The notes under the pieces were generated by a model. That model did not search any database, was not told the origin of the DNA, and worked only from the letters and a program-made list of their open reading frames with translations. 64,000 bases of DNA. Origin: Planctomycetota bacterium. Its GTDB lineage: Bacteria > Planctomycetota > Phycisphaerae > Sedimentisphaerales > Anaerobacaceae. Below are positions 1 to 64,000 of this stretch, one piece after another. Both the position numbers and the translations under genes were made by a program. Each line of letters begins with the position of its first letter. Positions within the stretch are counted from its first letter, which is position 1. The stretch is taken from positions 5,981 to 69,980 of the forward strand of contig JALORE010000023.1 of assembly GCA_025459125.1 (NCBI GenBank). Direction: 5' to 3'.

Positions 1-388
1 CTTTCGCGCAAAAACGCCCGTCAGGAGGGAGAAGGGTTCCGCCATGGAAACAAGCGGGGAGGCGAATCAGCGGGCTCATCCGGTTTGCGTGTAATTCGCT
101 GGGAAGGAGGTGCGGTGGGGAAGATCACACGTGCCCGGAAGCAGAAGAGACCAGAAAGAAGTTCGATGTTTGAAGTGTGAAGGCACATGCCTCCGCGCCT
201 CTTTAAATCACACAGCAAAGATCAACCATCACACTTCATACTATGGGCCGTCTCAGGGGAAGTCTGAAGTTTGAAGAGCACTTCACACGTTACGCTTCCA
301 GCTTCCTCCAAAGGTGTTCGGCCCATGATCCGTCTCCGGAGAACGTGGAGCGTGATTGCCGGCCCTGCTCGTCCGACGCGTCCGATGG

Positions 389-1894
389 CTAGGGTTTTCT
401 GGCCAGCTTCGTGTGCAGCATGGCGGCGAGTTCCTTGATGGTCTGGGCGTACTCGCGTCGGCCCGCGAGGTTCTGGTTCTCCTGTGGATCGCTGCGATGG
501 TCGTACAGCTCATAGACGCTGGGCGCACCCTTTTTCGTCCATTCCACGAAACGCCAGCGGTCCGTGCGCAGGGCCACGCCCTGGTAGCCACCCTTGGGGT
601 ACCAACTGCAGCCGGAGGTCTTGATGGAGCCTTGCGGATCATCCAGCAGCGGCCGGAAGCTCTGGCCTTCGGTGCCCACGGGCGCCGGCAACCGGCAGAT
701 CTCGGCCAGCGACGGATAGATGTCCACGAATTCGACAAGAGCATCGCACTTGGCGCCCCGACTCTTCTGGCCGGGCACCGCCACGATCAGCGGCGCGCGG
801 GTGGCTCCTTCATAATTGTTGTGCTTGCCGCCCCACCAGCCGTGCTCGCCCATGTAGTAACCGTGGTCGCCCCAGAGAATGACGAGCGTATTGGGTTCCA
901 GGCCGGTCTCGGCGAGCACATCGAGCAGCCGGCCTACCTGGGCATCGACGTAGCTGACGGCGGCCAGGTAACCATGCAGACACTGGCGTCCAAACTCCGG
1001 CGTGATCTTGCGGTCCCCGGGCACATTGCCGTACCAGTAGAAATCATCACCGGAGCGGGCGGCGAAGTTCGGCGCCTCCTTCGGCGCGTACTGATTGCCC
1101 GGCAGGCGGATGTCCTGCGGGTTGTAGAGGTCCCAGTACTTCTTGGGCGCGACCCACGGCACGTGCGGATTGAGGAAGCCGACGCCCAGGAAGAACGGTT
1201 GTTCCGGTTTTCGCGCCAGCTCGCGCAGCGCCGCCACGGCCTGGCTCCCGATGTCGCCGTCTGCCAATTCGTTGTCCGGGACCTCCGGCGCCTCGAACGC
1301 CGGCCCGGCGTAGAAGGCCATGCCCTGGCCCTTGGCGGGGATGGTCTTTCCCGCGGCCTTCATCTCGTCGCGGTACTTCCGTACAGCCGCTTCCCCTGCC
1401 GGCCCCCGGCGCGGCTTCTTCGGCTGCCACGACGGCACGCTCCACGACGCCGGATCGTCGATACCGACGTGATAGACTTTGCCCAGGCTGCGGGTGAAAT
1501 AGCCATTGTTCTTGAAGTGCTGCGGCAGCGTGACGATGTCGGGCATCGTCTCCCGCAGGGCCGGGCCGATCGAGAGAACCCGCGTCGTCGCCGGATACCG
1601 CCCGCTCAGCAGCGAGATCCGCGAGGGACTGCACAGCGCCTGCTGGCAGTAGGCCCGCGTGAAGACCGTACCGCGGGCCGCCAGCAAGTCGATATTCGGC
1701 GACTTCACCATCGTATCGCCGTAACAGCCCAACTGCGGCCGCAGATCGTCCACCGCGATAAACAGAACGTTGAGACGCTTGCCGGGCATCCCGGACGCCG
1801 ATGCCCCCCAAGCCGGCCCCGCCATGCTCACGGCCGCCGCCCCGGCACCCGCCACTCGTCGCAAGAACGCTCTTCTGCCGATCATGCCATCCAT
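389..1894 (-). CDS. Formylglycine-dependent sulfatase (arylsulfatase / iduronate-2-sulfatase-like), exported
   Basis: ORF 389..2023 carries the sulfatase signature 'CSPSRISLLSGRYP' (C-x-P-x-R) and the 'WGDHGYYMGEHGWW' block. Start moved to Met44 (ATG at 1894), which exposes a twin-arginine-like leader 'MIGRRAFLRRVAGAGAAAV'. Confidence 0.85.
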   Translation of the reverse strand: MDGMIGRRAFLRRVAGAGAAAVSMAGPAWGASASGMPGKRLNVLFIAVDDLRPQLGCYGDTMVKSPNIDLLAARGTVFTRAYCQQALCSPSRISLLSGRYPATTRVLSIGPALRETMPDIVTLPQHFKNNGYFTRSLGKVYHVGIDDPASWSVPSWQPKKPRRGPAGEAAVRKYRDEMKAAGKTIPAKGQGMAFYAGPAFEAPEVPDNELADGDIGSQAVAALRELARKPEQPFFLGVGFLNPHVPWVAPKKYWDLYNPQDIRLPGNQYAPKEAPNFAARSGDDFYWYGNVPGDRKITPEFGRQCLHGYLAAVSYVDAQVGRLLDVLAETGLEPNTLVILWGDHGYYMGEHGWWGGKHNNYEGATRAPLIVAVPGQKSRGAKCDALVEFVDIYPSLAEICRLPAPVGTEGQSFRPLLDDPQGSIKTSGCSWYPKGGYQGVALRTDRWRFVEWTKKGAPSVYELYDHRSDPQENQNLAGRREYAQTIKELAAMLHTKLARKP

Positions 1895-2177
1895 CGCTCG
1901 TCCTTCCGTATTGCGCAGGCACCCATAAGGCCAGGGACGCATTGGCCCTGACTGGACGTGTATGCTATCTCTCCGTCCGCGCGGATTCAACCTCTCTCTG
2001 CCGTAGACAGGGATCGTGGGCATACGACAGGAACGCAGCGGGTGGCGTCGTCAAGCCCGCCAGGGCTTGGCGATGGCAGGCTGCGGACGACGAACCACCC
2101 CCAAGCTGCGCTTGAGGGTGCCACCCGGAGACTTCGGACTTGCCACGATGCTGTTGCACACGCAGGATTGCGGGTTC

Positions 2178-2411
2178 GTAGTGACGCCGGCAGGCGTTCT
2201 CTTCGTAGGGCGAGCGTCCCCGCTCGCCTGAAGTAGCACGGGCAGCTTGCCCGTGAGGGGGTTCCTCAAACGCCTTTGTTCGCGTTTTGGGGGACCCAGT
2301 AGCATGGGCGCGAGCGTCCAGGATTGTCCGAGGTATCCACGGGCAAGATGCCCGTGCTACTGACGGGCGAGACGCCCATGCTACGACGTCGTGCGGGGAC
2401 GCACGACCTAC
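2178..2411. repeat. Cluster of heterogeneous GTAG-headed REP-like hairpins
   Basis: 2205..2228 is GTAG+GGCGAGCG/tccc/CGCTCGCC. 2233..2255 is GTAG+CACGGGCA/gct/TGCCCGTG. 2338..2360 is CACGGGCA/aga/TGCCCGTG+CTAC. 2388..2411 is GTCGTGCG/ggga/CGCACGAC+CTAC. GTAGCATGGGCG (2299..2310) pairs with CGCCCATGCTAC (2373..2384). Confidence 0.7.
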
Positions 2412-2442
2412 GAAGAGCGGGCATGTGATCGGGAGGAGGTCG

Positions 2443-4077
2443 TTATTTGCCTGCGAGGGTCGCGGGCGCCAGCTGCACTCGCCCCCAGCCAAGCAGTGTG
2501 CCGGTGGCGCCGGCGAGGCGAACCTGGGCGATCTCGTAGTTGGCGAAGGCCTGGATACGTCCCAACTGGGCCTGGGCCAGATCCGTGGCGGCGCGCAACA
2601 CTTCCGTGCTCGTACGCCGGCCCAGTTGGAACTGCAATTGCTCGACCCGGTAGCTGCGGTAAGCCATAGTCACGCCCTGCTCGGCCGCCAGGATCTGCCG
2701 CCAGTTTTGTTCCAGGCCATTGACGGCGTCATACACCTCCTGGCGGATGCGCTGCCGCTGTTGTTCGCGGTTCAACTCGGTTTGCATGCGATCGAAACGA
2801 GCCTGCCGCAACCGCGCCGCGGCCGCCCGGTTGCCGAGCGGGATCTCGGCCGACAGGACCACCTGGTGATCCTGCGCCGGATCACGGAAGAGGTTCTCCA
2901 AGGCCCGGCCGGTATCCCGCGCCTCCCCGCCGGCGGCGTACGCGTATTCGAGCTCCAGCACCGGCAGCAGATCGTTGCGGGCCTGGGCGATCCGGATATC
3001 GCCGATGGCGAGACGGTATTCCAGCTCGACCATCTCCATCCGGTTCTCCAAGGCCGCGGCTACCAGGACCTCCGGGTCCAGATCGAGACCCTTGGGGTCG
3101 GGGTGCGTCACGGTATTGATATCCACCGGCGCGTGCAGCGGCAGGTCCGGCCGGTTCATGATGCGCTTGAGGTCCCGCTCCAAGTCGCGGACGTTGGTCT
3201 CGGCGGCAATCATGGCCCCGAGCCGGCCCGACAGACCGGCTTCGGCCCGCACAATTTCGTTCTTCGGCGCCGACCCCGCCTCCACCTTGAGCCGGGCATA
3301 CTCCAACTGGTTCTGGGCCAGCTTGTACTGCTCGCGGCTGACGTCGAGGTCCCGCCGGGCCGCATAGAGCCGCCAGTAGGCAACGTCGGTGCCGCCGAGG
3401 ATGAAGATCGCCTGGGCCTTCGTGACGGCGTCCACGAATCCCTGGTTGTACAAGGCGACCTGGATGGAGTAGCTGTTGAGGCGTGTACCGGCGTCGCGGA
3501 GCAGCGACTGGACGACCCGAACACTAGCGGCGGCGCTTGCGACGCCGCCCCCCGCGTTCACCGGCAGGCTGGCCGTCACGCTGCCGCCGGTCTGCAAAGG
3601 CGTGGTGACGCTCGCGTCGAAGGAGCGGCTGGACCGGCCGCCGCCTCCGTCCAGGTCCGTCCGGCCATAGCCGGCCGACGTCCGGAAGACCGACTCGAAC
3701 CTGGCCCGCTCAATGTCGACATTCTCCCGGGCCACGGCCGGCTCGATCAACTGGACCTTGAGCTCCAGGTTGTTGGCCAGCGCCGCCGCCCGCACCTCCT
3801 CCAGGGAGAGATTCAAGACAGCCCGGGGCTGATTCGGTTCCGTGATTCCCTTCGCCGCCTCCTGGGTGGCTTGCTCGATGGAAATCGGCGGCGATTGGGA
3901 CTGATCCGTGAGCCGGACACTCTCGATCTGCCCTGTCTTGGCCGCCAGCGTCTCCAGCTCCGGCGTCATGCGCACCTTCGGGGCCCCACAGCCCATCAGC
4001 CCCAGCACCAGGACCATGCCTCCCGCCCACTGTGCCAGACGCCGGAGATCGGAATACCTGTCATCATCGTATTTCAC
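2443..4077 (-). CDS. TolC/NodT-like outer-membrane efflux factor (lipoprotein-type leader)
   Basis: 544-aa ORF with a GTG start at 4077 preceded by GAGGTG. Leader 'MVLVLGLMGCGAP' is lipobox-like. Long helical repeat content is typical of the OEP family ('AQAQLGRIQAFANYEIAQVRLAGATG'). Confidence 0.8.
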   Translation of the reverse strand: MKYDDDRYSDLRRLAQWAGGMVLVLGLMGCGAPKVRMTPELETLAAKTGQIESVRLTDQSQSPPISIEQATQEAAKGITEPNQPRAVLNLSLEEVRAAALANNLELKVQLIEPAVARENVDIERARFESVFRTSAGYGRTDLDGGGGRSSRSFDASVTTPLQTGGSVTASLPVNAGGGVASAAASVRVVQSLLRDAGTRLNSYSIQVALYNQGFVDAVTKAQAIFILGGTDVAYWRLYAARRDLDVSREQYKLAQNQLEYARLKVEAGSAPKNEIVRAEAGLSGRLGAMIAAETNVRDLERDLKRIMNRPDLPLHAPVDINTVTHPDPKGLDLDPEVLVAAALENRMEMVELEYRLAIGDIRIAQARNDLLPVLELEYAYAAGGEARDTGRALENLFRDPAQDHQVVLSAEIPLGNRAAAARLRQARFDRMQTELNREQQRQRIRQEVYDAVNGLEQNWRQILAAEQGVTMAYRSYRVEQLQFQLGRRTSTEVLRAATDLAQAQLGRIQAFANYEIAQVRLAGATGTLLGWGRVQLAPATLAGK

Positions 4078-4109
4078 AGGAGCACCTCATTCATATACGG
4101 CATGGGTGA

Positions 4110-4125
4110 GCAAACAACATGCCAG
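4110..4125 (-). promoter_or_regulatory. Putative sigma-54 (-24/-12) promoter, copy A, upstream of the TolC-like gene
   Basis: The minus strand reads CTGGCATGTTGTTTGC, which fits TGGCA(C/T)-N5-TTGC. The GC element lies 33 nt upstream of the GTG start at 4077. Confidence 0.6.
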
Positions 4126-4194
4126 ACGGGCCCGTTTCATCCGGCCTGGGGAGGGCAGGAAACGCCCTCGTTTCAGCCCACGGGGGCTGATTCC

Positions 4195-4233
4195 GTGTCC
4201 GTTTTTGGAACCGGCGCGCCCAAATCCGGACGC
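4195..4233. promoter_or_regulatory. Inverted-repeat candidate enhancer (UAS), copy A
   Basis: GTGTCCG-N25-CGGACGC with a central GGCGCGCC. Its centre is about 91 nt upstream of the -24 GG. Conserved in copies B and C. Confidence 0.5.
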
Positions 4234-4533
4234 ACCGGATGAGCCGATGCGCCGGGGCAGAAACCCGTGGCGGTTTGGGCCAAGACACCCAACGGCACCA
4301 GTTCCACTACTGTGTCCAGCCTGAAATGACGGTCGGCAGCGACAAGGCCGGAGGCCTTGCGCAGGTCGTGCCGCTGGCGGAGGGGCAAACCATCGGCAAG
4401 CTGGCGCTTGCCGCTGCCACCCGGCGGGCCGGGGCATGGAGCGCCACGGGCCCCACTACTGCTCCCACCTGAAGCGGTGAGATCCTCCGCATGGGCTGAA
4501 GCCCATCCTACAATCTACAGTCAGGACGGAGCC

Positions 4534-6102
4534 CTACGGCTCTTGCAGCCGGTAGTTGCACCAGGTGGGAATGTCCCGTGTGAAGTCGAGCGTGCCGCCG
4601 CCCCGGGTCATGAAGACGCCCGGCGTGACCTCCTGGAGTTTCTCGTCGACGGATCGAAAGCTCGCCACCTGCTCGAAGAACTTCGATTCCGTCACGCACA
4701 GAAACCCGTCGTGCTCGCGGACCTGGATGCGCGGCGTGAACTCCTCGCGGCCCCGCAGGATGACCAGCACGTGCGCCCACCATTCGAGCGAGTACTCGCT
4801 GAACCGAAGATTGTGAGTCCCGCAGTACGGCCGCCAGCGGCGGTCGTAGGGCGTCGGCTGGTGCCCGGACCAGCCCCACCAGGCGCCCAGGCCGCTACGG
4901 CCGTCCGGTAGAGGCCGTGGAAACCGTTTCTCGACCAGCCGGCCCTGGACCAGTTTGTCCGTCAGCGTCAGGCCGAGCTCGGTGAGGACGGGGTTCGGCA
5001 GCTTGTTCGTCAGCACCACCGCGCCGAGGCCATATTCGGGATACCAGTGCATCAGCGACAGGAAACCGAATCCCCAGCCGTCGTGCCAGAGCATCTGCTC
5101 GGTCCTTGCGGGCGCGCGTCGGTCCACGTAGACCCCCATGCCGTAGTGAACGTTGGGCTCCGTCTTGGCGATCCCGACCGGCGTGTGGATGGCGTCGATC
5201 AAGGCCCCGTCCAGCACGTTCCGGCCGTCGAGCGTGCCCCGGTTGATGTGCAGTTGGACCAGGCGGGCCATGTCCCGGGCCGAGCTATAGACCCCGGCGG
5301 CCCCGAGAGCCGGGAAGGCAGAGGGCAGCTTCGCAATCCCCGTCATCTGCCCGATTGCCCGCTGGGAGTCCTTCAGGATGGCGCGGGAATCGGCCGTACT
5401 GTGCGACATTCCCAGTGGCGTGAAGAGCTTGCGGGCCAGGTACTGCTCATACGGCTGGCCCGAGACCACCTGGACGATGTACGCAGCCAGATCCGATGCA
5501 GCGCTGCTGTGATAGAAGCTGCTGCCCACGGGACACACCAGCCAACTGCCCCAGAGGCTCTTGACATGCTTCTCGAACGAGGCGGTCGAGGCCGGCTCGA
5601 AGTAGTTGCCTACCGGGACCTCGATGGGAAGTCCGGCCGTGTAGTTGAGCAGGCGCCGCAGGGTGATCTTGCGTTCCGGGTGGTCTTCATAGCGGCTGCG
5701 GATCGTGAAACCCGGCAGATAGGTGGTAACAGGCTCATCCAGCTTCACCAGTCCATCCTGGACCGCCAGCATGACGGCCGTCGCGGTAAGCAGCTTGGTC
5801 AGGCCGCAGAGCATGAAGGGCGTGTCCGGCGTGACCGCCGGCTTCTTCTTGCCGCCGGAATATCCGAATCCTTCCGTCCAGACGATCCCCTTATCATCGA
5901 CGAGTGCCAGCGCCGCACCGGGGATATTGCCCCGGTCCATAATCTCGGGCACCGTGGCACGGAACTCGTCGATGACCGCCTCGATCTTCGGGTCCAGGTC
6001 CGGTCTCTTGTAGCACCCTGTCTGGGGAATCGCGGCCTGCACCGGCCCACCGAAGCCCACCAGAAGTCCCGTCCAGACTGCGACGTCCAGTACCCATCTC
6101 AT
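4534..6102 (-). CDS. Beta-lactamase-fold / serine-hydrolase family protein, apparently lacking the SxxK serine, Sec-exported
   Basis: ORF 4534..6231 with start moved to Met44 (ATG 6102), giving leader 'MRWVLDVAVWTGLLVGFGGPVQA'. Family-typical blocks are 'GAALALVDDKGIVWTEGFGY' and 'LLNYTAGLP'. The SxxK position reads 'CGLTK'. Confidence 0.7.
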   Translation of the reverse strand: MRWVLDVAVWTGLLVGFGGPVQAAIPQTGCYKRPDLDPKIEAVIDEFRATVPEIMDRGNIPGAALALVDDKGIVWTEGFGYSGGKKKPAVTPDTPFMLCGLTKLLTATAVMLAVQDGLVKLDEPVTTYLPGFTIRSRYEDHPERKITLRRLLNYTAGLPIEVPVGNYFEPASTASFEKHVKSLWGSWLVCPVGSSFYHSSAASDLAAYIVQVVSGQPYEQYLARKLFTPLGMSHSTADSRAILKDSQRAIGQMTGIAKLPSAFPALGAAGVYSSARDMARLVQLHINRGTLDGRNVLDGALIDAIHTPVGIAKTEPNVHYGMGVYVDRRAPARTEQMLWHDGWGFGFLSLMHWYPEYGLGAVVLTNKLPNPVLTELGLTLTDKLVQGRLVEKRFPRPLPDGRSGLGAWWGWSGHQPTPYDRRWRPYCGTHNLRFSEYSLEWWAHVLVILRGREEFTPRIQVREHDGFLCVTESKFFEQVASFRSVDEKLQEVTPGVFMTRGGGTLDFTRDIPTWCNYRLQEP

Positions 6103-6246
6103 CGGACACGTCCAGGGCTGGTGCCAAGCACGCGTGGACGGACGCCCAGCGACAAAGCCGGACGAAGGGCCCGCCCGACGTCTCTCATCCCGCCGGGCCG
6201 GGCCCCGGGACTTGCAGTCGCGATTTCTCATCGCGCCATCATCCCA

Positions 6247-8661
6247 CTATTCACACCGAAGTGCAACCATGGGATCGATCCGCGCCGCCCGGCGAGCGGG
6301 AATATAGCATGCCCCGCAGCCGGCGCCGAAGAGCGTTGTCAGCACCACCGCCAGCATGACGGGATCGGCCGGGCCGGTCTTGTACAACAGACTGGCAACG
6401 ATTCGACTCATCGCGAAACCGCCAAACAGACCCAATCCGGCCCCCGCCAGAATCAGCCGTCCTCCCTGATGCAGGACGGTCCGCAAGATCTGCTCGCGCG
6501 TGGCGCCCAGGGCCAGCCGGACGCCGATCTCATGAGTCCGCCGCGCCACGCTGTATTGGAGCAGGCCGTAGAGTCCCAGGGCCGCCACCACCAGAGCGAT
6601 CTGGGCAAACGCACCTACCAGGACGATGGCGAAGCGCCGGGGAGCCAGCAACGGGGAGAGGATCTCCTCAACGGTCCTTATAGGAGAGATCTTCACGTCC
6701 CTGTCCAAATCCAGGATCAGGGCCCGCAGCAAAGGAGCCACCCGCAACGGGTTGCCGTCGGTCTTGACGACCACGTCGACGCACGGCAGGCAGTAGTCTT
6801 CGGTCAGGGGCCAGTAGACGGCCACCAGGTCCGGGTTCAGCTCGCGGTAGTCCTTGAGAGTGCTCACCACGCCCAGGACCGGTCCCCGATCCCAACCGCC
6901 CAAGGTAACTTGCCGCCCAATCGGGTCCTGCCCGGAGAAGTGTCGGCGGGCCAGAAGTTCATCGATAAGGACACCCTGTTTGGTTCCCTGCATGTCCTGC
7001 TCGGCAAAACCGCGGCCTTGGAGAATCCGCATCCCGAGTGTCGAGAGAAAGCTCGGACTAACGATCTGGATGCGCGCCCATGTGTTTCGCTCCGGATCGG
7101 GGGGCCGTCCGTCAATGGTCAAGACCGTGCGGGCCGAGCGCGAGTCGAGGCGCAGGCACGGCGAAATCGCCGCGGCCGAACGAACGTGCGGCAGGGCCTG
7201 TACGCGCTGCAGGAGTTGTCTGACGAACAGCGACGCCTGGGGCCCCCCGCGGGGCCCCTCGGGGTATCTGGCGAGGGGAAGTTCGACCGGCATGACCGCG
7301 ACGTTCTTCGGCACAAAGCCCAGGTCCTCCCTCTGCAACAGGACCAGGCTCTGAACCAACATCCCGATGCCCACCAGCAAAGTCAGCGCGATGGCAATCT
7401 GCACGACCACCAGGCCATGGCACAGGCGCCGCCAGGCGCGATCGATCACCGGGCCCGACGACTCGTCTCTCAAAGTCCGGACCGGACGTACCGCGCCGGC
7501 TCTCCAAGCCGGCAGCAGACCGAAAACCAACGCCACGGTCAGGGACAGTCCGAGTGTGAAACAGAGCACGGTCCCATCGATCCGCGTCGCGCCGACGTGC
7601 GAGACATCCGCGGGGCAAACCGCCACGATTCCTTTGATGATCCAAACGGCGGCCAGAATACCCAACGCCCCGGCCGTCAGACTCAGCATGAGGCTTTCCG
7701 TCAGCAACTGGGCCAGGATACGGCCCCGGGAGGCGCCCAGCGTCACGCGGGTGGCCATTTCTTGCCGGCGCGCGTCCGTCTGCACCAGGAAAAGGCCGGC
7801 CACGTTCATACAGGTGATCAGGAGCACCAGCGCCACCGCACCCCACATGGGGTACAGCAGCTTTCGCTCGGACCCCAGCTGGAGATCCCGCAGACGTTCG
7901 ACGGTGACCTGGTAGCCGGTATAGGCCGGCGGGTCTGCCTGGGCCAGTTGTTGCTGCAGGACAGCCATATCGGCCCGCGCGCGCTCCAGACTCGCCCCGC
8001 GTTTCAGGCGGGCCCATACGACGAGGCGTTCTGCCGTTCGTGTGGGGTCGAGAACGAGGGGCACCCATAAGGCGATCTCCGCTTCCCCGGACGATTCGCG
8101 AAAACCGGCGGGCATCACTCCGACCACCGTGTAATTCTCAGCATCGGCGGTAATGCTCTGGCCGATCGCTCGGGCATCACACCCCAGATGGTCGCGCCAG
8201 AAGGCATGACTGGCCACCACCACGTGTCGGCGCTCCGGCTGCTCTTCTCCCGGCAAGAATCCCCGGCCGAGCTGGGGCAGCACACCCACCAGAGAGAAGA
8301 AACAGGGCGATACCGCCTTGGTCGAAACTTGAAATGGTTCTCCCAGTCCGGTGAGGCTCATCCGGCGCCCGGCCTGGCCGGCCATATGACCGAACACGTG
8401 GTTGTGCTCACGCCAGTGGATAAACGTCCGGTAGGAAAGATCTCGGAACCGCGGCGGGTCGTTCTTGCGCTCCTCGACTTCGACAATCCTGCCCGGGTCG
8501 TGGTAAGGCAGTGCTTCCAGCACCACGGTATTGACGACACTGAAGACCGCCGTGTTCGCGCCGATGCCGATCGATAGAATCGCCACGACCACCAGGGCAA
8601 AGCCGGGATTCCGCGCCAGCAGCCGCAAGCCGTAACGCACATCCCGCCACAGCGTTCTCAT
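6247..8661 (-). CDS. ADOP-family duplicated FtsX/MacB-type ABC permease (804 aa)
   Basis: N-terminus 'MRTLWRDVRYGLRLLARNPGF' plus TM1. Two FtsX-type modules ('LLITCMNVAGLFL', 'THEIGVRLALGA'). C-terminus '[16 protein letters not shown]'. Confidence 0.9.
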   Translation of the reverse strand: MRTLWRDVRYGLRLLARNPGFALVVVAILSIGIGANTAVFSVVNTVVLEALPYHDPGRIVEVEERKNDPPRFRDLSYRTFIHWREHNHVFGHMAGQAGRRMSLTGLGEPFQVSTKAVSPCFFSLVGVLPQLGRGFLPGEEQPERRHVVVASHAFWRDHLGCDARAIGQSITADAENYTVVGVMPAGFRESSGEAEIALWVPLVLDPTRTAERLVVWARLKRGASLERARADMAVLQQQLAQADPPAYTGYQVTVERLRDLQLGSERKLLYPMWGAVALVLLITCMNVAGLFLVQTDARRQEMATRVTLGASRGRILAQLLTESLMLSLTAGALGILAAVWIIKGIVAVCPADVSHVGATRIDGTVLCFTLGLSLTVALVFGLLPAWRAGAVRPVRTLRDESSGPVIDRAWRRLCHGLVVVQIAIALTLLVGIGMLVQSLVLLQREDLGFVPKNVAVMPVELPLARYPEGPRGGPQASLFVRQLLQRVQALPHVRSAAAISPCLRLDSRSARTVLTIDGRPPDPERNTWARIQIVSPSFLSTLGMRILQGRGFAEQDMQGTKQGVLIDELLARRHFSGQDPIGRQVTLGGWDRGPVLGVVSTLKDYRELNPDLVAVYWPLTEDYCLPCVDVVVKTDGNPLRVAPLLRALILDLDRDVKISPIRTVEEILSPLLAPRRFAIVLVGAFAQIALVVAALGLYGLLQYSVARRTHEIGVRLALGATREQILRTVLHQGGRLILAGAGLGLFGGFAMSRIVASLLYKTGPADPVMLAVVLTTLFGAGCGACYIPARRAARIDPMVALRCE

Positions 8662-8670
8662 CGACCTTTC

Positions 8671-11166
8671 CTATTCGTGTCGCAGCGCCGCCATGGGATC
8701 GATCCTGGCAGCCCGATAGGCCGGCACGGAGCAGGCCAGCAGCGCGACCATACCCAGCAGCAAAGCAGTCAAGACAAACGTCACGGGGTCGGTGGGTGTC
8801 GTTTCGAAAAGCTGGCTGCGCAGAACCCGCGTCAGGGCCCATGCGACCGCCAGGCCGGCGCCCATACCCACCGCCGCCAGGATCATGCCTTCCCGCAGCA
8901 CCAGGGCCAGCACATGCCCGCGCCGGGCTCCCAGAGCCATCCGGATTCCGATCTCCTGCACCCGGCGGGTCACGCTGTAGGCGGTCACGGCGTACAGGCC
9001 CACCAGCGCCAGGACCGTGGCCAGAGCGCCGAAGAGACTCGCCAGAAAGCCAACCAGCCGCTCGCCGGCCAGGATTCGGTCCAACCGATCGCCCATCGTC
9101 ATCATGTCCACGACGGGAATGCTGGCATCCAGTTGGCGCACGTGCGCACGGATGGCGTGAAAGACCTGCGCGGAGGCCAGGCTCGTCCGCACGTAGATGG
9201 CCATGCTGGACAGGCCGATCTGTGGATAGGGCACAAACACCTGCGGCTCAGCCGCCCGGCGGGGCCCGGCGGGCCGGGCATCCCCCACCACGCCGACGAT
9301 TTCCCGGTCCGGCTGGGCATCGGCACTCCAGCGAAAACCCACCTGGTATCCCAGGGGATTGCGACCGTCGAAGAACCACTGCACGAAGGCCTCATTGACG
9401 AGCAGCACCTGTCGCGCCCCGGGCAACTCGTCCTGCGCGGTGAAATCGCGGCCCAGTTTCAAGGACATGCCCAGAACCTGGCGGTAATCGCGTGAGATGG
9501 TGTCACAGTAGGCGCGGACGTCCTCACCCTCCCGGGGCTGGTATCCTTCGACCACAATCCCATTGACCAGGCGTGAGCTTCCCAGCAGCGACGTCTGCGC
9601 CAGGGCCACCGACTCAACGCCCGGTACCGACTGTAGTTGCGTCCGCAGGCGCTGCCAGAAAGCAGAAGTGCGCTGCCCGTCGTACCCGCTCAGCCCCGGA
9701 TTCACGTGGAACGAGACCAGATTGGTGGTCCGAAAGCCGGGATCGACACGGTACAGTGCCACGAGGCTGCGCAGGAGCAACCCGGAGCCGATCAACAGGA
9801 CCAACGACAGTCCCACCTGCAACGCGACCAGGGCCTGCCGCAGACGCGTGCCGGAACCTCCGACCACCGCGGCGGCCTGGTCCTTGAGGGTACCGACCAG
9901 ATCGACTCGTGTCGCCCACCAGGCCGGAAACAGGCCAAACAAGAGGGCCGCCGCCGCCGACACTGCAAGGTTGAAGGCCAGCATACGTCCGTTGAGGGCA
10001 GGAGACAGCGCCGCTTTCAACGGCCCCGAGGCGAACAACAGAATGCCATGGGTCGTCCAGAAGGCAATCGCCAAAGCTGCCAGTCCTCCCCCGGCCGCCA
10101 AGAGCAGGCTCTCCGCCAGCACCTGACGGAAGATCCGCCCGCGCCCGGCTCCCAGCGCCAGCCGGACTGTGATCTCCTTCTGGCGGCTCATGGCACGCGC
10201 GATGAGCAGGCTCGAGGCGCTCGCGCACGCGGCCACCAGGACCAGGGCAGCCAGTCCCATGAGCAGATGGAGCGTGGGCCTCAGGTTGGAGGACAGATCC
10301 GAGGCGCCCCGGCCCGCCGGGAGCAGCAGCGTCCGTGATTGAAGAAACTGCTCGCGATCCGGCGCCGGCACATCCGCGAATTCGGGGCTCTGGGCCTCCC
10401 CCTCGATGAGCTGCCGATAGCGGGCCTGGACCGCCGCGGCCGCCTGCGCCAGGGAAAGACCCGGTGGTAGTCGGCCAAAGACCTGCACCCACCGATTCTT
10501 GCGGTCGTCCAGTGAACGCCAGGACGGGGTGATCTGCTTCTTCATGGTGACGGGGAGGAACACCTTGGGCCGGGCATCCAGGCTGACCCCGCGGAAATTC
10601 GCCGCGGCCACCCCGACGACGACCGTGGGCACACCATTGACGAGCAGCGTGCGGCCGAGGACGGCCCGGTCCCCGCCAAAGCGGTTCTGCCAGAACTCAT
10701 GGCTCAAGACAGCCACCGGCTGGGCGTCCGAGACCGCCTCATCGGCGGCGATGAACGTGCGCCCCAGGACCGGCCGGACCCCGAGTACCTCAAAGTAGCT
10801 CGCCGAGACCAGCTCGATTTCGATGCGTTCGGCCCCCCGGCCGTCATCCACGGCCGCGGTTTCGCCCCGCCGGCAGAAAACCCCCTCGAACAAGGCCGTG
10901 CTCGCCTGGAAGTCCTGGAACATGGGATAGGAAAGTGTGGTGCTGCCCCACGCGGTACCGATGGACCGCCCCTGGGTCCGCACCAGGACCAGGGCCCCCG
11001 GATCCCGGACAGGCAGTGAACGCAGGAGGACCTGCTCAAAGATGGTGAAGATCCCGGTGTTGGCCCCGATCCCCAGCGCGAGTGTCAACACCACCGCGGC
11101 GGTGAAACCGGGCCGCCGGCCCAGACTGCAAAGCCCATACCGTATGTCGTGCCAGAACGTCCTCAT
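8671..11166 (-). CDS. ADOP-family duplicated FtsX/MacB-type ABC permease (831 aa), directly downstream of an ABC ATPase
   Basis: ORF 8671..11553. Start set at the family-typical 'MRTFWHDIRYGL' (ATG 11166, preceded by GGGAG). An alternative ATG at 11256 overlaps the ATPase stop (ATGA) but would translate the intergenic repeat. C-terminus 'AYRAARIDPMAALRHE'. Confidence 0.85.
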   Translation of the reverse strand: MRTFWHDIRYGLCSLGRRPGFTAAVVLTLALGIGANTGIFTIFEQVLLRSLPVRDPGALVLVRTQGRSIGTAWGSTTLSYPMFQDFQASTALFEGVFCRRGETAAVDDGRGAERIEIELVSASYFEVLGVRPVLGRTFIAADEAVSDAQPVAVLSHEFWQNRFGGDRAVLGRTLLVNGVPTVVVGVAAANFRGVSLDARPKVFLPVTMKKQITPSWRSLDDRKNRWVQVFGRLPPGLSLAQAAAAVQARYRQLIEGEAQSPEFADVPAPDREQFLQSRTLLLPAGRGASDLSSNLRPTLHLLMGLAALVLVAACASASSLLIARAMSRQKEITVRLALGAGRGRIFRQVLAESLLLAAGGGLAALAIAFWTTHGILLFASGPLKAALSPALNGRMLAFNLAVSAAAALLFGLFPAWWATRVDLVGTLKDQAAAVVGGSGTRLRQALVALQVGLSLVLLIGSGLLLRSLVALYRVDPGFRTTNLVSFHVNPGLSGYDGQRTSAFWQRLRTQLQSVPGVESVALAQTSLLGSSRLVNGIVVEGYQPREGEDVRAYCDTISRDYRQVLGMSLKLGRDFTAQDELPGARQVLLVNEAFVQWFFDGRNPLGYQVGFRWSADAQPDREIVGVVGDARPAGPRRAAEPQVFVPYPQIGLSSMAIYVRTSLASAQVFHAIRAHVRQLDASIPVVDMMTMGDRLDRILAGERLVGFLASLFGALATVLALVGLYAVTAYSVTRRVQEIGIRMALGARRGHVLALVLREGMILAAVGMGAGLAVAWALTRVLRSQLFETTPTDPVTFVLTALLLGMVALLACSVPAYRAARIDPMAALRHE

Positions 11167-11252
11167 CGGATAGCTCCCGCTCACAGTTGTCAGTTGGCAG
11201 TTCCCAGTGCCTCCGGCCTTCGCGATCTTGCCGGCAACTGTCAACTGATAAC
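11167..11252 (-). repeat. Q-type intergenic hairpin element (CAGTTG/CAACTG repeats)
   Basis: 'cagttgtcagttggcagttcccagtg' faces 'ttgccggcaactgtcaactg'. Same family as 17002, 25489, 38324, 46010 and 57214. Confidence 0.65.
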
Positions 11253-11918
11253 TCATGCCTTCTGCATCCACCCGTCGCGGAGCTTGATGATCCGCTTGCT
11301 GTAGGCGGCATACTTGTCGTTGTGAGTGACCTGGATGATGGTGGTACCCTCGCGGTTGAGCTTCTTGAACAGGTCCATGATCGCTTCGCCCTGGCTGGAG
11401 TGCAGGTTGCCGGTCGGCTCGTCCGCCAAGAGGAGCTTGGGGTTGGCGATGACCGCCCGCGCGACGCCGACCAACTGCTGCTGGCCGCCGGAGAGCTGGC
11501 TGGGGAACAGGTCCTTCTTGCCCACGATGCCGAAGCGGTCCAGCGTGTCGCAAACCATCGAGGCCCGCTCGGAACCCTTGATGTTCCGGTAGGATAGCGG
11601 CACATCCAGGTTCTCATAGACCGTCAGAGTGTCGAGCAGGTTGAAGTTCTGGAACACAAAGCCGATGTACTGCTTGTTCAGGGCCAGACGCTCCTTGGGC
11701 TTGAGGGTGTGGACCGCGTGGTCGTAGAGGTAGTACTCCCCTTCCCAGTCGCCGTCGAGCATGCCGAGGATGTTGAGCAGCGTGGTTTTGCCCGCCGCCG
11801 AGGGTCCCATGAAGGTGACGAAGTCGCCCTCCTCGATGTCCAGGTTGATCTGCCGCAGGACGTAATTCTTGCCCGCCCGCGTTTCGTAGCATTTCTCGAT
11901 GTTTCTCAGTCGAATCAT
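11253..11918 (-). CDS. ABC transporter ATP-binding protein, MacB/LolD-type, stand-alone (221 aa)
   Basis: Walker A 'GPSAAGKTTLL', signature 'LSGGQQQ', Walker B 'LLLADEPTGNLH', H-loop 'VTHN'. Confidence 0.92.
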   Translation of the reverse strand: MIRLRNIEKCYETRAGKNYVLRQINLDIEEGDFVTFMGPSAAGKTTLLNILGMLDGDWEGEYYLYDHAVHTLKPKERLALNKQYIGFVFQNFNLLDTLTVYENLDVPLSYRNIKGSERASMVCDTLDRFGIVGKKDLFPSQLSGGQQQLVGVARAVIANPKLLLADEPTGNLHSSQGEAIMDLFKKLNREGTTIIQVTHNDKYAAYSKRIIKLRDGWMQKA

Positions 11919-11948
11919 AGTACAGTTCCCGGTCTCCAGTTCTCAATT

Positions 11949-12016
11949 GTAGGGTGGGCTGTGCCCACCGATCACGTCACATACGCGCCAGGCATGGTGG
12001 GCCCAGCCCACCCTAC
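11949..12016. repeat. REPIN-like palindrome (P-type, G variant)
   Basis: GTAGGGTGGGCTGTGCCCACC (11949..11969) faces GGTGGGCCCAGCCCACCCTAC (11996..12016). Each arm is GTAG plus its own short hairpin. Confidence 0.8.
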
Positions 12017-12067
12017 GAGATCCTCTCCACTCATCATTCCAACATTCCGTACTCCATTATCCCAATC

Positions 12068-14509
12068 TTACTCGTATCTCAACGCCACCATCGGATCGAA
12101 TTGAGTTGCCTTTCTGGCCGGGAGATAACAGGCCAGCGTGGCGGCTGCCACGAGCAAGGCGCCGACAAAGAAGAACACCCTGGGATCGCTGGCGGAAATG
12201 CCGAACAGCAGGCCCGACAAGACCCGGTGCAACGTCAGCGACACCAGCCATCCGAGCCCGATTCCCACGAGCACCGGCCGGAGTCCTTGTTTCAAGATGA
12301 GGGTGAAGAGCCCCAAGGGACTTGCTCCCAAGGCCATGCGGATGCCGAGCTCGCGCCGGCGGTCCCCCACCGTGCAAGAGACGACGCCGAACACACCCAC
12401 CAGGACGAGAATCAGCGCCAGAGCGGCGAACACACCCATCAGCCGCGCCTGATAACACCGGCCGGCAACCGATTCCTCCAGACGGTCATCCATCGTTTCG
12501 ATATTGGCCAGGGCAAGATCGGGATCCAGGGAGCGAAGCTCAGCCCGGATGTGATGCACGACCACCTCCGGCGTCGCACGGGTCTTGACGACGACGAACA
12601 TGCCCCGCATGGTGTGGGTGGGCAGGTGCTTCTGTGTGTACGGCACGTAGAAGGCCGGTTCGCTCGGGGCATCCTGTCCATGACTCTTAACGTCGGCGAC
12701 AACCCCCACGATCGTCATCCAGGGCAGCCATGGGCCGGGGCCCAGCTTGATTTGCCGCCCGATCACGTCCGCCCCGCCCCAGAACTGCCGAGCCAGCGCC
12801 TGGCTGACAATCGCCACGGGGGCCCCGTTCTCATCCGTCGGCTGGAAGGATCGACCCGCCAGCAGGCGGATCCCCATGAGCCGAAAATAGTCCAGGCTGA
12901 CCATGGTATAGTCCCCCCGCATGAGCCCTTGGTCCGCCAGAGATTGTTCCGAGTCCATGCCCGCCATCGTGAACGGACGCAGGAAGTGAATCTCGCTCAG
13001 GGGCAGCGAGTTCACCAGGCCGGCGCCGGCAACACCCGGAAGCGCCGCCAGGCGCTCGAACAGCCGACGATAGAAGCCGCGACATGCGTCATCGTCGGAC
13101 AGCGTCCCCGGCGGCAGCACGACCCGCGCGCTCAACAGGTGAGCCGGAGAGAAGCCGGGATCGATCCGCATGACGTTGCGGAAACTGCTCCCGAGGAGGC
13201 TCGCCCCGATCAGCAGCACGGTCGCCACGATGGCCTGGGCGGCCACCAACCACGGTCGCGAGCGGCGCCCCGTGAGACCTCCGTCGCGCTCGTGGCTCTT
13301 GAGGACCACATTCCTGGTCGGGCCGCCTCGGAGGAAATGAAGCAAGGGCAGGACCGGTACGCCGGCACCCAGCACGAGCGACAGCACGAAACCATAGCCC
13401 ATGACGGCGCCGTCCAAGCGGATCTCGTCGGCCCGGGGCAATCCGTACGGCGCCGACACGCGGAGAAGCTGGATACACCAGTAGGCCAGAGCCAATCCCA
13501 GCGAGGCGGCCAGCAACGACATGACGCTGCACTCCGCCAGCCATTGCCGGACGATGCGCCCCACACCGGCGCCCACGGCCATGCGCGTGGCAAATTCCTG
13601 GCGCCGCGCGAGAAGTCGGGAGATCTGGAGATTGACCAGATTGGCCGTACCGATCAGGGTTACACAACTGACCGCGCCGAACAGGATCCACAAGACTCGG
13701 CCCGCCGGCCCGACGCATTCCTCGAGCAGGGCCGCGGCCGTGAAGGTCACGCGGGCGGTCTGGGGTAGGGCGTAGACCGCCTGGTATCCCTGCGCCGCAC
13801 GCTGGAGGTGTTCCTGTAATCGGTACGGGGACACGCCCGAATCCAACCGCCCGACCACACAGACCAGGCGATTGTCCGTTTCCTGGGTTTCCTCGGCCGT
13901 CAACACCAGGGGCGTCCAGTAGGTCGTGTGACGGTAGGGAAACGAGAAGTCCGCCGGCATCACACCGCACACGACGGCCGCACTGCCATCGAGAAGGACG
14001 CTCTGGCCGACAATATCTTCGCGGCCTCCGAAGGGGCCACGCCAAAGCTGATGGCTGATGAGCACGACCGCAGGCGGCCCCGCGGAATACTCCTCCTGCG
14101 AAAACGCCCGGCCGAGGGACGGGGAGATCCCGAACGTGTCGAAGAATCCCTGGCTGACGCGTGTGCCGAAGGCCCGCAGGGGTACGCCCAGACCCGACAG
14201 ATTCTTGATCTCATCGGAGTACCCGGCCACACTCGTGAAGGCCTTACATTCCGCCGCCAGCGTCAGATACTCCCGCGCTGTCAGAGAGGGATCGGGCCGG
14301 TTCATCTCCGGGGAATGCACCTTCACCTGCATCAACCGACCGGATTGCGGATAGGGCAACGGCTTCAATGCCACGCGGTACAGCACACCGAACACGGCGG
14401 CGTTGACGGCCACCCCCAGCGCGAGGGTCAGCACGGTCATCAGAGTGAAACCCGGGTTCTGCCGCATTTGCCGCAGCGCGTACTTGACATCGCTGATGAC
14501 CGTCGTCAT
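12068..14509 (-). CDS. ADOP-family duplicated FtsX/MacB-type ABC permease (813 aa)
   Basis: ORF 12068..14584. Start moved to 'MTTVISDVKYALRQMRQNPGF' (ATG 14509), because the upstream 25 codons translate the REP palindrome. C-terminus 'ARKATQFDPMVALRYE'. Confidence 0.88.
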   Translation of the reverse strand: MTTVISDVKYALRQMRQNPGFTLMTVLTLALGVAVNAAVFGVLYRVALKPLPYPQSGRLMQVKVHSPEMNRPDPSLTAREYLTLAAECKAFTSVAGYSDEIKNLSGLGVPLRAFGTRVSQGFFDTFGISPSLGRAFSQEEYSAGPPAVVLISHQLWRGPFGGREDIVGQSVLLDGSAAVVCGVMPADFSFPYRHTTYWTPLVLTAEETQETDNRLVCVVGRLDSGVSPYRLQEHLQRAAQGYQAVYALPQTARVTFTAAALLEECVGPAGRVLWILFGAVSCVTLIGTANLVNLQISRLLARRQEFATRMAVGAGVGRIVRQWLAECSVMSLLAASLGLALAYWCIQLLRVSAPYGLPRADEIRLDGAVMGYGFVLSLVLGAGVPVLPLLHFLRGGPTRNVVLKSHERDGGLTGRRSRPWLVAAQAIVATVLLIGASLLGSSFRNVMRIDPGFSPAHLLSARVVLPPGTLSDDDACRGFYRRLFERLAALPGVAGAGLVNSLPLSEIHFLRPFTMAGMDSEQSLADQGLMRGDYTMVSLDYFRLMGIRLLAGRSFQPTDENGAPVAIVSQALARQFWGGADVIGRQIKLGPGPWLPWMTIVGVVADVKSHGQDAPSEPAFYVPYTQKHLPTHTMRGMFVVVKTRATPEVVVHHIRAELRSLDPDLALANIETMDDRLEESVAGRCYQARLMGVFAALALILVLVGVFGVVSCTVGDRRRELGIRMALGASPLGLFTLILKQGLRPVLVGIGLGWLVSLTLHRVLSGLLFGISASDPRVFFFVGALLVAAATLACYLPARKATQFDPMVALRYE

Positions 14510-14525
14510 GGCATCACTCCAGTTT

Positions 14526-14591
14526 GTAGGGTGTGCTGTGCACACCACAATTCCATCCGCCGTGGGCCCTGGTGCGCACAGCACACCCTGC
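14526..14591. repeat. REPIN-like palindrome (P-type)
   Basis: GTAGGGTGTGCTGTGCACACC ... GGTGCGCACAGCACACCCTGC. Confidence 0.8.
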
Positions 14592-14604
14592 GTCTGTCAA
14601 CTCC

Positions 14605-17001
14605 TTATTCGTACCGCAACGCTTCCATCGGATCGATCTGCGCCGCACGCCGGGCGGGTATCCAGGCGGCCAGAACAGCAACGGCGATTACGAGTAAAGA
14701 AGTTCCCGTCAACACCATCAGATCTGCCGGATCCAATCCGAACATCACGCTCCTCAAGATATATCCCGCAGCCAAAACGACAGGCAATCCCAAGCACACC
14801 CCAATCACAGCCAGAGTCAGACCCTGACGTAAGACACTGTTCAATATATCCCCAAAGCTTGCACCCACGGCCATACGTATGCCAATCTCATGCGTACGTC
14901 GGGCCACGGAATACGAGACCAGACTGTACAACCCGGCTACCGCCATGATAAACGCCGCAAATCCGAGTACGCCTAACAACCAGGAAGCAATCCATTGCCC
15001 TAGCAATACAAAACGAACCTGCTGCTTCAGGGTAGTGACACCCAGAGGGAGAACGTCCCGGTTGATCGCCTGCATGATGCGACGAATCGGTTCGGCTGCC
15101 CGTTCCGCCTTACCCTGCGTTGCGACCAGGAGTGTCATTTCACCACGGTTTTCTTGTCCAAAGGGCAAATAGAGATAGGGTTCGGGCGGTGTGCTTAAAT
15201 CCGTAATCTTGACGTCCCGAACAATACCCACGATCTGATACGCTCTGCCCTGCGCACCGCCAATGAACAACAACTCGCCGATAGGGTTTTTATCCGCCCA
15301 GAAGCGTCGAGCGGCCGTTTCACTGATCATGGCGACCCTCGCCTTGGGAGTACAATCCATATCATTGAACACGCGCCCTTGCTGGACAGGAATGCCCAGG
15401 GTCTTGAAGTAATCCGGGTGAATGACATTATAACGCCACTCGCTTCCCTGCTGAGAAACATCCGTACGATCACCCGGTAGATAGACCTGCTTTGTGGCAC
15501 CACTGCCCGATAAACTGAAGGGGACGAAACTCGCCAGACTTACCTGTTTCACGGTCGGCACAGCCTTGACCTGTTCGATCAGTTGTGTGTAATAAGCCTG
15601 CTCCTGATTCCCATTCACACCAAAGGCGCCCGGGCAAAGCTGGATCAACAGCATCTCTTTATTTTGAAAACCAAAATCCAGGGAAAGCCCCTTCGCGAAT
15701 CCTCTTATGAAAAGGCCGGTCGTGGCCAGGAATATGAGGGATACGGCTAACTGACCAATGACCAGTGTGTTGCGTCCGAAGTAGCGTCGCTTTCCCTGCG
15801 CGGAGCTCACATGCTCTTTGGTACGCACTGCCGGATCGATCCTGGTGACACGTAAGGCAGGGATGAAGCCAAAAAACAAGGTGGTTAAACCCATGAGCAG
15901 GAATATCATCGTCAGAACCTGACGATCCAGACGCTGTTCCGGTAATTTGAGGCCTGCAATATCAGGCACAAGAGCAGGCAATAGGGAAGCGGCCCACCGT
16001 GCCAAGAGCACCGCGAGCACGGTACCAAGAAATGACAGTAGTAAACTCTCGGTCAATAATTGACGCAACAGTCGCAGGCGACTGCCTCCCAGCGCCCGTC
16101 GGATGGCGATCTCGTGTTGACGGCTTTCATTTCGGGCCAACAACAACGCGGAGACATTGGCGCAAGCTACCAGCAGGACCAGTACCACCACCGACATGAC
16201 CATCGAGACCAGGATGCCGGACCGCTTCCAGAGATCACGCTCCGCTTCGACCCTAGCCTTCAGAGAGCGCCCGGTTCTGGGAGCCGTGAAAGTTACCCCC
16301 AAACGATCCACAATCGTATCCACCTCGGCCAGCGCTGCTTTAACGCTTCTGCCGGGAGCCAAGCGTCCTATCAGAGAAAAAGTGGAATTCACTCCTACAT
16401 CGCCCACCATTTCGGCTGCAAGCCAAACATCAACAGAACGTTCACGGTCTACACCTGAAAAATTCTTGGGCGTCACACCTGAAACCGTAAAACTCCTGGC
16501 GGTTAGCCAGATCGTCTTACCACAAATCTCCGGATCACGTTCATAACAGCGTTGCCAGAGACTGTAGCTGATAACCACGGTCGGCTCCTCAACAGAGGAT
16601 TGTGACTCCGGAGAAAAAAAACGGCCCACATGAGGCTTGATACCTAACACCTGGAAATAATTTGAGGATACTGTGCTACTATTCAAGAACTCCGCACCTC
16701 CCTCTCGGTCCAACATAGCCCCACCCCCGTTATGAGATATGGCAGTCACCCCTGAAAGTGTACGGCTCTGCTCTTTCAATTCTGAATACTGAGGGTACGA
16801 AAACAACGGCCGGATGATGCGCACAATTTCATGAGCGTTGGAAAACGAGAGAGGACGAAGCAATACCGCATTCAGAGCTGTGAACACGGTAGCATTCAAC
16901 CCAATCCCAAGGGCCAGCGACACAACCGCCACCGCCGTGAAACCTGGACTCTCTCGCATCTGACGAAACGCATAACGAATATCATGCCACAATGTCGTCA
17001 T
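14605..17001 (-). CDS. ADOP-family duplicated FtsX/MacB-type ABC permease (798 aa), compositionally distinct low-GC paralog
   Basis: N-terminus 'MTTLWHDIRYAFRQMRESPGF', C-terminus 'ARRAAQIDPMEALRYE'. Spot counts of 60-nt lines inside the gene give about 48-50% GC, against about 65% in neighbours. Confidence 0.9.
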   Translation of the reverse strand: MTTLWHDIRYAFRQMRESPGFTAVAVVSLALGIGLNATVFTALNAVLLRPLSFSNAHEIVRIIRPLFSYPQYSELKEQSRTLSGVTAISHNGGGAMLDREGGAEFLNSSTVSSNYFQVLGIKPHVGRFFSPESQSSVEEPTVVISYSLWQRCYERDPEICGKTIWLTARSFTVSGVTPKNFSGVDRERSVDVWLAAEMVGDVGVNSTFSLIGRLAPGRSVKAALAEVDTIVDRLGVTFTAPRTGRSLKARVEAERDLWKRSGILVSMVMSVVVLVLLVACANVSALLLARNESRQHEIAIRRALGGSRLRLLRQLLTESLLLSFLGTVLAVLLARWAASLLPALVPDIAGLKLPEQRLDRQVLTMIFLLMGLTTLFFGFIPALRVTRIDPAVRTKEHVSSAQGKRRYFGRNTLVIGQLAVSLIFLATTGLFIRGFAKGLSLDFGFQNKEMLLIQLCPGAFGVNGNQEQAYYTQLIEQVKAVPTVKQVSLASFVPFSLSGSGATKQVYLPGDRTDVSQQGSEWRYNVIHPDYFKTLGIPVQQGRVFNDMDCTPKARVAMISETAARRFWADKNPIGELLFIGGAQGRAYQIVGIVRDVKITDLSTPPEPYLYLPFGQENRGEMTLLVATQGKAERAAEPIRRIMQAINRDVLPLGVTTLKQQVRFVLLGQWIASWLLGVLGFAAFIMAVAGLYSLVSYSVARRTHEIGIRMAVGASFGDILNSVLRQGLTLAVIGVCLGLPVVLAAGYILRSVMFGLDPADLMVLTGTSLLVIAVAVLAAWIPARRAAQIDPMEALRYE

Positions 17002-17098
17002 TGCAGGACTCCAGTTCTCAGTTCTCGGTTGCCAGTTCTCAGTTGCCAGTCATGGTCGTTCTTGCCGACAACCAACAACTGTCATCTGACCACTCTTC
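17002..17098 (-). repeat. Q-type intergenic hairpin element
   Basis: 'actccagttctcagttctcggttgccagttctcagttgccagt ... caaccaacaactgtcatctg'. Confidence 0.65.
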
Positions 17099-17956
17099 TT
17101 ACTTATATCTTAACACGTTCATCGGATTCGTTCGAGCAGCGCGCCAGGCAGGAACCCCGCTGGCCGCCAGGGCCACGGCCACCAGGAGCAACGCCACGCC
17201 GGCAAAGGTCACCGGGTCCGTGGCGCGAACGCCGTACCGGAGACTGGGCCGCACGCGGGTCAGGACCAGCGTGTCGGCCCAGTGGGTCACCAGCAGCCCC
17301 AGCAGCCCGCCCACGAGGCTCAGGAGGATGTTCTCGGTCAGCACCTGGCGCACGATCCGCCCGCGGGAAACCCCCAGGGCCCGGCGCACGCCCATCTCCT
17401 GGCGCCGCAGAGCCGCGCGGGCCAACAGCAGGTTCGCCACGTTGCTGCACGCAATCAGCAGCACGAAGGCGGCGGAGCCGAGCAGCAACAGGAGGGTCCG
17501 GCGCTGCTCACCGAAGTAGTCGTCGAGGTACCGGTGCACGGCCACTTCCGTCAGGAAGGTCCGTCCCAGCATGGGCCGCAAGCCCATCATGGAAAAGAAG
17601 CAGGGAGAAACCAGCTTCGTCTCGATCTTCTGCGGGCGATGCACCCCGGTGAGATACACCTGCCGGTAACTGATGCCGGCGATGTCCTCGAAGACCTCGT
17701 GGTGCTCGCGCCAGTAGGCAAACCTCTCCCGCGCTGTGTTGGTTTCCGCTCCCCCTTTCCGTTGTTGGAGGAAACTGACAAGGCGGTGGGGTTCCCGGTA
17801 CGGCAGAGGCCGCAGCAGAACCGTATTGACCACGCTGAAGACCGCGGTATTGGCTCCTATGCCCAGCGCCAGAATCAGAACCACAACCGCCGCAAAGCAG
17901 GGACTCCTCGCCAGCATCCGCAGGCCGTACCGCGTGTCCTGCCACAACGTGCTCAT
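17099..17956 (-). CDS. Mini-ADOP (285 aa): in-frame deletion derivative with a single FtsX-like 4-TM layout
   Basis: Intact N-terminus 'MSTLWQDTRYGLRMLARSPCF'. Truncated periplasmic domain. TM2/TM3 of the first FtsX module ('[30 protein letters not shown]') are joined directly to the last loop and TM ('RYGVRATDPVTFAGVALLLVAVALAA...NPMNVLRYK'). Confidence 0.6.
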   Translation of the reverse strand: MSTLWQDTRYGLRMLARSPCFAAVVVLILALGIGANTAVFSVVNTVLLRPLPYREPHRLVSFLQQRKGGAETNTARERFAYWREHHEVFEDIAGISYRQVYLTGVHRPQKIETKLVSPCFFSMMGLRPMLGRTFLTEVAVHRYLDDYFGEQRRTLLLLLGSAAFVLLIACSNVANLLLARAALRRQEMGVRRALGVSRGRIVRQVLTENILLSLVGGLLGLLVTHWADTLVLTRVRPSLRYGVRATDPVTFAGVALLLVAVALAASGVPAWRAARTNPMNVLRYK

Positions 17957-17965
17957 GGTCCTCTC

Positions 17966-20350
17966 CTATTCATATCTCAGCGCCACCATCGGATCGACCT
18001 TCGCCGCCCGGCGGGCGGGGAGGTAACTGGCCAGCAACGCGGTCGCGACCAGGATCGACACGGCAATCGCCAGCAGCGCGGGATCGGTGGGGCTGGCTTC
18101 ATAGAGCAGGCTCGTCATCAGACGACTGGCGAGATAACCTCCCAGGAGGCCCGCGAGAATACCCGGCACGATCAGTTTGACGCTGCGACGCAGGAATGTT
18201 GCTGTGACGTTGGCCTGGGTCGCCCCCAGGGCCATGCGAACGCCAATCTCGTTAGTCCTCTGTGTGACCATATACTGTAGCAGACCGAACAGACCCACGG
18301 CCGCCAGGACCAGGGCGACCTGGGCGAAAAGCCCCAGCAGGAGAGTCGTATACCGGCGGGGAGCCAGCATCTCCGCGAGATCGGCGGACAGCGTGCGGAT
18401 CTCCCGGATCTCCAAGTCCTTGTCGAGAGCCGCGACCTGAGCGCGCACCATATCGGCCAGAGCCAGGGGATCCCCTGCGGCCTTCACCACGAGATCGGAG
18501 ATCACGTAACAGAATCCGGCAATCGGCTGATAGACCGTATTGATCGCGGGCGCCAGCTCGCGGTAGTCTCTCAGGGTGCTCACCACCCCCACGATGGGTT
18601 TCCCGTTGATGCGCTGGCCGAGGGGACTGGCCCGCGGGAAGTATCGCCGCGCCAGGGTCTCGTCAATGACGAGCGCTTGAACTCCACCCCGGGTATCCTC
18701 TTCGGTGAACCCCCGGCCCTCCAGGATCGGCATGCCCATGGTCTTGAAGAAGTCCACACTGACATCCTCATAGCGTGCCACGGGTGCCTCCGCGGTCGGG
18801 TCGCGCGGCGGACGGCCGTCGATCGAGAACGCCACGAAGCCGCCGCCGCCCGCCAGGTTCAGACCTCCCGAGGCCAGAGCCGCCGATTGCACGCCCGGCG
18901 CGGTCTGGACGCGGTGCAGCAGTTCCCGGTAGAAGTTCAGCCAGTGGTCGTACGCGGGGTACTTCAGCCGCGGCAACTCGATCTCCGCCACCAGGACCTG
19001 GGCCGGCTGAAATCCCAGGTCCACCTTCTGCATGGAGATCAGGCTCTGCATCAGCATGGCCACCGCGAGGAGCAGCGTCGAGGCCACGGCAATCTGCGCG
19101 ATGACCAGCCCGCCGTGAGCCAGCCGGTAGTCCCGGCCGTGTACGACACCCCGCTGTTTCAGGATGTCACTGAGACGCATACCCGCAGCCTTCCAAGCGG
19201 GCAGGAGGCTCAGCACCAGGCCCGCGGCAAATGACATTCCCAGGGTGAACCCCAGAACCGAGATATCGATACGCGTCTCCCCCATGCGCGGGATGTCCGC
19301 GGGCGACAGGCGCACCAGTACGCGCACGGCCACATAGGCCAACAGCAGGCCGAACGCTCCGGCAGCGAGGCTCAGCAGAACGCCTTCCGTGAGCAGATGA
19401 CGGATGATCCGGCCGCGCGAGGCGCCCAGGGCGGAGCGCACGGCGAGTTCCTGCCGGCGCACGCTGCTGTGTACCAGAAACAGACCCGAGGCATTCGTCC
19501 CGGCGATCAGCAGAACGAGGCCGACGCCGCCCCAGAGCAGATACAGCAGCGCCCGACTGCCGGCCACCTGCGTATCGAGGAAACGCCGCAGCACCACGGT
19601 GTAACCCGCCTTGTACTTGGGCTCCAGCTTCGCGAGTTGCTCTTCCAGGACATCCAGGTGCGCCTGGGCCTGCGCCAGCGTCACGCCCGGCGCCAGGCGC
19701 GCTCGGACCGTGGTGCCCCCGCCACGGGCCTCCGGATTCAGGACCAGGGGCACCCAAAAGGGCGCGCAGCGCCGCAGGTGGTCGCGAAAGGCGGCGGGCA
19801 TGACCCCGACAATGGTATAGTCCTTGTTGTCCAGCAGCAGGGACTTGCCGACGACCTGGGGATCGCCCCCCAGGTGTTCGTGCCAGAAGGCAAAGCTCAG
19901 AATGGCCACCTGTCCGCGTCCGGACTGTTCCTCCTCGGCCACAAACTCGCGCCCCAGCAGCGGCCGCATCCCCATCACCGTGAAGTAACCCGGCGATACG
20001 GCAAAGCCGATGATGTTGCGCGACTTCTCCGGCCCGGTGAGATAGAACCGATGGCCCTCCATGCCGGCCATGCTCTCAAATACCTGGTTGTGCTGCCGCC
20101 AGTAGAGGAAGGTGTGGTGGGACGAGGCAATGCGGTTCAGTCCCTGCTGGAGCCGCTGCTCCTGTAACTCGACGATCCGGTCCGGCGCCGCGTAGGGCAG
20201 GCGCTGGAACAGGACCGCGTTCACCACGCTGAACACCGCCGTATTCGCACCGATGCCCACGGCCAGGATCAGGATCACCACCACCGCAAAACCCGGACTG
20301 CGGCGGAACACGCGAACAGCCGACCGGAGGTCTTGCCATAACGTCGTCAT
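17966..20350 (-). CDS. ADOP-family duplicated FtsX/MacB-type ABC permease (794 aa)
   Basis: ORF 17966..20428. Start moved to 'MTTLWQDLRSAVRVFRRSPGF' (ATG 20350; an in-frame ATG also at 20356). C-terminus '[16 protein letters not shown]'. Confidence 0.88.
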   Translation of the reverse strand: MTTLWQDLRSAVRVFRRSPGFAVVVILILAVGIGANTAVFSVVNAVLFQRLPYAAPDRIVELQEQRLQQGLNRIASSHHTFLYWRQHNQVFESMAGMEGHRFYLTGPEKSRNIIGFAVSPGYFTVMGMRPLLGREFVAEEEQSGRGQVAILSFAFWHEHLGGDPQVVGKSLLLDNKDYTIVGVMPAAFRDHLRRCAPFWVPLVLNPEARGGGTTVRARLAPGVTLAQAQAHLDVLEEQLAKLEPKYKAGYTVVLRRFLDTQVAGSRALLYLLWGGVGLVLLIAGTNASGLFLVHSSVRRQELAVRSALGASRGRIIRHLLTEGVLLSLAAGAFGLLLAYVAVRVLVRLSPADIPRMGETRIDISVLGFTLGMSFAAGLVLSLLPAWKAAGMRLSDILKQRGVVHGRDYRLAHGGLVIAQIAVASTLLLAVAMLMQSLISMQKVDLGFQPAQVLVAEIELPRLKYPAYDHWLNFYRELLHRVQTAPGVQSAALASGGLNLAGGGGFVAFSIDGRPPRDPTAEAPVARYEDVSVDFFKTMGMPILEGRGFTEEDTRGGVQALVIDETLARRYFPRASPLGQRINGKPIVGVVSTLRDYRELAPAINTVYQPIAGFCYVISDLVVKAAGDPLALADMVRAQVAALDKDLEIREIRTLSADLAEMLAPRRYTTLLLGLFAQVALVLAAVGLFGLLQYMVTQRTNEIGVRMALGATQANVTATFLRRSVKLIVPGILAGLLGGYLASRLMTSLLYEASPTDPALLAIAVSILVATALLASYLPARRAAKVDPMVALRYE

Positions 20351-20364
20351 CTTCATTCTCCCGT

Positions 20365-20440
20365 GTAGGGTGTGCTCTGCACACCGCCACCTTGCCTGCG
20401 TTCTATCCCGGGCCCCGTTGGTGTGCACGGCACACCCTAC
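20365..20440. repeat. REPIN-like palindrome (P-type)
   Basis: GTAGGGTGTGCTCTGCACACC ... GGTGTGCACGGCACACCCTAC. Confidence 0.8.
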
Positions 20441-20463
20441 GTCTGTTCTCCATCACGCCCTTC

Positions 20464-22875
20464 CTACTCATGTCGCAACGCCACCATCGGATCGACTTTC
20501 GCCGCCCGGCGGGCCGGGGGATAGCTGGCCAGCACGGCCACGGCCACCAGGACCAGCGAGACACCGACGAACGTCAGCGGGTCCGTGGGCGGGACGCCGT
20601 ACAGAAGGCTTGCCAGCAGACGGGGCAGAGCATATGCCCCGGCCAGGCCCAGGACCACCCCGAGGAGCGTCAGGCGCAGCCCGCGTCCGAGCACCGCCCG
20701 CAGCACATCCCCCCGTCGGGCGCCCAGGGCCATGCGAATGCCGATGTCGTGGGTCTGCTGGGCCGTGCTGTATTGCAGCAGCCCATAGATGCCGGCCGTC
20801 GCCAGAATCAAGGCAATCCCCGCGAAAAGACCCAGCAGGACCAGGCTGAAACGTTGGGGCGCCAACAGGTGGGACAGATTCGCCTCCAGGGTCTCGACCT
20901 CCGTAACCACCTCGTCCTTGTCCAGTTCGGCGACCTGCGCGCGAATCGCACCGGCCAGACGCAAGGGGTCACGATCCGTTCGGACCACAAGAACCATGTC
21001 CCGCCAGTACCGGCTCTGGGGATGGTACAGTACGCCCAGGGCGGGGTCGAGGTGCCGGAAATCCTTCAGCGTGCTGACCACGCCGACGATGGTATAGTCC
21101 ACGTCCACCCCTTCGATCGTGTAGTCCATGTCCTTCGTGTGGACCTGCCGGCCGATGGGGTCGAGATCCGCGAAATACCGGCGGGCCAGATTCTCGTCGA
21201 TGATCGCGCGGCGCGTCGTCCCCTGCATGTCCTCCTCCGTGAAGGTCCGGCCTTTCAGGAGCCTCATGCCCAAGGTCTCGAAGAAACCCGGCGTCACGCC
21301 CCGGCGTTTGAGACAGGGCATCTCCTCGGGATTGAGGGACGGCCGGCCTGCGATGGTGAAGGGAGATTTCATCGCGTCGATGCCGAAGTCCAGGAAGGGT
21401 GTCACGGCCGCGGCGTGGACGCCGGGGAGGGCTCGGACCCGCTGCAAGAGCGGCTCGAAGAAGCCCTGGCAACCCACATAGTCCGGATGGCTCGATTCCC
21501 GCAGGTGGATGTCCACGGACAACACATTCTCGGGCCGAAAGCCCAGGTCCATCCTCTGCAAAGCAATCCAGGTGCGGATGAGCAATGCTGCCCCGATGAG
21601 CAGAATCAAGGACAGACCCATTTGCCCGATGACCAGACCGTCGTGCAGCCGGCGCCACCCGCGACCGGTAGAGGACCGCGACTGCCCCTCCTTGAGGACC
21701 CGGCTCACACACACGTCCGAAGCCCGGCAAGCCGGAATCACACCAAAGATCAGACCCGTCATTACCGAGACGCCCAACGTGAACGCCAGAACCGCCCCGT
21801 CCACGCTCGCTTCCTGCAGCCGTGGGACATTCGCGGGACACAGGCGGATGATCGCTTGGACCGTTCCGAACGTGACCGCCAAACCCAACACGGCGCCGCC
21901 CAGGCTCAGAAGCAGGCTCTCGGTGAGCATCTGCCGCAACACGCGCATTCTCGATGCCCCCAGGGCCACGCGCATGGCCATCTCGCGCTGGCGCACCGTC
22001 GCGCGGGCCAGGAGCAAACTGGCGACATTCGTGCAGGCGATCAGGAGCACCAACCCCGCCGCACCCAGCAAGAGCCACAGCAGTTGACGGTTGGCTCCCA
22101 ACCTGCGCTCCAGCAGCCGCTGTACCGTAATCGCGCCGGCCTCGGGGTCCGTCTGCTTCAGACGAGCGGCGATCACGTCCATGGCGGCCCGCGCCCGCGC
22201 CACGGTGCATCCTTCCTTCAGGCGCGCCAACCCCAGAACCAGTCCTCCCGACGGCCAGAGCCGGCTTCGCTCATAGACCAGCGGCACCCAGAATGACCTG
22301 GCGATGCCCAGGGGAAACACGAAACGGGGCGGCATGACGCCAACGATCGTGTAGCTCGTGCCGTCCAGGATCATTGTCTTTCCAATCGCGTCCGGGGCCG
22401 CGCCCCAGTCGTCGCGCCAGAAGGAGTGACTCAGAACAATGACGCGATGCTTGTCCAGCTGCTCTTCTTCAGGCAGGAACGTCCGGCCCAGGAGTGGCCG
22501 GGCGTCCAATAGAGGAAAGAGGTCCGATGAAACTGCCGCTCCCCAGAGGTACCGTGGTCTGTCGATACCGGTGACGTAAGGCCGCCGGCCACTGTAGCCC
22601 GCCATGTGGTCGAAGACCTGGTTCTGCTCGCGCCACCGGAGAAACCGGTCGTGCACCGTGGCGGTCTCGATCTTCTCCGGCCGCTCCATGAGGGTCACCA
22701 GGCGCTGGGCTTGGGCATACGGCAGAGGGCGGAGCAGCACGGCGTTGACCACGCTGAAAACCGCCGTATTGACCCCGATGCCCACTGCCAGGATCAGGAT
22801 CACCACCACCGCAAAACCGGGACTCCCGGCCAGCAGCCGCAGGCCATACCGTACATCGTGCCAGAGCGTTCTCAC
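20464..22875 (-). CDS. ADOP-family duplicated FtsX/MacB-type ABC permease (803 aa)
   Basis: GTG start at 22875 preceded by CGGAGT. N-terminus 'RTLWHDVRYGLRLLAGSPGF', C-terminus '[16 protein letters not shown]'. Confidence 0.88.
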   Translation of the reverse strand: MRTLWHDVRYGLRLLAGSPGFAVVVILILAVGIGVNTAVFSVVNAVLLRPLPYAQAQRLVTLMERPEKIETATVHDRFLRWREQNQVFDHMAGYSGRRPYVTGIDRPRYLWGAAVSSDLFPLLDARPLLGRTFLPEEEQLDKHRVIVLSHSFWRDDWGAAPDAIGKTMILDGTSYTIVGVMPPRFVFPLGIARSFWVPLVYERSRLWPSGGLVLGLARLKEGCTVARARAAMDVIAARLKQTDPEAGAITVQRLLERRLGANRQLLWLLLGAAGLVLLIACTNVASLLLARATVRQREMAMRVALGASRMRVLRQMLTESLLLSLGGAVLGLAVTFGTVQAIIRLCPANVPRLQEASVDGAVLAFTLGVSVMTGLIFGVIPACRASDVCVSRVLKEGQSRSSTGRGWRRLHDGLVIGQMGLSLILLIGAALLIRTWIALQRMDLGFRPENVLSVDIHLRESSHPDYVGCQGFFEPLLQRVRALPGVHAAAVTPFLDFGIDAMKSPFTIAGRPSLNPEEMPCLKRRGVTPGFFETLGMRLLKGRTFTEEDMQGTTRRAIIDENLARRYFADLDPIGRQVHTKDMDYTIEGVDVDYTIVGVVSTLKDFRHLDPALGVLYHPQSRYWRDMVLVVRTDRDPLRLAGAIRAQVAELDKDEVVTEVETLEANLSHLLAPQRFSLVLLGLFAGIALILATAGIYGLLQYSTAQQTHDIGIRMALGARRGDVLRAVLGRGLRLTLLGVVLGLAGAYALPRLLASLLYGVPPTDPLTFVGVSLVLVAVAVLASYPPARRAAKVDPMVALRHE

Positions 22876-22895
22876 CGCATGACTCCGAAGAAAGA

Positions 22896-22987
22896 CTGGA
22901 ATAATGGAATGGTGGAATAATCGAATGTTGGAGGAGCGACAGCTCTCCCGCCCATTATTCCAATATTCCAGTATTCCATCATTCCAG
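22896..22987. repeat. W-type AT-rich inverted repeat built from GGAAT/ATTCC units
   Basis: 'ctggaataatggaatggtggaataatcgaatgttgga' faces 'cccattattccaatattccagtattccatcattccag'. This is an imperfect inverted repeat of about 37 bp. Half copies follow the stops at 12017..12067, 28011..28072, 30520..30566 and 40965..41006. Confidence 0.65.
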
Positions 22988-22989
22988 CT

Positions 22990-25488
22990 CTATTCATATC
23001 GCAGCGCCACCATCGGATCGATCCGCGCGGCCCGGCGGGCGGGGAGGTAGCCGGCCAGCAGCGAGGCGGTCCCGAGCAGGGCGATGGTCACCACGATGCT
23101 GACCGGATCGACCGGACGGACACCGTAGAGCAGGCTCGCGGCCACCCGCGCCACACTCAAGCCCAGCAACAACCCGACCGCCAACCCCACCACGGTGGGG
23201 ATCAGTCCTTCCCGCAGGACCATGAATATGATATTCCCGCGCGTCGCGCCCAGGGCCATGCGCACGCCGATCTCCGGCGTGCGGGAGGCGACCAGGTAAC
23301 CCTTGAGCGCGTAGATGCCCAACGCCGCCAGGAACAGAGCCGCCGCTCCGGCCGCCAACGCCAGGCGCGTGTTGAAGCGCGCCAGCCATACCCTGGAATC
23401 GTTATGGCGCATCTGGAGCAGCGTCGCCACCGACAGTACCGGGATATGCGGATCGAACCGGTGAATCTCCTGAGCGATGCGTCCGCGCACGGCTTTCGGG
23501 CTGCCCCGATCCACAACGTGCAGATAGAGGTATGGGAACAAATCCTCCGGTCCGGCGGGTCTATACATCCGGGCACAAAGCTCCCGGTCCCCTACGTCCG
23601 GCAGGTTGGCGACGATCCCGACCACTCGGTAGGGCTCAGAATCCGGTTTGGTGAACATGCCCCACTGGATGCGACAGTCCAGGGCATTGCCGTCCGGGCG
23701 GAGTTTGCGCGCCAAGGACTCATCGATGATCGCCACCTGGTCCGCGTTCGGGGCACTGTCCCGCCGGTCGAAGAGCCGCCCCCGCAACAAGGGGATCTCC
23801 AGCACCGTGAAGTACTCCCGCCCAACGTCGATCATGGCGCCGCGCCGTACAAGGGGCTGGCCCGATCCATCCTCGCCCGCCCCCGGCCGGTATTCGAAGA
23901 TCGGCACGTGCGCGCCACCCCCAAAGAGCGCTCGGCGCGATGTCCCCGCCGCCTGCACGTCCGGCAGCGACGCCAGATGATCCGCCAGAGCCTCGTACGC
24001 CGGGAGGCTGTGGGCCCGGTCGTACCCGGCCGCCAGCGGATCGATCTGCACGACCAGCTTGTCCCCCAGAGAGAACCGCGGGTCCGGCCGGGCGATCCGC
24101 AGGGCGCTGTGCGTCAGCAGCGCAGCGCTGAGCACCAGGGCCACCGCCAGAGCGATCTGCCCCGCCACCGAGAGACTGCCCCGCCTTCCTCCGAGGGCCC
24201 CGCGCACCCGGCCGGCGGCGGCCTTCATCTCGCCGGCAATATCGGCCCGGGACAGCCACAGGGCCGGGCGCAGACCGAACAGCAGCGTGGCCAGCAGGCA
24301 CAAGCCCAGCGTGGCCGCCAGGACCCGAACGTTCAAACCGGGTCGGAGGTCCCGGAGCCCTTCCGGGGCGCCGGCGAGCCAGACGGAGAGAATCCGCGTG
24401 CCCCAGAAGGCCAGCAGAACACCCAGGGCCCCGCCCAGGACCGCCAGCAGCAGAGATTCGACGAGCAACTGCCGGACGATCCGCCGGCGGCTCCCGCCGA
24501 CGGCCAAGCGGACGGCCATCTCGCGGTGGCGTGCGGCCCCCTGCGCGATCAGCATGTTCGCCAGATTCAGGCAGGCGATCACCAGGATAAGGGCCGACGC
24601 CGTCATCAGGACCAGGCTGAAGATGGTTATCACCCGGCGGAACCGTTCGTAATCGCCGCCGATCTCAAACCGGCCCGGCGGGCGAAGCTGGAGCGAGGAG
24701 CCGTCCTTCCAATCCTTGGGGTATTCCCGTTGAAAACGCGGGACCAGGGCTTGCAGTTGTGCCTGGGCGAGCGCCGGGGTCAAGTCCGGCTGGAGCCGTC
24801 CCACAACATCGAGAAACGGATACTCGTCCCGGTCCGGGTGGCGCCAGGCCCTCTTGCACACCGTCCGATAGCTCCCCAGCGGCAGCCAAACATCGGGGCC
24901 GAAGAGCGTGACACCGGTAAAGCCCTCCGGGGCCACCCCGACGACCTGGCAGGAGATGCCGTTGACGCTCACGAACTGGCCGACGAGCTTCGGATCGCTG
25001 CCCAGCCGCTGCCAGCAGCGCCGGCTCAGAACCACAACCGGGACACCGCCGGATTGCTCTTCCTCGGGCAGGAACCCCCGTCCCGGGAGGGGAGCGACTC
25101 CCAGAACGGAGAAGTAGTTCGCCGAAACGTAAGTCGTCCGGATCTGCCAGGCCCCATCCCCATGAGCCAGGACACCGTACAGCACATCCGTCGTCGCGCC
25201 GTCATCCTGGGCCAGCAGATCGCTGAAGGCCAGACGGCTATCGCGGAGCGCCACATACGAAGCATAGCGAAACCACGGCATGCCGCCCTCCTGGATCGCG
25301 CAATACGCCAGCCGCTGGGGGTCCTTCACTTTCCGCGCGTGCAGCAGCACCAGCAGATCGGAGATGCTGAACATGACCGTGTTGGCCCCGATACCGATGG
25401 CGAGAGTAATCAGGGCGATCGCCGTGAACCCCGGCGACTTCCGGAGCATCCGGCCGGCGAAGCGAAGGTCCTGCCACAACGTCGTCAT
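22990..25488 (-). CDS. ADOP-family duplicated FtsX/MacB-type ABC permease (832 aa)
   Basis: N-terminus 'MTTLWQDLRFAGRMLRKSPGF', C-terminus 'ARRAARIDPMVALRYE', two FtsX-type modules. Confidence 0.9.
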   Translation of the reverse strand: MTTLWQDLRFAGRMLRKSPGFTAIALITLAIGIGANTVMFSISDLLVLLHARKVKDPQRLAYCAIQEGGMPWFRYASYVALRDSRLAFSDLLAQDDGATTDVLYGVLAHGDGAWQIRTTYVSANYFSVLGVAPLPGRGFLPEEEQSGGVPVVVLSRRCWQRLGSDPKLVGQFVSVNGISCQVVGVAPEGFTGVTLFGPDVWLPLGSYRTVCKRAWRHPDRDEYPFLDVVGRLQPDLTPALAQAQLQALVPRFQREYPKDWKDGSSLQLRPPGRFEIGGDYERFRRVITIFSLVLMTASALILVIACLNLANMLIAQGAARHREMAVRLAVGGSRRRIVRQLLVESLLLAVLGGALGVLLAFWGTRILSVWLAGAPEGLRDLRPGLNVRVLAATLGLCLLATLLFGLRPALWLSRADIAGEMKAAAGRVRGALGGRRGSLSVAGQIALAVALVLSAALLTHSALRIARPDPRFSLGDKLVVQIDPLAAGYDRAHSLPAYEALADHLASLPDVQAAGTSRRALFGGGAHVPIFEYRPGAGEDGSGQPLVRRGAMIDVGREYFTVLEIPLLRGRLFDRRDSAPNADQVAIIDESLARKLRPDGNALDCRIQWGMFTKPDSEPYRVVGIVANLPDVGDRELCARMYRPAGPEDLFPYLYLHVVDRGSPKAVRGRIAQEIHRFDPHIPVLSVATLLQMRHNDSRVWLARFNTRLALAAGAAALFLAALGIYALKGYLVASRTPEIGVRMALGATRGNIIFMVLREGLIPTVVGLAVGLLLGLSVARVAASLLYGVRPVDPVSIVVTIALLGTASLLAGYLPARRAARIDPMVALRYE

Positions 25489-25586
25489 CGCACAACTCCA
25501 GTTCTCAGTTCCCAGTTGTCAGTGCTCAGTTGGGAGCCATCGGCTCTCTTGCTGGCAACTGCCAACTGAGACCTGTCAACTCCTTC
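25489..25586 (-). repeat. Q-type intergenic hairpin element
   Basis: Fills the whole intergenic gap: 'actccagttctcagttcccagttgtcagtgctcagttggg ... cttgctggcaactgccaactgagacctgtcaactcc'. Confidence 0.7.
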
Positions 25587-28004
25587 CTACTCATATCGCA
25601 GCGCCACCATGGGATCGATCCGCGCGGCCCGGCGGGCGGGGACGTAGCAGGCCAGGGTCCCCGCCGCGATCAGGAGAAGCCCCACGCCCGCGAAGGTCAA
25701 GGGATCGGTGGGACGGACGCCATAGAGCGTGCCGGCGAGCAGCCGGCTCAGGGCCAGAGCCCCGATCAGGCCCAGGCCCAAACCGATGCCGACCAGCCGG
25801 ACGCCTTGCACCACGACCATTCGGATCACGTCCGGCACCCGCGCGCCCAGCGCCACACGAATCCCGATCTCCTGGGTCCGCTGGCCGACCCAGTAGCTGA
25901 CCACGCCATAGATGCCCGCGCAGGCCATGAGCGCGGCGATCGCGCCAAAGGCGGTGAACATCCAGGAGTAGATGAGCCGCAACACCATCGACCGGCGCAC
26001 CAGCTGCACCATGGTCCGGACGTCGTAGATCGGCAAAGCGGCATCCGCCGTGCGGACGATCTCGCGGACGGCCGGGATCAGCGCGAGCGGATCGCCCTGC
26101 GTGCGCACGACGCCGGACATTCCGGTGGAGCGGGCCTGGCCGTAGGGCACGTAGACACCCGGCCGCATGGGCTGCTCCAGACCGTAGTGCTTCACATCCT
26201 TGGTCACGCCGATTACACGCATCCAATCCGGAGAACCCGGGGATCGAATCCGCTTGTCGACGGGGTCCTGGCCCGGCCAGAAGTGCTTGGCGAAACTCTC
26301 GTTGACAATCACCGTCCGTTCGCCGCCCGGCCGATTGTCCTGCTCGTGGAAGAACCGCCCGGCCAGCAGTTTGATGCCCATCGTCTCGAGATAACCGGGC
26401 GTGGCAACGACATGGAGCACAATGGGGTCCTGCTCGCCCGGGGCCTTCTGCAAGGCTCCTTCGACTTCGAAAGACCTCCCGTCATGAGAGCCCGACAGCG
26501 GTGGCGCGCTGACGAGTCCCGCGTGGGTCACGCCGGGCAACGCGCGAACCTTCTCCACATGCTGCTCGAAAAAGGCCTGCCGCTTGGCTTCGTCGGCGTA
26601 CGCCGCATAGGGCAGCGCGATCTGGTAAGTGAGAATCCCGGCGGTGCGGAATCCCGGATCGATGCCCTGCACTTTCCGAAAAGACCGGAAGACCAGCCCG
26701 GCGCCGATGAGAAGGGTCAGCGCCAGCGCCACCTGGCCGACCACGATGGCGCTCAGGACCCGCCGGCGCGATCGCGAGCTGGTGCCGCGCAGGCTGGAGG
26801 CCTGCAAGGCCGCGTGGAGATCCCGGGTGTGTGCGGCGTGCAGCGCGGGAATCAGCCCGGATAGAACCGTCGTGGCGCCGATCACCGCCAGGCACAGGGT
26901 CGCCCAGCGAATATCCGGCTCGAAGGTCAGCCATTGGGGAACGATGCCCGGCTCCACCAGCCGGGCCAGCAACAGCTTCAGCCCCGCGTGGCCCAGGGGC
27001 ACGCCGAGCGCGGCACCGGCTACCGACAGCACCACGCTCTCCAGCAGCACCTGGCGCATGATGTGCCCGCTCTTGGCACCCAGGGCCAGGCGCAAGGCGA
27101 TCTCTTTGCCGCGCTGGGTCCCACGGGCCAGAATGATGCTCGCCACGTTGCAGCAGGCGATCAGCAGCACGAACGCGACCGCTCCCAGCAGGATCGTGAT
27201 CCCCTGGCGATAGTCCCGGAGATACCGGTCGCGCAGCGGTTGGACGGTCGGGGTCGTGATATCATTGGATGGACTCTGCGGGATCAGCCCCTTGTGAATC
27301 CGTGTCAGATCGTCGCGTGCCTGCGCGCGCGTCACGCCTTCCCGGAGCCGGCCCACGCCGGACAGGTACCAGCCCCCCCGCCGCTGCGGGTCTTCCGCCA
27401 GCGGCCGCCACAGGTCCACGTCCACCGGGAAGGCCGCCGCCGGCGGCAGGACCCCGATGATCGTGTAGTACTCGCCATCCAACTGGAGGGTCTGGCCCAG
27501 GATGGCCGGATTGCGACCCGCCATCCGCTCCCACAGGCCGGTGCTCAACAGGACCACTTTGGGGCCGTTGGGCCGATCCTCTTCGGGCGTGAAGCACCGC
27601 CCCAGCACCGGCCGCAGACCCAGGACCGTGAAGAAGTCGTGCGTCGTCACGAGGGCATTGATACGCTCCGCCCGGCCGTCCAGAGACAGGTTGGCCCCGC
27701 GCACCGTCCAGGCATACATCGACTCGAAGCTGCGGTTGTGCTCGCGCCAGGCGCAGAAATCCGCGTAGGCGAGGCCGGTATACTCCAGGTTCCACTTGGG
27801 CGCGGTCTCATCCAGATCCACCAGGCGTTCCTGCCGGGGCATGGGGAACGGATGGAGGAATAGGCCGTTGAACAAGCCGAACACCATCATCGTCCCGGCG
27901 ATCCCGATCGCCAGGATTCCCATGCTCATCAGCGCGAATCCCGGCTGCTTTGCCAGCCCGCGGCACGTCGCCCTGAGGTCACGTCCAAGATGGAAGATAT
28001 CCAT
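25587..28004 (-). CDS. ADOP-family duplicated FtsX/MacB-type ABC permease (805 aa)
   Basis: Divergent N-terminus 'MDIFHLGRDLRATCRGLAKQPGF', C-terminus 'ARRAARIDPMVALRYE', two FtsX-type modules. Confidence 0.88.
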   Translation of the reverse strand: MDIFHLGRDLRATCRGLAKQPGFALMSMGILAIGIAGTMMVFGLFNGLFLHPFPMPRQERLVDLDETAPKWNLEYTGLAYADFCAWREHNRSFESMYAWTVRGANLSLDGRAERINALVTTHDFFTVLGLRPVLGRCFTPEEDRPNGPKVVLLSTGLWERMAGRNPAILGQTLQLDGEYYTIIGVLPPAAAFPVDVDLWRPLAEDPQRRGGWYLSGVGRLREGVTRAQARDDLTRIHKGLIPQSPSNDITTPTVQPLRDRYLRDYRQGITILLGAVAFVLLIACCNVASIILARGTQRGKEIALRLALGAKSGHIMRQVLLESVVLSVAGAALGVPLGHAGLKLLLARLVEPGIVPQWLTFEPDIRWATLCLAVIGATTVLSGLIPALHAAHTRDLHAALQASSLRGTSSRSRRRVLSAIVVGQVALALTLLIGAGLVFRSFRKVQGIDPGFRTAGILTYQIALPYAAYADEAKRQAFFEQHVEKVRALPGVTHAGLVSAPPLSGSHDGRSFEVEGALQKAPGEQDPIVLHVVATPGYLETMGIKLLAGRFFHEQDNRPGGERTVIVNESFAKHFWPGQDPVDKRIRSPGSPDWMRVIGVTKDVKHYGLEQPMRPGVYVPYGQARSTGMSGVVRTQGDPLALIPAVREIVRTADAALPIYDVRTMVQLVRRSMVLRLIYSWMFTAFGAIAALMACAGIYGVVSYWVGQRTQEIGIRVALGARVPDVIRMVVVQGVRLVGIGLGLGLIGALALSRLLAGTLYGVRPTDPLTFAGVGLLLIAAGTLACYVPARRAARIDPMVALRYE

Positions 28005-28072
28005 GAAATCTCATCCTTTGCTGTAATCTTCTGCCCATCATTCCAATACTCCCATATTTCATCATTCCAGTC

Positions 28073-30472
28073 CTACTCGCATCGCAGCGTCACCATGGGG
28101 TCGATCCGCGCCGCGCGGCGGGCGGGAAGATAGCAGGCCGCCAACGCCACCGCCGTCAAAAGCAGCAACGCCCCCGCGAAGGTGACAGGATCGGTGGGAC
28201 TGATCTGGAACAGCAGGCCGGATACGCAGCGTGTCAGCAGCAAGGCGCCGATGATGCCGATTCCCAGGCCGGCCGCCAACAGGCGGACGCCACGGCGGAG
28301 CATGAGTCTCCGGATATCGCCCTGCTCGGCGCCGAATGCCAGACGAATGCCGATTTCCCACCGACGTTCCTGGACTGCAAGGGCCATGAGGCCATAGATG
28401 CCCGCGACCGCCAGCAGCAGTGCCACGGCACCCGTCACCAAGAAGAGAACCGTGCAGAAACGGGCGGTGGACGTGTTCTCGGCGAGGACCTGCGCCATGG
28501 TCTGGGTCCGCAGGATCGGCTGGTCGGGATCCAGGTCGCGAAGAGCCTGGCGCACCCCCGCCGCCAGGTTCATGGGGTCCCCGCCCGTGCGGACCAGGAT
28601 GGTCATGCCCCGCTCACAGTGCTGACAGATGGGTTCGTACATCATCGGCGGGCCGTCGCGATCGCTCAACGAGAACACCTTCACGTTGCCAACCACCCCC
28701 ACAATCCGCTTGACCGTTTCCCAATGAACGATCGTCTTGCCGAGGGGCTCCCCGTCCGGTACGTAGCGCCGCACGAACTCCTGGTCCACGATGATGATTC
28801 TCTCCTGGGCCATCCGATCCGCCGGTTCGAAGAAACGCCCGCGGAGCAGGGGAATCTTCAGGCACGAGAAGTAGCCATCGGTCACCAGGCGGTATTGCGC
28901 ACTGACGCTGCGTTCCGCGCCGGAGGCCTCGTCCCGGATGGTGAAGGCCGTCTGGAAATATCCGTCTCCCAGGGGGTGCGCGTCCGTGGCGCCGACCGAC
29001 TCGACGCCCGGCAGGCGCGCGAGCTGATCCACCGCGTTCTGGTAAAAAGCCGCGCGGGCGACTTCCTGGCGATTCTCCGGGGAGTCGGGCCGCTCCATCT
29101 CGACCAGCAGCACGCCGGAGGTGACAAAGCCAGGATTCACACCGGCCAGACGAAAGAAACTGCGAAGCAACAGACCCGTCCCCGTCAGCAGGACCAGCGT
29201 CAGGGCAATCTGCCAGACGACCAGAGCACCCAGGAGGCGTTGACGCGACAAGCCGGTGGAGGCCCGTAGCCCGCCCTCACTGAGAACGGCATGGTACGAG
29301 CAGCGCGATGCACGCCACGCCGGGACCAGGCCAAAGAACACCGCCGTCGGCACCGACAAGACCACCGTGAACCCCAGGACGGTACGGTCAACGCGAATCT
29401 CGTCGAGTCCCGGAAGCTGGGGGGCCACGGCCAGCAGGCTGCGCAAACCCCAGGACGCCAGGATCAGCCCCAGGCCGCCGCCCAGCAAGCCCAGCAGGAC
29501 GCTCTCCGTCAACATCTGCCGGATGATCCGGCCCCGCCGCGCCCCCAGCGCGCACCGCACCGCGACTTCGCGTCCCCGCGTTCCCGCGCGGGCCAGCAGC
29601 AGGTTCGCCACATTGGCACACGCAATCAGAAGCACCAGCGCAACGGCCCCGTGCAGTACCAGAAACGCCAGGCCCGCGATCGTGCCCAGGAGCGACTTGA
29701 TGGTCCGGAGGCTGATCCCCAGGTCCTTTTCGATATCGGGGTTCTCCTGGGTTAGTTGGGCCGCGACCAGGTCCATCTGAGCCTGGGCCTGCGCCAGTGG
29801 TACGTCCGGCTTCAGGCGTCCCAGAACAAACAGATAACGATAGGCGCGACCCGTCTGGAAGTCGCTGCGCGGGATCGGCACATAGATCTGGGCCTGTTTC
29901 TCGATGAAACCGATCGTGGGTCGGGCCACGCCAACCACGGTCCAGGGGGCCCCTTCCAGGACGATCTTCCGGCCGGCAATGTCCGGATCGCTCCCGAACA
30001 CGTCTCGCCAGAGCCGATAGCTGAGCACCGCCACTTGATGCCGGCCCGTCTGGGCCTCCTGCTCATCAAAGTCCCGGCCGAGCAACAGCGGTGCGCCCAG
30101 GGTGTGAAAGAACCCGGGCGTCACTTTCAGACCATTCAGCGCCAGCGGTTGGCCGGCGCCGGTCAGACTGAAGCGGCCGCCGGTCAGCGCGCTGAGTCCG
30201 TCAAAGACGGTGCTGTGTTCGGCCCAGTCCAGGTATTCCGGTCCCGACACCGAGAAATCCGGGCCGGATTTGCCCCGCTGGTTCCAGACGCGCACCAGAC
30301 GCTCGGGATGCTCATACGGCAGCGGGCTCATCAGCACGGCGTGCGTCATCGTGAAGACCGCCGTGTTGGCCCCGATGCCCAGTCCCAACACCAGCACCAC
30401 CAGGGCCGTGAAACCCGGGCTCCGCGCCAACATCCGCACGCCATACCGTGCATCGTGCCAGACCGTTCTCAT
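28073..30472 (-). CDS. ADOP-family duplicated FtsX/MacB-type ABC permease (799 aa)
   Basis: N-terminus 'MRTVWHDARYGVRMLARSPGF', C-terminus 'ARRAARIDPMVTLRCE'. Confidence 0.9.
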   Translation of the reverse strand: MRTVWHDARYGVRMLARSPGFTALVVLVLGLGIGANTAVFTMTHAVLMSPLPYEHPERLVRVWNQRGKSGPDFSVSGPEYLDWAEHSTVFDGLSALTGGRFSLTGAGQPLALNGLKVTPGFFHTLGAPLLLGRDFDEQEAQTGRHQVAVLSYRLWRDVFGSDPDIAGRKIVLEGAPWTVVGVARPTIGFIEKQAQIYVPIPRSDFQTGRAYRYLFVLGRLKPDVPLAQAQAQMDLVAAQLTQENPDIEKDLGISLRTIKSLLGTIAGLAFLVLHGAVALVLLIACANVANLLLARAGTRGREVAVRCALGARRGRIIRQMLTESVLLGLLGGGLGLILASWGLRSLLAVAPQLPGLDEIRVDRTVLGFTVVLSVPTAVFFGLVPAWRASRCSYHAVLSEGGLRASTGLSRQRLLGALVVWQIALTLVLLTGTGLLLRSFFRLAGVNPGFVTSGVLLVEMERPDSPENRQEVARAAFYQNAVDQLARLPGVESVGATDAHPLGDGYFQTAFTIRDEASGAERSVSAQYRLVTDGYFSCLKIPLLRGRFFEPADRMAQERIIIVDQEFVRRYVPDGEPLGKTIVHWETVKRIVGVVGNVKVFSLSDRDGPPMMYEPICQHCERGMTILVRTGGDPMNLAAGVRQALRDLDPDQPILRTQTMAQVLAENTSTARFCTVLFLVTGAVALLLAVAGIYGLMALAVQERRWEIGIRLAFGAEQGDIRRLMLRRGVRLLAAGLGIGIIGALLLTRCVSGLLFQISPTDPVTFAGALLLLTAVALAACYLPARRAARIDPMVTLRCE

Positions 30473-30566
30473 GGGTCATCTCCGCCTATAGCTTCGGTTT
30501 TGTCACCGGCTACCGCCATGCGCTCCCTCATCCGAGGCGATCCGCGGCTATTCCATCCTTCCATTC

Positions 30567-32862
30567 CTATTCGCAGCGCAGCGCTACCATCGGATCGATC
30601 CGCGCGGCTCGACGGGCGGGCAGCCAGGCGGCGAGCAGGGCCACCGCGAGCAGTACCACCGACGCCGCGGTCAGAGCCAGTGGGTCGTGCGGCCCGACGC
30701 CGTAGAGTTGGCTGCGGATCAGGCGTCCGGCCGCGAAGACCGCCGGCAGGCCAACGGCCAAGCCGACCAACGCCAGCAGCAGAGCCTCGCGCAGGATGGG
30801 ACCGGCCACGTGACGGGCCGTCGCGCCCAGCGCCATCCGGATGCCGATTTCGCTCGTGCGGCGCGCGACGTTGTACGCCATCAGGCCATAGAGCCCGAGA
30901 CACGACAGCAGCATCGCCAGACCCGCCAGCGCACTGCACAGGGTGGCGAAGAGGCGTTCCTGGCTGATTCGCTTGTTCCGCACCTGCTCCTGCGTGGTGA
31001 TGTCGGCCAGCGGAATCGCGGGATCAAGCGCCGCCACCACCTTGCGGGCCGCCGTCGTCACCGCCGGGGGCGGCAACGAGGTCCGCAGGACGAAGTACAC
31101 GCCGCCGACCGACTCCTGACGGAACGAGAAGTACACCGTGGCCGGTATATCGTTCTTGATGTCCGTGTATTTGGCATCGCGGCACACTCCCACAATCTGC
31201 CAGTCCCGCCCGTCTTTTCCTTGGAGGATCTGTCCCAGGGCATTTTCCGCCGACAGGTAGCGGCGGACAAATGTCTCGTTGACCACGACGACGCGCGGTG
31301 CGCCCTCCACATCGCCCGTGCGGAAGCCCCGGCCGAGCAGCAGGGGAAGGCCCATCGTGGTGAAGAACGTCTCACTCACCGTGAGCCGATGAGCGTTAGG
31401 CGCAGAGGCGCCCTCCCGGGGGTGACCGGAGAGGGTGAAGAAATTGCCCCCCGACATCGTGCCGCCCAGCAACTTGAATTGCGTCAGCGCCGCCGACCGC
31501 ACGCCGGGAAGCGCCGCCAACGCTTGTTGAACCCGGTCGTAGAACTCGGCCACGCGCGCGCCGTGATAGCCTGCCTGGTGGGGAATGACCTGGAACAGCA
31601 AGAGGTTCTCCGTGGCAAAGCCCGGATTGATGCCAACCAGGTTGACAAGCGTGCGGACGTAGAGACCCGCGGCAGTCACGAGGAGCAACGAAAGCGCGAT
31701 CTGCGCCGCGACGAGCATCCGCCCGGCCCGCAGCCGCGCCGGCCCGAGTGCCCTGCGGTTCTTCAGTCCCGTCAATGGATCCACGCCCGCCGCCCGCAGT
31801 GCCGGCAGCAGGCCGGAGAGCAGCGCGGCGGCCAGCGCCGTCGCCAGCAGAAAGCCCAGGACCTTGAGATCGAGCGCCGTATCGTAATGCAGCCCCTCTG
31901 CGGAGCCAGCGACGAGCCGCGAGATCGCCTCTTTGCCCCAGTAGGCCAGCAGAATGCCGGCGCCGGAACAGGAGCAACAGCGGCTTGCGATAGAAGCTGC
32001 GGTCATAAGAGGGGCCGCTCCGCCCGTCTTCGACCAGGACCTTCGGCGTCTTCATGAGGGACGTCGTCGTGCGGATGAACACCACATCCAGCGCGGCCTG
32101 GAGTTGCGCGTCGCTCACGTTCGGTTTGAGCCGCGCCATCGTCTGGACCCACCAGACGCCGGCCGCGGTTCTCGACCAGCTCGGTTGCAGTTGCGGCTGC
32201 ATGGCCATCGAAACATAGAACGCCGTTTGGTCCGCCGGACACAGTCCGGCGAATTCACGCGGCAATACGCCGACCACGATGAGGCTTTGAGCATTTACCA
32301 GGAGCGTCTGTCCCAGCACGGCGGGATCGAGCGCGAACTCTCGCTCCCACAGGGCATGGGAGATCACCGCCGTCGGAGCCGCTGGGTCCCGTTCGTCCTG
32401 CGCCGACAACAGCCGCCCGAGATGGGCACGCACGCCCAAAGCGGAGAAGAAGTTGTCCGATACCATCGCGCCCGGCGCGACGAAAGGCTCGCGCCGGCCG
32501 CGCAGGGTGACGGAATGCAGCGGCAGGTAACCGAATATTTCCGCCAACGCTCGCGTCTCGTCCCGCAAACCGGTGAAGACCGGATAGCTGAACGCGTCGG
32601 CGACTACCGGCGTGGCGCCGTGGGAGTTCCAATTGCCGGTGAAGTTGGCGATCTTCGTTTCCGCGCCGGACCATTTCAGCACGCGCAGCTCGTGCGGATT
32701 CGGCACCGGCAGCGAACGCAGCAGGATGGCGTTGACGAGCGAGAAGATGGCCGTAGTAGCCCCCAAGCCGAGGGCCAGCGAGATCACCGCCACCACCGTG
32801 TATCCCGGCTTCTTCAGCAGTGTCCGAACAGCGTAACGGATATCCTGCCCCAAGGTCGTCAT
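30567..32862 (-). pseudogene. ADOP-family permease pseudogene (out-of-frame internal deletion)
   Basis: The N-terminal half lies in ORF 31396..32937, from '[21 protein letters not shown]' (ATG 32862). The C-terminal half lies in ORF 30567..32006. The frames join near 31961..31975 ('...RKPLLLL' then '[14 protein letters not shown]'). TM2 and most of TM3 of the first FtsX module are missing. Confidence 0.8.
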
Positions 32863-34841
32863 GGCTCGACTCCAGTTCGTAGGGTGTGCTGTGCACACCA
32901 ATTCCAAAGACGCATAGAGTTGCGGTGTGCACAGCACACCCTACGTCCGTCAACTCCCTCCCATTCACATCTCAACGCCACCATCGGATCGACTCGCGCC
33001 GCCCGGCGGGCCGGCAGGTAGCAGGCCAGCAGGGTTACGGCCGCCAGGAGCGCCGCCACGCCGGTGAACGTCAGCGGGTCCGTGGGACTGACTTCGTACA
33101 GGAGGCTGGACAGGAACCGCGTCAATCCGAACGAACCGAGCCCGGCTCCCCAATTACTGCCGGATGAAGTGCCGCTGAGGGGCTCTCGATTGTCCTGTTC
33201 CGTGAAGTCACGTCCTTGAAGAAGCGGGATGCCCATGACCCGGAAGTAATCGGGCGCAATGAGATGAACACGCAGGGAGGGCCGAAGATGAGGCAGCGGT
33301 TCGGGTCTTCCTTCAATCAGGAAGCGCATATCCCAACGGTTTTCATTCAGAGGAATCCTGGAGGCAAGGCTGGCGGCTTGCACCGCGGGTAACGCGCGCA
33401 CGTTTTCGAGAAGGGCGTGGTAGAAGAGAATCCTCTGCTCATCCTTCCGATCCGGCAGGTCGATATGAAACGTCAAAACGCGGTCAACTACGAAGCCAGG
33501 ATCGACCTGCAGGAGTCCACGAAAGCTGCGCAGGAGCAGGCCGGCACCGGCCAAGAGAACAAGAGTCAGGGCGACTTCCGCCACCACAAGCCCTTGCCGC
33601 AATCCCGCACGACCGGACGTGTTACCGCAACCGGTTTCCTTGAGAGTGCCCTGCAAGCTGACGCGCCTCGCATGCCACGCCGGTGCGAGGCCGAACAGGA
33701 TGCCGGTGACCACTGCCGCCAGGCCGGAGAAGAGAAGCGCACGCAAGTCAAGGCTGATTTCGGGCGCGCGCGGCATACTCTCGCCCGCCAGAACGCCAAC
33801 GACACGGAGGACGCCTTTGGCGAAAAGGAAGCCCACTATCGCGCCCAGCAGGGCGAGCAAGCCGCCTTCCATGAGTACTTGGCGTGCGACTCGCCATGGG
33901 CTCGCTCCCGACGCCGCGCGTACCGCCATTTCTTGCTCGTGGGCCGCGGCGCGCGCCAGCAGAAGGTTGGCGACGTTGGCACAGGCAATGACCAACACCA
34001 GACTGACCGCCCCGAAGAGTATCCAGAGTGCGCGGCGGACGTTTCCAACTTGGTTGTCCAGTAATCGGTCGATCTGGACACGCCGGGTCTTGTTGGATTC
34101 CGGGTATTGTTGTTCCAGGCGAACAGCGATGACATCCAAATCGGCTCGTGCCTTGGCGAGAGTCACTCCCGGTTTAAGACACGCCAATCCGAACAGTCCG
34201 GGATGATAGTCTCGCCTTTGCCAACTGGACTCGGCGGAAAAAGGACGCGCCGGCAACCAGAGGTCGACTTTGCCGGGGAATTCAAAGCGCGCGGGCATGA
34301 CTCCCAAAACGGTATGGAGTTTCCCATCGACGCTGATCGGCTTATTGACAATTCCGGCATCACCGCCAAACCGATCCTGCCCCAGTGCGTGGCTGACCAC
34401 GGCCACCGGCGCTGCGCCCGGATTGTCTTCGTCGTCGCCGAAGACCCTCCCGATTTCCGGTTGCGTGCGCAGGGCCGCAAACACCTCCGCCGACACCATC
34501 GCCCCCGCCAGCCGGACGGGCTCGCCTGCACCAGTGAGGGTAAAGTTGTTCCCGCTGCAAACGCCGAATCTCTCAAAAACCGATTGCTGATTCCTCCACT
34601 CGATGCAATTTGGATAGGCAATCGGTCCATTCGACCAATCGGGCCCCCGCTCACACAACCAGACCAGTTGATCGGAGTCGGGATAAGCAAGCGGGCGCAA
34701 CAGTACCGCATCCACAACACTGAAAATGGCGGTGTTCGCGCCCATTCCCAACGCGAGGGTACGCACGGCCACGGCCGCGAAGCCGGAGTTCCTGCGCAAT
34801 TGCCATGCGCCGGAACGAACATCCAGCCACCAGGTCGTCAT
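32859..34841 (-). CDS. ADOP-family permease with a large in-frame internal deletion and stop-codon loss (probably non-functional)
   Basis: N-terminus '[21 protein letters not shown]'. After '[12 protein letters not shown]' the sequence jumps to '[19 protein letters not shown]...[16 protein letters not shown]'. The usual TAG is TGG, so the ORF reads through the REPIN to a TGA overlapping the next ATG (ATGA at 32859..32862). Confidence 0.6.
32879..32944. repeat. REPIN-like palindrome (P-type), translated by read-through of the upstream gene
   Basis: GTAGGGTGTGCTGTGCACACC ... GGTGTGCACAGCACACCCTAC. Confidence 0.8.
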
Positions 34842-34924
34842 CGCTCCATCTCCGCTGAACAGCCGGTTCTCATCCGGTTCTTCTTTCGCCGACGACGGAC
34901 TACGGGCTGCCGACCACCCGTCCG

Positions 34925-35674
34925 TCAGGCCACGTCGAAGCCGCTTTGCTTGAGCTCGGCGGATTCCTGCTGCCGGCGGGTGGCCTCTTCCTCCTCCACG
35001 ATCCGGCCGTCGAACAGGTGTACGGTGCGCTGGGCGTGGCGGGCGTAGCGCGGGTCGTGCGTGACCATGCAGATTGTGGCGCCGTCCCGGTGCAGTTCGC
35101 CCAGCAGGCCCATGACCGCCTCGCTGTTATTCGAGTCGAGATTTCCAGTCGGCTCGTCGGCCAGCAGGATGGACGGTCGCCCCACCACCGCACGGGCGAC
35201 CGCCACCCTTTGCTGCTGACCGCCGGACAACTGGGCCGGGTAATGTTTCATGCGATGGGACATCCCCACGCGCTCCAGCGCCTCCTGCGTCCGCTGCTTG
35301 CGCTCGGCGGAGGGCATGCCCCGGTAGGTCAACGGCAGTTCCACGTTCTCGTAGACCGTCAGGTCACCGATCAGGTTGAAGCTTTGGAAGATGAACCCCA
35401 CCTGCCGATTGCGGATGCGGGCCCGCTGCGAGGCGGAGAGGTTCGCCACCGATTCCCCCGCCAGGCAGTAGTCGCCTTCGGTCGGCGAGTCGAGCAGGCC
35501 GAGAATCGCCATGAGGGTCGATTTGCCGCAGCCGGACGGTCCCGCGATGGAAACGTACTCGCCCTGGGCAATGGACAAGTGAATCCCCGCCAGGGCATGC
35601 GTCTCGACCTCCTCCGTGATGAAAACCTTGTGCAGGTTCTCGACGCGAATCAACGCTTCATTTGATTGGGTCAT
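34925..35674 (-). CDS. ABC transporter ATP-binding protein, MacB-type, stand-alone (249 aa)
   Basis: ORF 34925..35761 with start moved to 'MTQSNEALIRVENLHKVF' (ATG 35674); upstream codons translate a REP palindrome. Walker A 'GPSGCGKSTL', signature 'LSGGQQQRVAVARA', Walker B 'ILLADEPTGNLD'. Confidence 0.92.
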   Translation of the reverse strand: MTQSNEALIRVENLHKVFITEEVETHALAGIHLSIAQGEYVSIAGPSGCGKSTLMAILGLLDSPTEGDYCLAGESVANLSASQRARIRNRQVGFIFQSFNLIGDLTVYENVELPLTYRGMPSAERKQRTQEALERVGMSHRMKHYPAQLSGGQQQRVAVARAVVGRPSILLADEPTGNLDSNNSEAVMGLLGELHRDGATICMVTHDPRYARHAQRTVHLFDGRIVEEEEATRRQQESAELKQSGFDVA

Positions 35675-35690
35675 TTGTTGGTTCCCCAAT

Positions 35691-35758
35691 GTAGGGTGGG
35701 CTGTGCCCACCATCCTTTGTTCGCCTGCAACAGAGCTGGTGGGCACAGCCCACCCTAC
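35691..35758. repeat. REPIN-like palindrome (P-type, G variant) between the MFP and ATPase genes
   Basis: GTAGGGTGGGCTGTGCCCACC ... GGTGGGCACAGCCCACCCTAC. Confidence 0.85.
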
Positions 35759-35760
35759 CA

Positions 35761-37023
35761 TTACTTCAGTCTAATCCTATCGCAGCCGTCCCATTGGGAC
35801 ATGTCGCTGAGGATGATCTCGTCGCCGATCTGCAAGCCCTCCAGAACTTCGATGGTGCTGACCGAGGTGCGGCCGAACTGCACCCGGCTCCGCACCGCGT
35901 GACGGCCGTCCCGCTCCACCTTGAACAGTTCCGACGGCCCCTCGGACGAGGCGAAGACCGGTCGGCCCACGTTCAGCACATCGTCCAGTTTCTCGATCGT
36001 GATCGTGCCGACCACCGACAGATCCGCGACGGCCCCATGCGGCAGGGCGCCGGTGAGGGACACATCCACGGCAATGTTGCCCTCCATGGGCGTCGGATCT
36101 TTGCGCGAGACCTTTCCGGAGACCGTCCCATGGTGGGTATCCACGAGCGCCGCCAGGCCGATGATCACGTCCCCCGCCTGGGCCTCGGGGACTTTCAGTT
36201 GGGCCTTGAGTCTCTTGGGGTTGGTGATTTTGGCCACGACCGTGCCGGCGCCGACAGACTGGCCCGGCTCGATCTTGTTCGTGATCGGGGCCAGAATCCC
36301 GGCCGTGCCGGCCCGCACGTGCAGCGACTCGACGTGCTTGAACTTCAGATCGTAGAACGACTTGGCCTTGGCAACCGTCGCCTCCGTGTCGGCCAGTTGC
36401 GCCGGCATGCTTTCCTTCTCGTACATCTCCAGGCACTGCCGGTTGATCTCCAGCAGGTTCTCGGTCTGCTTGACCCGCGCCCGCGAGAGGGTGATCTGCT
36501 GGAGCGAGATCAAGTCGTTCTGGTACTCCTTCTCGTGGACCTCCAGGGTGAGCTTGGCCTCGTCATAGCTGGCCTGGTGCTGCGCGAGGCCGGCCTGCCG
36601 CTGGAGCAGGTCGGCCCGGAGTGACGCCTTCTGCGCCCGCTCGTTCGCCACCGCGGACTTCCACTGCGTCTCAGCATTGAACAGCTCCAGCTCCAGCTCG
36701 GGATTGTCCAGCTCCAACAGGACCGTGTTTGGCTCGACCGGGGCGCCGGGCTCAACCAGGATACGAATCACACGGCCCGCCACGACCGCCGTCACCAGGA
36801 GGATGTCTTCCGAGACCAGGGTGCCGACGCCGCGCACCTCGCGGAGCATGGGACTGCGTTTGACCTTGTCCAGCCACAGCGTGCGCCGGTCCACCCCGGG
36901 TGCAGCCGGCTTGAGCCGGGAGACTCCGACCGTGACCCCCGCCACCAGGATCAGGCCGGTCGTGGCGATCAAACCCCGGCGGATGATCTTCCTGCGTTTG
37001 GCCGATTTCCGCGGTATATCCAT
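35761..37023 (-). CDS. HlyD/MacA-type periplasmic adaptor (membrane-fusion protein)
   Basis: N-terminal basic region plus one TM ('RRKIIRRGLIATTGLILVAGVTVGV'). Lipoyl/hairpin/beta-barrel style sequence ('VVAGRVIRILVEPGAPVEPNTVLLELDNPELELELFNAE', 'LHVRAGTAGILAPI'). The track ORF starts at TTG 37029; the first ATG is at 37023. Confidence 0.85.
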   Translation of the reverse strand: MDIPRKSAKRRKIIRRGLIATTGLILVAGVTVGVSRLKPAAPGVDRRTLWLDKVKRSPMLREVRGVGTLVSEDILLVTAVVAGRVIRILVEPGAPVEPNTVLLELDNPELELELFNAETQWKSAVANERAQKASLRADLLQRQAGLAQHQASYDEAKLTLEVHEKEYQNDLISLQQITLSRARVKQTENLLEINRQCLEMYEKESMPAQLADTEATVAKAKSFYDLKFKHVESLHVRAGTAGILAPITNKIEPGQSVGAGTVVAKITNPKRLKAQLKVPEAQAGDVIIGLAALVDTHHGTVSGKVSRKDPTPMEGNIAVDVSLTGALPHGAVADLSVVGTITIEKLDDVLNVGRPVFASSEGPSELFKVERDGRHAVRSRVQFGRTSVSTIEVLEGLQIGDEIILSDMSQWDGCDRIRLK

Positions 37024-37087
37024 ACCCAATCCGATCAGCTCTCAGTTATCATCAAGACGATGGAAGCGAACACAGATGTCAGCCGGA

Positions 37088-37103
37088 GCAAACAACATGC
37101 CAA
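37088..37103 (-). promoter_or_regulatory. Putative sigma-54 (-24/-12) promoter, copy B, upstream of the MFP-ATPase genes
   Basis: The minus strand reads TTGGCATGTTGTTTGC. The GC element lies 65 nt upstream of ATG 37023. Confidence 0.6.
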
Positions 37104-37179
37104 ATTCATCCGGCTTGCCCCCTTTTCCCGGCCCGGGAAGACGGCCAGGAGGCCCCGCAGGGTACCATATACGGGCCCG

Positions 37180-37218
37180 GTGTCCGCTTTCCGAACCGGC
37201 GCGCCCAAATCCGGACAC
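37180..37218. promoter_or_regulatory. Inverted-repeat candidate enhancer (UAS), copy B
   Basis: GTGTCCG-N25-CGGACAC with a central GGCGCGCC. Its centre is about 98 nt upstream of the -24 GG. Confidence 0.5.
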
Positions 37219-37244
37219 AGGCGCGTAGGCGAAGCGGAGCTCCG

Positions 37245-37375
37245 TGCTTCTCCAGCCGGCGGTTGCACCGGGTCGGAACCGGGCGCCGGCGGAAGATCTG
37301 CTCGAGGAACTTCGACTCGGTCACGCACAGGAATCGCTCCTCCTTCCGGACCGCGAGCATGGCGGCCAAGGCGCC
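37245..37375 (-). pseudogene. Relic of the 3' end of a beta-lactamase-fold gene (paralog of 4534..6102)
   Basis: Translates as 'RFLCVTESKFLEQI...VPTRCNRRLEK'. This matches the C-terminus 'GFLCVTESKFFEQV...IPTWCNYRLQEP' of the 4534..6102 product, with an internal deletion and no upstream body. Confidence 0.65.
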
Positions 37376-37441
37376 AGTACCAGAGCAGACAAAACCGTAA
37401 CGGGTGTCGCACACTTTCTGTGCTGACGGAGACTCATGGCT

Positions 37442-38323
37442 TTACACATGTTTGCCTTCCTCCAATTCGTGCCGCAGTGCGGTCATCGGATCGATCCGCG
37501 CCGCCCGGCGGGCCGGCAGAGAGCAGGCAACGAGGGAGGCCGTGCTTACCGATCAGCATCAAGGCATCCGTGGGAGCCACGCCGTACACGTAGCTGGCCG
37601 CGACCCGCGCCAGAGCGCCAACGGCAGCCAGACCAACGGCCAGACCCACCGCCACCACCGCCGCGCACCACGGTCGGCCTGGGTCTCTTCGTAGGGGACG
37701 GGAATCAGCAGATCCGGCCTGATAGGGGAATGCATCGGTCGCAGGAATCCCGGCGGCATCACACCAACGATCGTGAAGCTACGCTCCCCATATCGGGTGA
37801 GAAGGATGGATCTTCCCACGACGTCCGGGTCCGCCTGGAACCAGTTGCTCCAGCATTCGTCCGTCAGGATGGCCACCTGTTGGCGGTCCTTCCCCTCTTC
37901 CTCCAGCGCAAAGGGACGGCCGAGGGCCGGCTGGATGCCCAGCAAGTCGAACACGTTGGAGGTCACCTCCAGGGCGTGCGCCGCCTCGAAGAGGTTGCCA
38001 TAGCGCAGAGGACATGATCCGCCGCCGATGATCGCCATGTCGCGGAAAGCACGGCTGGAACCCCGACAGTCGAGGCAGTCCACATAGGAGACCTGCTTGA
38101 ACCCCGGGGAGGCCGGCTCCTCGTTGCTCTGTTCCCAAACGAGGGCCAACTCATCCGGCTTCTCATACGGGAAGGGCCGCAATAAGGCCCCGTTGACGAC
38201 ACTGAAGATTGTCGTCGTCGCGCCGATCCCCAAACCCAGACACAGAACCGCGGTCATCGTCAAGCCGGGGCTCCGGCCCAGCATCCGGACACCGTATCGA
38301 ACGTCCTGCCACAAGGTCGTCAC
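37442..38323 (-). pseudogene. ADOP-family permease pseudogene (N-terminal ~225 aa fused to the last TM; multiple frameshifts; stop loss)
   Basis: GTG-start N-terminus 'TTLWQDVRYGVRMLGRSPGL' in ORF 37559..38323. Second frame has 'AVGLAAVGALARVAASYVYGVAPTDALMLIG'. Third frame has '[18 protein letters not shown]' followed by 'LEEGKHV*'. Confidence 0.75.
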
Positions 38324-38475
38324 AGCAAGACTCCGGTTCGCAGTTCCCAGTTGCCGGTTCTCAATTCGTAGGATGGGCTTCAGCCCAGCATGCTCTTGTC
38401 CTCGCGAATTCCCCGCATGGGCTGGAGCCCATCCTACTTGCTGGCAACTGCCGACTGTGAACTGTCAACTTCCAT
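38324..38475 (-). repeat. Composite element: a Q-type hairpin with a GTAG-headed palindrome nested in its loop
   Basis: Q arms 'cagttcccagttgccggttctcaattc' and 'ttgctggcaactgccgactgtgaactgtcaact' flank GTAGGATGGGCTTCAGCCCA (38368..38387) and TGGGCTGGAGCCCATCCTAC (38418..38437). A half copy of this palindrome is at 4486..4512. Confidence 0.7.
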
Positions 38476-40908
38476 CTACTCATATCTCAGCGCCACCATG
38501 GGATCGATCCGTGCGGCCCGGCGGGCCGGGAGGTAGCAGGCCAGGGTAGCTAACAGCAGTACCGTCCCAACGACCGCGGCGATGATCCCCGGGTCGTGCG
38601 GTTTCACCTCATATAAGAGACTGCGCAGGAACCGGCCGCCGACCAGGGCCCCTGCCACACCGCACACCACACCCAGGACCACCGGGGTCATCCCCTGCCG
38701 CAGGACCAGGAAACATAAGTCCGGCGCGCGGGCTCCAAACGCCACGCGGATGCCCATCTCCCGCGTCCGCTGCGTCACGGCGTGGGAGACCACACCGTAG
38801 ATGCCGAAGCCGGCCAGCAGGAGCGCACACGAGGCGAAGACGGAGGTCAGCAGCATCTGGAAACGCCGTTGGGATACGGATACCTCCAGTACCTCGCGCA
38901 TCGTGCGCACGGCCGTCACCAGCGCCGCGGCGTCTGTCTTGCGGACCGCCGTACGAATGGCGCCCGCGATCGAGAGCGGATCGCTGCGTGCATGCACCAC
39001 CAGCGTGGTGCTCTCCGTCTCCAGAGCCCAGTAAGGGCGATAGAGCATCGCCACGGCGCCCCGATCCGCGCGGGCCCGGACATCGCTCACCACGCCAACC
39101 ACCTCCCACTCCTGACCGTTGACCAGGACCTTGTGCCCGGTCACCGTCTCCTGCCCGGGCCAGAGGGATCGGGCCAGCCGTTGCGAGATGACGGCCACCC
39201 GTCGCGCTCGGTCCGTGTGCTCGAACGTACGACCTGCCAGCAGTGGGATACCCATCGTCCGAAAGTACCCCGAGCTGGCAAAGCGTATATTCGCCCGGGG
39301 GCATTCCCAGGCGGGCCTCGGATCGCCCGGCACCCCCACGGCGTCCACCCACGCCTCGCCCTCCAGGGGCAACGCACTGATCACCGCCGCAGACTCAACG
39401 CCAACCGTCGTCGCCAGCTCCGCGAGCAGCCGCTCGTAGAACTGTGCGGCGGTGTGCTCCTCGTATCGGGTCGGCCCCAGCGTAATCTCGGCCGCCAGAA
39501 CGGCGGGGACCTGAAAGCCGGGATCGGCGTGGATCACCCGGGTGAAACTGCCCAGGAGTAGTCCGGCCGTAATCAGGAGAGCGACACCCAGGCCCACTTC
39601 GGCGGCGACAAGGCCGCCGCGCAGGTGTAGCCGGCCGGTTCCGGCGGTGGCGGTGCGCCGGCCCACCCGCAACGCCTGCTCCGCGCGGGCCCCCGCCACC
39701 CGGCAGGCGGGCAGTGTGCCGAACACCAGGGCCGTGACCGCCGTCAATCCCAGGGCGAACACGAGCACGCTACCGTCCAGGTGGACCTCATTCAGCCGCG
39801 GCACGTCCGCCGGCGCGAGCCGGACCAGCACATCCAGTCCCCAGCCGGCCACCGCCAGACCCGCCACGGACCCGAGCAGTGCGAGCAGAACTACCTCGAC
39901 GAGTGCCTGCCGCAACAACTGCGCCCGGGTCGCGCCCAGGGCCGCCCGGACGGCCGATTCCGTGTCCCGGCCTTCCGCCCGCGTCAGGCTAAGAATGCCC
40001 AGATTCAGACACGCAATCAGCAGCAGGGTCCCGATCGCCCCCAGCAGCAGCCACAAGCCGCCGCGCGAGTTGTGCACCAGCACCTCCTTGAGCGGTTCCA
40101 CCGCCGCCCGCAGACCGATCGTCAGTCCGGCCATGTTCATGAGTTGGGCCTGGATTACATCCAATTCCGCCGTGGCCTGGGCGCAGGTGACACCGCTTCT
40201 CAAACGCCCGATCACGCCGAAACGAAAATTACCCATCAGCTCGTTCTTCTCTGCGTCGGTGAATCGCCTGAGCGTAAACACCTCCGGTTGGGAACCAAAC
40301 ACCAGGAACGATGATGCATAGCGGTCGAGGGAAGGAAATCGGAATCCGGAGGGCAGGACCCCGATGACGGTGTACGCCTCGTCGTCCAGAGTAAGCACGG
40401 CACCCAACGACGAAGGACCGACGCCGAACTCCCGCTGCCAGAGCCCGGCGCTGATCACGGCCACGCCGCCCGAGGCAGTCTCATCCTCCTGACTGAACGT
40501 ACGGCCCGAAGCCGGCGTCACCCCGAGCGTCTCGAACAGGTTCGCGGAGACTGCCAGCGCCTCCAGACGCCGCGGTTCGCCCCGGCCGGTCAGAACCATG
40601 TTGCGGCGGTCCAGCAGCGAGAGATTGGCAAATGAGGGGCACCGCTGCCGCCATTCGAGAAAATGGCGCGCGTTGACCGGCACCGTGGGATACTGTTCGG
40701 CCAGCTCGGGAATGGACTCGTCCACCAGGACCAGTTGCTCCGACCGCGGGTAGGCAAGCGGCCGGAGCAGCACGCCCTCGACGAGCGAGAAAACGGCCGT
40801 CGTTGCTCCAATGCCCAGGGTCAAGGTCAGCACCATGACGGCGGCATAGCCAGGACTGCGTCCGAGCGTCCGAACGGCGCCGCGCACGTCCTGCCACAAG
40901 ATCATCAT
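38476..40908 (-). CDS. ADOP-family duplicated FtsX/MacB-type ABC permease (810 aa)
   Basis: ORF 38476..40968 with start moved to 'MMILWQDVRGAVRTLGRSPGY' (ATG 40908). C-terminus 'ARRAARIDPMVALRYE'. Confidence 0.88.
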   Translation of the reverse strand: MMILWQDVRGAVRTLGRSPGYAAVMVLTLTLGIGATTAVFSLVEGVLLRPLAYPRSEQLVLVDESIPELAEQYPTVPVNARHFLEWRQRCPSFANLSLLDRRNMVLTGRGEPRRLEALAVSANLFETLGVTPASGRTFSQEDETASGGVAVISAGLWQREFGVGPSSLGAVLTLDDEAYTVIGVLPSGFRFPSLDRYASSFLVFGSQPEVFTLRRFTDAEKNELMGNFRFGVIGRLRSGVTCAQATAELDVIQAQLMNMAGLTIGLRAAVEPLKEVLVHNSRGGLWLLLGAIGTLLLIACLNLGILSLTRAEGRDTESAVRAALGATRAQLLRQALVEVVLLALLGSVAGLAVAGWGLDVLVRLAPADVPRLNEVHLDGSVLVFALGLTAVTALVFGTLPACRVAGARAEQALRVGRRTATAGTGRLHLRGGLVAAEVGLGVALLITAGLLLGSFTRVIHADPGFQVPAVLAAEITLGPTRYEEHTAAQFYERLLAELATTVGVESAAVISALPLEGEAWVDAVGVPGDPRPAWECPRANIRFASSGYFRTMGIPLLAGRTFEHTDRARRVAVISQRLARSLWPGQETVTGHKVLVNGQEWEVVGVVSDVRARADRGAVAMLYRPYWALETESTTLVVHARSDPLSIAGAIRTAVRKTDAAALVTAVRTMREVLEVSVSQRRFQMLLTSVFASCALLLAGFGIYGVVSHAVTQRTREMGIRVAFGARAPDLCFLVLRQGMTPVVLGVVCGVAGALVGGRFLRSLLYEVKPHDPGIIAAVVGTVLLLATLACYLPARRAARIDPMVALRYE

Positions 40909-41006
40909 GTCATGTCTCCCGAAACACACGGGAACGCCGGAACACGGGGGAGATCGAGAGGTCCTCACCCATCATTCCAGCATTTCCGCATTCCATCATT
41001 CACGTC

Positions 41007-43433
41007 TCACTCATATCTCAACGCCACCATCGGATCGATCCGGGCGGCCCGGCGGGCGGGGAGATAGCAGGCCAGCAGGACCACGAGGATCAGCAGCAGG
41101 GAGACCGCCACATAGGTGGCCGGGTCCCAGGGGCTCAGTTGGAACAGGAAGCTCGACAGTACCCGAGCCACGGCGACCGTGGTCACCAGGCCGGCCGCCA
41201 GGCCGGCCAGCAGAGGCACCAGGGCCTTCCCGAGCATCAGCTTGAGCACCTGGCCGCGGTCCGCCCCGAGAGCCATCCGGATGCCGAACTCCTGGGTGCG
41301 CCGGGCGATGGAGTACCGGGTGAGGGCGTAGATGCCTACGGCCGACAGGAACAAGGCAATGCCCGCGGATGCCGTCAGCAGCCCCGCGACGAAGTGCCGG
41401 AGCAGCGCATCGCTCGGCAAGACATCGTCGAAGGTTCGGGCATTGGAGATGAATTGCAGCCGATCCATCCGGCCGATCGTTTCCTTGACGGCCGCGATGA
41501 AGCTCTTCGGGTCGCCGGTCGTGCGCAGAACCACCGAGACCCAAGGCAACGCCTTCTGGAGAAACGGCTGGTAGACCTGCATCGAAGAGTCGGCCTCGGC
41601 CCAGTGCTTGACGTTCCGGACCACGCCTACGACCTCGGCCCAGGGGGGATTCGGGCCGGCGCCGTCGCCCGTTTGCAGACGCTGGCCGACCGCGTCCCCG
41701 TCCGGCCAATAACGCCGGGCCAGAGTCTCGTCGACAATGACCACGGGCGGTGCACCGGGCTGGTCGCGCTCGTCGAAGAAGCGCCCGCGGAGCAGGCGGA
41801 TTCCCATGGTCTCGAAGTACCCCGGGCTGACCGCCTTGTGCAGCACCATTCTTGGCTCCTCGCCCGAAGGTGCCACAGGCTCATCCGGGACGTGAACGGG
41901 CCAGTGCCATCCGCCCAGGAGCGACGAGGTCAAAGCGACTTTGTCGATTCCTGGGACCGTTCCCAGTTCCTGGAGCAGCCGCCGGTGAAAAGCCAGCCGG
42001 GCCTCGCGGGAGCCGTAGCGCTCCGGCGCCAGCTCCAGGTCCAGGGCCAGGACGTTCCGGGGGTCGAAGCCGCGGTCCATCCGGGCGAAGTTCACGAGGC
42101 TGCGGATCATCAGCCCCGCGGCGACGAGCAACACGATGGTCAGAGCGACCTGGGCCGTCAGCAGACCCAGATGCGCAGCATTGCGACTGCGGGACCCGAG
42201 GATGCTGCGACTTCCGGCCGCCAGGGTGCGGGCCAGGCGGGCGCCGGAGCAGCGAATCGACGGCAGAAGTCCACAGGCGGGAGCACCCAGGATCGACAGC
42301 GCCAGCGCAAAGCCGAGAACGTGCCAGTCCGGGCGGAAGAACCCGGCCGGGAACTGCGCGGCAGGCAGGATGCCGGTCCCCAAGAACCCCTTGATGGCCC
42401 AGGTCGCACCGAGGACACCGAGACCGCCTCCCAGGAGGGCCAGGACCACGTTCTCCAGAAACATCAGCCGGACCAGGCGCAGCCGCGTCGCCCCCAGGGC
42501 CGCGCGCAGCGCCATCTCCCGCTCCCGCGTGACGCCGCGGGCAAACATCAGGCCCGCCACGTTGGCACAAGCCACCAGGAAAACCGTGAGCACCGCACCC
42601 ATCAGAATGGCGGGCAGGTGGCCGAGCGGTCTCGTCATGGCCTCGTGCACGCGGATGACGGTGGCCCGGGCCGGGGTATGGACCGGGGAATACTCGGCCA
42701 CCAGCCGTGCCTCGACAGCATCCATTTCGGCCTGCGCCTGCTGGAGACTCACCCCGGCTTTCAATTTGCCCAGGACGTCCAATTGCCGGTTGCCGCGCCC
42801 GCCCGCGCTCCAGCCTGGGGCCACCGCCACCCACACGTCCGTGGCGTCGGCTCCATAGGGAAGGAAGTCGAACGCGGCCCCAGTCACACCGACGATGGTA
42901 TGGCTGACGTTGTCCAGAAGAAGGGATTGGCCCAGGGCGTTGGGATCGGCCGCGAAGTGACGGCACCAGAAGGCATGCCCGAGCACCACCACGGGCGCCG
43001 CGCCCGGCCGGTCATCCGCCGGCATCAGCAGCCGCCCCACCGCCGGCCGAACCGGGAAGATCCGGAAGAAGTTCTCCGACACGTAGCCGATGCAGCACTC
43101 TTCGGGCGGCGCGCCGGCGGCCGGGCTAAAGGCGCGATCGCGAAACGTGTAGCAACTCAGCTCCTCGAACGACGTCGCCTGCTGCTGCCAATCCCGGTAC
43201 AACGAGTGGGAGACCAGCATCATGCCGCCCTGGCGGTCGCGTCCCCACACGTAGACAATCCGGTCCGGGTCCTCATAGGGAAGCGGCCGGAGCAGGATGG
43301 GGTACAGGATACTGAAGACGGTCGTGCTGACCCCCACCCCGATGGCCACGAGCGCCACAACCACGAGACCGAACCCCGGACTACCCCAGAGTGTCCGCAG
43401 ACCATACCGAATGTCATGCCACAGAGTCGTCAT
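41007..43433 (-). CDS. ADOP-family duplicated FtsX/MacB-type ABC permease (808 aa)
   Basis: ORF 41007..43499 with start moved to 'MTTLWHDIRYGLRTLWGSPGF' (ATG 43433); upstream codons translate the REP. C-terminus 'ARRAARIDPMVALRYE'. Confidence 0.88.
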   Translation of the reverse strand: MTTLWHDIRYGLRTLWGSPGFGLVVVALVAIGVGVSTTVFSILYPILLRPLPYEDPDRIVYVWGRDRQGGMMLVSHSLYRDWQQQATSFEELSCYTFRDRAFSPAAGAPPEECCIGYVSENFFRIFPVRPAVGRLLMPADDRPGAAPVVVLGHAFWCRHFAADPNALGQSLLLDNVSHTIVGVTGAAFDFLPYGADATDVWVAVAPGWSAGGRGNRQLDVLGKLKAGVSLQQAQAEMDAVEARLVAEYSPVHTPARATVIRVHEAMTRPLGHLPAILMGAVLTVFLVACANVAGLMFARGVTREREMALRAALGATRLRLVRLMFLENVVLALLGGGLGVLGATWAIKGFLGTGILPAAQFPAGFFRPDWHVLGFALALSILGAPACGLLPSIRCSGARLARTLAAGSRSILGSRSRNAAHLGLLTAQVALTIVLLVAAGLMIRSLVNFARMDRGFDPRNVLALDLELAPERYGSREARLAFHRRLLQELGTVPGIDKVALTSSLLGGWHWPVHVPDEPVAPSGEEPRMVLHKAVSPGYFETMGIRLLRGRFFDERDQPGAPPVVIVDETLARRYWPDGDAVGQRLQTGDGAGPNPPWAEVVGVVRNVKHWAEADSSMQVYQPFLQKALPWVSVVLRTTGDPKSFIAAVKETIGRMDRLQFISNARTFDDVLPSDALLRHFVAGLLTASAGIALFLSAVGIYALTRYSIARRTQEFGIRMALGADRGQVLKLMLGKALVPLLAGLAAGLVTTVAVARVLSSFLFQLSPWDPATYVAVSLLLILVVLLACYLPARRAARIDPMVALRYE

Positions 43434-43449
43434 GGCACCACTCCAATTC

Positions 43450-43511
43450 GTAGGGTGTGCTGTGCACACCGATTCCAAAGGTCGAGTTGTGGTGTGCACA
43501 GCACACCCTAC
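43450..43511. repeat. REPIN-like palindrome (P-type) overlapping the stop codon of the upstream gene
   Basis: GTAGGGTGTGCTGTGCACACC (43450..43470) faces GGTGTGCACAGCACACCCTAC (43491..43511). The minus strand reads CGA TAT GAG TAG GGTGTG, so the TAG stop (43508..43510) is part of the GTAG head. Confidence 0.85.
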
Positions 43512-46009
43512 TCATATCGCAACGCCACCATCGGATCGATCCGCGCGGCCCGGCGGGCGGGGAGCCAGGCGGCGGCCAGGGCAATCGCCAGGAGAATCAG
43601 CCCCGACGCGGCCAGAGTCGCGGGATCATAGGGGACAATGCCGTAGATGACGGCGCTCAGGACCGCGGCCAGAAGCAAGGTCAGCGGAAGCCCCAGGGCG
43701 ATGCCCAGGAGGGCCAGCAAGCCGGCCTCGCGGAGGATGGACCGTGCGACATCCGCCGGTTGCGCTCCCAGCGCTATGCGAATGCCAATCTCGCCGGTAC
43801 GGCGTGTCACCGCATAGGCCATCAGACCGTACAGGCCAAGGCAGGAGAGCCCCAGGGCCAACAAGGCCAGACCGACAAACAACCGCGCGAGAGTCCGCTC
43901 GAGGGCCAGCGACTCTTTCAGTCGCAGCGCCTGCGTGGTAAGATCCTCCAACGGAACGTCGGGATTGACCTGAGCCACGGCCCGGCGCACCGCGGGCGCC
44001 AGCGACAGCGCGGGCAGCACGCTGCGCACGACAAAGCCGGTGAAATCAGGCGATTTCTGCGCATGGCAGAAGTAGATCGCCGGAGAAGGCTCCCGGCGCA
44101 AGTCACGCTTATAGTTGGCGCACACACCCACGATCTGGTATCGCTCCCGGTCCTTTGTTTCCACGTAGGCCCCCAGGGGATTGGCCCCGGGCAACATCTG
44201 ACGGGCAAACGCCTCATTGACGAGGGCAACGGCCTGCGAGTTGGGAGTGTCCGCCGGCGTGAAATCCCGCCCCGCCAATAGTCCCACGCCCATGGTGGCC
44301 AGCCATCCTTCGCTGACGTAGGCCATGGGGATGGAGGTTCTCTCTTGGGAGAGGCCGGGGATCGAAACCTGCGTCCACCAGCCCCCGCCCTCGGCCAGGG
44401 ACAGGGCCACCGACCGAACGCCCGGGATTTCGGCCAGATTGGTCCGCACCTGGTCAAAGAAGGCCTTCCTGTCCCCACGCACCAGGTCTCGGGGATGGAC
44501 CTGGAACACCAGGAGGTTCTCGGCATCGTAGCCCGGGTCCGCCTTGCGGAGATTGACCATGGTGCGCGTCAGCAGCCCGGCCCCGGTGACCAGCAGCAGG
44601 GACAGCGCCGTCTGCACCGCGACCAGCCTTCTGCCCCAATAGGGCCGGGGCGCGCCGCGGGCCCCACTGCCTTTGAGCTCCGCGGCCGGGTCCACCCGCG
44701 CGGCCCGCAGGGCCGGCAGAAGCCCGAACAGCAGGGTCGTGAACACCGCGATACCCGCCATGAACATCAGGACCGTACCGTCAATCCCCTGACTCAGTCG
44801 AATCCGGGCCGAAGACTGGCCCATGTAGTCCAGGTCCGGCTGCATCCAGCGCCACAAACGGGTCATGGTCCCCGCCAGGACCATCTTGAGCCACACGCAC
44901 ACCAGCAACCCCGCCACCGCCCCCCCCAGAGACAACAGCAGGCTTTCCACCAGGGATTGACGGATCAGGCGCCACCGCCCTGCCCCGAGTGCGGCCCGTA
45001 CGGACAACTCCTGTTGGCGCCCGGCGCCCCGTGCCAGCAGCAGGCTCGCCACATTGGCACAGGCGATCAGCAGCACCAGGCCGACCAGCCCTTGCAGGAA
45101 CATCCATAGCACGAACGCCGGGCTGAGCGAGGACAGCGCCAGTCCGTGACAGCCCTCGTGGAGAAGAATTATGGGCCGCTCCACTTCTGACCCGATGGCC
45201 CGGAGATTTCCCTCGAACAGGACCTGCAATGAAGCGCGGGCCTGCGCTTCATTGGTGCCCGAAGTCCGCCGCCCCATGACACGGACCCATCCTTCCCTGC
45301 GGTCCTCCAGACGCTCTTGCTCGGACGTGAGCAGTTCCTGGGCCGCGATAGGCACGTAGAAGTCCGTCGGATCACCCGCCAGTGGTCCCCGGTACCGCTG
45401 CGGCAGCACGCCGACGATGGTGAAGCCGGTGTTGTTGATCATCAGGGTCTGGCCCAGCACGTGGGGATCGAGATCGTAGTAGCGCTGCCAAAGACGATAG
45501 GTAATGACCGCCACCGGATCGGCACCGCGGCGGTCGTCCTGGGGAGCCAGGGGCCGTCCGATCAGGGCCCGCGCGTCGTAGCCGTCGAAGAAGTTGCCCG
45601 AGACCATCAAACCATGGGCCACGATCGGAACCGCCCCGGCGCGGATCGCTATACCTTCCTCCACGTAGGAGAAGCCAAAGACCTGGGAGAATCCCTCGGC
45701 CTGCTCGGCAAAATCGCGATAGGTGGGGTACGGGAAGGACAGGAATGACTGCTGGCCGGAGATCCTTGGTCCAAGCGAATCGCTCGACCGGCAACGGATC
45801 GGGGCCTTGGCGCCCATCCAGCCGATCACGCGCAGGTCCTGCGGGTCGCGCACGGGCAGCGTTTTCAACAGGACGCCGTTGATGACGCTGAAGATGGCCG
45901 TATTGGCCCCGATGCCCAGAGCCAGCACCAACACCACAACCGCCGTAAAGCCGGGGCTCTTGACCAGCATCCGAACAGCATACCGTGCGTCGTGCCATAA
46001 AGTCGTCAT
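43508..46009 (-). CDS. ADOP-family duplicated FtsX/MacB-type ABC permease (833 aa), long-N-domain subfamily
   Basis: N-terminus 'MTTLWHDARYAVRMLVKSPGF', 'LPVRDPQDLRVIGWMG', C-terminus 'ARRAARIDPMVALRYE'. Confidence 0.9.
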   Translation of the reverse strand: MTTLWHDARYAVRMLVKSPGFTAVVVLVLALGIGANTAIFSVINGVLLKTLPVRDPQDLRVIGWMGAKAPIRCRSSDSLGPRISGQQSFLSFPYPTYRDFAEQAEGFSQVFGFSYVEEGIAIRAGAVPIVAHGLMVSGNFFDGYDARALIGRPLAPQDDRRGADPVAVITYRLWQRYYDLDPHVLGQTLMINNTGFTIVGVLPQRYRGPLAGDPTDFYVPIAAQELLTSEQERLEDRREGWVRVMGRRTSGTNEAQARASLQVLFEGNLRAIGSEVERPIILLHEGCHGLALSSLSPAFVLWMFLQGLVGLVLLIACANVASLLLARGAGRQQELSVRAALGAGRWRLIRQSLVESLLLSLGGAVAGLLVCVWLKMVLAGTMTRLWRWMQPDLDYMGQSSARIRLSQGIDGTVLMFMAGIAVFTTLLFGLLPALRAARVDPAAELKGSGARGAPRPYWGRRLVAVQTALSLLLVTGAGLLTRTMVNLRKADPGYDAENLLVFQVHPRDLVRGDRKAFFDQVRTNLAEIPGVRSVALSLAEGGGWWTQVSIPGLSQERTSIPMAYVSEGWLATMGVGLLAGRDFTPADTPNSQAVALVNEAFARQMLPGANPLGAYVETKDRERYQIVGVCANYKRDLRREPSPAIYFCHAQKSPDFTGFVVRSVLPALSLAPAVRRAVAQVNPDVPLEDLTTQALRLKESLALERTLARLFVGLALLALGLSCLGLYGLMAYAVTRRTGEIGIRIALGAQPADVARSILREAGLLALLGIALGLPLTLLLAAVLSAVIYGIVPYDPATLAASGLILLAIALAAAWLPARRAARIDPMVALRYE

Positions 46010-46097
46010 GGCCGGACTCCAGTTCTCAGTTCCCAGTCGTCAGTTCGCAGTCGTCAGTCACCAGCTCTCTTGCGGCCCACTGTGGACTGTTAACTCC
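46010..46097 (-). repeat. Q-type intergenic hairpin element
   Basis: 'actccagttctcagttcccagtcgtcagttcgcagtcgtcagt ... ccactgtggactgttaactcc'. Confidence 0.65.
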
Positions 46098-48599
46098 CTA
46101 TTCATATCTCAGCGCCACCATCGGATCGATCCGCGCAGCCCGGCGGGCGGGCAGCCAGGCGGCGACGAGGGCCACCGCGAGCAGAATCACCCCTGACGCG
46201 ATCAGAGTCACAGGATCATAGGGAGCAATGTCGAAGATGAAGGCGCCCAAGACCCGGGCCAGCGCCAGGGTCAGCGGCAGACCCAGCGCGATGCCCAGCA
46301 GGGCCAGCCGGCCGGCCTCGCGCAGGATGGGCCGGGCCACATCCGCCGGCCGCGCTCCCAGGGCCATGCGCAGGCCGATCTCACCGGTCCGGCCCGTCAC
46401 GTGGTGCGCCATCAGCCCGTACAGCCCGAGGCAGGAAAGCCCCAGGGCCAGCAGACCCAAGCCGACGAACAGCAGCCTCAGAGTCCGTTCCGGAGAGAGA
46501 GACTTCTCCAGCAGTTGCTTCTGGGTGGCGAGTTCCTCCAGGGGCAGGCCGGGGTCGATCTCGGCCACCGCCCGGCGCACCGCGGGCACCAGCGCCAGCG
46601 CGGGCAGGACGCTGCGCACGGCAAAGTTGACCCCGCGGCGCACGTTCTGCCGCTGGCAGAAGTAGATCGTCATCTGCGGCTCCCGATGCACATCGCGCCG
46701 GTAGCTGCTGCACACCCCCACAATCTGATGCGGCTCGGGTCTCCCGCTCATACCTCCCGTCGTGATCGACATCCCCACCGGATTGGCCCCAGGGAAGAAG
46801 TGGCGGGCCAGGGCCTCATTGACGATGGCGACGGGCTCGGAGCCCCGGATGTCCGCCGAGGTGAAATCGCGGCCGGCCAACAGGTTCACCCCCATCGTCG
46901 CCAGCCATCCGTCGCTGACGAGGCCCACGAGAACTGTCTCGGGAGCAAGATCAGGAACCGAAGCTTTCGGGTACCAGCCGCCGCTGGAGAACGCCACCGA
47001 CCGCACCCCGGGAATCGCGGCCAGGTTCATCCGCACCCGCTCGTGGAAGCTGATGAGGTCGTCTCCCTTGACCACCGACTCCAGGGGACGGAGGTCGAAG
47101 ACCAGCAGGTTCTCCGTATCGTAACCCGGATCGACCTGCCGCAGGTTGACGATGGTCCGTATCAGCAGCCCGGCCCACACAACCAGCAGCAGCGACAGGG
47201 CCATCTGCACCACGACCAGGACTCGCCCCCAGCGCGACCGACGGGTGCCCTGGGCGCCGCTGGTCTTGAGCTCGGCGAGGGGGTCCACACATCCGGCCCG
47301 CCAGGCGGGCAGTAACCCGAAGAGCAAGGTCGTGAACACCGCCACGCCCAAGGTGAACAGCAGGACGGTCCCATCGAGCCCCTGGCCCAGGCGGACGCCG
47401 GCGGACGACAGGGGCATGTAGTCCAGATCGTTGTACATCGAGCGCACCAGACTGGTCATCGGCCCGGCCAAGACCGCCTTGAGCCACACGCTCACCACCA
47501 GCCCGGCCGCCGCCCCGCCCAGAGACAGGAATAGGCTTTCCACCAGGGACTGGCGGATCAGGTGCCAGCGTCCCGCCCCGAGGGCGACCCGCACCGACAA
47601 TTCCTGGCGGCGCCCGGCGCTCCGCGCCAGCAGCAGGCCCGCCACGTTGGCGCAGGCGATCAGCAGCACCAGGCCGACCAGGCCCTGGAGCATCATCAGA
47701 CCGCCGGCCTGGTCGGAGACCGCGACCGCCAGTCCGTGCCGGCCGTCCGCCAGGGGAATGGTCGGGGGCTCCCCTTGGGCCGGGGGGCGGCTGAGAGTGC
47801 GCGGGAACAGCACCTCCAGCGAAGCGCGGGCCTGAGTCTCATTGGCGCCCGGGGCCAGCCGTCCCATGATGCGAACCCACGCGATGCGGCGGTCTTCCAG
47901 ACGTTCCTCGTCCGAGGTCAGCAGCGCCTGGGTCGCGAAGGGCACGTAGAAATCCGTCGGATCGCCGTGCAGGGGCCCCCGGAAGCGTTGGGGCAGCACG
48001 CCGACGATCGTGAACCCGGCGTTGTTGATCAGCAGGGTCTGGCCCAACACCCGCGGATCGAGATCGTAGTAACGTTCCCAAAGACGGTAGGTGATTGCGG
48101 CCACCGGGTCGGCGCCGGCGCGATCATCCTGCGGGGCCAGGGACCGCCCGAAGAGGACCCCCGCGCCGTAACCATCGAAGAAATTGCCGGAGACCATCAA
48201 CCCGTGGGCCACCGCCGGGGCGCCGCCGGCGCGAATCGTCACCCCGCCATCGACGTAGGAGAAGCCCAAGAGGTGGGAGAACCCTTCGGCATTCTCGGCG
48301 AACTCGCGGTACGTGGGGTACGGGAACGCCAGCCAGGACGACTTGCCGGAGACTCTGGGGCCCCGCATGTCGCTCGTGAAGCCGCCAATTCCGGTATCGG
48401 ACCCCATCCAGGAGATCACCCGCAGATCCTGCGGATCGCGCACGGGCAGAGACTTCAGGAGAACGCCGTTGATGACGCTGAAGATCGCCGTATTGGCCCC
48501 GATGCCCAGGGCCAGCACCAGGATCACCACCGCCGTCAGACGGCGGCTGTTCCACAACTGTCGCAAGGCGTAACGTACGTCGCGCCATAAAGCCGTCAT
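46098..48599 (-). CDS. ADOP-family duplicated FtsX/MacB-type ABC permease (833 aa), close paralog of 43508..46009
   Basis: ORF 46098..48671 with start moved to 'MTALWRDVRYALRQL' (ATG 48599). Long identical runs with its neighbour ('[23 protein letters not shown]', 'VAHGLMVSGNFFDGY', 'GFTIVGVLPQR'). Confidence 0.88.
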   Translation of the reverse strand: MTALWRDVRYALRQLWNSRRLTAVVILVLALGIGANTAIFSVINGVLLKSLPVRDPQDLRVISWMGSDTGIGGFTSDMRGPRVSGKSSWLAFPYPTYREFAENAEGFSHLLGFSYVDGGVTIRAGGAPAVAHGLMVSGNFFDGYGAGVLFGRSLAPQDDRAGADPVAAITYRLWERYYDLDPRVLGQTLLINNAGFTIVGVLPQRFRGPLHGDPTDFYVPFATQALLTSDEERLEDRRIAWVRIMGRLAPGANETQARASLEVLFPRTLSRPPAQGEPPTIPLADGRHGLAVAVSDQAGGLMMLQGLVGLVLLIACANVAGLLLARSAGRRQELSVRVALGAGRWHLIRQSLVESLFLSLGGAAAGLVVSVWLKAVLAGPMTSLVRSMYNDLDYMPLSSAGVRLGQGLDGTVLLFTLGVAVFTTLLFGLLPAWRAGCVDPLAELKTSGAQGTRRSRWGRVLVVVQMALSLLLVVWAGLLIRTIVNLRQVDPGYDTENLLVFDLRPLESVVKGDDLISFHERVRMNLAAIPGVRSVAFSSGGWYPKASVPDLAPETVLVGLVSDGWLATMGVNLLAGRDFTSADIRGSEPVAIVNEALARHFFPGANPVGMSITTGGMSGRPEPHQIVGVCSSYRRDVHREPQMTIYFCQRQNVRRGVNFAVRSVLPALALVPAVRRAVAEIDPGLPLEELATQKQLLEKSLSPERTLRLLFVGLGLLALGLSCLGLYGLMAHHVTGRTGEIGLRMALGARPADVARPILREAGRLALLGIALGLPLTLALARVLGAFIFDIAPYDPVTLIASGVILLAVALVAAWLPARRAARIDPMVALRYE

Positions 48600-48616
48600 T
48601 GCACTGTCTCCAGTTC

Positions 48617-48678
48617 GTAGGGTGTGCTGTGCCCACCAATTCCAAAGATCGAGTTGTGGCGTGCACAGCACACGCTAC
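48617..48678. repeat. REPIN-like palindrome (P-type) overlapping the stop codon of the upstream gene
   Basis: GTAGGGTGTGCTGTGCCCACC ... GGCGTGCACAGCACACGCTAC. The TAG stop of the 48675 gene (48675..48677) lies inside the right arm. Confidence 0.85.
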
Positions 48679-51206
48679 TCATATCGCAGCGCCACCATCG
48701 GATCGATCCGGGCCGCCCGCCGGGCCGGCAGCCACGCGCCCAGGCTCGCGACGGCGATCATCAGCACCGCAGCCCCCACCAGCGTGAGAGGATCATAAGG
48801 TTCGACGCCATAGAGAGGAGTATAGAATCCGGGGCCCCAGAAAGGATGGTAAGGTTCGAGAACGGACAGGATCACACGAACCAGGGCCAGGGCGACGGGT
48901 ATGCCGACGGCGACGCCAAGGACCGCGAGCAACAGGGCTTCACGCAGGATCGGCCCGGCGACATCCCAGGCGCGGGCCCCCAGGGCCTTGCGAATGCCCA
49001 TTTCGCCGGTGCGGCGCGCGACATGGTAGGCCATCAGTCCGTACAGACCGAGGCAGGACAGCCCCAGAGCCAGGAGGGCGAGGCTGCCGCACAGCGCCGC
49101 ATAAAGGCGTTCCCAAGCCAGGGACTCCTGGAGTACCAGTTTCTGTGTCGTAATCCCGGCCAGCGGCAGGTTGCGATCGACCTCGGCGACGGCCCGGCGT
49201 ACGGCCGGGATCAGAGACTCCGGAGGAAGCACCGTACGAATCGCATAGGTGAGACTAAGGAAAGGGAATTGTAGATGTGGAATATACAGAAGAGGGGCGG
49301 CATCTCGACGCAGGCGATCATATTTCTGGTTGCGGCACAAACCTACTATCTGACACGATTCTTCACCCGCCCTGACGTACTGGCCCAGAGGGTTGTCGCC
49401 CCCAAAAAACGCGCGGGCGAATTCCTCGTTGACGATCGCCACCGGCGGGGAATGCTCTGTGTCCGTGGCACAGAAATCGCGCCCCTGCAGCATCTGGATT
49501 CCCATGGTAGCGAAGTACCCGTCGCTCACAACCAGGGCCATGGAATCGCGCGGCTCTTCCTCGGAACGATGGGGGATCGAAATCCGACGCGTCCACAACT
49601 CTCCTCCGAACAGGGTCCGGTTGGAAAGAGCGACCGACCGGACACCGGGGATCTCTGCGATCCTCTGGCGCAGTGTGCCATAGAAGCCCTGCAGATTCTT
49701 CGGGCGAGTCAGAGACGAATAGGGACTGATGGGAACCAACAGGAGATTCTCCGTGTCGAATCCCGGATCCGCGCGATAGAGATTGACCAAGGTCCGGCAC
49801 AAGAGCCCCCCGACGACGACGATGATGACAGACAAACCCACCTGCGCCGTGACCAACACCTTCCCCAGGCCCAGCCGGGGCGTGCCGCGGTTGGCGCCCT
49901 CTTTCAGTCCGGCCGCAGGGTCGGCGTTGCCGGCCCGCAGCGCCGGCAACAGACCGGACAATAGCGTGGTGACCACACCTACGGCCAGCGCAAAGAGCAA
50001 AACGTTCCGATCGATCTGCAGGTTGAAGTGTTGGTTGCCGGACGGATCGTTCACAAAACCGGTCAGTGCCCCTCTGATCCACACGGAGAATACCAAGCCG
50101 AGGCCGACACCGGCCAAGGACAGGACCGTACTCTCCGCCAGGGATTGGCGGACCAGACGCCACCGCCCGGCCCCCAGCGCCGCCCGCACGGCCATCTCCT
50201 GTTGACGGGCCGCCCCGCGAACCAGCAGCAGACCGGCCAGATTGGCGCAGGCGACCAGCAGAACCAGACCCACCACACCCTGCAGGGGCCACCAGCGTTG
50301 CGCGGTGTCCGGACGGTCGCCAAGTACCCCGTGCCCCCCTTTCTGCAAGGAGATTCCCGGCCCATCCACCTCCACGATGGTGCGATTCCGTACCTGGGCG
50401 AACCAAACCTCCAACCAGCTCTGCACCTGAGCCTCATCGGCCCCGGGCGCCCGTCGCCCCATGATTTGAACCCACCAGGCGTCGTACGAACCCAACCAGT
50501 CCGCTTCGCTTAGACCCGGTCGGGCCATCGTCAGGGGCACGTAGAAATCGGTACGCCTCTCACCGGCCAACGGACCTACGTAACGGCGTGGGAGCACGCC
50601 AATGACAGTGAAGCTCGTATTCTCGACCGTAAGTGTCCGGCCCAAGACGTCGGGATCGAGACCATAGACACGTTGCCAAAAAGGATATGTGAGGACGGCC
50701 ACCGGCGCAGCATCCGGACGGTCATCCTCCGTGGTAATCGGCCTGCCAATCAGGACCGGCGCGCCGTAACCCCGGAAGAAGTTCCCCGATACCATCAGGA
50801 CATGGGCCAAAGACACTGTGTCTTCCACACGGATCGTCCTGGAATCCCGGTAGGAAAAGGCGAAAACGTCAGAGAACCCTCGTGCCTGCTCGGCAAAATC
50901 CCGATACGCGGGATACGGAAAGGACCCGCAGGAGAACCCGCCACCCGGGATACCTGCGAAGCTCCCCTGGAACTGATGCCTGCTCCCCACGCTCCCCACC
51001 AGTTTACGACCGGTCCAGTTGATCACGCGTAACTCCTGCGGATTGCGTACCGGCAGCGACTTGTACAGGATGCCGTTGATCAGACTGAAGATGGCCGCGT
51101 TGGCGCCGATGCCCAGGGCGAGCGACAGCACCGCCACCGTCGTGAAGCCGGGGCTCCGGCACAACTGGCGAAAGGCGTAACGTACGCCCTGCCGTATCGT
51201 GATCAT
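48675..51206 (-). CDS. ADOP-family duplicated FtsX/MacB-type ABC permease (843 aa), long-N-domain subfamily
   Basis: N-terminus 'MITIRQGVRYAFRQLCRSPGF', C-terminus 'ARRAARIDPMVALRYE', SD GGGAGG upstream of ATG 51206. Confidence 0.9.
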   Translation of the reverse strand: MITIRQGVRYAFRQLCRSPGFTTVAVLSLALGIGANAAIFSLINGILYKSLPVRNPQELRVINWTGRKLVGSVGSRHQFQGSFAGIPGGGFSCGSFPYPAYRDFAEQARGFSDVFAFSYRDSRTIRVEDTVSLAHVLMVSGNFFRGYGAPVLIGRPITTEDDRPDAAPVAVLTYPFWQRVYGLDPDVLGRTLTVENTSFTVIGVLPRRYVGPLAGERRTDFYVPLTMARPGLSEADWLGSYDAWWVQIMGRRAPGADEAQVQSWLEVWFAQVRNRTIVEVDGPGISLQKGGHGVLGDRPDTAQRWWPLQGVVGLVLLVACANLAGLLLVRGAARQQEMAVRAALGAGRWRLVRQSLAESTVLSLAGVGLGLVFSVWIRGALTGFVNDPSGNQHFNLQIDRNVLLFALAVGVVTTLLSGLLPALRAGNADPAAGLKEGANRGTPRLGLGKVLVTAQVGLSVIIVVVGGLLCRTLVNLYRADPGFDTENLLLVPISPYSSLTRPKNLQGFYGTLRQRIAEIPGVRSVALSNRTLFGGELWTRRISIPHRSEEEPRDSMALVVSDGYFATMGIQMLQGRDFCATDTEHSPPVAIVNEEFARAFFGGDNPLGQYVRAGEESCQIVGLCRNQKYDRLRRDAAPLLYIPHLQFPFLSLTYAIRTVLPPESLIPAVRRAVAEVDRNLPLAGITTQKLVLQESLAWERLYAALCGSLALLALGLSCLGLYGLMAYHVARRTGEMGIRKALGARAWDVAGPILREALLLAVLGVAVGIPVALALVRVILSVLEPYHPFWGPGFYTPLYGVEPYDPLTLVGAAVLMIAVASLGAWLPARRAARIDPMVALRYE

Positions 51207-51290
51207 TTGTTCTACCTCCCGTTTCCCTCACACGTGTCTCAACGACTCTGTTGGATCAGCTTGATAGACGCCGCAAGGTGCGAATAGCAG

Positions 51291-51839
51291 TCACACCTCC
51301 CAGCCTGGGCGGTACGTCCGGCCGACATACTGATTGATCTGGGGCTCATTCGCACACTCTCGTTTCTGCACGTTCCACCGAAGCTTCCGGCCTACGCCGG
51401 CGCAGGCCGCCAGATGACCGGTCATGATCCGCTCGGTGAGCCGGCCGGACGTGGTGGGGAAGTCACTCGTGAGGGGGCCTCCCTTCTCGATCGCGTCGAA
51501 GAGCTCGCCGAGCGCGCTGCCGGTCCGCGGCAGCGTTTTCGGCCGCGGCGGGCACTCCCGGTGTTTCTGTATGGGCAAGATGCGTGTGTCGAGACAAGAG
51601 GAGCCGGAATACATGTAGCCTCTGTCACCGATGAAGATGGATCCCACCCTACTGGGCGGCTGCAATTCGCTGCGCAACTTCCTCAGGGATTCCGGCATAT
51701 CCTCGGCTTCTTCATACGCATACACCTTCACCGGTGGCATCGCGCCCCGCGCCGGGAACTCCCGCCGCAAGACCATGTTCAAGCAATACAGTTCCTCACT
51801 GCCCCCCTGGAGGAATTGCCTGCGTGAATGTGTGCGCAT
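51291..51839 (-). pseudogene. Truncated Gfo/Idh/MocA-family oxidoreductase (Tat-like leader fused to the C-terminal domain; Rossmann domain missing)
   Basis: 182 aa. The leader is 'MRTHSRRQFLQGG'. The family-typical C-terminal end is 'LTERIMTGHLAACAGVGRKLRWNVQKRECANEPQINQYVGRTYRPGWEV'. No N-terminal NAD-binding GxGxxG region is present. Confidence 0.5.
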
Positions 51840-51851
51840 TGGAGTTCTCCT

Positions 51852-54611
51852 CTACGGGAACCGGTACACGTACCCACTGTCGCTTCGTTTGCGGATCCAC
51901 TCCATGAACGCCGCCGGATGAATGATCTTGGCACCGCTTGGATGGACATGGGCCGACGCCAAGAGCGACTCTTTCATCTGTGCCGGCGTCAGGTCCGGAC
52001 GGATCTGCCAGCCCAAGGCCAGGATACCGGCGGCATAGGGGATGGTATCGCTGTATCCCGCCTTGGACCGCGGTTGGCGGCTGCGCCGGCCCCCGCCGTC
52101 GTAGGCATAGCCCAACCGCCAGCCCTCCTCGGCCTGGGCGACGGTTCGCGGCGCGGATGGCACATGGATATGCCCCTGGTCGACCTCGACCGGCCCGTTG
52201 CGGAAACCCGGGGTGCAGGCCTCGACACTTTCTCGATTCTGCGGGTCCAACCAGCAGAGGGATACAAAGCCGTGGTGCCAAGTGCAGTCCAGCACCAGGA
52301 TGCCTTGGTCCTGGGCCCGCTGTACGGCCTCGTCCCAGAGAGACTGGTTCTTATACACCGATCCCTCGCCCGAGGGTTGGGACGATACCGATACGACCCG
52401 GATCCTTTGCTCTTTCGGCGTGCCCTCATTGTACGTGACGAACCCGTCCAGGGCCCGGGCATAATAACCGGCATCCGCCTCCCAGGAGGGAACGGCCACC
52501 ACGTGCAGGCTGGCCCCCGGGGCGGTGCCACACCGCGTGCCCACCAATTGGCTGGCCATAGCGGGTCCGTGTCCACTGCTTTTGTGCGGGCCGCAACCGG
52601 CGTCGTGGTACGAGACAATCTTGCCGGCGTACTCCGGGTGATCCAGCAGGAGCGGCTGATCGATCAGCCCCACATGGACGCCTGCCCCGGTGATCCCCTG
52701 GGCCTGCAAAGCCCGGACCCCGAGCCCCGGATTCATGCCCTCCTGCAACAGCGCCTGCGGATCGAATCCCGTGGGCAAGCGTTCCGCCGGAGGCCACTGG
52801 GTATCCTGATTGAATTCGAGGGTATCCAGAATATCGCCGGCGGAGCGCAGGTCCAACGCGCGCAGATCCTTGCCACCTACATCGGCATACGCCTCGAGAC
52901 CCTCGCGACGATCCGCCCGGGGACTGTCCGTCTTATCGAGTTGTGCCGGGCCAACGTTGATCTCCAGCACCGTGCCATCATTCTTGCTGATTTCAAAGGA
53001 GAGATTCTGGTCTTCGTAGGTAAGAATGTCTTTGGTCGCAAACTTGCTGAGCTGGAAGTCATTACTGAAGACTTGTTTGATCTCTTCCACCGGGTCACCC
53101 ACTCCCAAGCCGCCGGCGAATCGGTAGGCAGGACTGAGCACCGTGATCCCGATGATGGCATCGTCATCGATCCCAAACGCGAGATCCTCGTACGACATGG
53201 TATACCGCTTCGGGAGATTGTCCCGAGCATACGTCTCTGGCCCCCAATGAACCCATCTTGGCTCTCCCAGCTTCTTCACCAGCTCGTCTTTACTCATGCC
53301 AAATGGGTAGTCGCCTACGCGCACTCCAGGCACGATGGTTTGAGTTTCAGAATTTATCGGCAGAGGCGACCGTACGGTGCGACGCTCACTGGGCGGGCGG
53401 TTCAATGTTGCGGTCTCACCGGCTTGAATCGCACGAATCAACCGGACAGGATCAACGATGGGTCCGAGGGGCCTGGTCATCCCACGGCGCTTCAGTTCGA
53501 TAGTACGCCCGGTTTGCACGGCCAGGGCCCAGAACTTCTCCGGGGTGATCGCAGGATCCACCTGCGCGGCCAGAGCATACACCCCGGCGATGTAAGGGAC
53601 AGCCCAACTGTAACCACCGTTTCGGTAAAAAACGTATTCGCGGATACCGCCGGGGCTGGCGGCGGTGCGCGAGTCCATCGGTACCGAGAAACACATTCCT
53701 AAAGGTGGGGACGGACGGGACCAGAAATCTCTGGCCCGAAACAGGCCCGGTGCATAGGATTCGAATACGTCCGGATCCGCCAAAGGCGAACGATCCAGCG
53801 CGTCGAAGTCGCATCCCTCATGGACCTGTCCGACAGTCGTGCACACAATCAACATGCCGGCCGCCAGTGCTTTCTGTACCGCTTTGGCAATGTCCTCATA
53901 GCCCTCGCGCGACGGCCCCCAACCGGTCGACATGGAGAGGACTCGGATCTTGTTGTCGGGCGGGAGCTGCGCGTTGACTTCGATGATTCGGTGGATACAT
54001 CGAGCCTGGCGCGGCAGAGGGCTTCCGCCCGGCCGGGCGATATAATAGAGCTCGGCCCCCGGAGCGACGCCGACGGTTTTGCCCAGGGCAATCGAGGCGA
54101 CGGCCGCCCCGTGCATCTGCGGCCCACTGTGGCTGGGCACATCGATTTCCTCGTAGAAACGGACACGGTCGGCATACTCCTGGTGGTCAACCAACAGACG
54201 TTGATCGATGATGGCAATCTTCACTCCGCGGCCGGTGATTCCTTCCTCGTGCAAACGGCGGACGCCCAAGCCGGGGTTCTTCCCCAACTCCATGATCTTG
54301 CGCCAATCGAAGCCAGCGGGCATCCGCTCGGGAGCCGGCCAGACCGTCCCGTCATCGAAGTGCGCATACAGGAGATCCTCGAGCGCCGCGCGCAAATCGA
54401 GCTTCGACACGTCCCGGCCCCGCAAATCGACCTGGAAGGGATTGTCCGAATTGGGGTCGTATTTCGGGATGGTTGTCCACTCCCGAGGAGCTTCTTTCCC
54501 AGCGGGCGTGATGCTATGCTTCGCCGGCACCTGTGGATTGGCCTGCACGTCGTGAGAGCCGGCCAGCGGCATTCCGACCAAGATCAGTAATGCTGCTGTC
54601 CCTCGACTCAT
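51852..54611 (-). CDS. Exported S8 (subtilisin-like) serine peptidase with two tandem catalytic modules
   Basis: ORF 51852..54674 with start moved to signal peptide 'MSRGTAALLILVGMPLAGSHDVQA' (ATG 54611). Module 1 has 'VKIAIIDQ', 'HGAAVASI', 'GGYSWAVPYIAG'. Module 2 has 'VHVGLIDQ', 'GHGPAMASQ', 'AGYSDTIPYAAG'. Confidence 0.8.
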   Translation of the reverse strand: MSRGTAALLILVGMPLAGSHDVQANPQVPAKHSITPAGKEAPREWTTIPKYDPNSDNPFQVDLRGRDVSKLDLRAALEDLLYAHFDDGTVWPAPERMPAGFDWRKIMELGKNPGLGVRRLHEEGITGRGVKIAIIDQRLLVDHQEYADRVRFYEEIDVPSHSGPQMHGAAVASIALGKTVGVAPGAELYYIARPGGSPLPRQARCIHRIIEVNAQLPPDNKIRVLSMSTGWGPSREGYEDIAKAVQKALAAGMLIVCTTVGQVHEGCDFDALDRSPLADPDVFESYAPGLFRARDFWSRPSPPLGMCFSVPMDSRTAASPGGIREYVFYRNGGYSWAVPYIAGVYALAAQVDPAITPEKFWALAVQTGRTIELKRRGMTRPLGPIVDPVRLIRAIQAGETATLNRPPSERRTVRSPLPINSETQTIVPGVRVGDYPFGMSKDELVKKLGEPRWVHWGPETYARDNLPKRYTMSYEDLAFGIDDDAIIGITVLSPAYRFAGGLGVGDPVEEIKQVFSNDFQLSKFATKDILTYEDQNLSFEISKNDGTVLEINVGPAQLDKTDSPRADRREGLEAYADVGGKDLRALDLRSAGDILDTLEFNQDTQWPPAERLPTGFDPQALLQEGMNPGLGVRALQAQGITGAGVHVGLIDQPLLLDHPEYAGKIVSYHDAGCGPHKSSGHGPAMASQLVGTRCGTAPGASLHVVAVPSWEADAGYYARALDGFVTYNEGTPKEQRIRVVSVSSQPSGEGSVYKNQSLWDEAVQRAQDQGILVLDCTWHHGFVSLCWLDPQNRESVEACTPGFRNGPVEVDQGHIHVPSAPRTVAQAEEGWRLGYAYDGGGRRSRQPRSKAGYSDTIPYAAGILALGWQIRPDLTPAQMKESLLASAHVHPSGAKIIHPAAFMEWIRKRSDSGYVYRFP

Positions 54612-54684
54612 GGCTTGTTCCCTGCGATGGAGGCGACTGGAAACGCAGAACCACAACTCAGGTAATACCGGCATACTATTCTAC

Positions 54685-57213
54685 TCACTCGCATCTCAAG
54701 GCTCTCATCGGATCGATCTTCGCGGCCCGGCGGGCGGGCAGCCAGCAGGCGAGCAGGGACACGCCCAGCAGCAGCAGCGAGACGCCGCCAAACGTCAGCG
54801 GGTCGGTCGCGGTGACGCCGTACAGCAGGCTCGCGACCAGCCGCGTCACGGCCAGGGCCGCCCCCACGCCGATCGCAAGACCGAGCAGGACCAGCTTCAA
54901 TCCCTGCCGGATCACGAGGGCGACCACGTCCCGGCGGCGGGCTCCCAGGGCCATGCGGACCCCGATCTCCGGTGTCCGGCGGACCACTCCGTAGGACAGG
55001 ATGCCGTACAGACCCAGACAAGCCAACACCAGAGCCAGCAGGCTGAAGGACCCGGCCAGGCTGGACAACGAGCGTTCCCGGAACAAGTGATCGTCGAGCA
55101 TGGCGTGCATCGTCTGCAGGCCGGTCACCTCGACGCTGGGGTCCAGCTCGCGCACAATCTGCCGGATGCCGTCCGCAACGGTCAGAGGGTTGCCCAACGT
55201 CCTGACGTAGAGGTAGGGCAAGACCCGTCCCTGGGTCCCCACGAGACTATAGACGGAAGCTCTTGGGCCGCCGCGCAATCTCTTGTAGATCACGTCCTTG
55301 ACCACCCCGATGACCTCGAGAAACGGCCCGGATTCGCCCGCCTGCAGGAGTTGCCCCACGGGATCTTCCCGGCCAAAGAGCGTTCGGGCGTTCGTCTCAT
55401 CCAGGATCACCGGACGCGCCGCCTGGCCGGACTGACCGACGGAGGCCGCCGCTTCGTCCTGCGGCCCGAAGCTCCGCCCGCGCAGCACCGGGATCCCCAT
55501 GGTCTCGAAGTACCGCACGGTAACGCCGGTGCCACGCACTTCCAGGCCTTCTTCGGCGCCGAAGTCGCGACCGATCCGAACCACCCGGTTCGGCCCCCAC
55601 CCCCACTCGCTGCCACTCACGGGCTGGATGCTGGCACAACCAACGGACCGCACACTCGACAGGCCCTCGACACGCCGAAGAACCTCCTGGTAAACGCTGC
55701 CGCGGCGCGCCTCGTCATAGCCCTTGCCCCAATCGAGCTCGAACGCCAGGAGATGCTCCCGGTCGAACCCCGTATCCAGCGACTTGAGTTTCTGCACGGT
55801 CCGCACAAACAGGCCGGCCCCGATCAGCAGGCAACACGACACGGCGATTTGGGAGACCACGAGCGCTTTGTTCCAGAAGTGCCTGGGCGCGCCGTCCCCG
55901 GGGCCCGTCCGATCCTTGAGTGTGGTGGTCAGGTTGAGACGACTGCCTTGCCAAGCCGGGAGCAGCCCGAAAAGCATTCCGGCCCAAGCAGAAGCAAAGA
56001 AGGTGAACACCAGGATGCGCAGATCCAGCGCCAGATCGAGCCGAACGGCCGCGCCGAACCGAGGAATCGTATAGTGGGCCAGCAACGGAGCGCCCCACCG
56101 CGCGACGAGCAGGCCCAACGCCCCTCCCAGTGCCGCCAGCAGCAGACTCTCCGTCGCGAGTTGCCGAATCAGGGCCCAGCGGCTTGCACCGAGGGCGGCA
56201 CGCACGCCGAACTCGCGCCGACGCGCTGCGCCGCGCGCCAGGAGAAGCCCAGCCAGATTGGCGCACGCGACCAGTAAAACCAGGCCGACCATCGCCATGA
56301 GGATCAGGAGCGGCCGTTGGAGCCCCCAGCCCATGTCGGAATACCCCGCCCCGCCGGCAGCCAGCGCGATCCTCACCTTCGGAACATCCTGCTTCTGCTT
56401 CTCCGACCCGCGGCGGGCGAACCGAGCGTTCAAGTCGCTAAGCCACCGCTGAAAACCGACGTCCAATTCGGCACGCGCCTGTTCCGCGCCCACTCCGGGC
56501 CTCAGACGCCCCATAATGCGTAGCCACTGGCTGGTGGGATTGTCAAAATCCTGCTCTTGAACTGATCTGTTCACGAGCGGGGTCGCCTGAAGGGGCAGCC
56601 ACAGATCGGGGTAGCTTCCCACGATGAATCCCGTGAATCCGCGGGGAGTCACGCCGACGATGGTCACGGCGGTGTTCTCCAGCCGGATGGTTCTGCCGAC
56701 GATCGCCGGTTCCAGGCCGAAACGCCGTTGCCAGAATCCGTAGCTGATGACAGCGACCGCCTCCGCAACGCCCCGGCGATCATCCTCCGGCGTCAGTGCC
56801 CGGCCGAGAAGGACAGGTGCCCCCAGGACATCGAAGAAATTCCCCGAAACCGCCTGAACACCCACGCGCCCCGGCTCGCCGCCCTGGGCCCAATCCGCAC
56901 TCATGCTGTACCGATCCATGGAGCTCGCCGCCAGCAGACCGGAGAACGACTGACTGTCCTCGCACCACTGGCGATACGTCACATAAGAAAAGCTCGAATA
57001 TCGGTTGTGGGACGAATCCATGATGGCCACGACGGCGAGTTGTTGTGGATCCTTCACCGGCAGCGACTTCCACAGCAAGGTCTCAATCAGGGTGAAGATC
57101 GCCGTGTTGGCGCCGATGCCGAGCGCCAGCGTGAGCACCGCCACCGCCGTGAAACCGGGACTCTTCACCAGCACGCGGACGCCGTAGCGGAGATCTTGCC
57201 ACCAAGCCGTCAT
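54685..57213 (-). CDS. ADOP-family duplicated FtsX/MacB-type ABC permease (842 aa), long-N-domain subfamily
   Basis: N-terminus 'MTAWWQDLRYGVRVLVKSPGF', C-terminus 'ARRAAKIDPMRALRCE'. Confidence 0.9.
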   Translation of the reverse strand: MTAWWQDLRYGVRVLVKSPGFTAVAVLTLALGIGANTAIFTLIETLLWKSLPVKDPQQLAVVAIMDSSHNRYSSFSYVTYRQWCEDSQSFSGLLAASSMDRYSMSADWAQGGEPGRVGVQAVSGNFFDVLGAPVLLGRALTPEDDRRGVAEAVAVISYGFWQRRFGLEPAIVGRTIRLENTAVTIVGVTPRGFTGFIVGSYPDLWLPLQATPLVNRSVQEQDFDNPTSQWLRIMGRLRPGVGAEQARAELDVGFQRWLSDLNARFARRGSEKQKQDVPKVRIALAAGGAGYSDMGWGLQRPLLILMAMVGLVLLVACANLAGLLLARGAARRREFGVRAALGASRWALIRQLATESLLLAALGGALGLLVARWGAPLLAHYTIPRFGAAVRLDLALDLRILVFTFFASAWAGMLFGLLPAWQGSRLNLTTTLKDRTGPGDGAPRHFWNKALVVSQIAVSCCLLIGAGLFVRTVQKLKSLDTGFDREHLLAFELDWGKGYDEARRGSVYQEVLRRVEGLSSVRSVGCASIQPVSGSEWGWGPNRVVRIGRDFGAEEGLEVRGTGVTVRYFETMGIPVLRGRSFGPQDEAAASVGQSGQAARPVILDETNARTLFGREDPVGQLLQAGESGPFLEVIGVVKDVIYKRLRGGPRASVYSLVGTQGRVLPYLYVRTLGNPLTVADGIRQIVRELDPSVEVTGLQTMHAMLDDHLFRERSLSSLAGSFSLLALVLACLGLYGILSYGVVRRTPEIGVRMALGARRRDVVALVIRQGLKLVLLGLAIGVGAALAVTRLVASLLYGVTATDPLTFGGVSLLLLGVSLLACWLPARRAAKIDPMRALRCE

Positions 57214-57311
57214 TGCAGGACTCCAGTTCTCAGTTGTCAGTGGCCAGTTCTCGGTTGGGTGCCATCAGTGCTCTTGCTGTCGACTGCCAACTGTGAGCCG
57301 TCAACTTCGTC
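57214..57311 (-). repeat. Q-type intergenic hairpin element
   Basis: 'actccagttctcagttgtcagtggccagttctcggttggg ... cttgctgtcgactgccaactgtgagccgtcaact'. Confidence 0.65.
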
Positions 57312-58154
57312 TTATTCATATCGCAACGCCACCATCGGATCGATCCGCATCGCCCGGCAGGCGGGCAGCAGGCAGGCCAGCAGCGACACGGCCGCGATCA
57401 GCAGGGGGACCAGGACAAAGGTCACCGGGTCAATTGCACTGACACCATGCAGGTAACTGGACAGGAAGCGCGTCAAGCCGAGCGCGCCGGCCAAGCCGAC
57501 CGCCGAGCCAAGGAGCGACAGCACCAGCCCCTGCTTCAGGATCAGCGTCAGGTTCGTCGCCCGGCGGGCGGGCGCACTGCAAGCCACGACCGAGGCGGCA
57601 CTCCGCAGCAACGCCGCACGGCCAATCGTCGGACCATCCGTGGGCTCATACCGGAACGACGGGAACTCGAGATCCACCGCCGGCATGTGGTGGGGGTCGT
57701 AGCCGGGGTCGATACGCAGCCGGTTGGCGAAGGTCCGGACGCCCAGACGGGCCCCGACGATCAGGAGGAAAGCCAACGCGATTTGGGAGGCCGCCAGCAA
57801 CGAATGCATCCACCGCGTCGGCCGTCCGGTCGTCGCGTGTCTCGCATCCCCCCGGAAGGCGGCGGAAAGCTCCGTTCCCCAGGCCTGTACGGCCGGGATC
57901 AGACTGAAGGCGGTTCCCGTCGCCAAGGCCACTGCACCGGCAAACGCCAGGGCGGCCACATCGAGGTGTATGCCTCCGACCACGGGCATGAACTTCAGGA
58001 CCGGGGGTCGCACCAAGGCGCCCTGGATCACGCTGAAGATCGTCGTCGCCGCGCCAATGCCCAGGCCCGGGCACAGAACCGCGGTCACCGTCCAGCCGGG
58101 GTTCCGGCGCAGCACTCGCATGCCATTTCGCACATCCTGCCCGAGCATTCCCAT
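57312..58154 (-). CDS. ADOP remnant (280 aa): multiply deleted but in-frame copy, first ORF behind sigma-54 promoter C
   Basis: 'MGMLGQDVRNGMRVLRRNPGW' (ATG 58154, SD AGGAGA) ... 'ACRAMRIDPMVALRYE'. It retains TM1, the end of the first FtsX module, TM5, and TM7-TM8. The rest of track ORF 57312..59378 is an antisense or out-of-frame artefact. Confidence 0.55.
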   Translation of the reverse strand: MGMLGQDVRNGMRVLRRNPGWTVTAVLCPGLGIGAATTIFSVIQGALVRPPVLKFMPVVGGIHLDVAALAFAGAVALATGTAFSLIPAVQAWGTELSAAFRGDARHATTGRPTRWMHSLLAASQIALAFLLIVGARLGVRTFANRLRIDPGYDPHHMPAVDLEFPSFRYEPTDGPTIGRAALLRSAASVVACSAPARRATNLTLILKQGLVLSLLGSAVGLAGALGLTRFLSSYLHGVSAIDPVTFVLVPLLIAAVSLLACLLPACRAMRIDPMVALRYE

Positions 58155-58191
58155 GGGTTTCTCCTGCGTGTACCTCGGCATTCGAGGCCCA

Positions 58192-58208
58192 TGCAAACGC
58201 TGTGCCAG
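58192..58208 (-). promoter_or_regulatory. Putative sigma-54 (-24/-12) promoter, copy C (best consensus match)
   Basis: The minus strand reads CTGGCACAGCGTTTGCA, i.e. TGGCAC-N5-TTGCA. The GC element lies 39 nt upstream of ATG 58154. Confidence 0.65.
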
Positions 58209-58287
58209 GTGCGTTCTGCCCCGGTCGCCGCTCGGAAGGCCCTGGACAAGGGGCCTGCCTGATCTGGGAAGATTGCGGTCGCCTCCC

Positions 58288-58326
58288 GTGTCCGGTTTTG
58301 AAATCCGCGCGCCCGAATTCGGACAC
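58288..58326. promoter_or_regulatory. Inverted-repeat candidate enhancer (UAS), copy C
   Basis: GTGTCCG-N25-CGGACAC with a central CGCGCGCC. Its centre is about 101 nt upstream of the -24 GG. Confidence 0.5.
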
Positions 58327-58356
58327 GCCCGAGGTGAACTTGAAGCCCGCTCTGCA

Positions 58357-58382
58357 GAGGTCGTGCGTCCCCGCACGACCTC
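58357..58382. repeat. REP-like hairpin (same family as 2388..2411) just downstream of the beta-propeller gene; possible terminator
   Basis: GAGGTCGTGCG/tccc/CGCACGACCTC, an 11-bp stem 24 nt past the stop at 58406. There is no U-tract on the minus strand, so a terminator role is uncertain. Confidence 0.55.
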
Positions 58383-58405
58383 TTTAAAACAGGCGCGGAG
58401 AGGCC

Positions 58406-61072
58406 CTATCGGCGCAGCCATTCGGCGATGGTGCGACGCTCCTGTTCCTCCATACGCCGACGTTTGTCGAGGAAATGCCGGTACTTCTCGCGGTCGTCGC
58501 GGTCCCAGAGGTTCGCCTCTTCGTAATCGCCGCAGAAAGGGACCAACAGATCGATCCAGCAGGCCAGGGTCTCGGTTTCCTCCGGCGCGAGTGGAACGCC
58601 GTAGTGGCCCTCCGTCAACATCGATAACAGTCGGCTGCGGGCCGCGCCGGCAGCGTACGGCGGCAGCATTTCGGGTCCCGACTGGGCACTGATCCAGTTC
58701 ACGAGATCGTCGCTTACGCCCGCCAGGTACCGGTGGCCCCCCAGCGTCCGCTCCGTCGCCCGAACCAGGGCCAGGTAACCGGCGGTCCATTCTCGCTTCG
58801 CCAGCGGCTCCGGCACCGGCGTGCCCAGCAGGCTGAAGGCAGACTTCGTGGCGAGGGCATCTTGCCCGTGTTCTTTCGTGTCGAGGGCGTCCTGACCTCG
58901 AATCGCGGGCACGATGCCCGCGACACGCAAGGGCGGGACGCCCTCGCCACGGAGAAGCTGCGGGTCGTTGTGACATCGGGTGCAGTGGCGATCGAGAATC
59001 GGCTGTACCTCGCGCGGGAAGCTGAAGCCACGCGGCGGACCGTGAAATGGAGTGAGCGCCTGCGGGCCGGCTTTCAGCGCCAGGCGGGGCGCGGCTCCGC
59101 CAGGAGGCGCGTCGTTCTTCGACTCGTGACATCCGACGCAGGAGACATTCTCGTCCGGCTGCAGCGTCACCCAGCTCCGCATGGACTGCACCGCATATCC
59201 CCGGGCGTCGAGCGCCTGGAAGTACACAGGCTGACGGGCAGGCAGGGTGAAGAACGCCGAGCCGTCGGCGTACACCGCGGCCTCGCCCAGCACAGTCTTG
59301 ACGTCCCAGGCACCGTTGCCGATGGACACCGGCGTGCTGACCAGAGCGTCGCCCGCGGGACCGGCATTGTAGCTCCAACCGACGCCGGCGGCGCGGTAGT
59401 CCAGCCCGATCACGCGGAGCTTCTTGATCGTGCCGCGCGGAATGCCCGCCAGACCCGGACCTTCATAGATGTCCTGAAGGAAGCACGTGCCGGTGGCCTG
59501 GTGATAGTCCACGAGGCTGGCCCGGACGGGCGGCCGCGGCCGCGCTGCCAAGGGTACGGGCTGGCTGCAGGAGACCTCCGGATCGGCGGCCAAGAGCTCT
59601 CGCCGGCCGTCCGCCGCGATCCAGTACAGCTTGAAGAGCGTCGGGGAACGCGACCAGCCCAGGGGCGAGCAGGCGACTACGAATTCGGATGCCGAGAGCG
59701 GATACGGGTACTGGTACAACTCGCCCCTCTGCCCATAAGCGTCAATGCGCTCGGCGCGCGTGACGCGGACCGGAGCAATCAACTGGGTGCCCGCGTTCTC
59801 CTGCCGGCCCCGGGCGGGATCGACGATTCCCAGCTTCCCTACCTGACGCGTGTGATGGCCGGAGAAGATGGCGACGACCTGGTGCGTGCCGGGGATGCCG
59901 CGGGCGTGCAACAGCGAGGTCGGGAACCACGAATTGTTGCCGTAGAGCTCGGTCTGGCCGGTGCCGTCGGGGTTCATCTGGAACAGGCCCTGGACGAAGA
60001 GCTGGCCGCGGTCGCTATACTCCCAACGGGTGTACACGATCCGACCGTCGGGCAGAACCGTCGGATAGTTGTCGTGGACCTGGTCGAAAGTCAGCCGGCG
60101 CAGACCGCGGCCGTCGCCGGCGCAGGCGTACAGGTTGCTCACCTCGGTCCACCAGCAGTCCACCGTCTGAACGCAACGGGTCGAGTTGAACAGGATGTCG
60201 CCGCTCGGCAAATAGACGCCTTCATAATCGGCAAAACCACGTCCGTGGGTCAGTTGCCGGACCGCGCGGTCCGTGGCGTCCATCTCGTACAGGTGGTAGT
60301 CGTCTTGCCGATCGGATTTCTTCCAGGCGAAGAGCACGCGCCGGCCGTCCCAGGACACGTCCGGGTCGCGGATCACGCCGCCAGCATCCGCGAGGAGCGT
60401 CTGCACGCGTGCTCCGGCGCCGTCGATCTCCAGCCGGCAGAGGGCCGCCCCCGGCTCGAATTGCCGCTCGTGTTGCGCGTCGGACTGGCCTTCCGTATAG
60501 GCATAGTGCGAGCCGCCCAGCGTATGGTGCTTCGTGAAGATCCACCGCGGATACTGCCGCTGCAGCATCCGAAGGCGGTTCTCGCGGCGCACGGCGGCAA
60601 CCCGCAGGTAGAGATCGAGCCAGCGCCGCGGCTCGACCGATGAGGCTTGGCCCACGAGCCGATCGAACTCGTGCCGCAGGTTTGGGTCGGCAGTCCCCAC
60701 TTCCGCCAGCGCCTTGGCGGCCGCCTGCTGTGCCGCCTCCGGCATCGTGGCCGCCGACAGCCACGGAGCAAAGCCCGACCCCGCATCCTGCAGGCACCAG
60801 TCCCAGTACAGGGGAAACTCCCGCTCGCTCCGGACCGAGAACGCCTCCACCGCGGCGCCAAACGCTTCGCTGCGCGGATCGACCATCGCCACTTCCGCTT
60901 GCGTCCCGAGCACCAGGTCCCGCCACGCGATTGCCCGCCCGGCCTCCGCCGCACCTTCGCTGCCATTCGCTCCGACACTCAGTGCGAGCACCAGCGCACC
61001 CGCGCCTACCAGGCCGGCGTACCTCCGTAATCGACGGGCATTACGTGAGACATCCTGCGACCGCGTTGCCAT
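58406..61072 (-). CDS. Exported TolB/PD40-like beta-propeller protein with two CXXCH haem-c motifs (HzsA-related family)
   Basis: 888 aa. Signal-like 'YAGLVGAGALVLALSVGANG'. Propeller-type repeats ('DPDVSWDGRRVLFAWKK...YHLYEMD', 'LPDGRIVYTRWEYSD'). Haem motifs 'CVGCHES' and 'CTRCHND'. Confidence 0.75.
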   Translation of the reverse strand: MATRSQDVSRNARRLRRYAGLVGAGALVLALSVGANGSEGAAEAGRAIAWRDLVLGTQAEVAMVDPRSEAFGAAVEAFSVRSEREFPLYWDWCLQDAGSGFAPWLSAATMPEAAQQAAAKALAEVGTADPNLRHEFDRLVGQASSVEPRRWLDLYLRVAAVRRENRLRMLQRQYPRWIFTKHHTLGGSHYAYTEGQSDAQHERQFEPGAALCRLEIDGAGARVQTLLADAGGVIRDPDVSWDGRRVLFAWKKSDRQDDYHLYEMDATDRAVRQLTHGRGFADYEGVYLPSGDILFNSTRCVQTVDCWWTEVSNLYACAGDGRGLRRLTFDQVHDNYPTVLPDGRIVYTRWEYSDRGQLFVQGLFQMNPDGTGQTELYGNNSWFPTSLLHARGIPGTHQVVAIFSGHHTRQVGKLGIVDPARGRQENAGTQLIAPVRVTRAERIDAYGQRGELYQYPYPLSASEFVVACSPLGWSRSPTLFKLYWIAADGRRELLAADPEVSCSQPVPLAARPRPPVRASLVDYHQATGTCFLQDIYEGPGLAGIPRGTIKKLRVIGLDYRAAGVGWSYNAGPAGDALVSTPVSIGNGAWDVKTVLGEAAVYADGSAFFTLPARQPVYFQALDARGYAVQSMRSWVTLQPDENVSCVGCHESKNDAPPGGAAPRLALKAGPQALTPFHGPPRGFSFPREVQPILDRHCTRCHNDPQLLRGEGVPPLRVAGIVPAIRGQDALDTKEHGQDALATKSAFSLLGTPVPEPLAKREWTAGYLALVRATERTLGGHRYLAGVSDDLVNWISAQSGPEMLPPYAAGAARSRLLSMLTEGHYGVPLAPEETETLACWIDLLVPFCGDYEEANLWDRDDREKYRHFLDKRRRMEEQERRTIAEWLRR

Positions 61073-61113
61073 CTACCTCTCCTGTTCGTATCCGGCACGG
61101 GTGTTACCAGCCC

Positions 61114-61545
61114 ATGCCTGCGATGATAGAATACACCATCATGCTTGATATTGAGAAGCAGATTGATTACCGGCGTCGGGGTGTGGCTGAGGATCGGGAA
61201 ATTGTAGACATCGTGCGACAATGCCTGCGGAACCTCGCGCAACAGGGCATCGTGGCTCGGAGGGGCGTGATCTTGGGTTCTTACGCCTCGGGTCATCCAA
61301 ATCAGTGGCGCGGCATTGATCTGGTGGTCGTATCCGCTGCGTCTGACGGTACGTTCTCTCGGGATGCGATCAACTCCTTGTGGCGCGTGGCCGCCCCCAC
61401 GGATGGCCGGATCGAGCCGATCCCCTGTGGGGAACGCCAGTGGGTCGAAGATGAGGTAACACCCATTCTCAAGATCGCCCGCGGGGAGGGCGTGCCGGTG
61501 TTGCCGGATGGCGATTCCAGTGGCGAGAGGGCCCGCACCTGTTGA
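61114..61545 (+). CDS. Small nucleotidyltransferase-fold (MNT-like) protein, putative
   Basis: Only the last 143 codons of ORF 60640..61545 are credible; the rest is antisense to 58406..61072. 'GVILGSYASGHPNQWRGIDLVVVS' resembles the GS-x(9-10)-D-x-D minimal nucleotidyltransferase motif, with Gly in place of the first Asp. GC is lower than in flanking DNA. The start is uncertain (61114, 61123 or 61141). Confidence 0.45.
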   Translation: MPAMIEYTIMLDIEKQIDYRRRGVAEDREIVDIVRQCLRNLAQQGIVARRGVILGSYASGHPNQWRGIDLVVVSAASDGTFSRDAINSLWRVAAPTDGRIEPIPCGERQWVEDEVTPILKIARGEGVPVLPDGDSSGERARTC

Positions 61546-61557
61546 TGGTACCGACGA

Positions 61558-62880
61558 TCAGCCTGGCAGCGGGAGCCGCAGGCAGGCACGGCAGCCGGGG
61601 CCGGCGGGGTGGTTTTCGAGGGTCAGGGAGCCGCCATGGGCTTCGGCGATCTGGCGGCTGAGGGTCAGGCCGATGCCCGAGCCGTGGTCTTTCGTGGTGA
61701 AAAAGGGCACGAAGACGTCGGTGCCGTCGGGCAGGCCCGGGCCGTCGTCGTCCACGTGGATCTCGATCCGGCCCGTGCCGATGCGCCAGCCGATCAGGAC
61801 CGCGCCGTCGCCAGCCGGCCGCTTCTGGAGACTCGCTTCCACGGCGTTGGAGACGACGTTGATCAGCAGTTGCTCGAGCTGGTCGCGGTCGCCCTGGGCC
61901 TGCACGTCCGGGCCGGGGACGACCGTCACGCTCATGCGGGTCTCCAGGTCCGCCACCCGGCGCAGGAGCCGCGCCACGTCCACCGGCGAGAGGCTGGGCT
62001 GGGGCAGGTGCATCAGGCGCGAGTAGGCCCCGGTGAAACGGTCGAGGGCCTCGGCGCGCTCGGCGATCAGTTCCAGGCCGGTCCGGGCGTCCTCCTGCCA
62101 GTCGTCCGGCAGCGGCGCGCGGCCGAGCAGCACCCGCAGGCTGTCGGCCACCGATTGGATCGGGGTCAGCGAATTGTTGACCTCGTGACGCACGGTCCGG
62201 ATCAGGCGTTTCCAGGCCCGGCGTTCCTCCTCGTGCAGCGTCCGGGTCAGGTCGGAGAGGAAGACCAGCTCGTGCGGCACCCCCTTGTCCCGGTAGCTGC
62301 CCCGCCGCAGCTCCCAGCGGCCCGAGCCGCCCGGGAACACCACGTCCAGGACACGGGGCGTCTCGCCTGCCAGGCACTCGGCCAGACCCAGATCCTGGGC
62401 CCGGCAGCCGACGAGGTCCTCATCCGCCCGGCCGAGCAGGCGCCGGCCACTGTCGTTGACCAATTGCAGCCGGCCGGTGCTGTCGAAGCCAAACATCGCC
62501 ACGTCGACCTCCGCGAGCATCTTGCGGACCAGGGCCATTGCCTCCATCGCCCGCAACCGCTGCTCGCGCAGCGACGCGGTCAGGGCGTTGACCTCCCAGA
62601 TCACTTCGCCCAGGGCATCGTCGTAGCGGGCTCCACGCAGCCGCAGAGAGTAGTCGCCCTCCCGCAGCGCTCCGAGCAGGTTCGACAGGGTCCGCAGCGG
62701 AAACGCCACTTTGTTCCGGATGACGAACGCCGTCGCCAGCCAGGTGAACAGGATCAGACCCGCGAGCGTCAGCCGGGTCTGAGTCGAGTAATCGCACTGC
62801 CACAGTAGGAACAGCGACAGCGCCGCGCCGCCCAGCCCGGCCACGAATCCCAGCCACAGAATGCGATGCTCGTACTTCAT
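61558..62880 (-). CDS. Sensor histidine kinase, NtrY/AtoS-like (2 TM with ~9-residue outer loop, HAMP, PAS-like, HisKA, HATPase_c)
   Basis: TM1 'ILWLGFVAGLGGAALSLFLLW', loop 'QCDYSTQTR', TM2 'LTLAGLILFTWLATAFVI'. H-box 'RHEVNNSLTPIQS', N-box 'LINVVSNAVEA', G-boxes 'DDGPGL' and 'GSGIGLTLS'. Confidence 0.88.
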   Translation of the reverse strand: MKYEHRILWLGFVAGLGGAALSLFLLWQCDYSTQTRLTLAGLILFTWLATAFVIRNKVAFPLRTLSNLLGALREGDYSLRLRGARYDDALGEVIWEVNALTASLREQRLRAMEAMALVRKMLAEVDVAMFGFDSTGRLQLVNDSGRRLLGRADEDLVGCRAQDLGLAECLAGETPRVLDVVFPGGSGRWELRRGSYRDKGVPHELVFLSDLTRTLHEEERRAWKRLIRTVRHEVNNSLTPIQSVADSLRVLLGRAPLPDDWQEDARTGLELIAERAEALDRFTGAYSRLMHLPQPSLSPVDVARLLRRVADLETRMSVTVVPGPDVQAQGDRDQLEQLLINVVSNAVEASLQKRPAGDGAVLIGWRIGTGRIEIHVDDDGPGLPDGTDVFVPFFTTKDHGSGIGLTLSRQIAEAHGGSLTLENHPAGPGCRACLRLPLPG

Positions 62881-62895
62881 GATCTATGATTCATG

Positions 62896-62973
62896 ATTTA
62901 CGATTTATGATTTATGATTTGAGAAGACCGCCCAAGGCCAAGAAGCGGACGACTGAAATCATAAATCGTAAAT
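62896..62973. repeat. AT-rich 18-bp perfect inverted repeat (42-nt spacer) with ATGATTT heptad repeats between the RR and HK genes
   Basis: ATTTACGATTTATGATTT (62896..62913) faces AAATCATAAATCGTAAAT (62956..62973). The left arm is embedded in 'atgattcatgatttacgatttatgatttatgattt'. Confidence 0.85.
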
Positions 62974-62976
62974 TCT

Positions 62977-64000
62977 TCACCCGATTCCATGCTTCTCCAA
63001 CCGGCGGTAGAGGGCGCCGCGGCTGAGGCCCAGGGCCTCCGCAGCCTTGCTGATGTCGCCCTGGTAGCGGGATAGCGCGCTGCGGATCAGCATCTGCTCG
63101 ACCTGGTCCAGGGTCATCTCCTCCAGGCGCGGGCCGCTTTCGAACTTCGGCTCCAGGCCCAGGTCGCTCGCCCGCACCACGTGGTCCTTCGCCATCAACA
63201 GGGCCCGCTCGATGGTATGGTCCAGCTCGCGGACGTTGCCCGGCCAGGGATATTTCAGGAGAATTTGCAGCGACGTGGCATCGAAGCCGGCGAGTTGCTT
63301 GCGGTACCGGCCCGCGTGCCGCTGGAGGAAGTGGGCCGCCAGCAGCGGAATATCCTCCTGGCGTTCCCGCAAGGGAGGGACGCGAATCTCCACGGTCTTG
63401 AGCCGGTAGAGCAGGTCCTGGCGGAACCGGGCGGTCGCGACCTCTTCCGCGAGATTGGCGTTCGTGGCGGACAGGATCCGCACGTCCACGCGGAGCGTCT
63501 TGGAGGACCCGACCGGCTCGAACTCGCCGCTCTCCAGGACCCGCAGGAGCTTCGATTGCAGGGTGGCCGGGATGCTGGCGATCTCGTCGAGAAAGAGCGT
63601 CCCGCCGTCGGCCAGCTTGAACCGCCCGAGGCGGTCCGACTTGGCGTCGGTGAACGCGCCGGCCACGTGGCCGAACAGCTCGCTCTCGAAGAGGGTCGCC
63701 GGGACACTGGCGGTGTTGACGGTCACCAGGGGCCTATCGCGACGGGTCGAAGCCGCGTGCAGCGCCTGAGCCACGATCCCCTTGCCGGCCCCGTTCTCGC
63801 CGGTGATCAGGACGTTGGCCTGGGATGGCCCCACGCGGGCAATCGCCTCCAGCACCGGCTGCATGGCCCGCGCTTCGGCGATCATAAACGGCCGGCTCTC
63901 GCCGCGCAGCAGGAGATTCTCCTGCTCGAGCTGGCGGCCCTTGCGCAGGGCCCGGCCCAACTCCACCTGCGTCCGCAGCACCGCCAGCAGACGTTCGTTC
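62977..64000 (-). CDS. Sigma-54-dependent (NtrC-family) response regulator / enhancer-binding protein, 5' end outside the window
   Basis: AAA+ Walker A 'GENGAGKG', 'ESELFGHVAGAFTDA' (a GAFTGA-type loop, here GAFTDA), Walker B 'GGTLFLDEI', C-terminal Fis-type HTH 'ISKAAEALGLSRGALYRRLEKHGI'. The reading frame stays open to position 64000; the track 'M' at 63981 is an internal GTG. Confidence 0.88.
   Translation of the reverse strand, partial: NERLLAVLRTQVELGRALRKGRQLEQENLLLRGESRPFMIAEARAMQPVLEAIARVGPSQANVLITGENGAGKGIVAQALHAASTRRDRPLVTVNTASVPATLFESELFGHVAGAFTDAKSDRLGRFKLADGGTLFLDEIASIPATLQSKLLRVLESGEFEPVGSSKTLRVDVRILSATNANLAEEVATARFRQDLLYRLKTVEIRVPPLRERQEDIPLLAAHFLQRHAGRYRKQLAGFDATSLQILLKYPWPGNVRELDHTIERALLMAKDHVVRASDLGLEPKFESGPRLEEMTLDQVEQMLIRSALSRYQGDISKAAEALGLSRGALYRRLEKHGIG

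Follow-up and report, generated by a model that had tools for sequence, protein, structure and literature searches.

The locus raises the question of what controls a long array of co-directional efflux genes on the minus strand of a Planctomycetota genome. The sequence-only reading of the window (the whole 64-kb stretch of DNA analysed here, 65% G+C) proposed an enhancer and a promoter in front of each of three gene blocks, and this reading is supported by comparison across genomes, fixed orientation, gene context, and co-occurrence of a regulator pair. The three sites are very probably genuine sigma-54 (−24/−12) promoters, each with one 37-bp upstream activator sequence (UAS), which would act through a two-component mechanism proposed from sequence. 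Textbook sigma-54 architecture is thereby applied to an uncharacterised regulon, and the module, like the regulator genes beside it, is met again in dozens of related genomes. The literature searched yielded neither a published regulator nor a promoter for ADOP permease clusters.

Probable Sigma-54 Promoters and Upstream Activator Sequences

The pattern TGGCAY-N5-TTGCW (TGGCAYNNNNNTTGCW) occurs exactly three times in the window, always on the minus strand and always between genes, versus a mean of 0.15 matches in shuffled sequence, where none of 100 shuffles reached three. The matches reside directly 5′ of where the TolC-like, MFP, and ADOP genes begin, on the coding strand, at distances of 33, 65, and 38 nt, in agreement with the three sites and the 33–65 nt originally described. 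Promoters 1 and 2 are identical over 16 nt, and promoter 1 has its GG at 4123/4122 and its GC at 4111/4110. A relaxed GG-N10-GC scan of the whole window returned the same three promoters as clearly the best (11/12), with no further sigma-54 match beyond them or internal to the units. Two weaker minus-strand matches, at 25461 and 57186, look like coding coincidences, because they lie 12 nt inside ADOP open reading frames (starts 25488 and 57213) and the former, read directly, translates as WQDLR. Sigma-54-dependent transcription usually starts about 12 nt past the C of the GC, and starts are predicted by this rule near 4098 for promoter 1, near 37076 for promoter 2 (leader of about 53 nt), and near 58181 for promoter 3 (27-nt leader containing AGGAG).

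Only three sites in the window match a UAS profile built from 23 copies (E = 2e-13 to 1e-11); lower-scoring copies are absent, also from the many other intergenic gaps, and direct reading and the profile matches place the palindromes where the sequence-only reading had put them. The interval from the UAS centre to the T of TGG is 90 nt at site 1, 97 nt at site 2, and 100 nt at site 3, as the claimed 90–100 nt would have it, with site 2 out of step with the other two; evidence for helical phasing in the family as a whole is no more than suggestive (p about 0.014–0.018, uncorrected, duplicate values removed). A fourth exact GTCCG-N25-CGGAC, at 10976, is attributed to chance, as it lies inside an ADOP gene and lacks every other module feature.

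Alignment of the three modules restricts conservation to the palindrome and the −24/−12 elements, and similarity among the spacers stays at the level of shuffled sequence, with the observed scores equalled or exceeded by 36, 247, and 31 of 300 shuffles. Because the spacers show no significant similarity, paralogy of the modules by descent is at most putative. The GC-rich window spacers contain no IHF-like site. The GGCGCGCC core, taken at first for a conserved element, did not hold up: relatives retain TGTYCG-N5-GGG-N9-CCC-N5-CGGWCA, comprising the outer hexamers and the inner GGG/CCC pair, and the GGCGCGCC centre is specific to Planctomycetota, with a ACGATTTTT-like sequence in its place in a second lineage. 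Each of the three window copies departs from CCC at its degenerate right inner element, which reads TCC, TCG, and TTC, respectively.

Table 1. Regulatory sites and genes of the window.
Feature	Position	Strand	Basis
UAS 1, CGTCCG-GATTT-GGG-CGCGCCGGT-TCC-AAAAA-CGGACA, 5′ of TolC-like gene	4196..4232	minus	direct reading; profile E = 1.1e-12
UAS 2, TGTCCG-GATTT-GGG-CGCGCCGGT-TCG-GAAAG-CGGACA, 5′ of MFP gene	37181..37217	minus	profile E = 9.7e-12
UAS 3, TGTCCG-AATTC-GGG-CGCGCGGAT-TTC-AAAAC-CGGACA	58289..58325	minus	profile E = 2.2e-13
Sigma-54 promoter 1, TGGCATGTTGTTTGCT	4109..4124	minus	pattern match and relaxed scan
Sigma-54 promoter 2, TGGCATGTTGTTTGCT	37087..37102	minus	pattern match and relaxed scan
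Sigma-54 promoter 3, TGGCACAGCGTTTGCA	58192..58207	minus	full consensus match
Unit 1: TolC-like outer-membrane factor	2443..4077	minus	Pfam OEP E = 3e-39
Unit 2, all genes co-directional	4534..37023	minus	Pfam and NCBIfam
MFP (unit 2)	35761-37023	minus	Pfam/NCBIfam
ABC ATPase (unit 2)	34925-35761	minus	Pfam/NCBIfam
About 12 ADOP permease genes, some broken (unit 2)	6247-34841	minus	Pfam/NCBIfam
Second ATPase (unit 2)	11253-11918	minus	Pfam/NCBIfam
Beta-lactamase-fold gene (unit 2)	4534-6231	minus	Pfam/NCBIfam
Unit 3, all genes co-directional	37559..58154	minus	ORF list, Pfam, NCBIfam
Truncated ADOP-like permease (first gene of unit 3; ADOP genes follow it)	57312-58154	minus	Pfam/NCBIfam
S8 peptidase (unit 3)	51852-54674	minus	Pfam/NCBIfam
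182-aa protein, function not assigned, then five more ADOP genes (unit 3)		minus	
ADOP fragment (unit 3)	37559-38323	minus	
888-aa HZS_alpha-type-domain protein, between two-component genes and UAS 3	58406..61072	minus	Pfam
Sensor histidine kinase	61558..62880	minus	Pfam, hydropathy, synteny with module
NtrC-family sigma-54 enhancer-binding response regulator (N-terminus beyond window end)	62977..64000	minus	Pfam Sigma54_activat E = 3e-64, and HTH_8

Gene Units and Transcript Extent

The TolC-like gene starts with GTG, 7 nt past a GAGG ribosome-binding site, and its product matches the NCBIfam TolC family below that family's cutoff. The permeases score 808–889 bits against the ADOP cutoff of 622 (NCBIfam TIGR03434), and several ADOP genes in the units are fragmented. 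Three units spanning 55 kb would be the simplest reading; the transcription starts and the extent of each transcript are putative, and we only infer that unit 2 is one transcript. The sigma-54 promoters may instead drive the proximal genes only, while internal promoters or processing sites in the ~70–150-nt ADOP gaps serve the rest, and a division into more than three transcription units is a possibility of some substance, if a doubtful one. Units of 20.6 and 32.5 kb would be unusually long as single transcripts, and at least ten gaps of 68–152 nt carry strong hairpin elements. Against such a division, the genes are all co-directional with many junctions of 3–38 nt, the whole window contains no other sigma-54 match or UAS, and terminator-like sites are not in excess, with none in the ADOP–ADOP gaps listed. 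Sigma-70-like sites number 2, 0, and 2 versus 2.3–3.3 expected, in a scan that does not cover planctomycete housekeeping promoters, a gap in coverage that itself leaves room for internal starts.

The HZS_alpha-type gene has no sigma-54 site at its 5′ side in exact and relaxed scans, and it is not assigned to the regulon; orthologues lie 5′ of the module in L036, L037, and L064, and the gene is syntenic in some relatives.

Conservation of the Module

A scan for the palindrome with one genome per species yielded ~21 Planctomycetota sites in about 20 MAGs. Every site with enough downstream DNA is paired with a GG-N10-GC promoter 62–138 nt away, always in the same orientation, and the next gene is in every case orthologous to TolC (four loci: L008, L010, L023, L045), to MFP-ABC-ADOP (nine loci, with the unit 2 gene order in L015, L018, L031, L051, and others), or to ADOP (six loci: L012, L030, L033, L036, L037, L058). 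This cross-species scan places the module in front of efflux genes, and a generic dispersed repeat is not what was found. Roughly 35 matches outside Planctomycetota bear no relation to the module; a single sequence that reads as ESGFGREGG recurs in many of them, and the nine that were checked by blastx showed no efflux-cluster context.

Independent retrieval of loci, seeded on the MFP protein only, revealed the promoter in 18/18 loci where the MFP gene is preceded by the kinase gene, a different gene that encodes no permease, or an ADOP gene at a distance of at least ~170 nt. The promoter is absent within 400 nt 5′ of MFP in seven others, where the end of an ADOP gene is no more than about 80–140 nt away or, in the case of L070, the flank has no assignment; in L072 and L081, the module resides further upstream in the locus. 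The second lineage, which this retrieval brought up from soil metagenomes (MFP identity 44–48%), has a UAS of the same 37-bp geometry with 15–18 of 18 consensus positions, versus a shuffle maximum of 14, and, in almost all of ~50 loci, a GG-N10-GC at 89–93 nt from the centre of the UAS; 29 of 44 non-redundant sequences also carry an IHF-like motif midway along the spacer. In total, the pairing of UAS and promoter is conserved in ~90 loci from other organisms.

The Regulator and Its Proposed Binding Site

The window itself encodes both a histidine kinase and an enhancer-binding protein, which the first interpretation presupposed; rpoN is not present in the window or in L001. The complete regulator, with its receiver domain, is encoded on L001 and has 457 aa. 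Every one of its orthologues, including that of L087 from the second lineage, retains the receiver aspartate region, the GAFTDA sigma-54 contact loop, and the HTH recognition helix, and GAFTDA has been listed as a functional variant of the contact loop (PMC4641369). The kinase has two transmembrane helices (residues 6–28 and 36–55) separated by a loop of ~7 residues, followed by a weak PAS match and a catalytic domain, and this N-terminal topology is conserved in 15 orthologues. Orthologues of both proteins (56–90% identity) are encoded immediately 5′ of the module in many independent genomes. In the palindrome scan, the pair lies directly upstream in L012, L025, L030, L043, L051, and L053, and only the kinase can be seen in L033, L037, and L049; in the MFP retrieval, the pair lies upstream in L069, L071, L075, L076, L078, L080, and L083, and only the kinase in L073, L074, L079, and L082. 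Regulator homologues are found in second-lineage loci L087, L101, L104, L126, and L136.

The window regulator is the proposed binder of the three UASs on these sequence comparisons. It scores below every NCBIfam equivalog cutoff, so that no characterised orthologue supplies a binding site, and in most second-lineage loci no regulator homologue lies within 3 kb upstream of the module; another protein (a repressor, or an enhancer-binding protein encoded elsewhere) might then occupy the palindrome at real promoters, with the adjacent two-component system controlling something else. Acidobacterial ADOP genes are often paired with PadR-type regulators, which would fit such an arrangement. It is nonetheless improbable, given that the pair recurs next to the module in Planctomycetota, that a site of fixed orientation 90–100 nt upstream of −24/−12 elements is in the position of an activator rather than an operator, that conservation of the HTH recognition helix parallels that of the site, and that no PadR or TetR gene occurs among the window genes scanned.

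The palindrome is an inverted repeat located 3′ of the preceding gene's stop codon in a genome rich in intergenic hairpin repeats, and a GC-rich hairpin immediately follows the stop codon of the gene upstream of UAS 3. That it works as RNA, in a hairpin that terminates or stabilises the upstream transcript, or is a REP-like dispersed repeat lying near promoters by accident, is nevertheless very improbable: only three copies occur in 64 kb, with none in the other intergenic gaps, orientation and distance to the promoter are fixed, the stem of just 6–7 bp encloses a loop of ~25 nt and has no T-run, and an Rfam search gave no match. Moreover, sequence rather than pairing is retained, as TGTTCG...CGGTCA in the second lineage breaks a pair without compensation. 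Chance co-occurrence of GC-rich motifs, to which the base composition of the window and a modest enrichment of GTCCG-N25-CGGAC with one mismatch allowed (13 matches versus 7 expected) might point, is rejected as scarcely credible by the comparative data, the excess of promoter matches, and UAS profile E-values reaching 1e-12.

Proposed Mechanism

In the sigma-54 reading, the membrane-bound histidine kinase would phosphorylate the NtrC-family regulator, and the activated regulator would assemble on the nested palindrome TGTCCG-N5-GGG-N9-CCC-N5-CGGACA, which may present four patches for contact at intervals of about one helical turn. Looping of the DNA over ~90–100 bp would bring the regulator to RNA polymerase–sigma-54 in the closed promoter complex, and its ATP hydrolysis would open the promoter. 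Switched on in this way would be the components of a tripartite pump resembling MacAB-TolC: unit 1 would supply the outer-membrane duct, unit 2 the adaptor, an ATPase, and an array of ADOP permease paralogues, and unit 3 a further set of ADOP permeases.

Comparison with Known Systems

The regulator shares receiver, AAA+, and Fis-type HTH domains with NtrC of the NtrB–NtrC/glnAp2 system and with Aquifex NtrC1/NtrC4, and its closest solved relatives are Aquifex NtrC-family proteins (4l4u, 1ny5) and ZraR (1ojl). As at glnAp2, dyad-symmetric sites lie ~100 bp upstream of a −24/−12 promoter and the kinase is encoded beside the regulator. However, the regulator scores 378 bits versus an NtrC equivalog cutoff of 559, the targets are efflux rather than nitrogen assimilation genes, a single 37-bp nested palindrome replaces several 17-bp sites, the contact loop is GAFTDA rather than GAFTGA, and the kinase, unlike NtrB, is membrane-anchored.

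In E. coli, atoDAEB is preceded by an inverted 40-bp palindrome, made up of two 20-bp sites, to which AtoC binds, and a palindromic enhancer of ~40 bp with an NtrC-family response regulator as its proposed ligand is likewise seen here. AtoS is the best NCBIfam match of the window kinase and AtoC is among the top matches of the regulator, but the scores (90 versus 646 bits and 372 versus 714 bits, respectively) are far below the equivalog cutoffs, and the target genes and site sequence are unrelated. ZraS–ZraR similarly combines a sigma-54 response regulator with an envelope-related response, and ZraR is the second-best NCBIfam match of the regulator (374 bits versus a cutoff of 760); its regulon is different, and ZraS has a periplasmic sensor domain, whereas only the ~7-residue loop of the window kinase lies outside the membrane.

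A two-component system encoded beside the FtsX/MacB-type (Type VII ABC) permeases under its control, as proposed here, is also seen in BceRS–BceAB, and the window kinase resembles BceS in having two transmembrane helices and almost no extracellular loop. BceR is OmpR-type and BceS is a minimal kinase without a cytoplasmic sensor domain of the PAS kind, whereas the window pairs a sigma-54 activator of the NtrC type with a kinase that matches PAS weakly, and its tripartite pump includes an adaptor as well as a TolC-like duct. In Firmicutes, this MacB-superfamily transporter is coupled to an intramembrane-sensing kinase (PMC5985334). A 42-kb ADOP permease cluster, a large tandem array of paralogues with other transporter parts, has been described in Psychroflexus torquis (PMC3914696); the window likewise has a large tandem ADOP array with other transporter parts, but it belongs to Planctomycetota and would be under sigma-54 control.

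Predicted Sigma-54 Promoters and Upstream Palindromes in an Efflux Gene Array

The minus strand of the window is a near-continuous co-directional gene array (table below), in which ADOP permeases (a family of duplicated FtsX-type proteins), a separate ABC ATPase, a HlyD-type periplasmic adaptor (MFP) and an outer-membrane factor form a tripartite set of the MacAB-TolC type; the nearest matches of the ATPase are DarD, MacB, and LolD. Truncation or splitting over overlapping frames affects several ADOP genes (17099-17956, 30567-34841, 37559-38323, and 57312-58154), which are either pseudogenes or assembly errors. The serine hydrolase of the beta-lactamase fold is the last gene before the next module in three related loci (L015, L023, and L056; 67-69% identity), and its retention in several relatives suggests that it regularly belongs to the efflux cluster.

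Features of the efflux array and its sigma-54 promoters
Feature	Position (nt)	Strand	Remarks
TolC-like outer-membrane factor	2443-4077	minus	OEP match
Sigma-54 promoter 1	4109-4124	minus	33 nt from TolC-like gene start; predicted TSS ~4098, leader ~21 nt
Beta-lactamase-fold protein	4534-6231	minus	
ADOP-type duplicated FtsX permeases, ~19, some fragmented		minus	TIGR03434 808-889 bits vs cutoff 622
ABC ATPases, two	11253-11918 and 34925-35761	minus	
HlyD-type adaptor (MFP)	35761-37023	minus	
Sigma-54 promoter 2	37087-37102	minus	65 nt from MFP gene start; predicted TSS ~37076, leader ~53 nt
S8 peptidase	51852-54674	minus	
Sigma-54 promoter 3	58192-58207	minus	38 nt from ADOP gene start; predicted TSS ~58181, leader ~27 nt
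HZS_alpha-domain protein	58406-61072	minus	upstream of third module
Histidine kinase	61558-62880	minus	upstream of third module
Sigma-54 enhancer-binding protein	62977 to window end	minus	Sigma54_activat E = 3e-64, and HTH_8

TGGCAY-N5-TTGCW has exactly three matches in the 64-kb window, always on the minus strand, whereas 100 dinucleotide-preserving shuffles of the window yield a mean of 0.15 matches and reach three in 0/100. Each promoter scores 11/12 against TGGCAC-N5-TTGCW, with the -24 GG and the -12 GC exactly 10 nt apart, and a relaxed scan that requires GG-N10-GC alone and orders its hits by their fit to the consensus leaves these three by themselves at the top. They lie on the coding strand 5' of the gene start, a position conserved at TolC, MFP, and ADOP orthologues, and ribosome-binding sites are visible by direct reading at units 1 (the TolC-like gene) and 3 (the second ADOP battery). 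Two further minus-strand sigma-54-like matches, at 25461 and 57186, begin 12 nt inside listed ADOP open reading frames and therefore look like coding coincidences; the match at 25461 reads WQDLR. The rpoN gene is absent from the window and from L001, a metagenome contig identical to the regulator end of the window; planctomycetes are known to carry rpoN, as with RB6491 of R. baltica (PMC2754498), and this and the intact, conserved sigma-54 activator are indirect evidence for the gene here.

Upstream of each promoter lies a dyad-symmetric 37-bp near-palindrome, the putative upstream activator sequence (UAS), whose centre is 90, 97, or 100 nt from the promoter TGG. A profile of 23 UAS copies has just three matches in the window, at E = 2e-13 to 1e-11; neither weaker copies nor further sigma-54 sites appear there in the profile and relaxed promoter scans. 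In an alignment of the three regions, only the palindrome and the -24/-12 elements are conserved, and the spacers resemble one another no more than shuffled sequences do, so that common descent of the three spacers is unsupported. The sequence-only reading had placed three promoters at these positions, each behind an inverted repeat and with a diverged interval, and direct reading, the promoter count, the profile, and the alignment bear it out on all of these points.

Conservation of the Module among Planctomycetota

A scan of GTDB, with one genome per species, for GTCCG-NN-TT-N-GGGCGCG-N13-CGGAC returns 57 loci that fall into two classes. The roughly 35 non-planctomycete loci, mostly from Actinomycetes and Chloroflexi, are rejected as relatives: none has the promoter, no efflux context was found in the nine checked by blastx, and many share a recurring sequence that reads ESGFGREGG. 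The roughly 21 loci from Planctomycetota metagenome-assembled genomes share the extended consensus TGTCCGGATTTGGGCGCGCCGATCCCAAAACCGGACA, and a GG-N10-GC promoter close to TGGCAC-N5-TTGCW follows 62-138 nt past every site with enough downstream DNA; its orientation with respect to the palindrome's asymmetric centre never changes. The first gene downstream is a TolC orthologue in 4 loci, the start of an MFP-ABC-ADOP series in 9, and an ADOP gene in 6, matching exactly the three unit types of the window. Orthologues of both the regulator and the kinase (60-90% identity) directly adjoin the module in six loci (L012, L025, L030, L043, L051, and L053), and the kinase orthologue alone is visible beside it in three more (L033, L037, and L049). 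These matches mark the window as planctomycete DNA.

A generic dispersed repeat, found mostly away from gene starts, was the alternative that the sequence-only reading had set against its own proposal. The palindrome scan across species gives the contrary picture, with the Planctomycetota sites lying before TolC, MFP, or ADOP genes. Judged from sequence and gene order, the fixed orientation, the promoter, and the gene context argue that the module is a conserved cis-regulatory unit and no repeat.

Retrieval through the Adaptor Protein and a Second Lineage

Because the first scan was seeded on the palindrome itself, a second retrieval searched metagenome contigs with the MFP protein alone (alignment A2), and two groups were returned. 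Group 1 comprises 25 loci with 59-77% MFP identity. In 18/18 loci where the MFP gene comes after the kinase, after some other non-permease gene, or after an ADOP gene at a distance of at least ~170 nt, a strong sigma-54 promoter is present, and nearly all of these loci have a recognisable UAS 68-136 nt upstream of the promoter. In the other 7 loci, neither UAS nor promoter was found within 400 nt upstream of the MFP gene; here an ADOP gene ends at most ~80-140 nt before it (the flank of L070 is unassigned), and in L072 and L081 the module sits further upstream in the locus.

Group 2 consists of about 55 loci from soil metagenomes with 44-48% MFP identity, and presumably represents Acidobacteriota, given the origin of the samples and the ADOP family itself. 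Regulator homologues are present in five of these loci. The group 2 site has the same 37-bp geometry, as in TGTTCG-CTCGT-GGG-ACGATTTTT-CCC-ATTTT-CGGTCA, and agrees with the consensus at 15-18 of 18 positions, compared with a shuffle maximum of 14; the distance of its GG-N10-GC element is a fixed 89-93 nt to the UAS centre and 35-49 nt to the ATG. This geometry, common to both lineages, identifies TGTYCG-N5-GGG-N9-CCC-N5-CGGWCA, with four patches about one helical turn apart, as what is by sequence comparison the conserved determinant of the site. The GGCGCGCC core, which had been taken as the key element, is instead a lineage-specific spacer; the determinant lies in the outer hexamers and the inner GGG/CCC.

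The Candidate Regulator and Kinase

A candidate for the enhancer-binding protein that the sequence-only reading called for is encoded next to the regulon, and L001 supplies the whole gene. The complete regulator has 457 residues, with a receiver domain followed by an AAA+ domain and HTH_8. It scores 372-378 bits against NtrC, ZraR, AtoC, and PEP-CTERM PrsR, below every curated equivalog cutoff (503-760), scores which mark it as an NtrC-family member that is the orthologue of no named activator; among solved structures, Aquifex NtrC-family proteins and ZraR are nearest to it. All regulator orthologues, including one of group 2, share the receiver motif around the acceptor aspartate and have a sigma-54 contact loop that reads GAFTDA, a variant of GAFTGA, and the recognition helix LGLSRxALYRRL is nearly invariant among them. 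A study of the Desulfovibrio regulome (PMC4641369) lists GAFTDA as a variant with which activator function is preserved.

In the kinase, a loop of some 7 residues links two transmembrane helices (residues 6-28 and 36-55), an N-terminal topology kept in 15 orthologues. A weak PAS match (E = 8e-4) comes next, ahead of the catalytic domain, and some 150 residues separate the second helix from the kinase core. Between the kinase and HZS_alpha-domain genes, a 143-aa gene on the opposite strand (window 61114-61545, plus; L001:3615-4046) separates the two-component operon from the genes downstream; Pfam gives no match for this gene, and a Pfam search with two small neighbour genes of L001 gave no hit. 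Neither a UAS nor a sigma-54 site was found on L001 upstream of the regulator gene. In the related locus L025, the regulator gene is preceded at about 105 nt by the sigma-54-like sequence TGGTATAATAATTGCA (TGGTAT-N5-TTGCA; L025:4972), a hint of autoregulation there.

Proposed Mode of Activation and Transcription Units

Classical sigma-54 enhancer activation is the best-supported reading of these elements. The phosphorylated regulator would assemble on the 37-bp site, a DNA loop over ~90-100 bp would bring it to the closed sigma-54 complex, and the regulator would then open that complex. NtrC at glnAp2 has the same architecture as the window modules, and the site of AtoC at atoDAEB is a 40-bp palindrome. 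The distances between UAS and promoter give a raw Rayleigh signal for helical phasing at 11-11.5 bp, driven by a related cluster at 99-103 nt; with unique distances, p is ~0.014-0.018, uncorrected, which is at most suggestive of phasing. A bending site for IHF or another protein is common, though not obligatory, between such an enhancer and its promoter. No consensus match for an IHF site was found in the spacers of the window or of its Planctomycetota relatives, and in group 2 (L084-L138) 29/44 non-redundant modules carry an IHF-like TAANNNNYTGAAW halfway to the promoter, at 51-52 nt downstream of the UAS centre. A GCGTTTT-like tract occurs near mid-spacer in several Planctomycetota spacers, and the GC-rich window spacers have no TAANNNNYTGAAW counterpart. 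Rfam gives no match within the window.

Transcription is predicted to start a short distance before each of the three first genes (table); on the simplest reading, the three modules may drive three transcripts across 55 kb. The three modules are the only sigma-54 sites and UAS copies in the window, sigma-70-like promoters and intrinsic terminators show no excess there, and many gene junctions measure only 3-38 nt, all of which would suit three long transcripts. However, at least ten gaps of 68-152 nt hold strong hairpin elements, and the sigma-70 scan does not model planctomycete housekeeping promoters. Unit 1 is probably the TolC gene alone, because a 419-nt palindrome-filled gap follows it and because in L023, the one relative with enough flanking DNA, nothing like the window's genes comes after TolC. 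The first gene of unit 3 (280 aa) joins an ADOP N-terminus to a C-terminal FtsX domain, with no periplasmic domain.

Comparison with Known Systems

The two-helix, minimal-loop topology of the kinase is that of intramembrane-sensing kinases such as BceS. Bce-type modules combine an OmpR-type regulator with a minimal kinase that has no cytoplasmic sensor domain, whereas the regulator here is of the NtrC type and the kinase carries a weak PAS match and the ~150 residues ahead of its core. BceS-type kinases work with transporters of the MacB superfamily (PMC5985334), and the Bce parallel may serve as a lead. The kinase has no periplasmic sensor domain, which suggests that it may sense the pumps themselves, as BceS senses BceAB. 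By this analogy it is possible, though rather improbable, that the kinase reads the working state of the ADOP/MacB-type pumps and feeds it to the sigma-54 enhancer, as a transporter-coupled “flux sensor” carried as one cassette in two lineages. If so, a flux sensor would operate in double-membraned bacteria and govern a battery of interchangeable permease paralogues, with regulator, kinase, 37-bp site, promoters, and pump genes carried together both in Planctomycetota and in the soil lineage of group 2, presumably Acidobacteriota.

The regulatory logic, sigma-54 with an NtrC-type activator, is textbook. What appears to be new is the predicted regulon, in which an outer-membrane duct, an adaptor with its ATPase, and two ADOP batteries would come under joint control in Planctomycetota; the same site geometry occurs in a second lineage. 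The value lies in a well-supported new regulon, not in a new mechanism. Full-text searches of the literature yielded neither sigma-54 control of ADOP/MacB-type clusters nor the motif itself, nor any link between the motif and such clusters or planctomycete activators; some of the promoters may have been predicted earlier by Studholme and Dixon (2004), reportedly an in silico study of Pirellula enhancer-binding proteins and the only one on planctomycete activators. In soil and aquatic bacteria, ADOP arrays, whose function is unknown, rank among the largest paralogue families (PMC3914696). The interest of the module is chiefly as an entry point to that function: a 37-bp site of clear consensus serves as a regulatory handle for an ADOP cluster, which also gains a candidate activator-kinase pair and three predicted transcription starts, so that the inducing signal, and then the pump substrates, become approachable by experiment. 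With the site motif, the regulon can moreover be mapped wherever a complete genome from these phyla is at hand.

Leaders and Intergenic Hairpins

In the Planctomycetota relatives (L015, L018, L031, L036, L049, L051, L053, L056, and L059-L083), the T of the MFP-promoter TGG lies exactly 27-29 nt before the MFP ATG, a spacing that places the predicted transcription start about 2 nt before the start codon and would make the sigma-54 transcript effectively leaderless; L018 and L056 have no alternative MFP start codon. Site 2 of the window is an exception, with 79 nt from TGG to ATG and a copy of the TolC-type promoter sequence.

Hairpins built from short tandem words (...CAGTTGGCAGTTGCCAGC...AACTGAGAACTGGCAACTGAGAACTGGAGTCC) lie between ADOP genes at 17002-17098, 25489-25586, 38324-38475, 46010-46097, and 57214-57311, and in L018 and L056 an insertion of the same type between UAS and promoter explains the long spacing of 133-136 nt. 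A second class, with GGAAT-rich heptad repeats (GACTGGAATGATGGAATACTGGAATATTGGAATAATGGG), is found at 22876-22989, 28005-28072, 11919-12067, 30473-30566, and 62881-62976; between the regulator and kinase genes, the hairpin consists of AAATCAT heptads. REP-like palindromes, GTAGGATGGGCT(T/C)CAGCCCAT..., follow the beta-lactamase-fold gene and occur in two ADOP gaps (~4480-4530, 11960-12040, and 38360-38440). The 419-nt gap between the TolC gene and a sulfatase gene (2024-2442) carries a different set of palindromes, with a folding energy of -218 kcal/mol.

Follow-up and report, generated by a model that had tools for sequence, protein, structure and literature searches.

Comparative analysis of a 20-unit ADOP permease gene array with candidate shared partner genes and predicted sigma-54 promoters in a Planctomycetota bacterium

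ADOP paralogs reportedly form a cluster of 10 in Psychroflexus torquis. ADOP genes are usually not adjacent to ATPase genes, so partners encoded elsewhere would have to be common in other genomes. In the Escherichia coli permease YbbP, two coupling helices bind two copies of one ATPase (PMC12646458). The locus analyzed here lay in a 64-kb window (the whole stretch of DNA analyzed) of a Planctomycetota bacterium. A profile HMM of the intact copies, run across all six reading frames, confined ADOP-homologous sequence to 6250-58154 of the minus strand and resolved 20 units, bearing out the co-directional array of 15 intact and five decayed genes (6247-58154) proposed in the initial annotation (Table 1). 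All 15 intact proteins scored above the curated TIGR03434 cut-off (707.6-893.2 vs 622.3 bits) and each had two PF12704 and two PF02687 domains, in agreement with the earlier ADOP/MacB-FtsX assignment. The N-terminal motif and the C-terminal tail ARRAARIDPMVALRYE were both found in ADOPs; the hallmarks once ascribed to every member applied to the intact copies but not to the relics (A5 was left with a single FtsX module and four TM helices). From 389 to the end of the window, all genes with Pfam support lay on the minus strand, and gaps within gene strings were 5-152 bp; the earlier picture of one strand with very short gaps thus stood except for three long gaps (251-456 bp), the only ones present, in which the promoters were located. 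The array was interrupted by five non-ADOP genes: two for ABC ATPases, one for an adaptor, one for a subtilase, and a 182-aa ORF without match in a Pfam search. Four independent assemblies matched the window (identity: L001, 100%; L009, 99.97%; L010, 99.9%; L011, 99.97%) and jointly covered 1253-21918, 27924-33939, and 54033-58010, and therefore the array parts covered by them were not an assembly artefact.

Table 1. Features of the ADOP array and its surroundings (window coordinates)
Feature	Coordinates	Strand	Description
TolC-like outer-membrane efflux protein	2443..4077	-	PF02321, 135 bits
Predicted sigma-54 promoter P3	4109..4124	-	TGGCATGTTGTTTGCT; heads outer-membrane factor gene
Enhancer-like palindrome UAS3	4196..4232	-	CGTCCGGATTTGGGCGCGCCGGTTCCAAAAACGGACA; with P3
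Beta-lactamase-fold serine hydrolase (blaC-like)	4534..6231	-	PF00144, 206.6 bits; last gene of P2 string
ADOP A1	6247..8661	-	Intact, 804 aa; TIGR03434 808.2 bits; full-length HMM match
ADOP A2	8671..11166	-	Intact, 831 aa; 879.5 bits
ABC ATPase 1 (MacB/DarD/LolD/FtsE type)	11253..11918	-	221 aa; PF00005
ADOP A3	12068..14509	-	Intact, 813 aa; 780.9 bits
ADOP A4	14605..17001	-	Intact, 798 aa; 773.3 bits
ADOP A5	17099..17956	-	285-aa in-frame deletion derivative; HMM positions 1-139, 259-356, 749-804
ADOP A6	17966..20350	-	Intact, 794 aa; 821.2 bits
ADOP A7	20464..22875	-	Intact, 803 aa; 888.0 bits
Hairpin spacer, class c	22876..22989	-	TGGAATNN repeat arms; MFE -45.9 kcal/mol, z = -4.8
ADOP A8	22990..25488	-	Intact, 832 aa; 707.6 bits
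Hairpin spacer, class b	25489..25586	-	CAGTTGN / NCAACTG heptamer arms; MFE -38.3 kcal/mol, z = -2.8
ADOP A9	25587..28004	-	Intact, 805 aa; 871.8 bits
ADOP A10	28073..30472	-	Intact, 799 aa; 893.2 bits
ADOP A11	30567..32862	-	Broken; HMM 1-252 and 338-805 in different frames
Hairpin spacer, class a	32863..32961	-	GTAGGGTGTGCTGTGCACACC...GGTGTGCACAGCACACCCTAC; MFE -55.4 kcal/mol, z = -6.7
ADOP A12	32859..34841	-	In-frame loss of HMM 560-747; stop codon lost
ABC ATPase 2 (MacB/LolD/YbbA type)	34925..35671	-	248 aa from ATG at 35671; PF00005
HlyD/MacA-type periplasmic adaptor (MFP)	35761..37029	-	422 aa; PF13437, PF16576; TIGR01730 and DarC matches
Predicted sigma-54 promoter P2	37087..37102	-	TGGCATGTTGTTTGCT; heads MFP-ATPase2-A12...A1-blaC-like, ~31 kb
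Enhancer-like palindrome UAS2	37181..37217	-	TGTCCGGATTTGGGCGCGCCGGTTCGGAAAGCGGACA; ~97 bp upstream of P2
ADOP A13	37466..38323	-	Relic; HMM 2-217, 737-774, 780-805 in three frames
ADOP A14	38476..40908	-	Intact, 810 aa; 810.8 bits
ADOP A15	41007..43433	-	Intact, 808 aa; 834.7 bits
ADOP A16	43508..46009	-	Intact, 833 aa; 798.3 bits
ADOP A17	46098..48599	-	Intact, 833 aa; 792.3 bits
ADOP A18	48675..51206	-	Intact, 843 aa; 822.8 bits
182-aa ORF	51291..51839	-	Predicted ORF
S8 subtilase	51852..54674	-	940 aa; PF00082
ADOP A19	54685..57213	-	Intact, 842 aa; 889.0 bits
ADOP A20	57312..58154	-	Relic; HMM 1-50, 363-473, 728-805; one frame, internal deletions
Predicted sigma-54 promoter P1	58192..58207	-	TGGCACAGCGTTTGCA; heads A20-A19-S8-ORF-A18...A13, ~21 kb
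Enhancer-like palindrome UAS1	58289..58325	-	TGTCCGAATTCGGGCGCGCGGATTTCAAAACCGGACA; ~100 bp upstream of P1
Exported HZS-alpha-domain protein	58406..61072	-	PF18582; CxxCH at residues 645 and 697
Sensor histidine kinase	61558..62880	-	PAS, HisKA, HATPase domains; two TM helices
Sigma-54-dependent response regulator	62977..64000	-	AAA+ sigma-54 interaction PF00158, 216 bits; HTH_8 PF02954

The label "orphan" did not fit this locus, since two MacB/LolD-type ATPase genes, an adaptor gene, and an outer-membrane factor gene lay inside or flanking the array. ATPase 1 had DarD as its top NCBIfam match (250.7 bits), followed by FtsE, MacB NBD, and LolD, while ATPase 2 matched DarD (261.8 bits), MacB NBD (239.5 bits), and LolD (229.8 bits); the two were 44-46% identical to each other, and showed 91-95% (ATPase 1) and 90-96% (ATPase 2) aa identity to their counterparts in relatives. 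The adaptor had an N-terminal TM anchor (residues 19-37) and was 69-81% identical (aa) in most relatives and 63% in L052. The TolC-like duct had orthologs (58-67% aa) in L051, L063, and L074, preceded there too by the UAS and promoter; the serine hydrolase gene was also present within the arrays of L002, L005, and L132; and the HZS-alpha-domain protein gene, placed between the kinase gene and P1, occupied the same position in L006, L007, L023, and L074. The kinase had its two TM helices ~10 residues apart (intramembrane-sensing type), and the response regulator gave NtrC-family matches, its frame being open to the window end with the receiver domain beyond. No biosynthetic or resistance marker to fix the substrate was found among the genes in and around the array. 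Because likely ATPases, adaptor, duct, and sigma-54 switch all occurred at the locus, it resembles one inducible efflux machine, and we put at about one half the probability that it encodes an inducible tripartite type VII ABC envelope efflux/extraction system of the MacAB-TolC kind, composed of a fixed chassis and a permease library.

The AlphaFold model of A1 (pLDDT 80, pTM 0.70) had E. coli YbbP as its best full-length structural match (9ge6/9ge7, E 5e-18), followed by MacB, Spr0694-0695, LolE, and BceB, while the best PDB match by sequence was MacB. Each intact ADOP is modeled as a single-chain, 8-TM pseudo-dimer composed of two MacB-like modules and two periplasmic domains. Across the 15 intact paralogs (~33% identity), the most conserved parts were all cytoplasmic, with mean pairwise column identities of 0.5 in the N-terminal helix, 0.52 in the TM2-3 loop (R..E.AVR.ALGA), 0.53 in the TM6-7 loop (RT.EIGIRMALGA), and 0.63-0.87 in the C-tail; the periplasmic domains had the lowest values (0.16-0.38), confirming them as the most variable parts, and the earlier view that the genes form a repertoire, not just one transporter, was upheld. 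In the proposed system, the chassis would be composed of an intramembrane-type kinase, a sigma-54 activator, one HlyD-type adaptor, two MacB/LolD-type ATPases, and one TolC-like duct, and the 15 intact ADOPs would be interchangeable permeases. Upon a signal, the activator would bind the TGTCCGG-N21-CCGGACA enhancer; the three sigma-54 promoters would fire, giving polycistronic transcripts of ~21 and ~31 kb plus that of the duct gene; the invariant cytoplasmic coupling helices and C-terminal tail of an ADOP would dock two copies of the shared ATPases; ATP-driven mechanotransmission would move the two divergent periplasmic domains; and a paralog-specific substrate would be driven out of the periplasm or outer leaflet, either through adaptor and duct or towards a partner hydrolase. 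The two ATPases could, however, serve their immediate neighbours only.

Three exact TGGCAY-N5-TTGCW (-24/-12) sites were found vs 0.15 expected, all on the coding strand and all within the three long gaps, each with a 37-nt palindrome ~90-100 bp upstream of it; when one mismatch was allowed in the motif, extra sites appeared merely at chance level. P2 was kept upstream of the adaptor gene in relatives. In L002-L007 and nine further metagenome contigs, the same UAS and promoter stood ahead of adaptor, ADOP, and duct genes, and orthologous kinase and regulator genes adjoined these UAS/promoter loci. This regulatory layer (three sigma-54 promoters plus conserved enhancer) had been overlooked in the initial annotation. 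The spacers between genes were imperfect, stably folding palindromes of 74-152 bp, three classes of which are exemplified in Table 1. Like hairpins were present between non-ADOP genes (kinase/regulator, 62881-62976; OMF/sulfatase gap, 2024-2442), and are therefore a general trait of the intergenic DNA of this lineage. Such stable hairpins could terminate transcription, which makes expression of the distal genes uncertain.

The related loci came from MAG or metagenome contigs no longer than 22 kb, with frameshifts in some (L005 and L006) that may be sequencing errors. They shared the same core genes, with the chassis kept in every relative, but their ADOP sets were very different, in line with the turnover expected earlier: the ATPases were mostly 90-96% identical (82% for one L071 copy), a conservation that could reflect a general constraint on NBDs, while most ADOPs were <=58% identical. 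L133 harbored one adaptor and one ATPase gene followed by eight ADOP genes, and the window harbored 15 intact permease genes with two ATPase, one adaptor, and one duct gene. Orthologs at higher identity were found for A2 (L003, 77% aa), A8 (L004, 66% aa), and A17 (L006, 82% aa). ATPase 1 was often followed by clade-II ADOPs (A2/A8/A4-like), as in the window, L003 (there preceding the A2 ortholog), L004, L071, and L132.

The gene death noted earlier proved to be ongoing, with relics generated via internal deletions. A5 was derived via deletion from an intact gene, its intact 800-aa counterpart lying at L132:6791-9190, and the same mini-gene was present in L001 and L009. A11 had lost 173 bp between 31966 and 31967, which removed TM2 and coupling helix 1 and shifted the frame; the junction displayed CTGT(T)CCGGCG microhomology, and the JGI contig L010 contained the additional 173 bp and encoded an intact 822-aa A11, the deletion being polymorphic within a 99.9%-identical population. 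The A12 ORF ran through the spacer and overlapped the A11 start, and A20 was the first gene downstream of P1.

Two other functional readings were weighed against the shared-chassis system. A co-regulated cluster of independent pumps, with ATPases encoded elsewhere or local ATPases acting for adjacent copies only and no sharing or modularity, would agree with the usual lack of neighbouring ATPase genes in the family, with the divergence of the two ATPases from each other, and with the frequent position of ATPase 1 before clade-II ADOPs, which hints at specific pairings; we nevertheless hold it unlikely, given one adaptor and one duct gene per 15 permeases under the same enhancer/promoter type, cytoplasmic coupling elements nearly invariant in all paralogs, and chassis genes retained in every relative while ADOPs vary. 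It is far less probable still that ADOPs are ATPase-independent periplasmic receptors or scaffolds, not transporters, which signal to the kinase as BceB does to BceS. The short loop of the kinase means that an accessory sensor is probably needed, BceAB-type permeases share the ADOP fold class, and variable periplasmic domains would suit receptors, but the NBD-docking coupling-helix motifs are invariant, ATPase genes are present, adaptor and duct genes are sensible for export only, and sensing in Bce systems itself depends on ATP-driven transport.

As to the origin of the copies, the initial annotation envisaged a rapidly evolving ligand-recognition repertoire, generated by recent tandem duplication and decay with diversifying selection on the periplasmic domains. 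The periplasmic variability, the five degraded copies (one deletion still polymorphic), and the large differences in ADOP complement among relatives speak for it, but it is now rather improbable and its "birth" part is already largely refuted. No near-identical neighbours were present: paralog pairs had 29-48% aa identity (mostly 29-40%), with a maximum of 70% for A16/A17. Most window copies grouped in the tree with orthologs from other Planctomycetota MAGs, and A17 was nearer to the L006 copy than to A16; the A16/A17 split is thus older than the divergence from the L006 organism, and the duplications predate these species. Nor was rapid evolution in the sense of diversifying selection seen, as every paralog and ortholog pair tested had dN/dS values of 0.11-0.48 across its five regions, both periplasmic domains included (just modestly more relaxed); with such values in every domain, there was no sign of recent duplication or diversifying selection, and the copies are best taken as old paralogs, not fresh duplicates. 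The sole traceable gain was A4, which had a GC3 of 0.574 vs ~0.82 for its neighbours, had orthologs (84-91% aa) equally low in GC3 yet set among different neighbours, and displayed a dS of 0.13/0.25 vs 0.40-1.2 for neighbouring genes (3-8x lower). A4 is probably a recently transferred cassette, and traceable new copies appear to arise by horizontal insertion of single genes, not local duplication. Under the shared-chassis reading, the repertoire is old and changes by internal-deletion loss, spacer rearrangement, and horizontal single-gene gain. Synteny broke exactly at gene borders, the rearrangement units being single genes bounded by spacers, and the A4 homology block contained the upstream hairpin spacer plus the ORF. 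Together with the co-orientation of genes mostly lacking their own promoter and separated by folding palindromes, these features resemble an integron-like array in which a site-specific recombinase moves single ADOP cassettes at hairpin recombination sites. We consider this highly improbable: no integrase or other recombinase gene was found within the 64-kb window, hairpins of the same kind separate non-ADOP genes, and, unlike an attC cassette, the transferred block carried its hairpin at the 5' side and did not extend beyond the stop codon. Homologous recombination is the simpler mechanism: exact matches between paralogs reached 42 nt, and for 70 of 79 pairs they were situated within the shared 3' coding tail.

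The ADOP array was delimited with a profile HMM built from the intact copies and run over all six frames of the window: ADOP-like sequence was restricted to 6250-58154 and made up 20 units (A1 to A20), of which 15 were full length (794-843 aa) and five were degraded (see the table below). All 15 intact copies matched NCBIfam TIGR03434 ("ADOP family duplicated permease"; curated cut-off 622.3 bits) end to end, from model position 1 or 2 to 803, with scores of 707.6-893.2 bits, while degraded unit A5 scored 300 bits and fell under the cut-off; the internal duplication was present in each intact polypeptide as two MacB_PCD (PF12704) and two FtsX (PF02687) domains. Base composition was ~65% G+C, and all Pfam-supported genes of the 64 kb lay on the minus strand. 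The copy count, coordinates, motifs, and co-orientation that the initial annotation had read from the DNA were thus upheld by the profile HMM, TIGR03434, and Pfam, but its description of copies as near-identical was not: pairwise aa identity among the intact copies was 29-48%, apart from A16/A17 (70%) and A18 versus A16 and A17 (52-55%), and the pairwise matrix held no near-identical duplicates. Four contigs of other assemblies covered about half of the array at 99.9-100% identity (window 1253-21918, 27924-33939, and 54033-58010), and for these parts an assembly artefact or collapsed repeats could be ruled out because of these independent matches.

Features located in the window (coordinates are window positions)
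Feature	Position	Strand	Description
TolC-like outer-membrane factor (duct)	2443-4077	minus	PF02321; downstream of array
Sigma-54 promoter P3	4109-4124	coding strand (minus)	TGGCAY-N5-TTGCW
Beta-lactamase-fold hydrolase	4534-6231	minus	downstream of array
ATPase1	11253-11918		ABC ATPase within array
A4	14605-17001	minus	intact ADOP copy
A5	17099-17956	minus	285-aa product of in-frame deletion
A11	30567-32862	minus	deletion plus frameshift
A12	32859-34841	minus	in-frame deletion, stop codon gone
ATPase2	34925-35671		ABC ATPase within array
HlyD-type adaptor	35761-37029	minus	PF13437 and PF16576
Sigma-54 promoter P2	37087-37102	coding strand (minus)	TGGCAY-N5-TTGCW
A13	37466-38323	minus	fragments spread over three frames
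S8 subtilase	51852-54674	minus	inside array
A20	57312-58154	minus	several internal deletions
Sigma-54 promoter P1	58192-58207	coding strand (minus)	TGGCAY-N5-TTGCW
HZS-like protein	58406-61072		upstream of array
Histidine kinase	61558-62880		upstream of array
Sigma-54 response regulator	62977-64000	minus	PF00158 and HTH_8
Hairpin spacers	11167-11252, 11919-12067, 14510-14604, 17002-17098, 20351-20463, 22876-22989, 25489-25586, 32863-32961, 35672-35760, 38324-38475, 40909-41006, 43434-43507, 48600-48674, 62881-62976
Hairpin class a			GTAGGGTGTGCTGTGCACACC paired with its own complement
Hairpin class b			arms of tandem CAGTTGN heptamers
Hairpin class c			arms of TGGAATNN octamers
Kinase/regulator spacer hairpin	62881-62976		AATCATAA type

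The ADOP polypeptide displayed eight TM helices and two alpha/beta periplasmic domains (hydropathy; AlphaFold model of A1, pLDDT 80, pTM 0.70). The best full-length structural match of the A1 model was E. coli YbbP (9ge6/9ge7), followed by MacB, Spr0694-0695, LolE, BceB, and HrtB (Foldseek, probability 1.00 for all, YbbP included), and the best sequence-based match among solved structures was MacB (E 1e-42); as modeled, the ADOPs fit the type VII ABC (MacB/FtsX) fold, in which TM1 and TM2 of each 4-TM module are separated by a periplasmic Porter/Sabre domain. The segments best conserved among the 15 paralogs were those facing the cytoplasm (N-terminal helix, TM2-3 loop, TM6-7 loop, and C-terminal tail), and the motifs R..E.AVR.ALGA (TM2-3) and RT.EIGIRMALGA (TM6-7) were nearly invariant in 15/15 copies; from their sequence, these two loops have the character of cytoplasmic coupling helices and are predicted to dock the NBD. 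The least conserved segments were both periplasmic domains, which agreed with the initial annotation in taking these as the variable parts. Regional dN/dS (Nei-Gojobori) was 0.11-0.48 in three paralog trios and three ortholog pairs, with the older pairs near synonymous saturation and only the closer ones informative, and it was a little higher in the periplasmic domains than elsewhere. Since dN/dS was below 0.5 in each region of nine pairs, purifying selection was found everywhere, and positive selection on the periplasmic domains was rejected.

Within the array lay two ABC ATPase genes of the MacB/LolD/FtsE/DarD subfamily (ATPase1 and ATPase2), the adaptor gene, the subtilase gene, and a 182-aa ORF with no match in Pfam; upstream of the array lay genes for an exported HZS-alpha-domain protein, a histidine kinase, and a sigma-54-dependent response regulator. 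ATPase1 was flanked by A2 and A3, ATPase2 adjoined A12, and the remaining ADOPs were non-adjacent to an ATPase gene while belonging to the same gene strings. In the original ADOP description, "orphan" denotes a permease with no ABC ATPase gene fused or adjacent; the initial annotation had carried this term over, and it is unfit for the present locus because ATPase, adaptor, and duct genes share the ADOP strings, the ATPases and the adaptor inside the array and the duct downstream. Exact-protein look-ups for ATPase2, A16, and the adaptor gave no match. The HZS-like protein was an exported polypeptide of 888 aa, whose middle domain is of the hydrazine-synthase-alpha type and which has two CxxCH motifs for haem binding. 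In several relatives its gene was conserved at this place, with the kinase gene on one side and the first sigma-54 promoter on the other. The histidine kinase had two TM helices ~10 residues apart, which is an intramembrane-sensing architecture and recalls BceS, a kinase sensing via a type VII ABC permease.

Sequence comparison was extended to related MAG loci of Planctomycetota, Phycisphaerae, and Pirellulales, retrieved with the adaptor as anchor. A chassis of non-permease genes was kept in these loci and in further contigs: ATPase2 was 90-96% identical, ATPase1 mostly 91-95% (82% in locus L071), and the adaptor mostly 69-81% (63% in locus L052), and the kinase, the regulator, the HZS-like protein, and the duct were likewise found. 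The number, order, and identity of ADOPs, in contrast, varied widely, from one fragmented copy between the HZS and duct genes in L074 to at least eight consecutive copies behind one adaptor and one ATPase in L133. In the neighbor-joining tree, A2, A4, A8, A9, A14, A17, and A19 paired with copies of other MAGs and not with paralogs of the window, A17 being nearer to the copy in locus L006 than to A16; the paralog lineages therefore predate these species. Neither the pairwise identities nor the tree gave evidence of recent duplication among the window copies, so the simultaneous birth that had been read from near-identical neighbors is not sustained. In locus L132, the A4 ortholog was flanked on both sides by ATPase1 copies (9194-9904 and 12550-13308; 95% and 94.5% aa identity to ATPase1 of the window), and ATPase genes are therefore also duplicable inside such arrays.

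Gaps of >160 bp numbered just three inside the gene string, and each held, on the coding strand, a perfect match to the sigma-54 -24/-12 element (P1, P2, and P3); these three exact sites compared with 0.15 expected, and zero shuffles gave three. A one-mismatch scan of the window returned extra sites at chance level only, on the other strand, and thus no internal sigma-54 promoters were found. A 37-nt palindrome, TGTCCGGATTYGGGCGCGCCGNTYNCAAAACCGGACA, stood ~90-100 bp upstream of each of the three promoters; it is a putative enhancer or upstream activating sequence (UAS), conserved in >12 related loci. In six related loci from GTDB MAGs and on ~9 further metagenome contigs, the palindrome-promoter unit preceded a gene for the adaptor, an ADOP, or the outer-membrane factor, often adjoining kinase orthologs (75-89% aa identity) and regulator orthologs (85-93%), and two NCBI MAG contigs, examined for the promoter only, likewise had a sigma-54 promoter in front of such genes. 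Metagenome contigs scanned with the enhancer 18-mer yielded noise for the most part: ~70 of the 80 listed loci were chance matches in GC-rich coding DNA, and the full palindrome stood in only ~10. The gene complement of a tripartite pump was present, with a HlyD-family adaptor and a TolC-family duct encoded together with the permeases and both placed behind one type of UAS and sigma-54 promoter. The layout would most simply be read as a pair of long transcription units under sigma-54 and one more promoter, all driven by the adjacent two-component system: (i) A20-A19-S8-ORF-A18...A13 would be transcribed from P1, (ii) adaptor-ATPase2-A12...A3-ATPase1-A2-A1-hydrolase from P2, and (iii) the duct gene from P3.

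The repertoire showed traces of deletion, rearrangement, and transfer. A5 corresponded to an intact 800-aa gene of L132 minus two segments; it was still an open frame, containing TM1, a shortened periplasmic stub, and three more TM helices, and its two in-frame deletions fused module 1 to the end of module 2, giving a single-module FtsX-like topology. A11 differed from the 99.9%-identical metagenome contig L010, which comes from the same population and in which the gene was intact (822 aa), solely by an inactivating 173-bp deletion (window 31966/31967; L010:1974-2146) flanked by microhomology CTGT(T)CCGGCG; this "relic" is a polymorphism that exists today or, with lower probability, a difference between assemblies. 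The unit of rearrangement was the single gene, nucleotide homology with orthologs starting and stopping at gene borders. A4 had a GC3 of 0.57, compared with ~0.82 in its neighbors, and its orthologs L132:9971-12391 (91% identical) and L133:9902-12391 (84%) had a GC3 of 0.55-0.56 and different neighbors. Synonymous divergence of A4 from these two was 0.13 and 0.25, 3-8 times lower than the 0.40-1.2 measured between the same genomes for the ATPases, the adaptor, the hydrolase, and other ADOPs, and the shared block consisted of the upstream hairpin spacer plus the ORF and ended at the stop codon, which looks like the signature of a recent horizontal spread of one gene together with its upstream spacer. 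Exact nucleotide matches of up to 42 nt joined distant paralogs otherwise ~32% identical, and of the 79 pairs with matches of at least 17 nt, 70 had them within the final ~60 nt of the ORFs (examples are window 22990-23050 and 43508-43570); the 3' coding tail may plausibly act as a homology box at which cassettes recombine.

Most intergenic spacers (74-152 bp) formed a single long hairpin, 12/20 folding at z ≤ -2.6 with a lowest value of -8.7. These hairpins fell into at least three unrelated sequence classes, some with arms of tandem 7-8-mers, and an Rfam scan of the window for structured spacer RNAs gave zero matches. They are a property of the intergenic DNA of the lineage and not of the array, because they also occurred between non-ADOP genes such as those of the kinase and the regulator; they could act in mRNA stabilisation or processing, in transcription attenuation, or as recombination hot spots. 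Similar spacer hairpins were carried by related MAG loci.

We propose that the locus encodes a tripartite, inducible system of the type VII ABC kind: one ATPase set, one adaptor, and one duct would serve many permeases, each a single chain and exchangeable for the others, and the substrate range would be determined by their divergent periplasmic domains; ATPase sharing, assembly with the adaptor and the duct, the substrates, and the inducing signal are what we infer. The proposal is made because of the parts list, the 15:2:1:1 ratio of intact permease, ATPase, adaptor, and duct genes, the invariant NBD-docking elements, the strong conservation of the ATPases, the promoter and enhancer type that the units have in common, and a chassis that stays constant while the permeases vary. 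That the ADOPs would instead be independent pumps, merely co-regulated, is improbable given the single adaptor and duct for 15 permeases and the nearly invariant docking elements. Still less probable is a sensor repertoire feeding the intramembrane kinase, for which BceAB-BceRS, where an intramembrane-sensing histidine kinase is combined with a permease of type VII ABC, offers a putative functional analogy; Bce systems differ in having an OmpR-type regulator, sigma-70 promoters, a single permease, and a Firmicutes host.

Two further readings involve the exchange of single genes. One is a plug-in cassette system, in which a fixed sigma-54 chassis (intramembrane kinase, activator, adaptor, two ATPases, and duct) would accept single ADOP genes through horizontal exchange among Planctomycetota, integron-like in outcome and without an integrase: each ADOP gene would lie between a hairpin spacer and a 3' homology box of ~40-60 nt common to the genes, recombination would occur at these borders and diversify envelope efflux specificity, and the kinase might read transporter flux, as Bce modules do. 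This reading is improbable; if it were true, shared ATPases would be the answer to how "orphan" ADOPs are energised. The other, an integron-like cassette system proper, could likewise appeal to hairpin-bounded genes and is very unlikely. An integron would have an IntI tyrosine recombinase with attI beside the array, and no integrase or recombinase was present among the ORFs of the 64-kb window. As for attC sites, which would stand at the 3' end of each cassette, hairpin spacers do exist, but they travelled on the 5' side of A4, belonged to several unrelated sequence classes, and were found between non-cassette genes too; the integron reading was rejected on the missing integrase and on hairpins that were not cassette-specific.

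The proposed shared-chassis system was compared with known ones. With the ADOP family (TIGR03434), the locus shared end-to-end matches above the cut-off and a large paralogous family of unassigned function; its host was a member of Planctomycetota and not an acidobacterium, with the closest loci in Planctomycetota, Phycisphaerae, and Pirellulales MAGs, so the acidobacterial lineage of the original ADOP name did not apply (the current NCBIfam name has no lineage restriction), and control would be by a sigma-54 two-component system, with no PadR-type regulator visible in the window. E. coli YbbP, which the ADOPs resemble, is a type VII ABC permease formed as a pseudo-dimer from one chain; it has a pair of Porter/Sabre domains in the periplasm, and its two coupling helices bind two copies of one ATPase (PMC12646458; YbbAP-TesA PDB 9GE6-9GE8). 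The hydrolase partner in YbbAP-TesA recalls the beta-lactamase-fold hydrolase and subtilase genes of the array; YbbP differs from ADOPs in having 10 TM helices, including a TM5-6 linker, as against eight without the two linker helices, sequence identity is just ~14-15%, and YbbAP is single copy in E. coli, with no array, adaptor, or duct. MacAB-TolC has the same periplasmic core domain, FtsX TM module, and ATPase subfamily, as well as HlyD-type adaptor and TolC-type duct genes; MacB, however, is a homodimer with a fused N-terminal NBD, whereas an ADOP has two modules fused together and its NBD is a separate protein, and the window has many alternative permeases per one adaptor and one duct. 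The darobactin exporter DarBCD and DevBCA-HgdD resemble the locus in that the ATPase is a protein of its own, accompanied by an adaptor and a permease of the MacB type, and the DarB profile (~777 residues) has an architecture similar to ADOPs; DarD was the best match of both window ATPases and 7/15 ADOPs matched DarB weakly, all far under the equivalog cut-offs (DarD 251-262 versus 375; DarB ≤51 versus 700), and unlike those systems the window had no RiPP or glycolipid biosynthesis genes nearby. In Group II ECF transporters, an EcfAA'T module shared by many S components parallels, by analogy only, the proposed single energiser with many membrane subunits; their fold and transport direction are unrelated, and sharing is demonstrated in ECF and inferred for the array.

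ADOP paralog clusters were already known (PMC3914696). Genomic island 43 of Psychroflexus torquis, which was horizontally acquired, contains a 42-kb, highly translated cluster whose ADOP paralogs number ten according to the text and eight according to the figure legend; other transporter genes, ATP-binding ones included, stand among them, and the cluster has pseudogenes (Feng et al. 2014, PMC3914696). Dyadobacter genomes have 28-33 ADOP copies (PMC11573002). P. torquis belongs to Bacteroidota, the window array has twice as many copies, and no sigma-54/enhancer architecture, shared-chassis argument, or single-cassette transfer is reported for that cluster (PMC3914696), which was the one descriptive cluster report located under the ADOP family name. 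The ADOP family is not discussed in the Solibacter genome paper, and thin literature searches for type VII ABC in Acidobacteria and MacB in Planctomycetes found nothing. What appears to be new here is the phylum, the array size, the sigma-54/enhancer regulon and the conserved chassis that goes with it, the argument for ATPase sharing, and the evidence of single-gene transfer and deletion polymorphism. The locus adds Planctomycetota to Bacteroidota, for which the papers located describe many ADOP copies, and makes the "orphan" puzzle testable in that the permeases are encoded alongside a single adaptor, a single duct, and two ATPases of strong conservation; the predicted sigma-54 enhancer/promoter under the adjacent two-component system and the invariant cytoplasmic docking elements are testable too. 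If one ATPase set does energise many permeases, this would amount to a new principle in the organisation of type VII ABC systems and would help explain the broad envelope defence and export repertoires of soil and sediment bacteria. The A4 transfer signature and the A11 deletion polymorphism provide a concrete view of repertoire turnover.

Two gaps had features of their own. The 419-bp gap between the outer-membrane-factor and sulfatase genes (2024-2442) was dense with different GC-rich palindromes, such as GTAGCACGGGCATCTTGCCCGTG, unrelated to the sigma-54 elements. A plus-strand ORF (60640-61545, 301 aa), with no match in Pfam, reached into the 485-bp gap between the kinase and HZS-like genes (61073-61557); its C-terminal ~140 aa contained a nucleotidyltransferase-like GS...D.D motif, and, if real, it would be the sole plus-strand gene candidate in the window.
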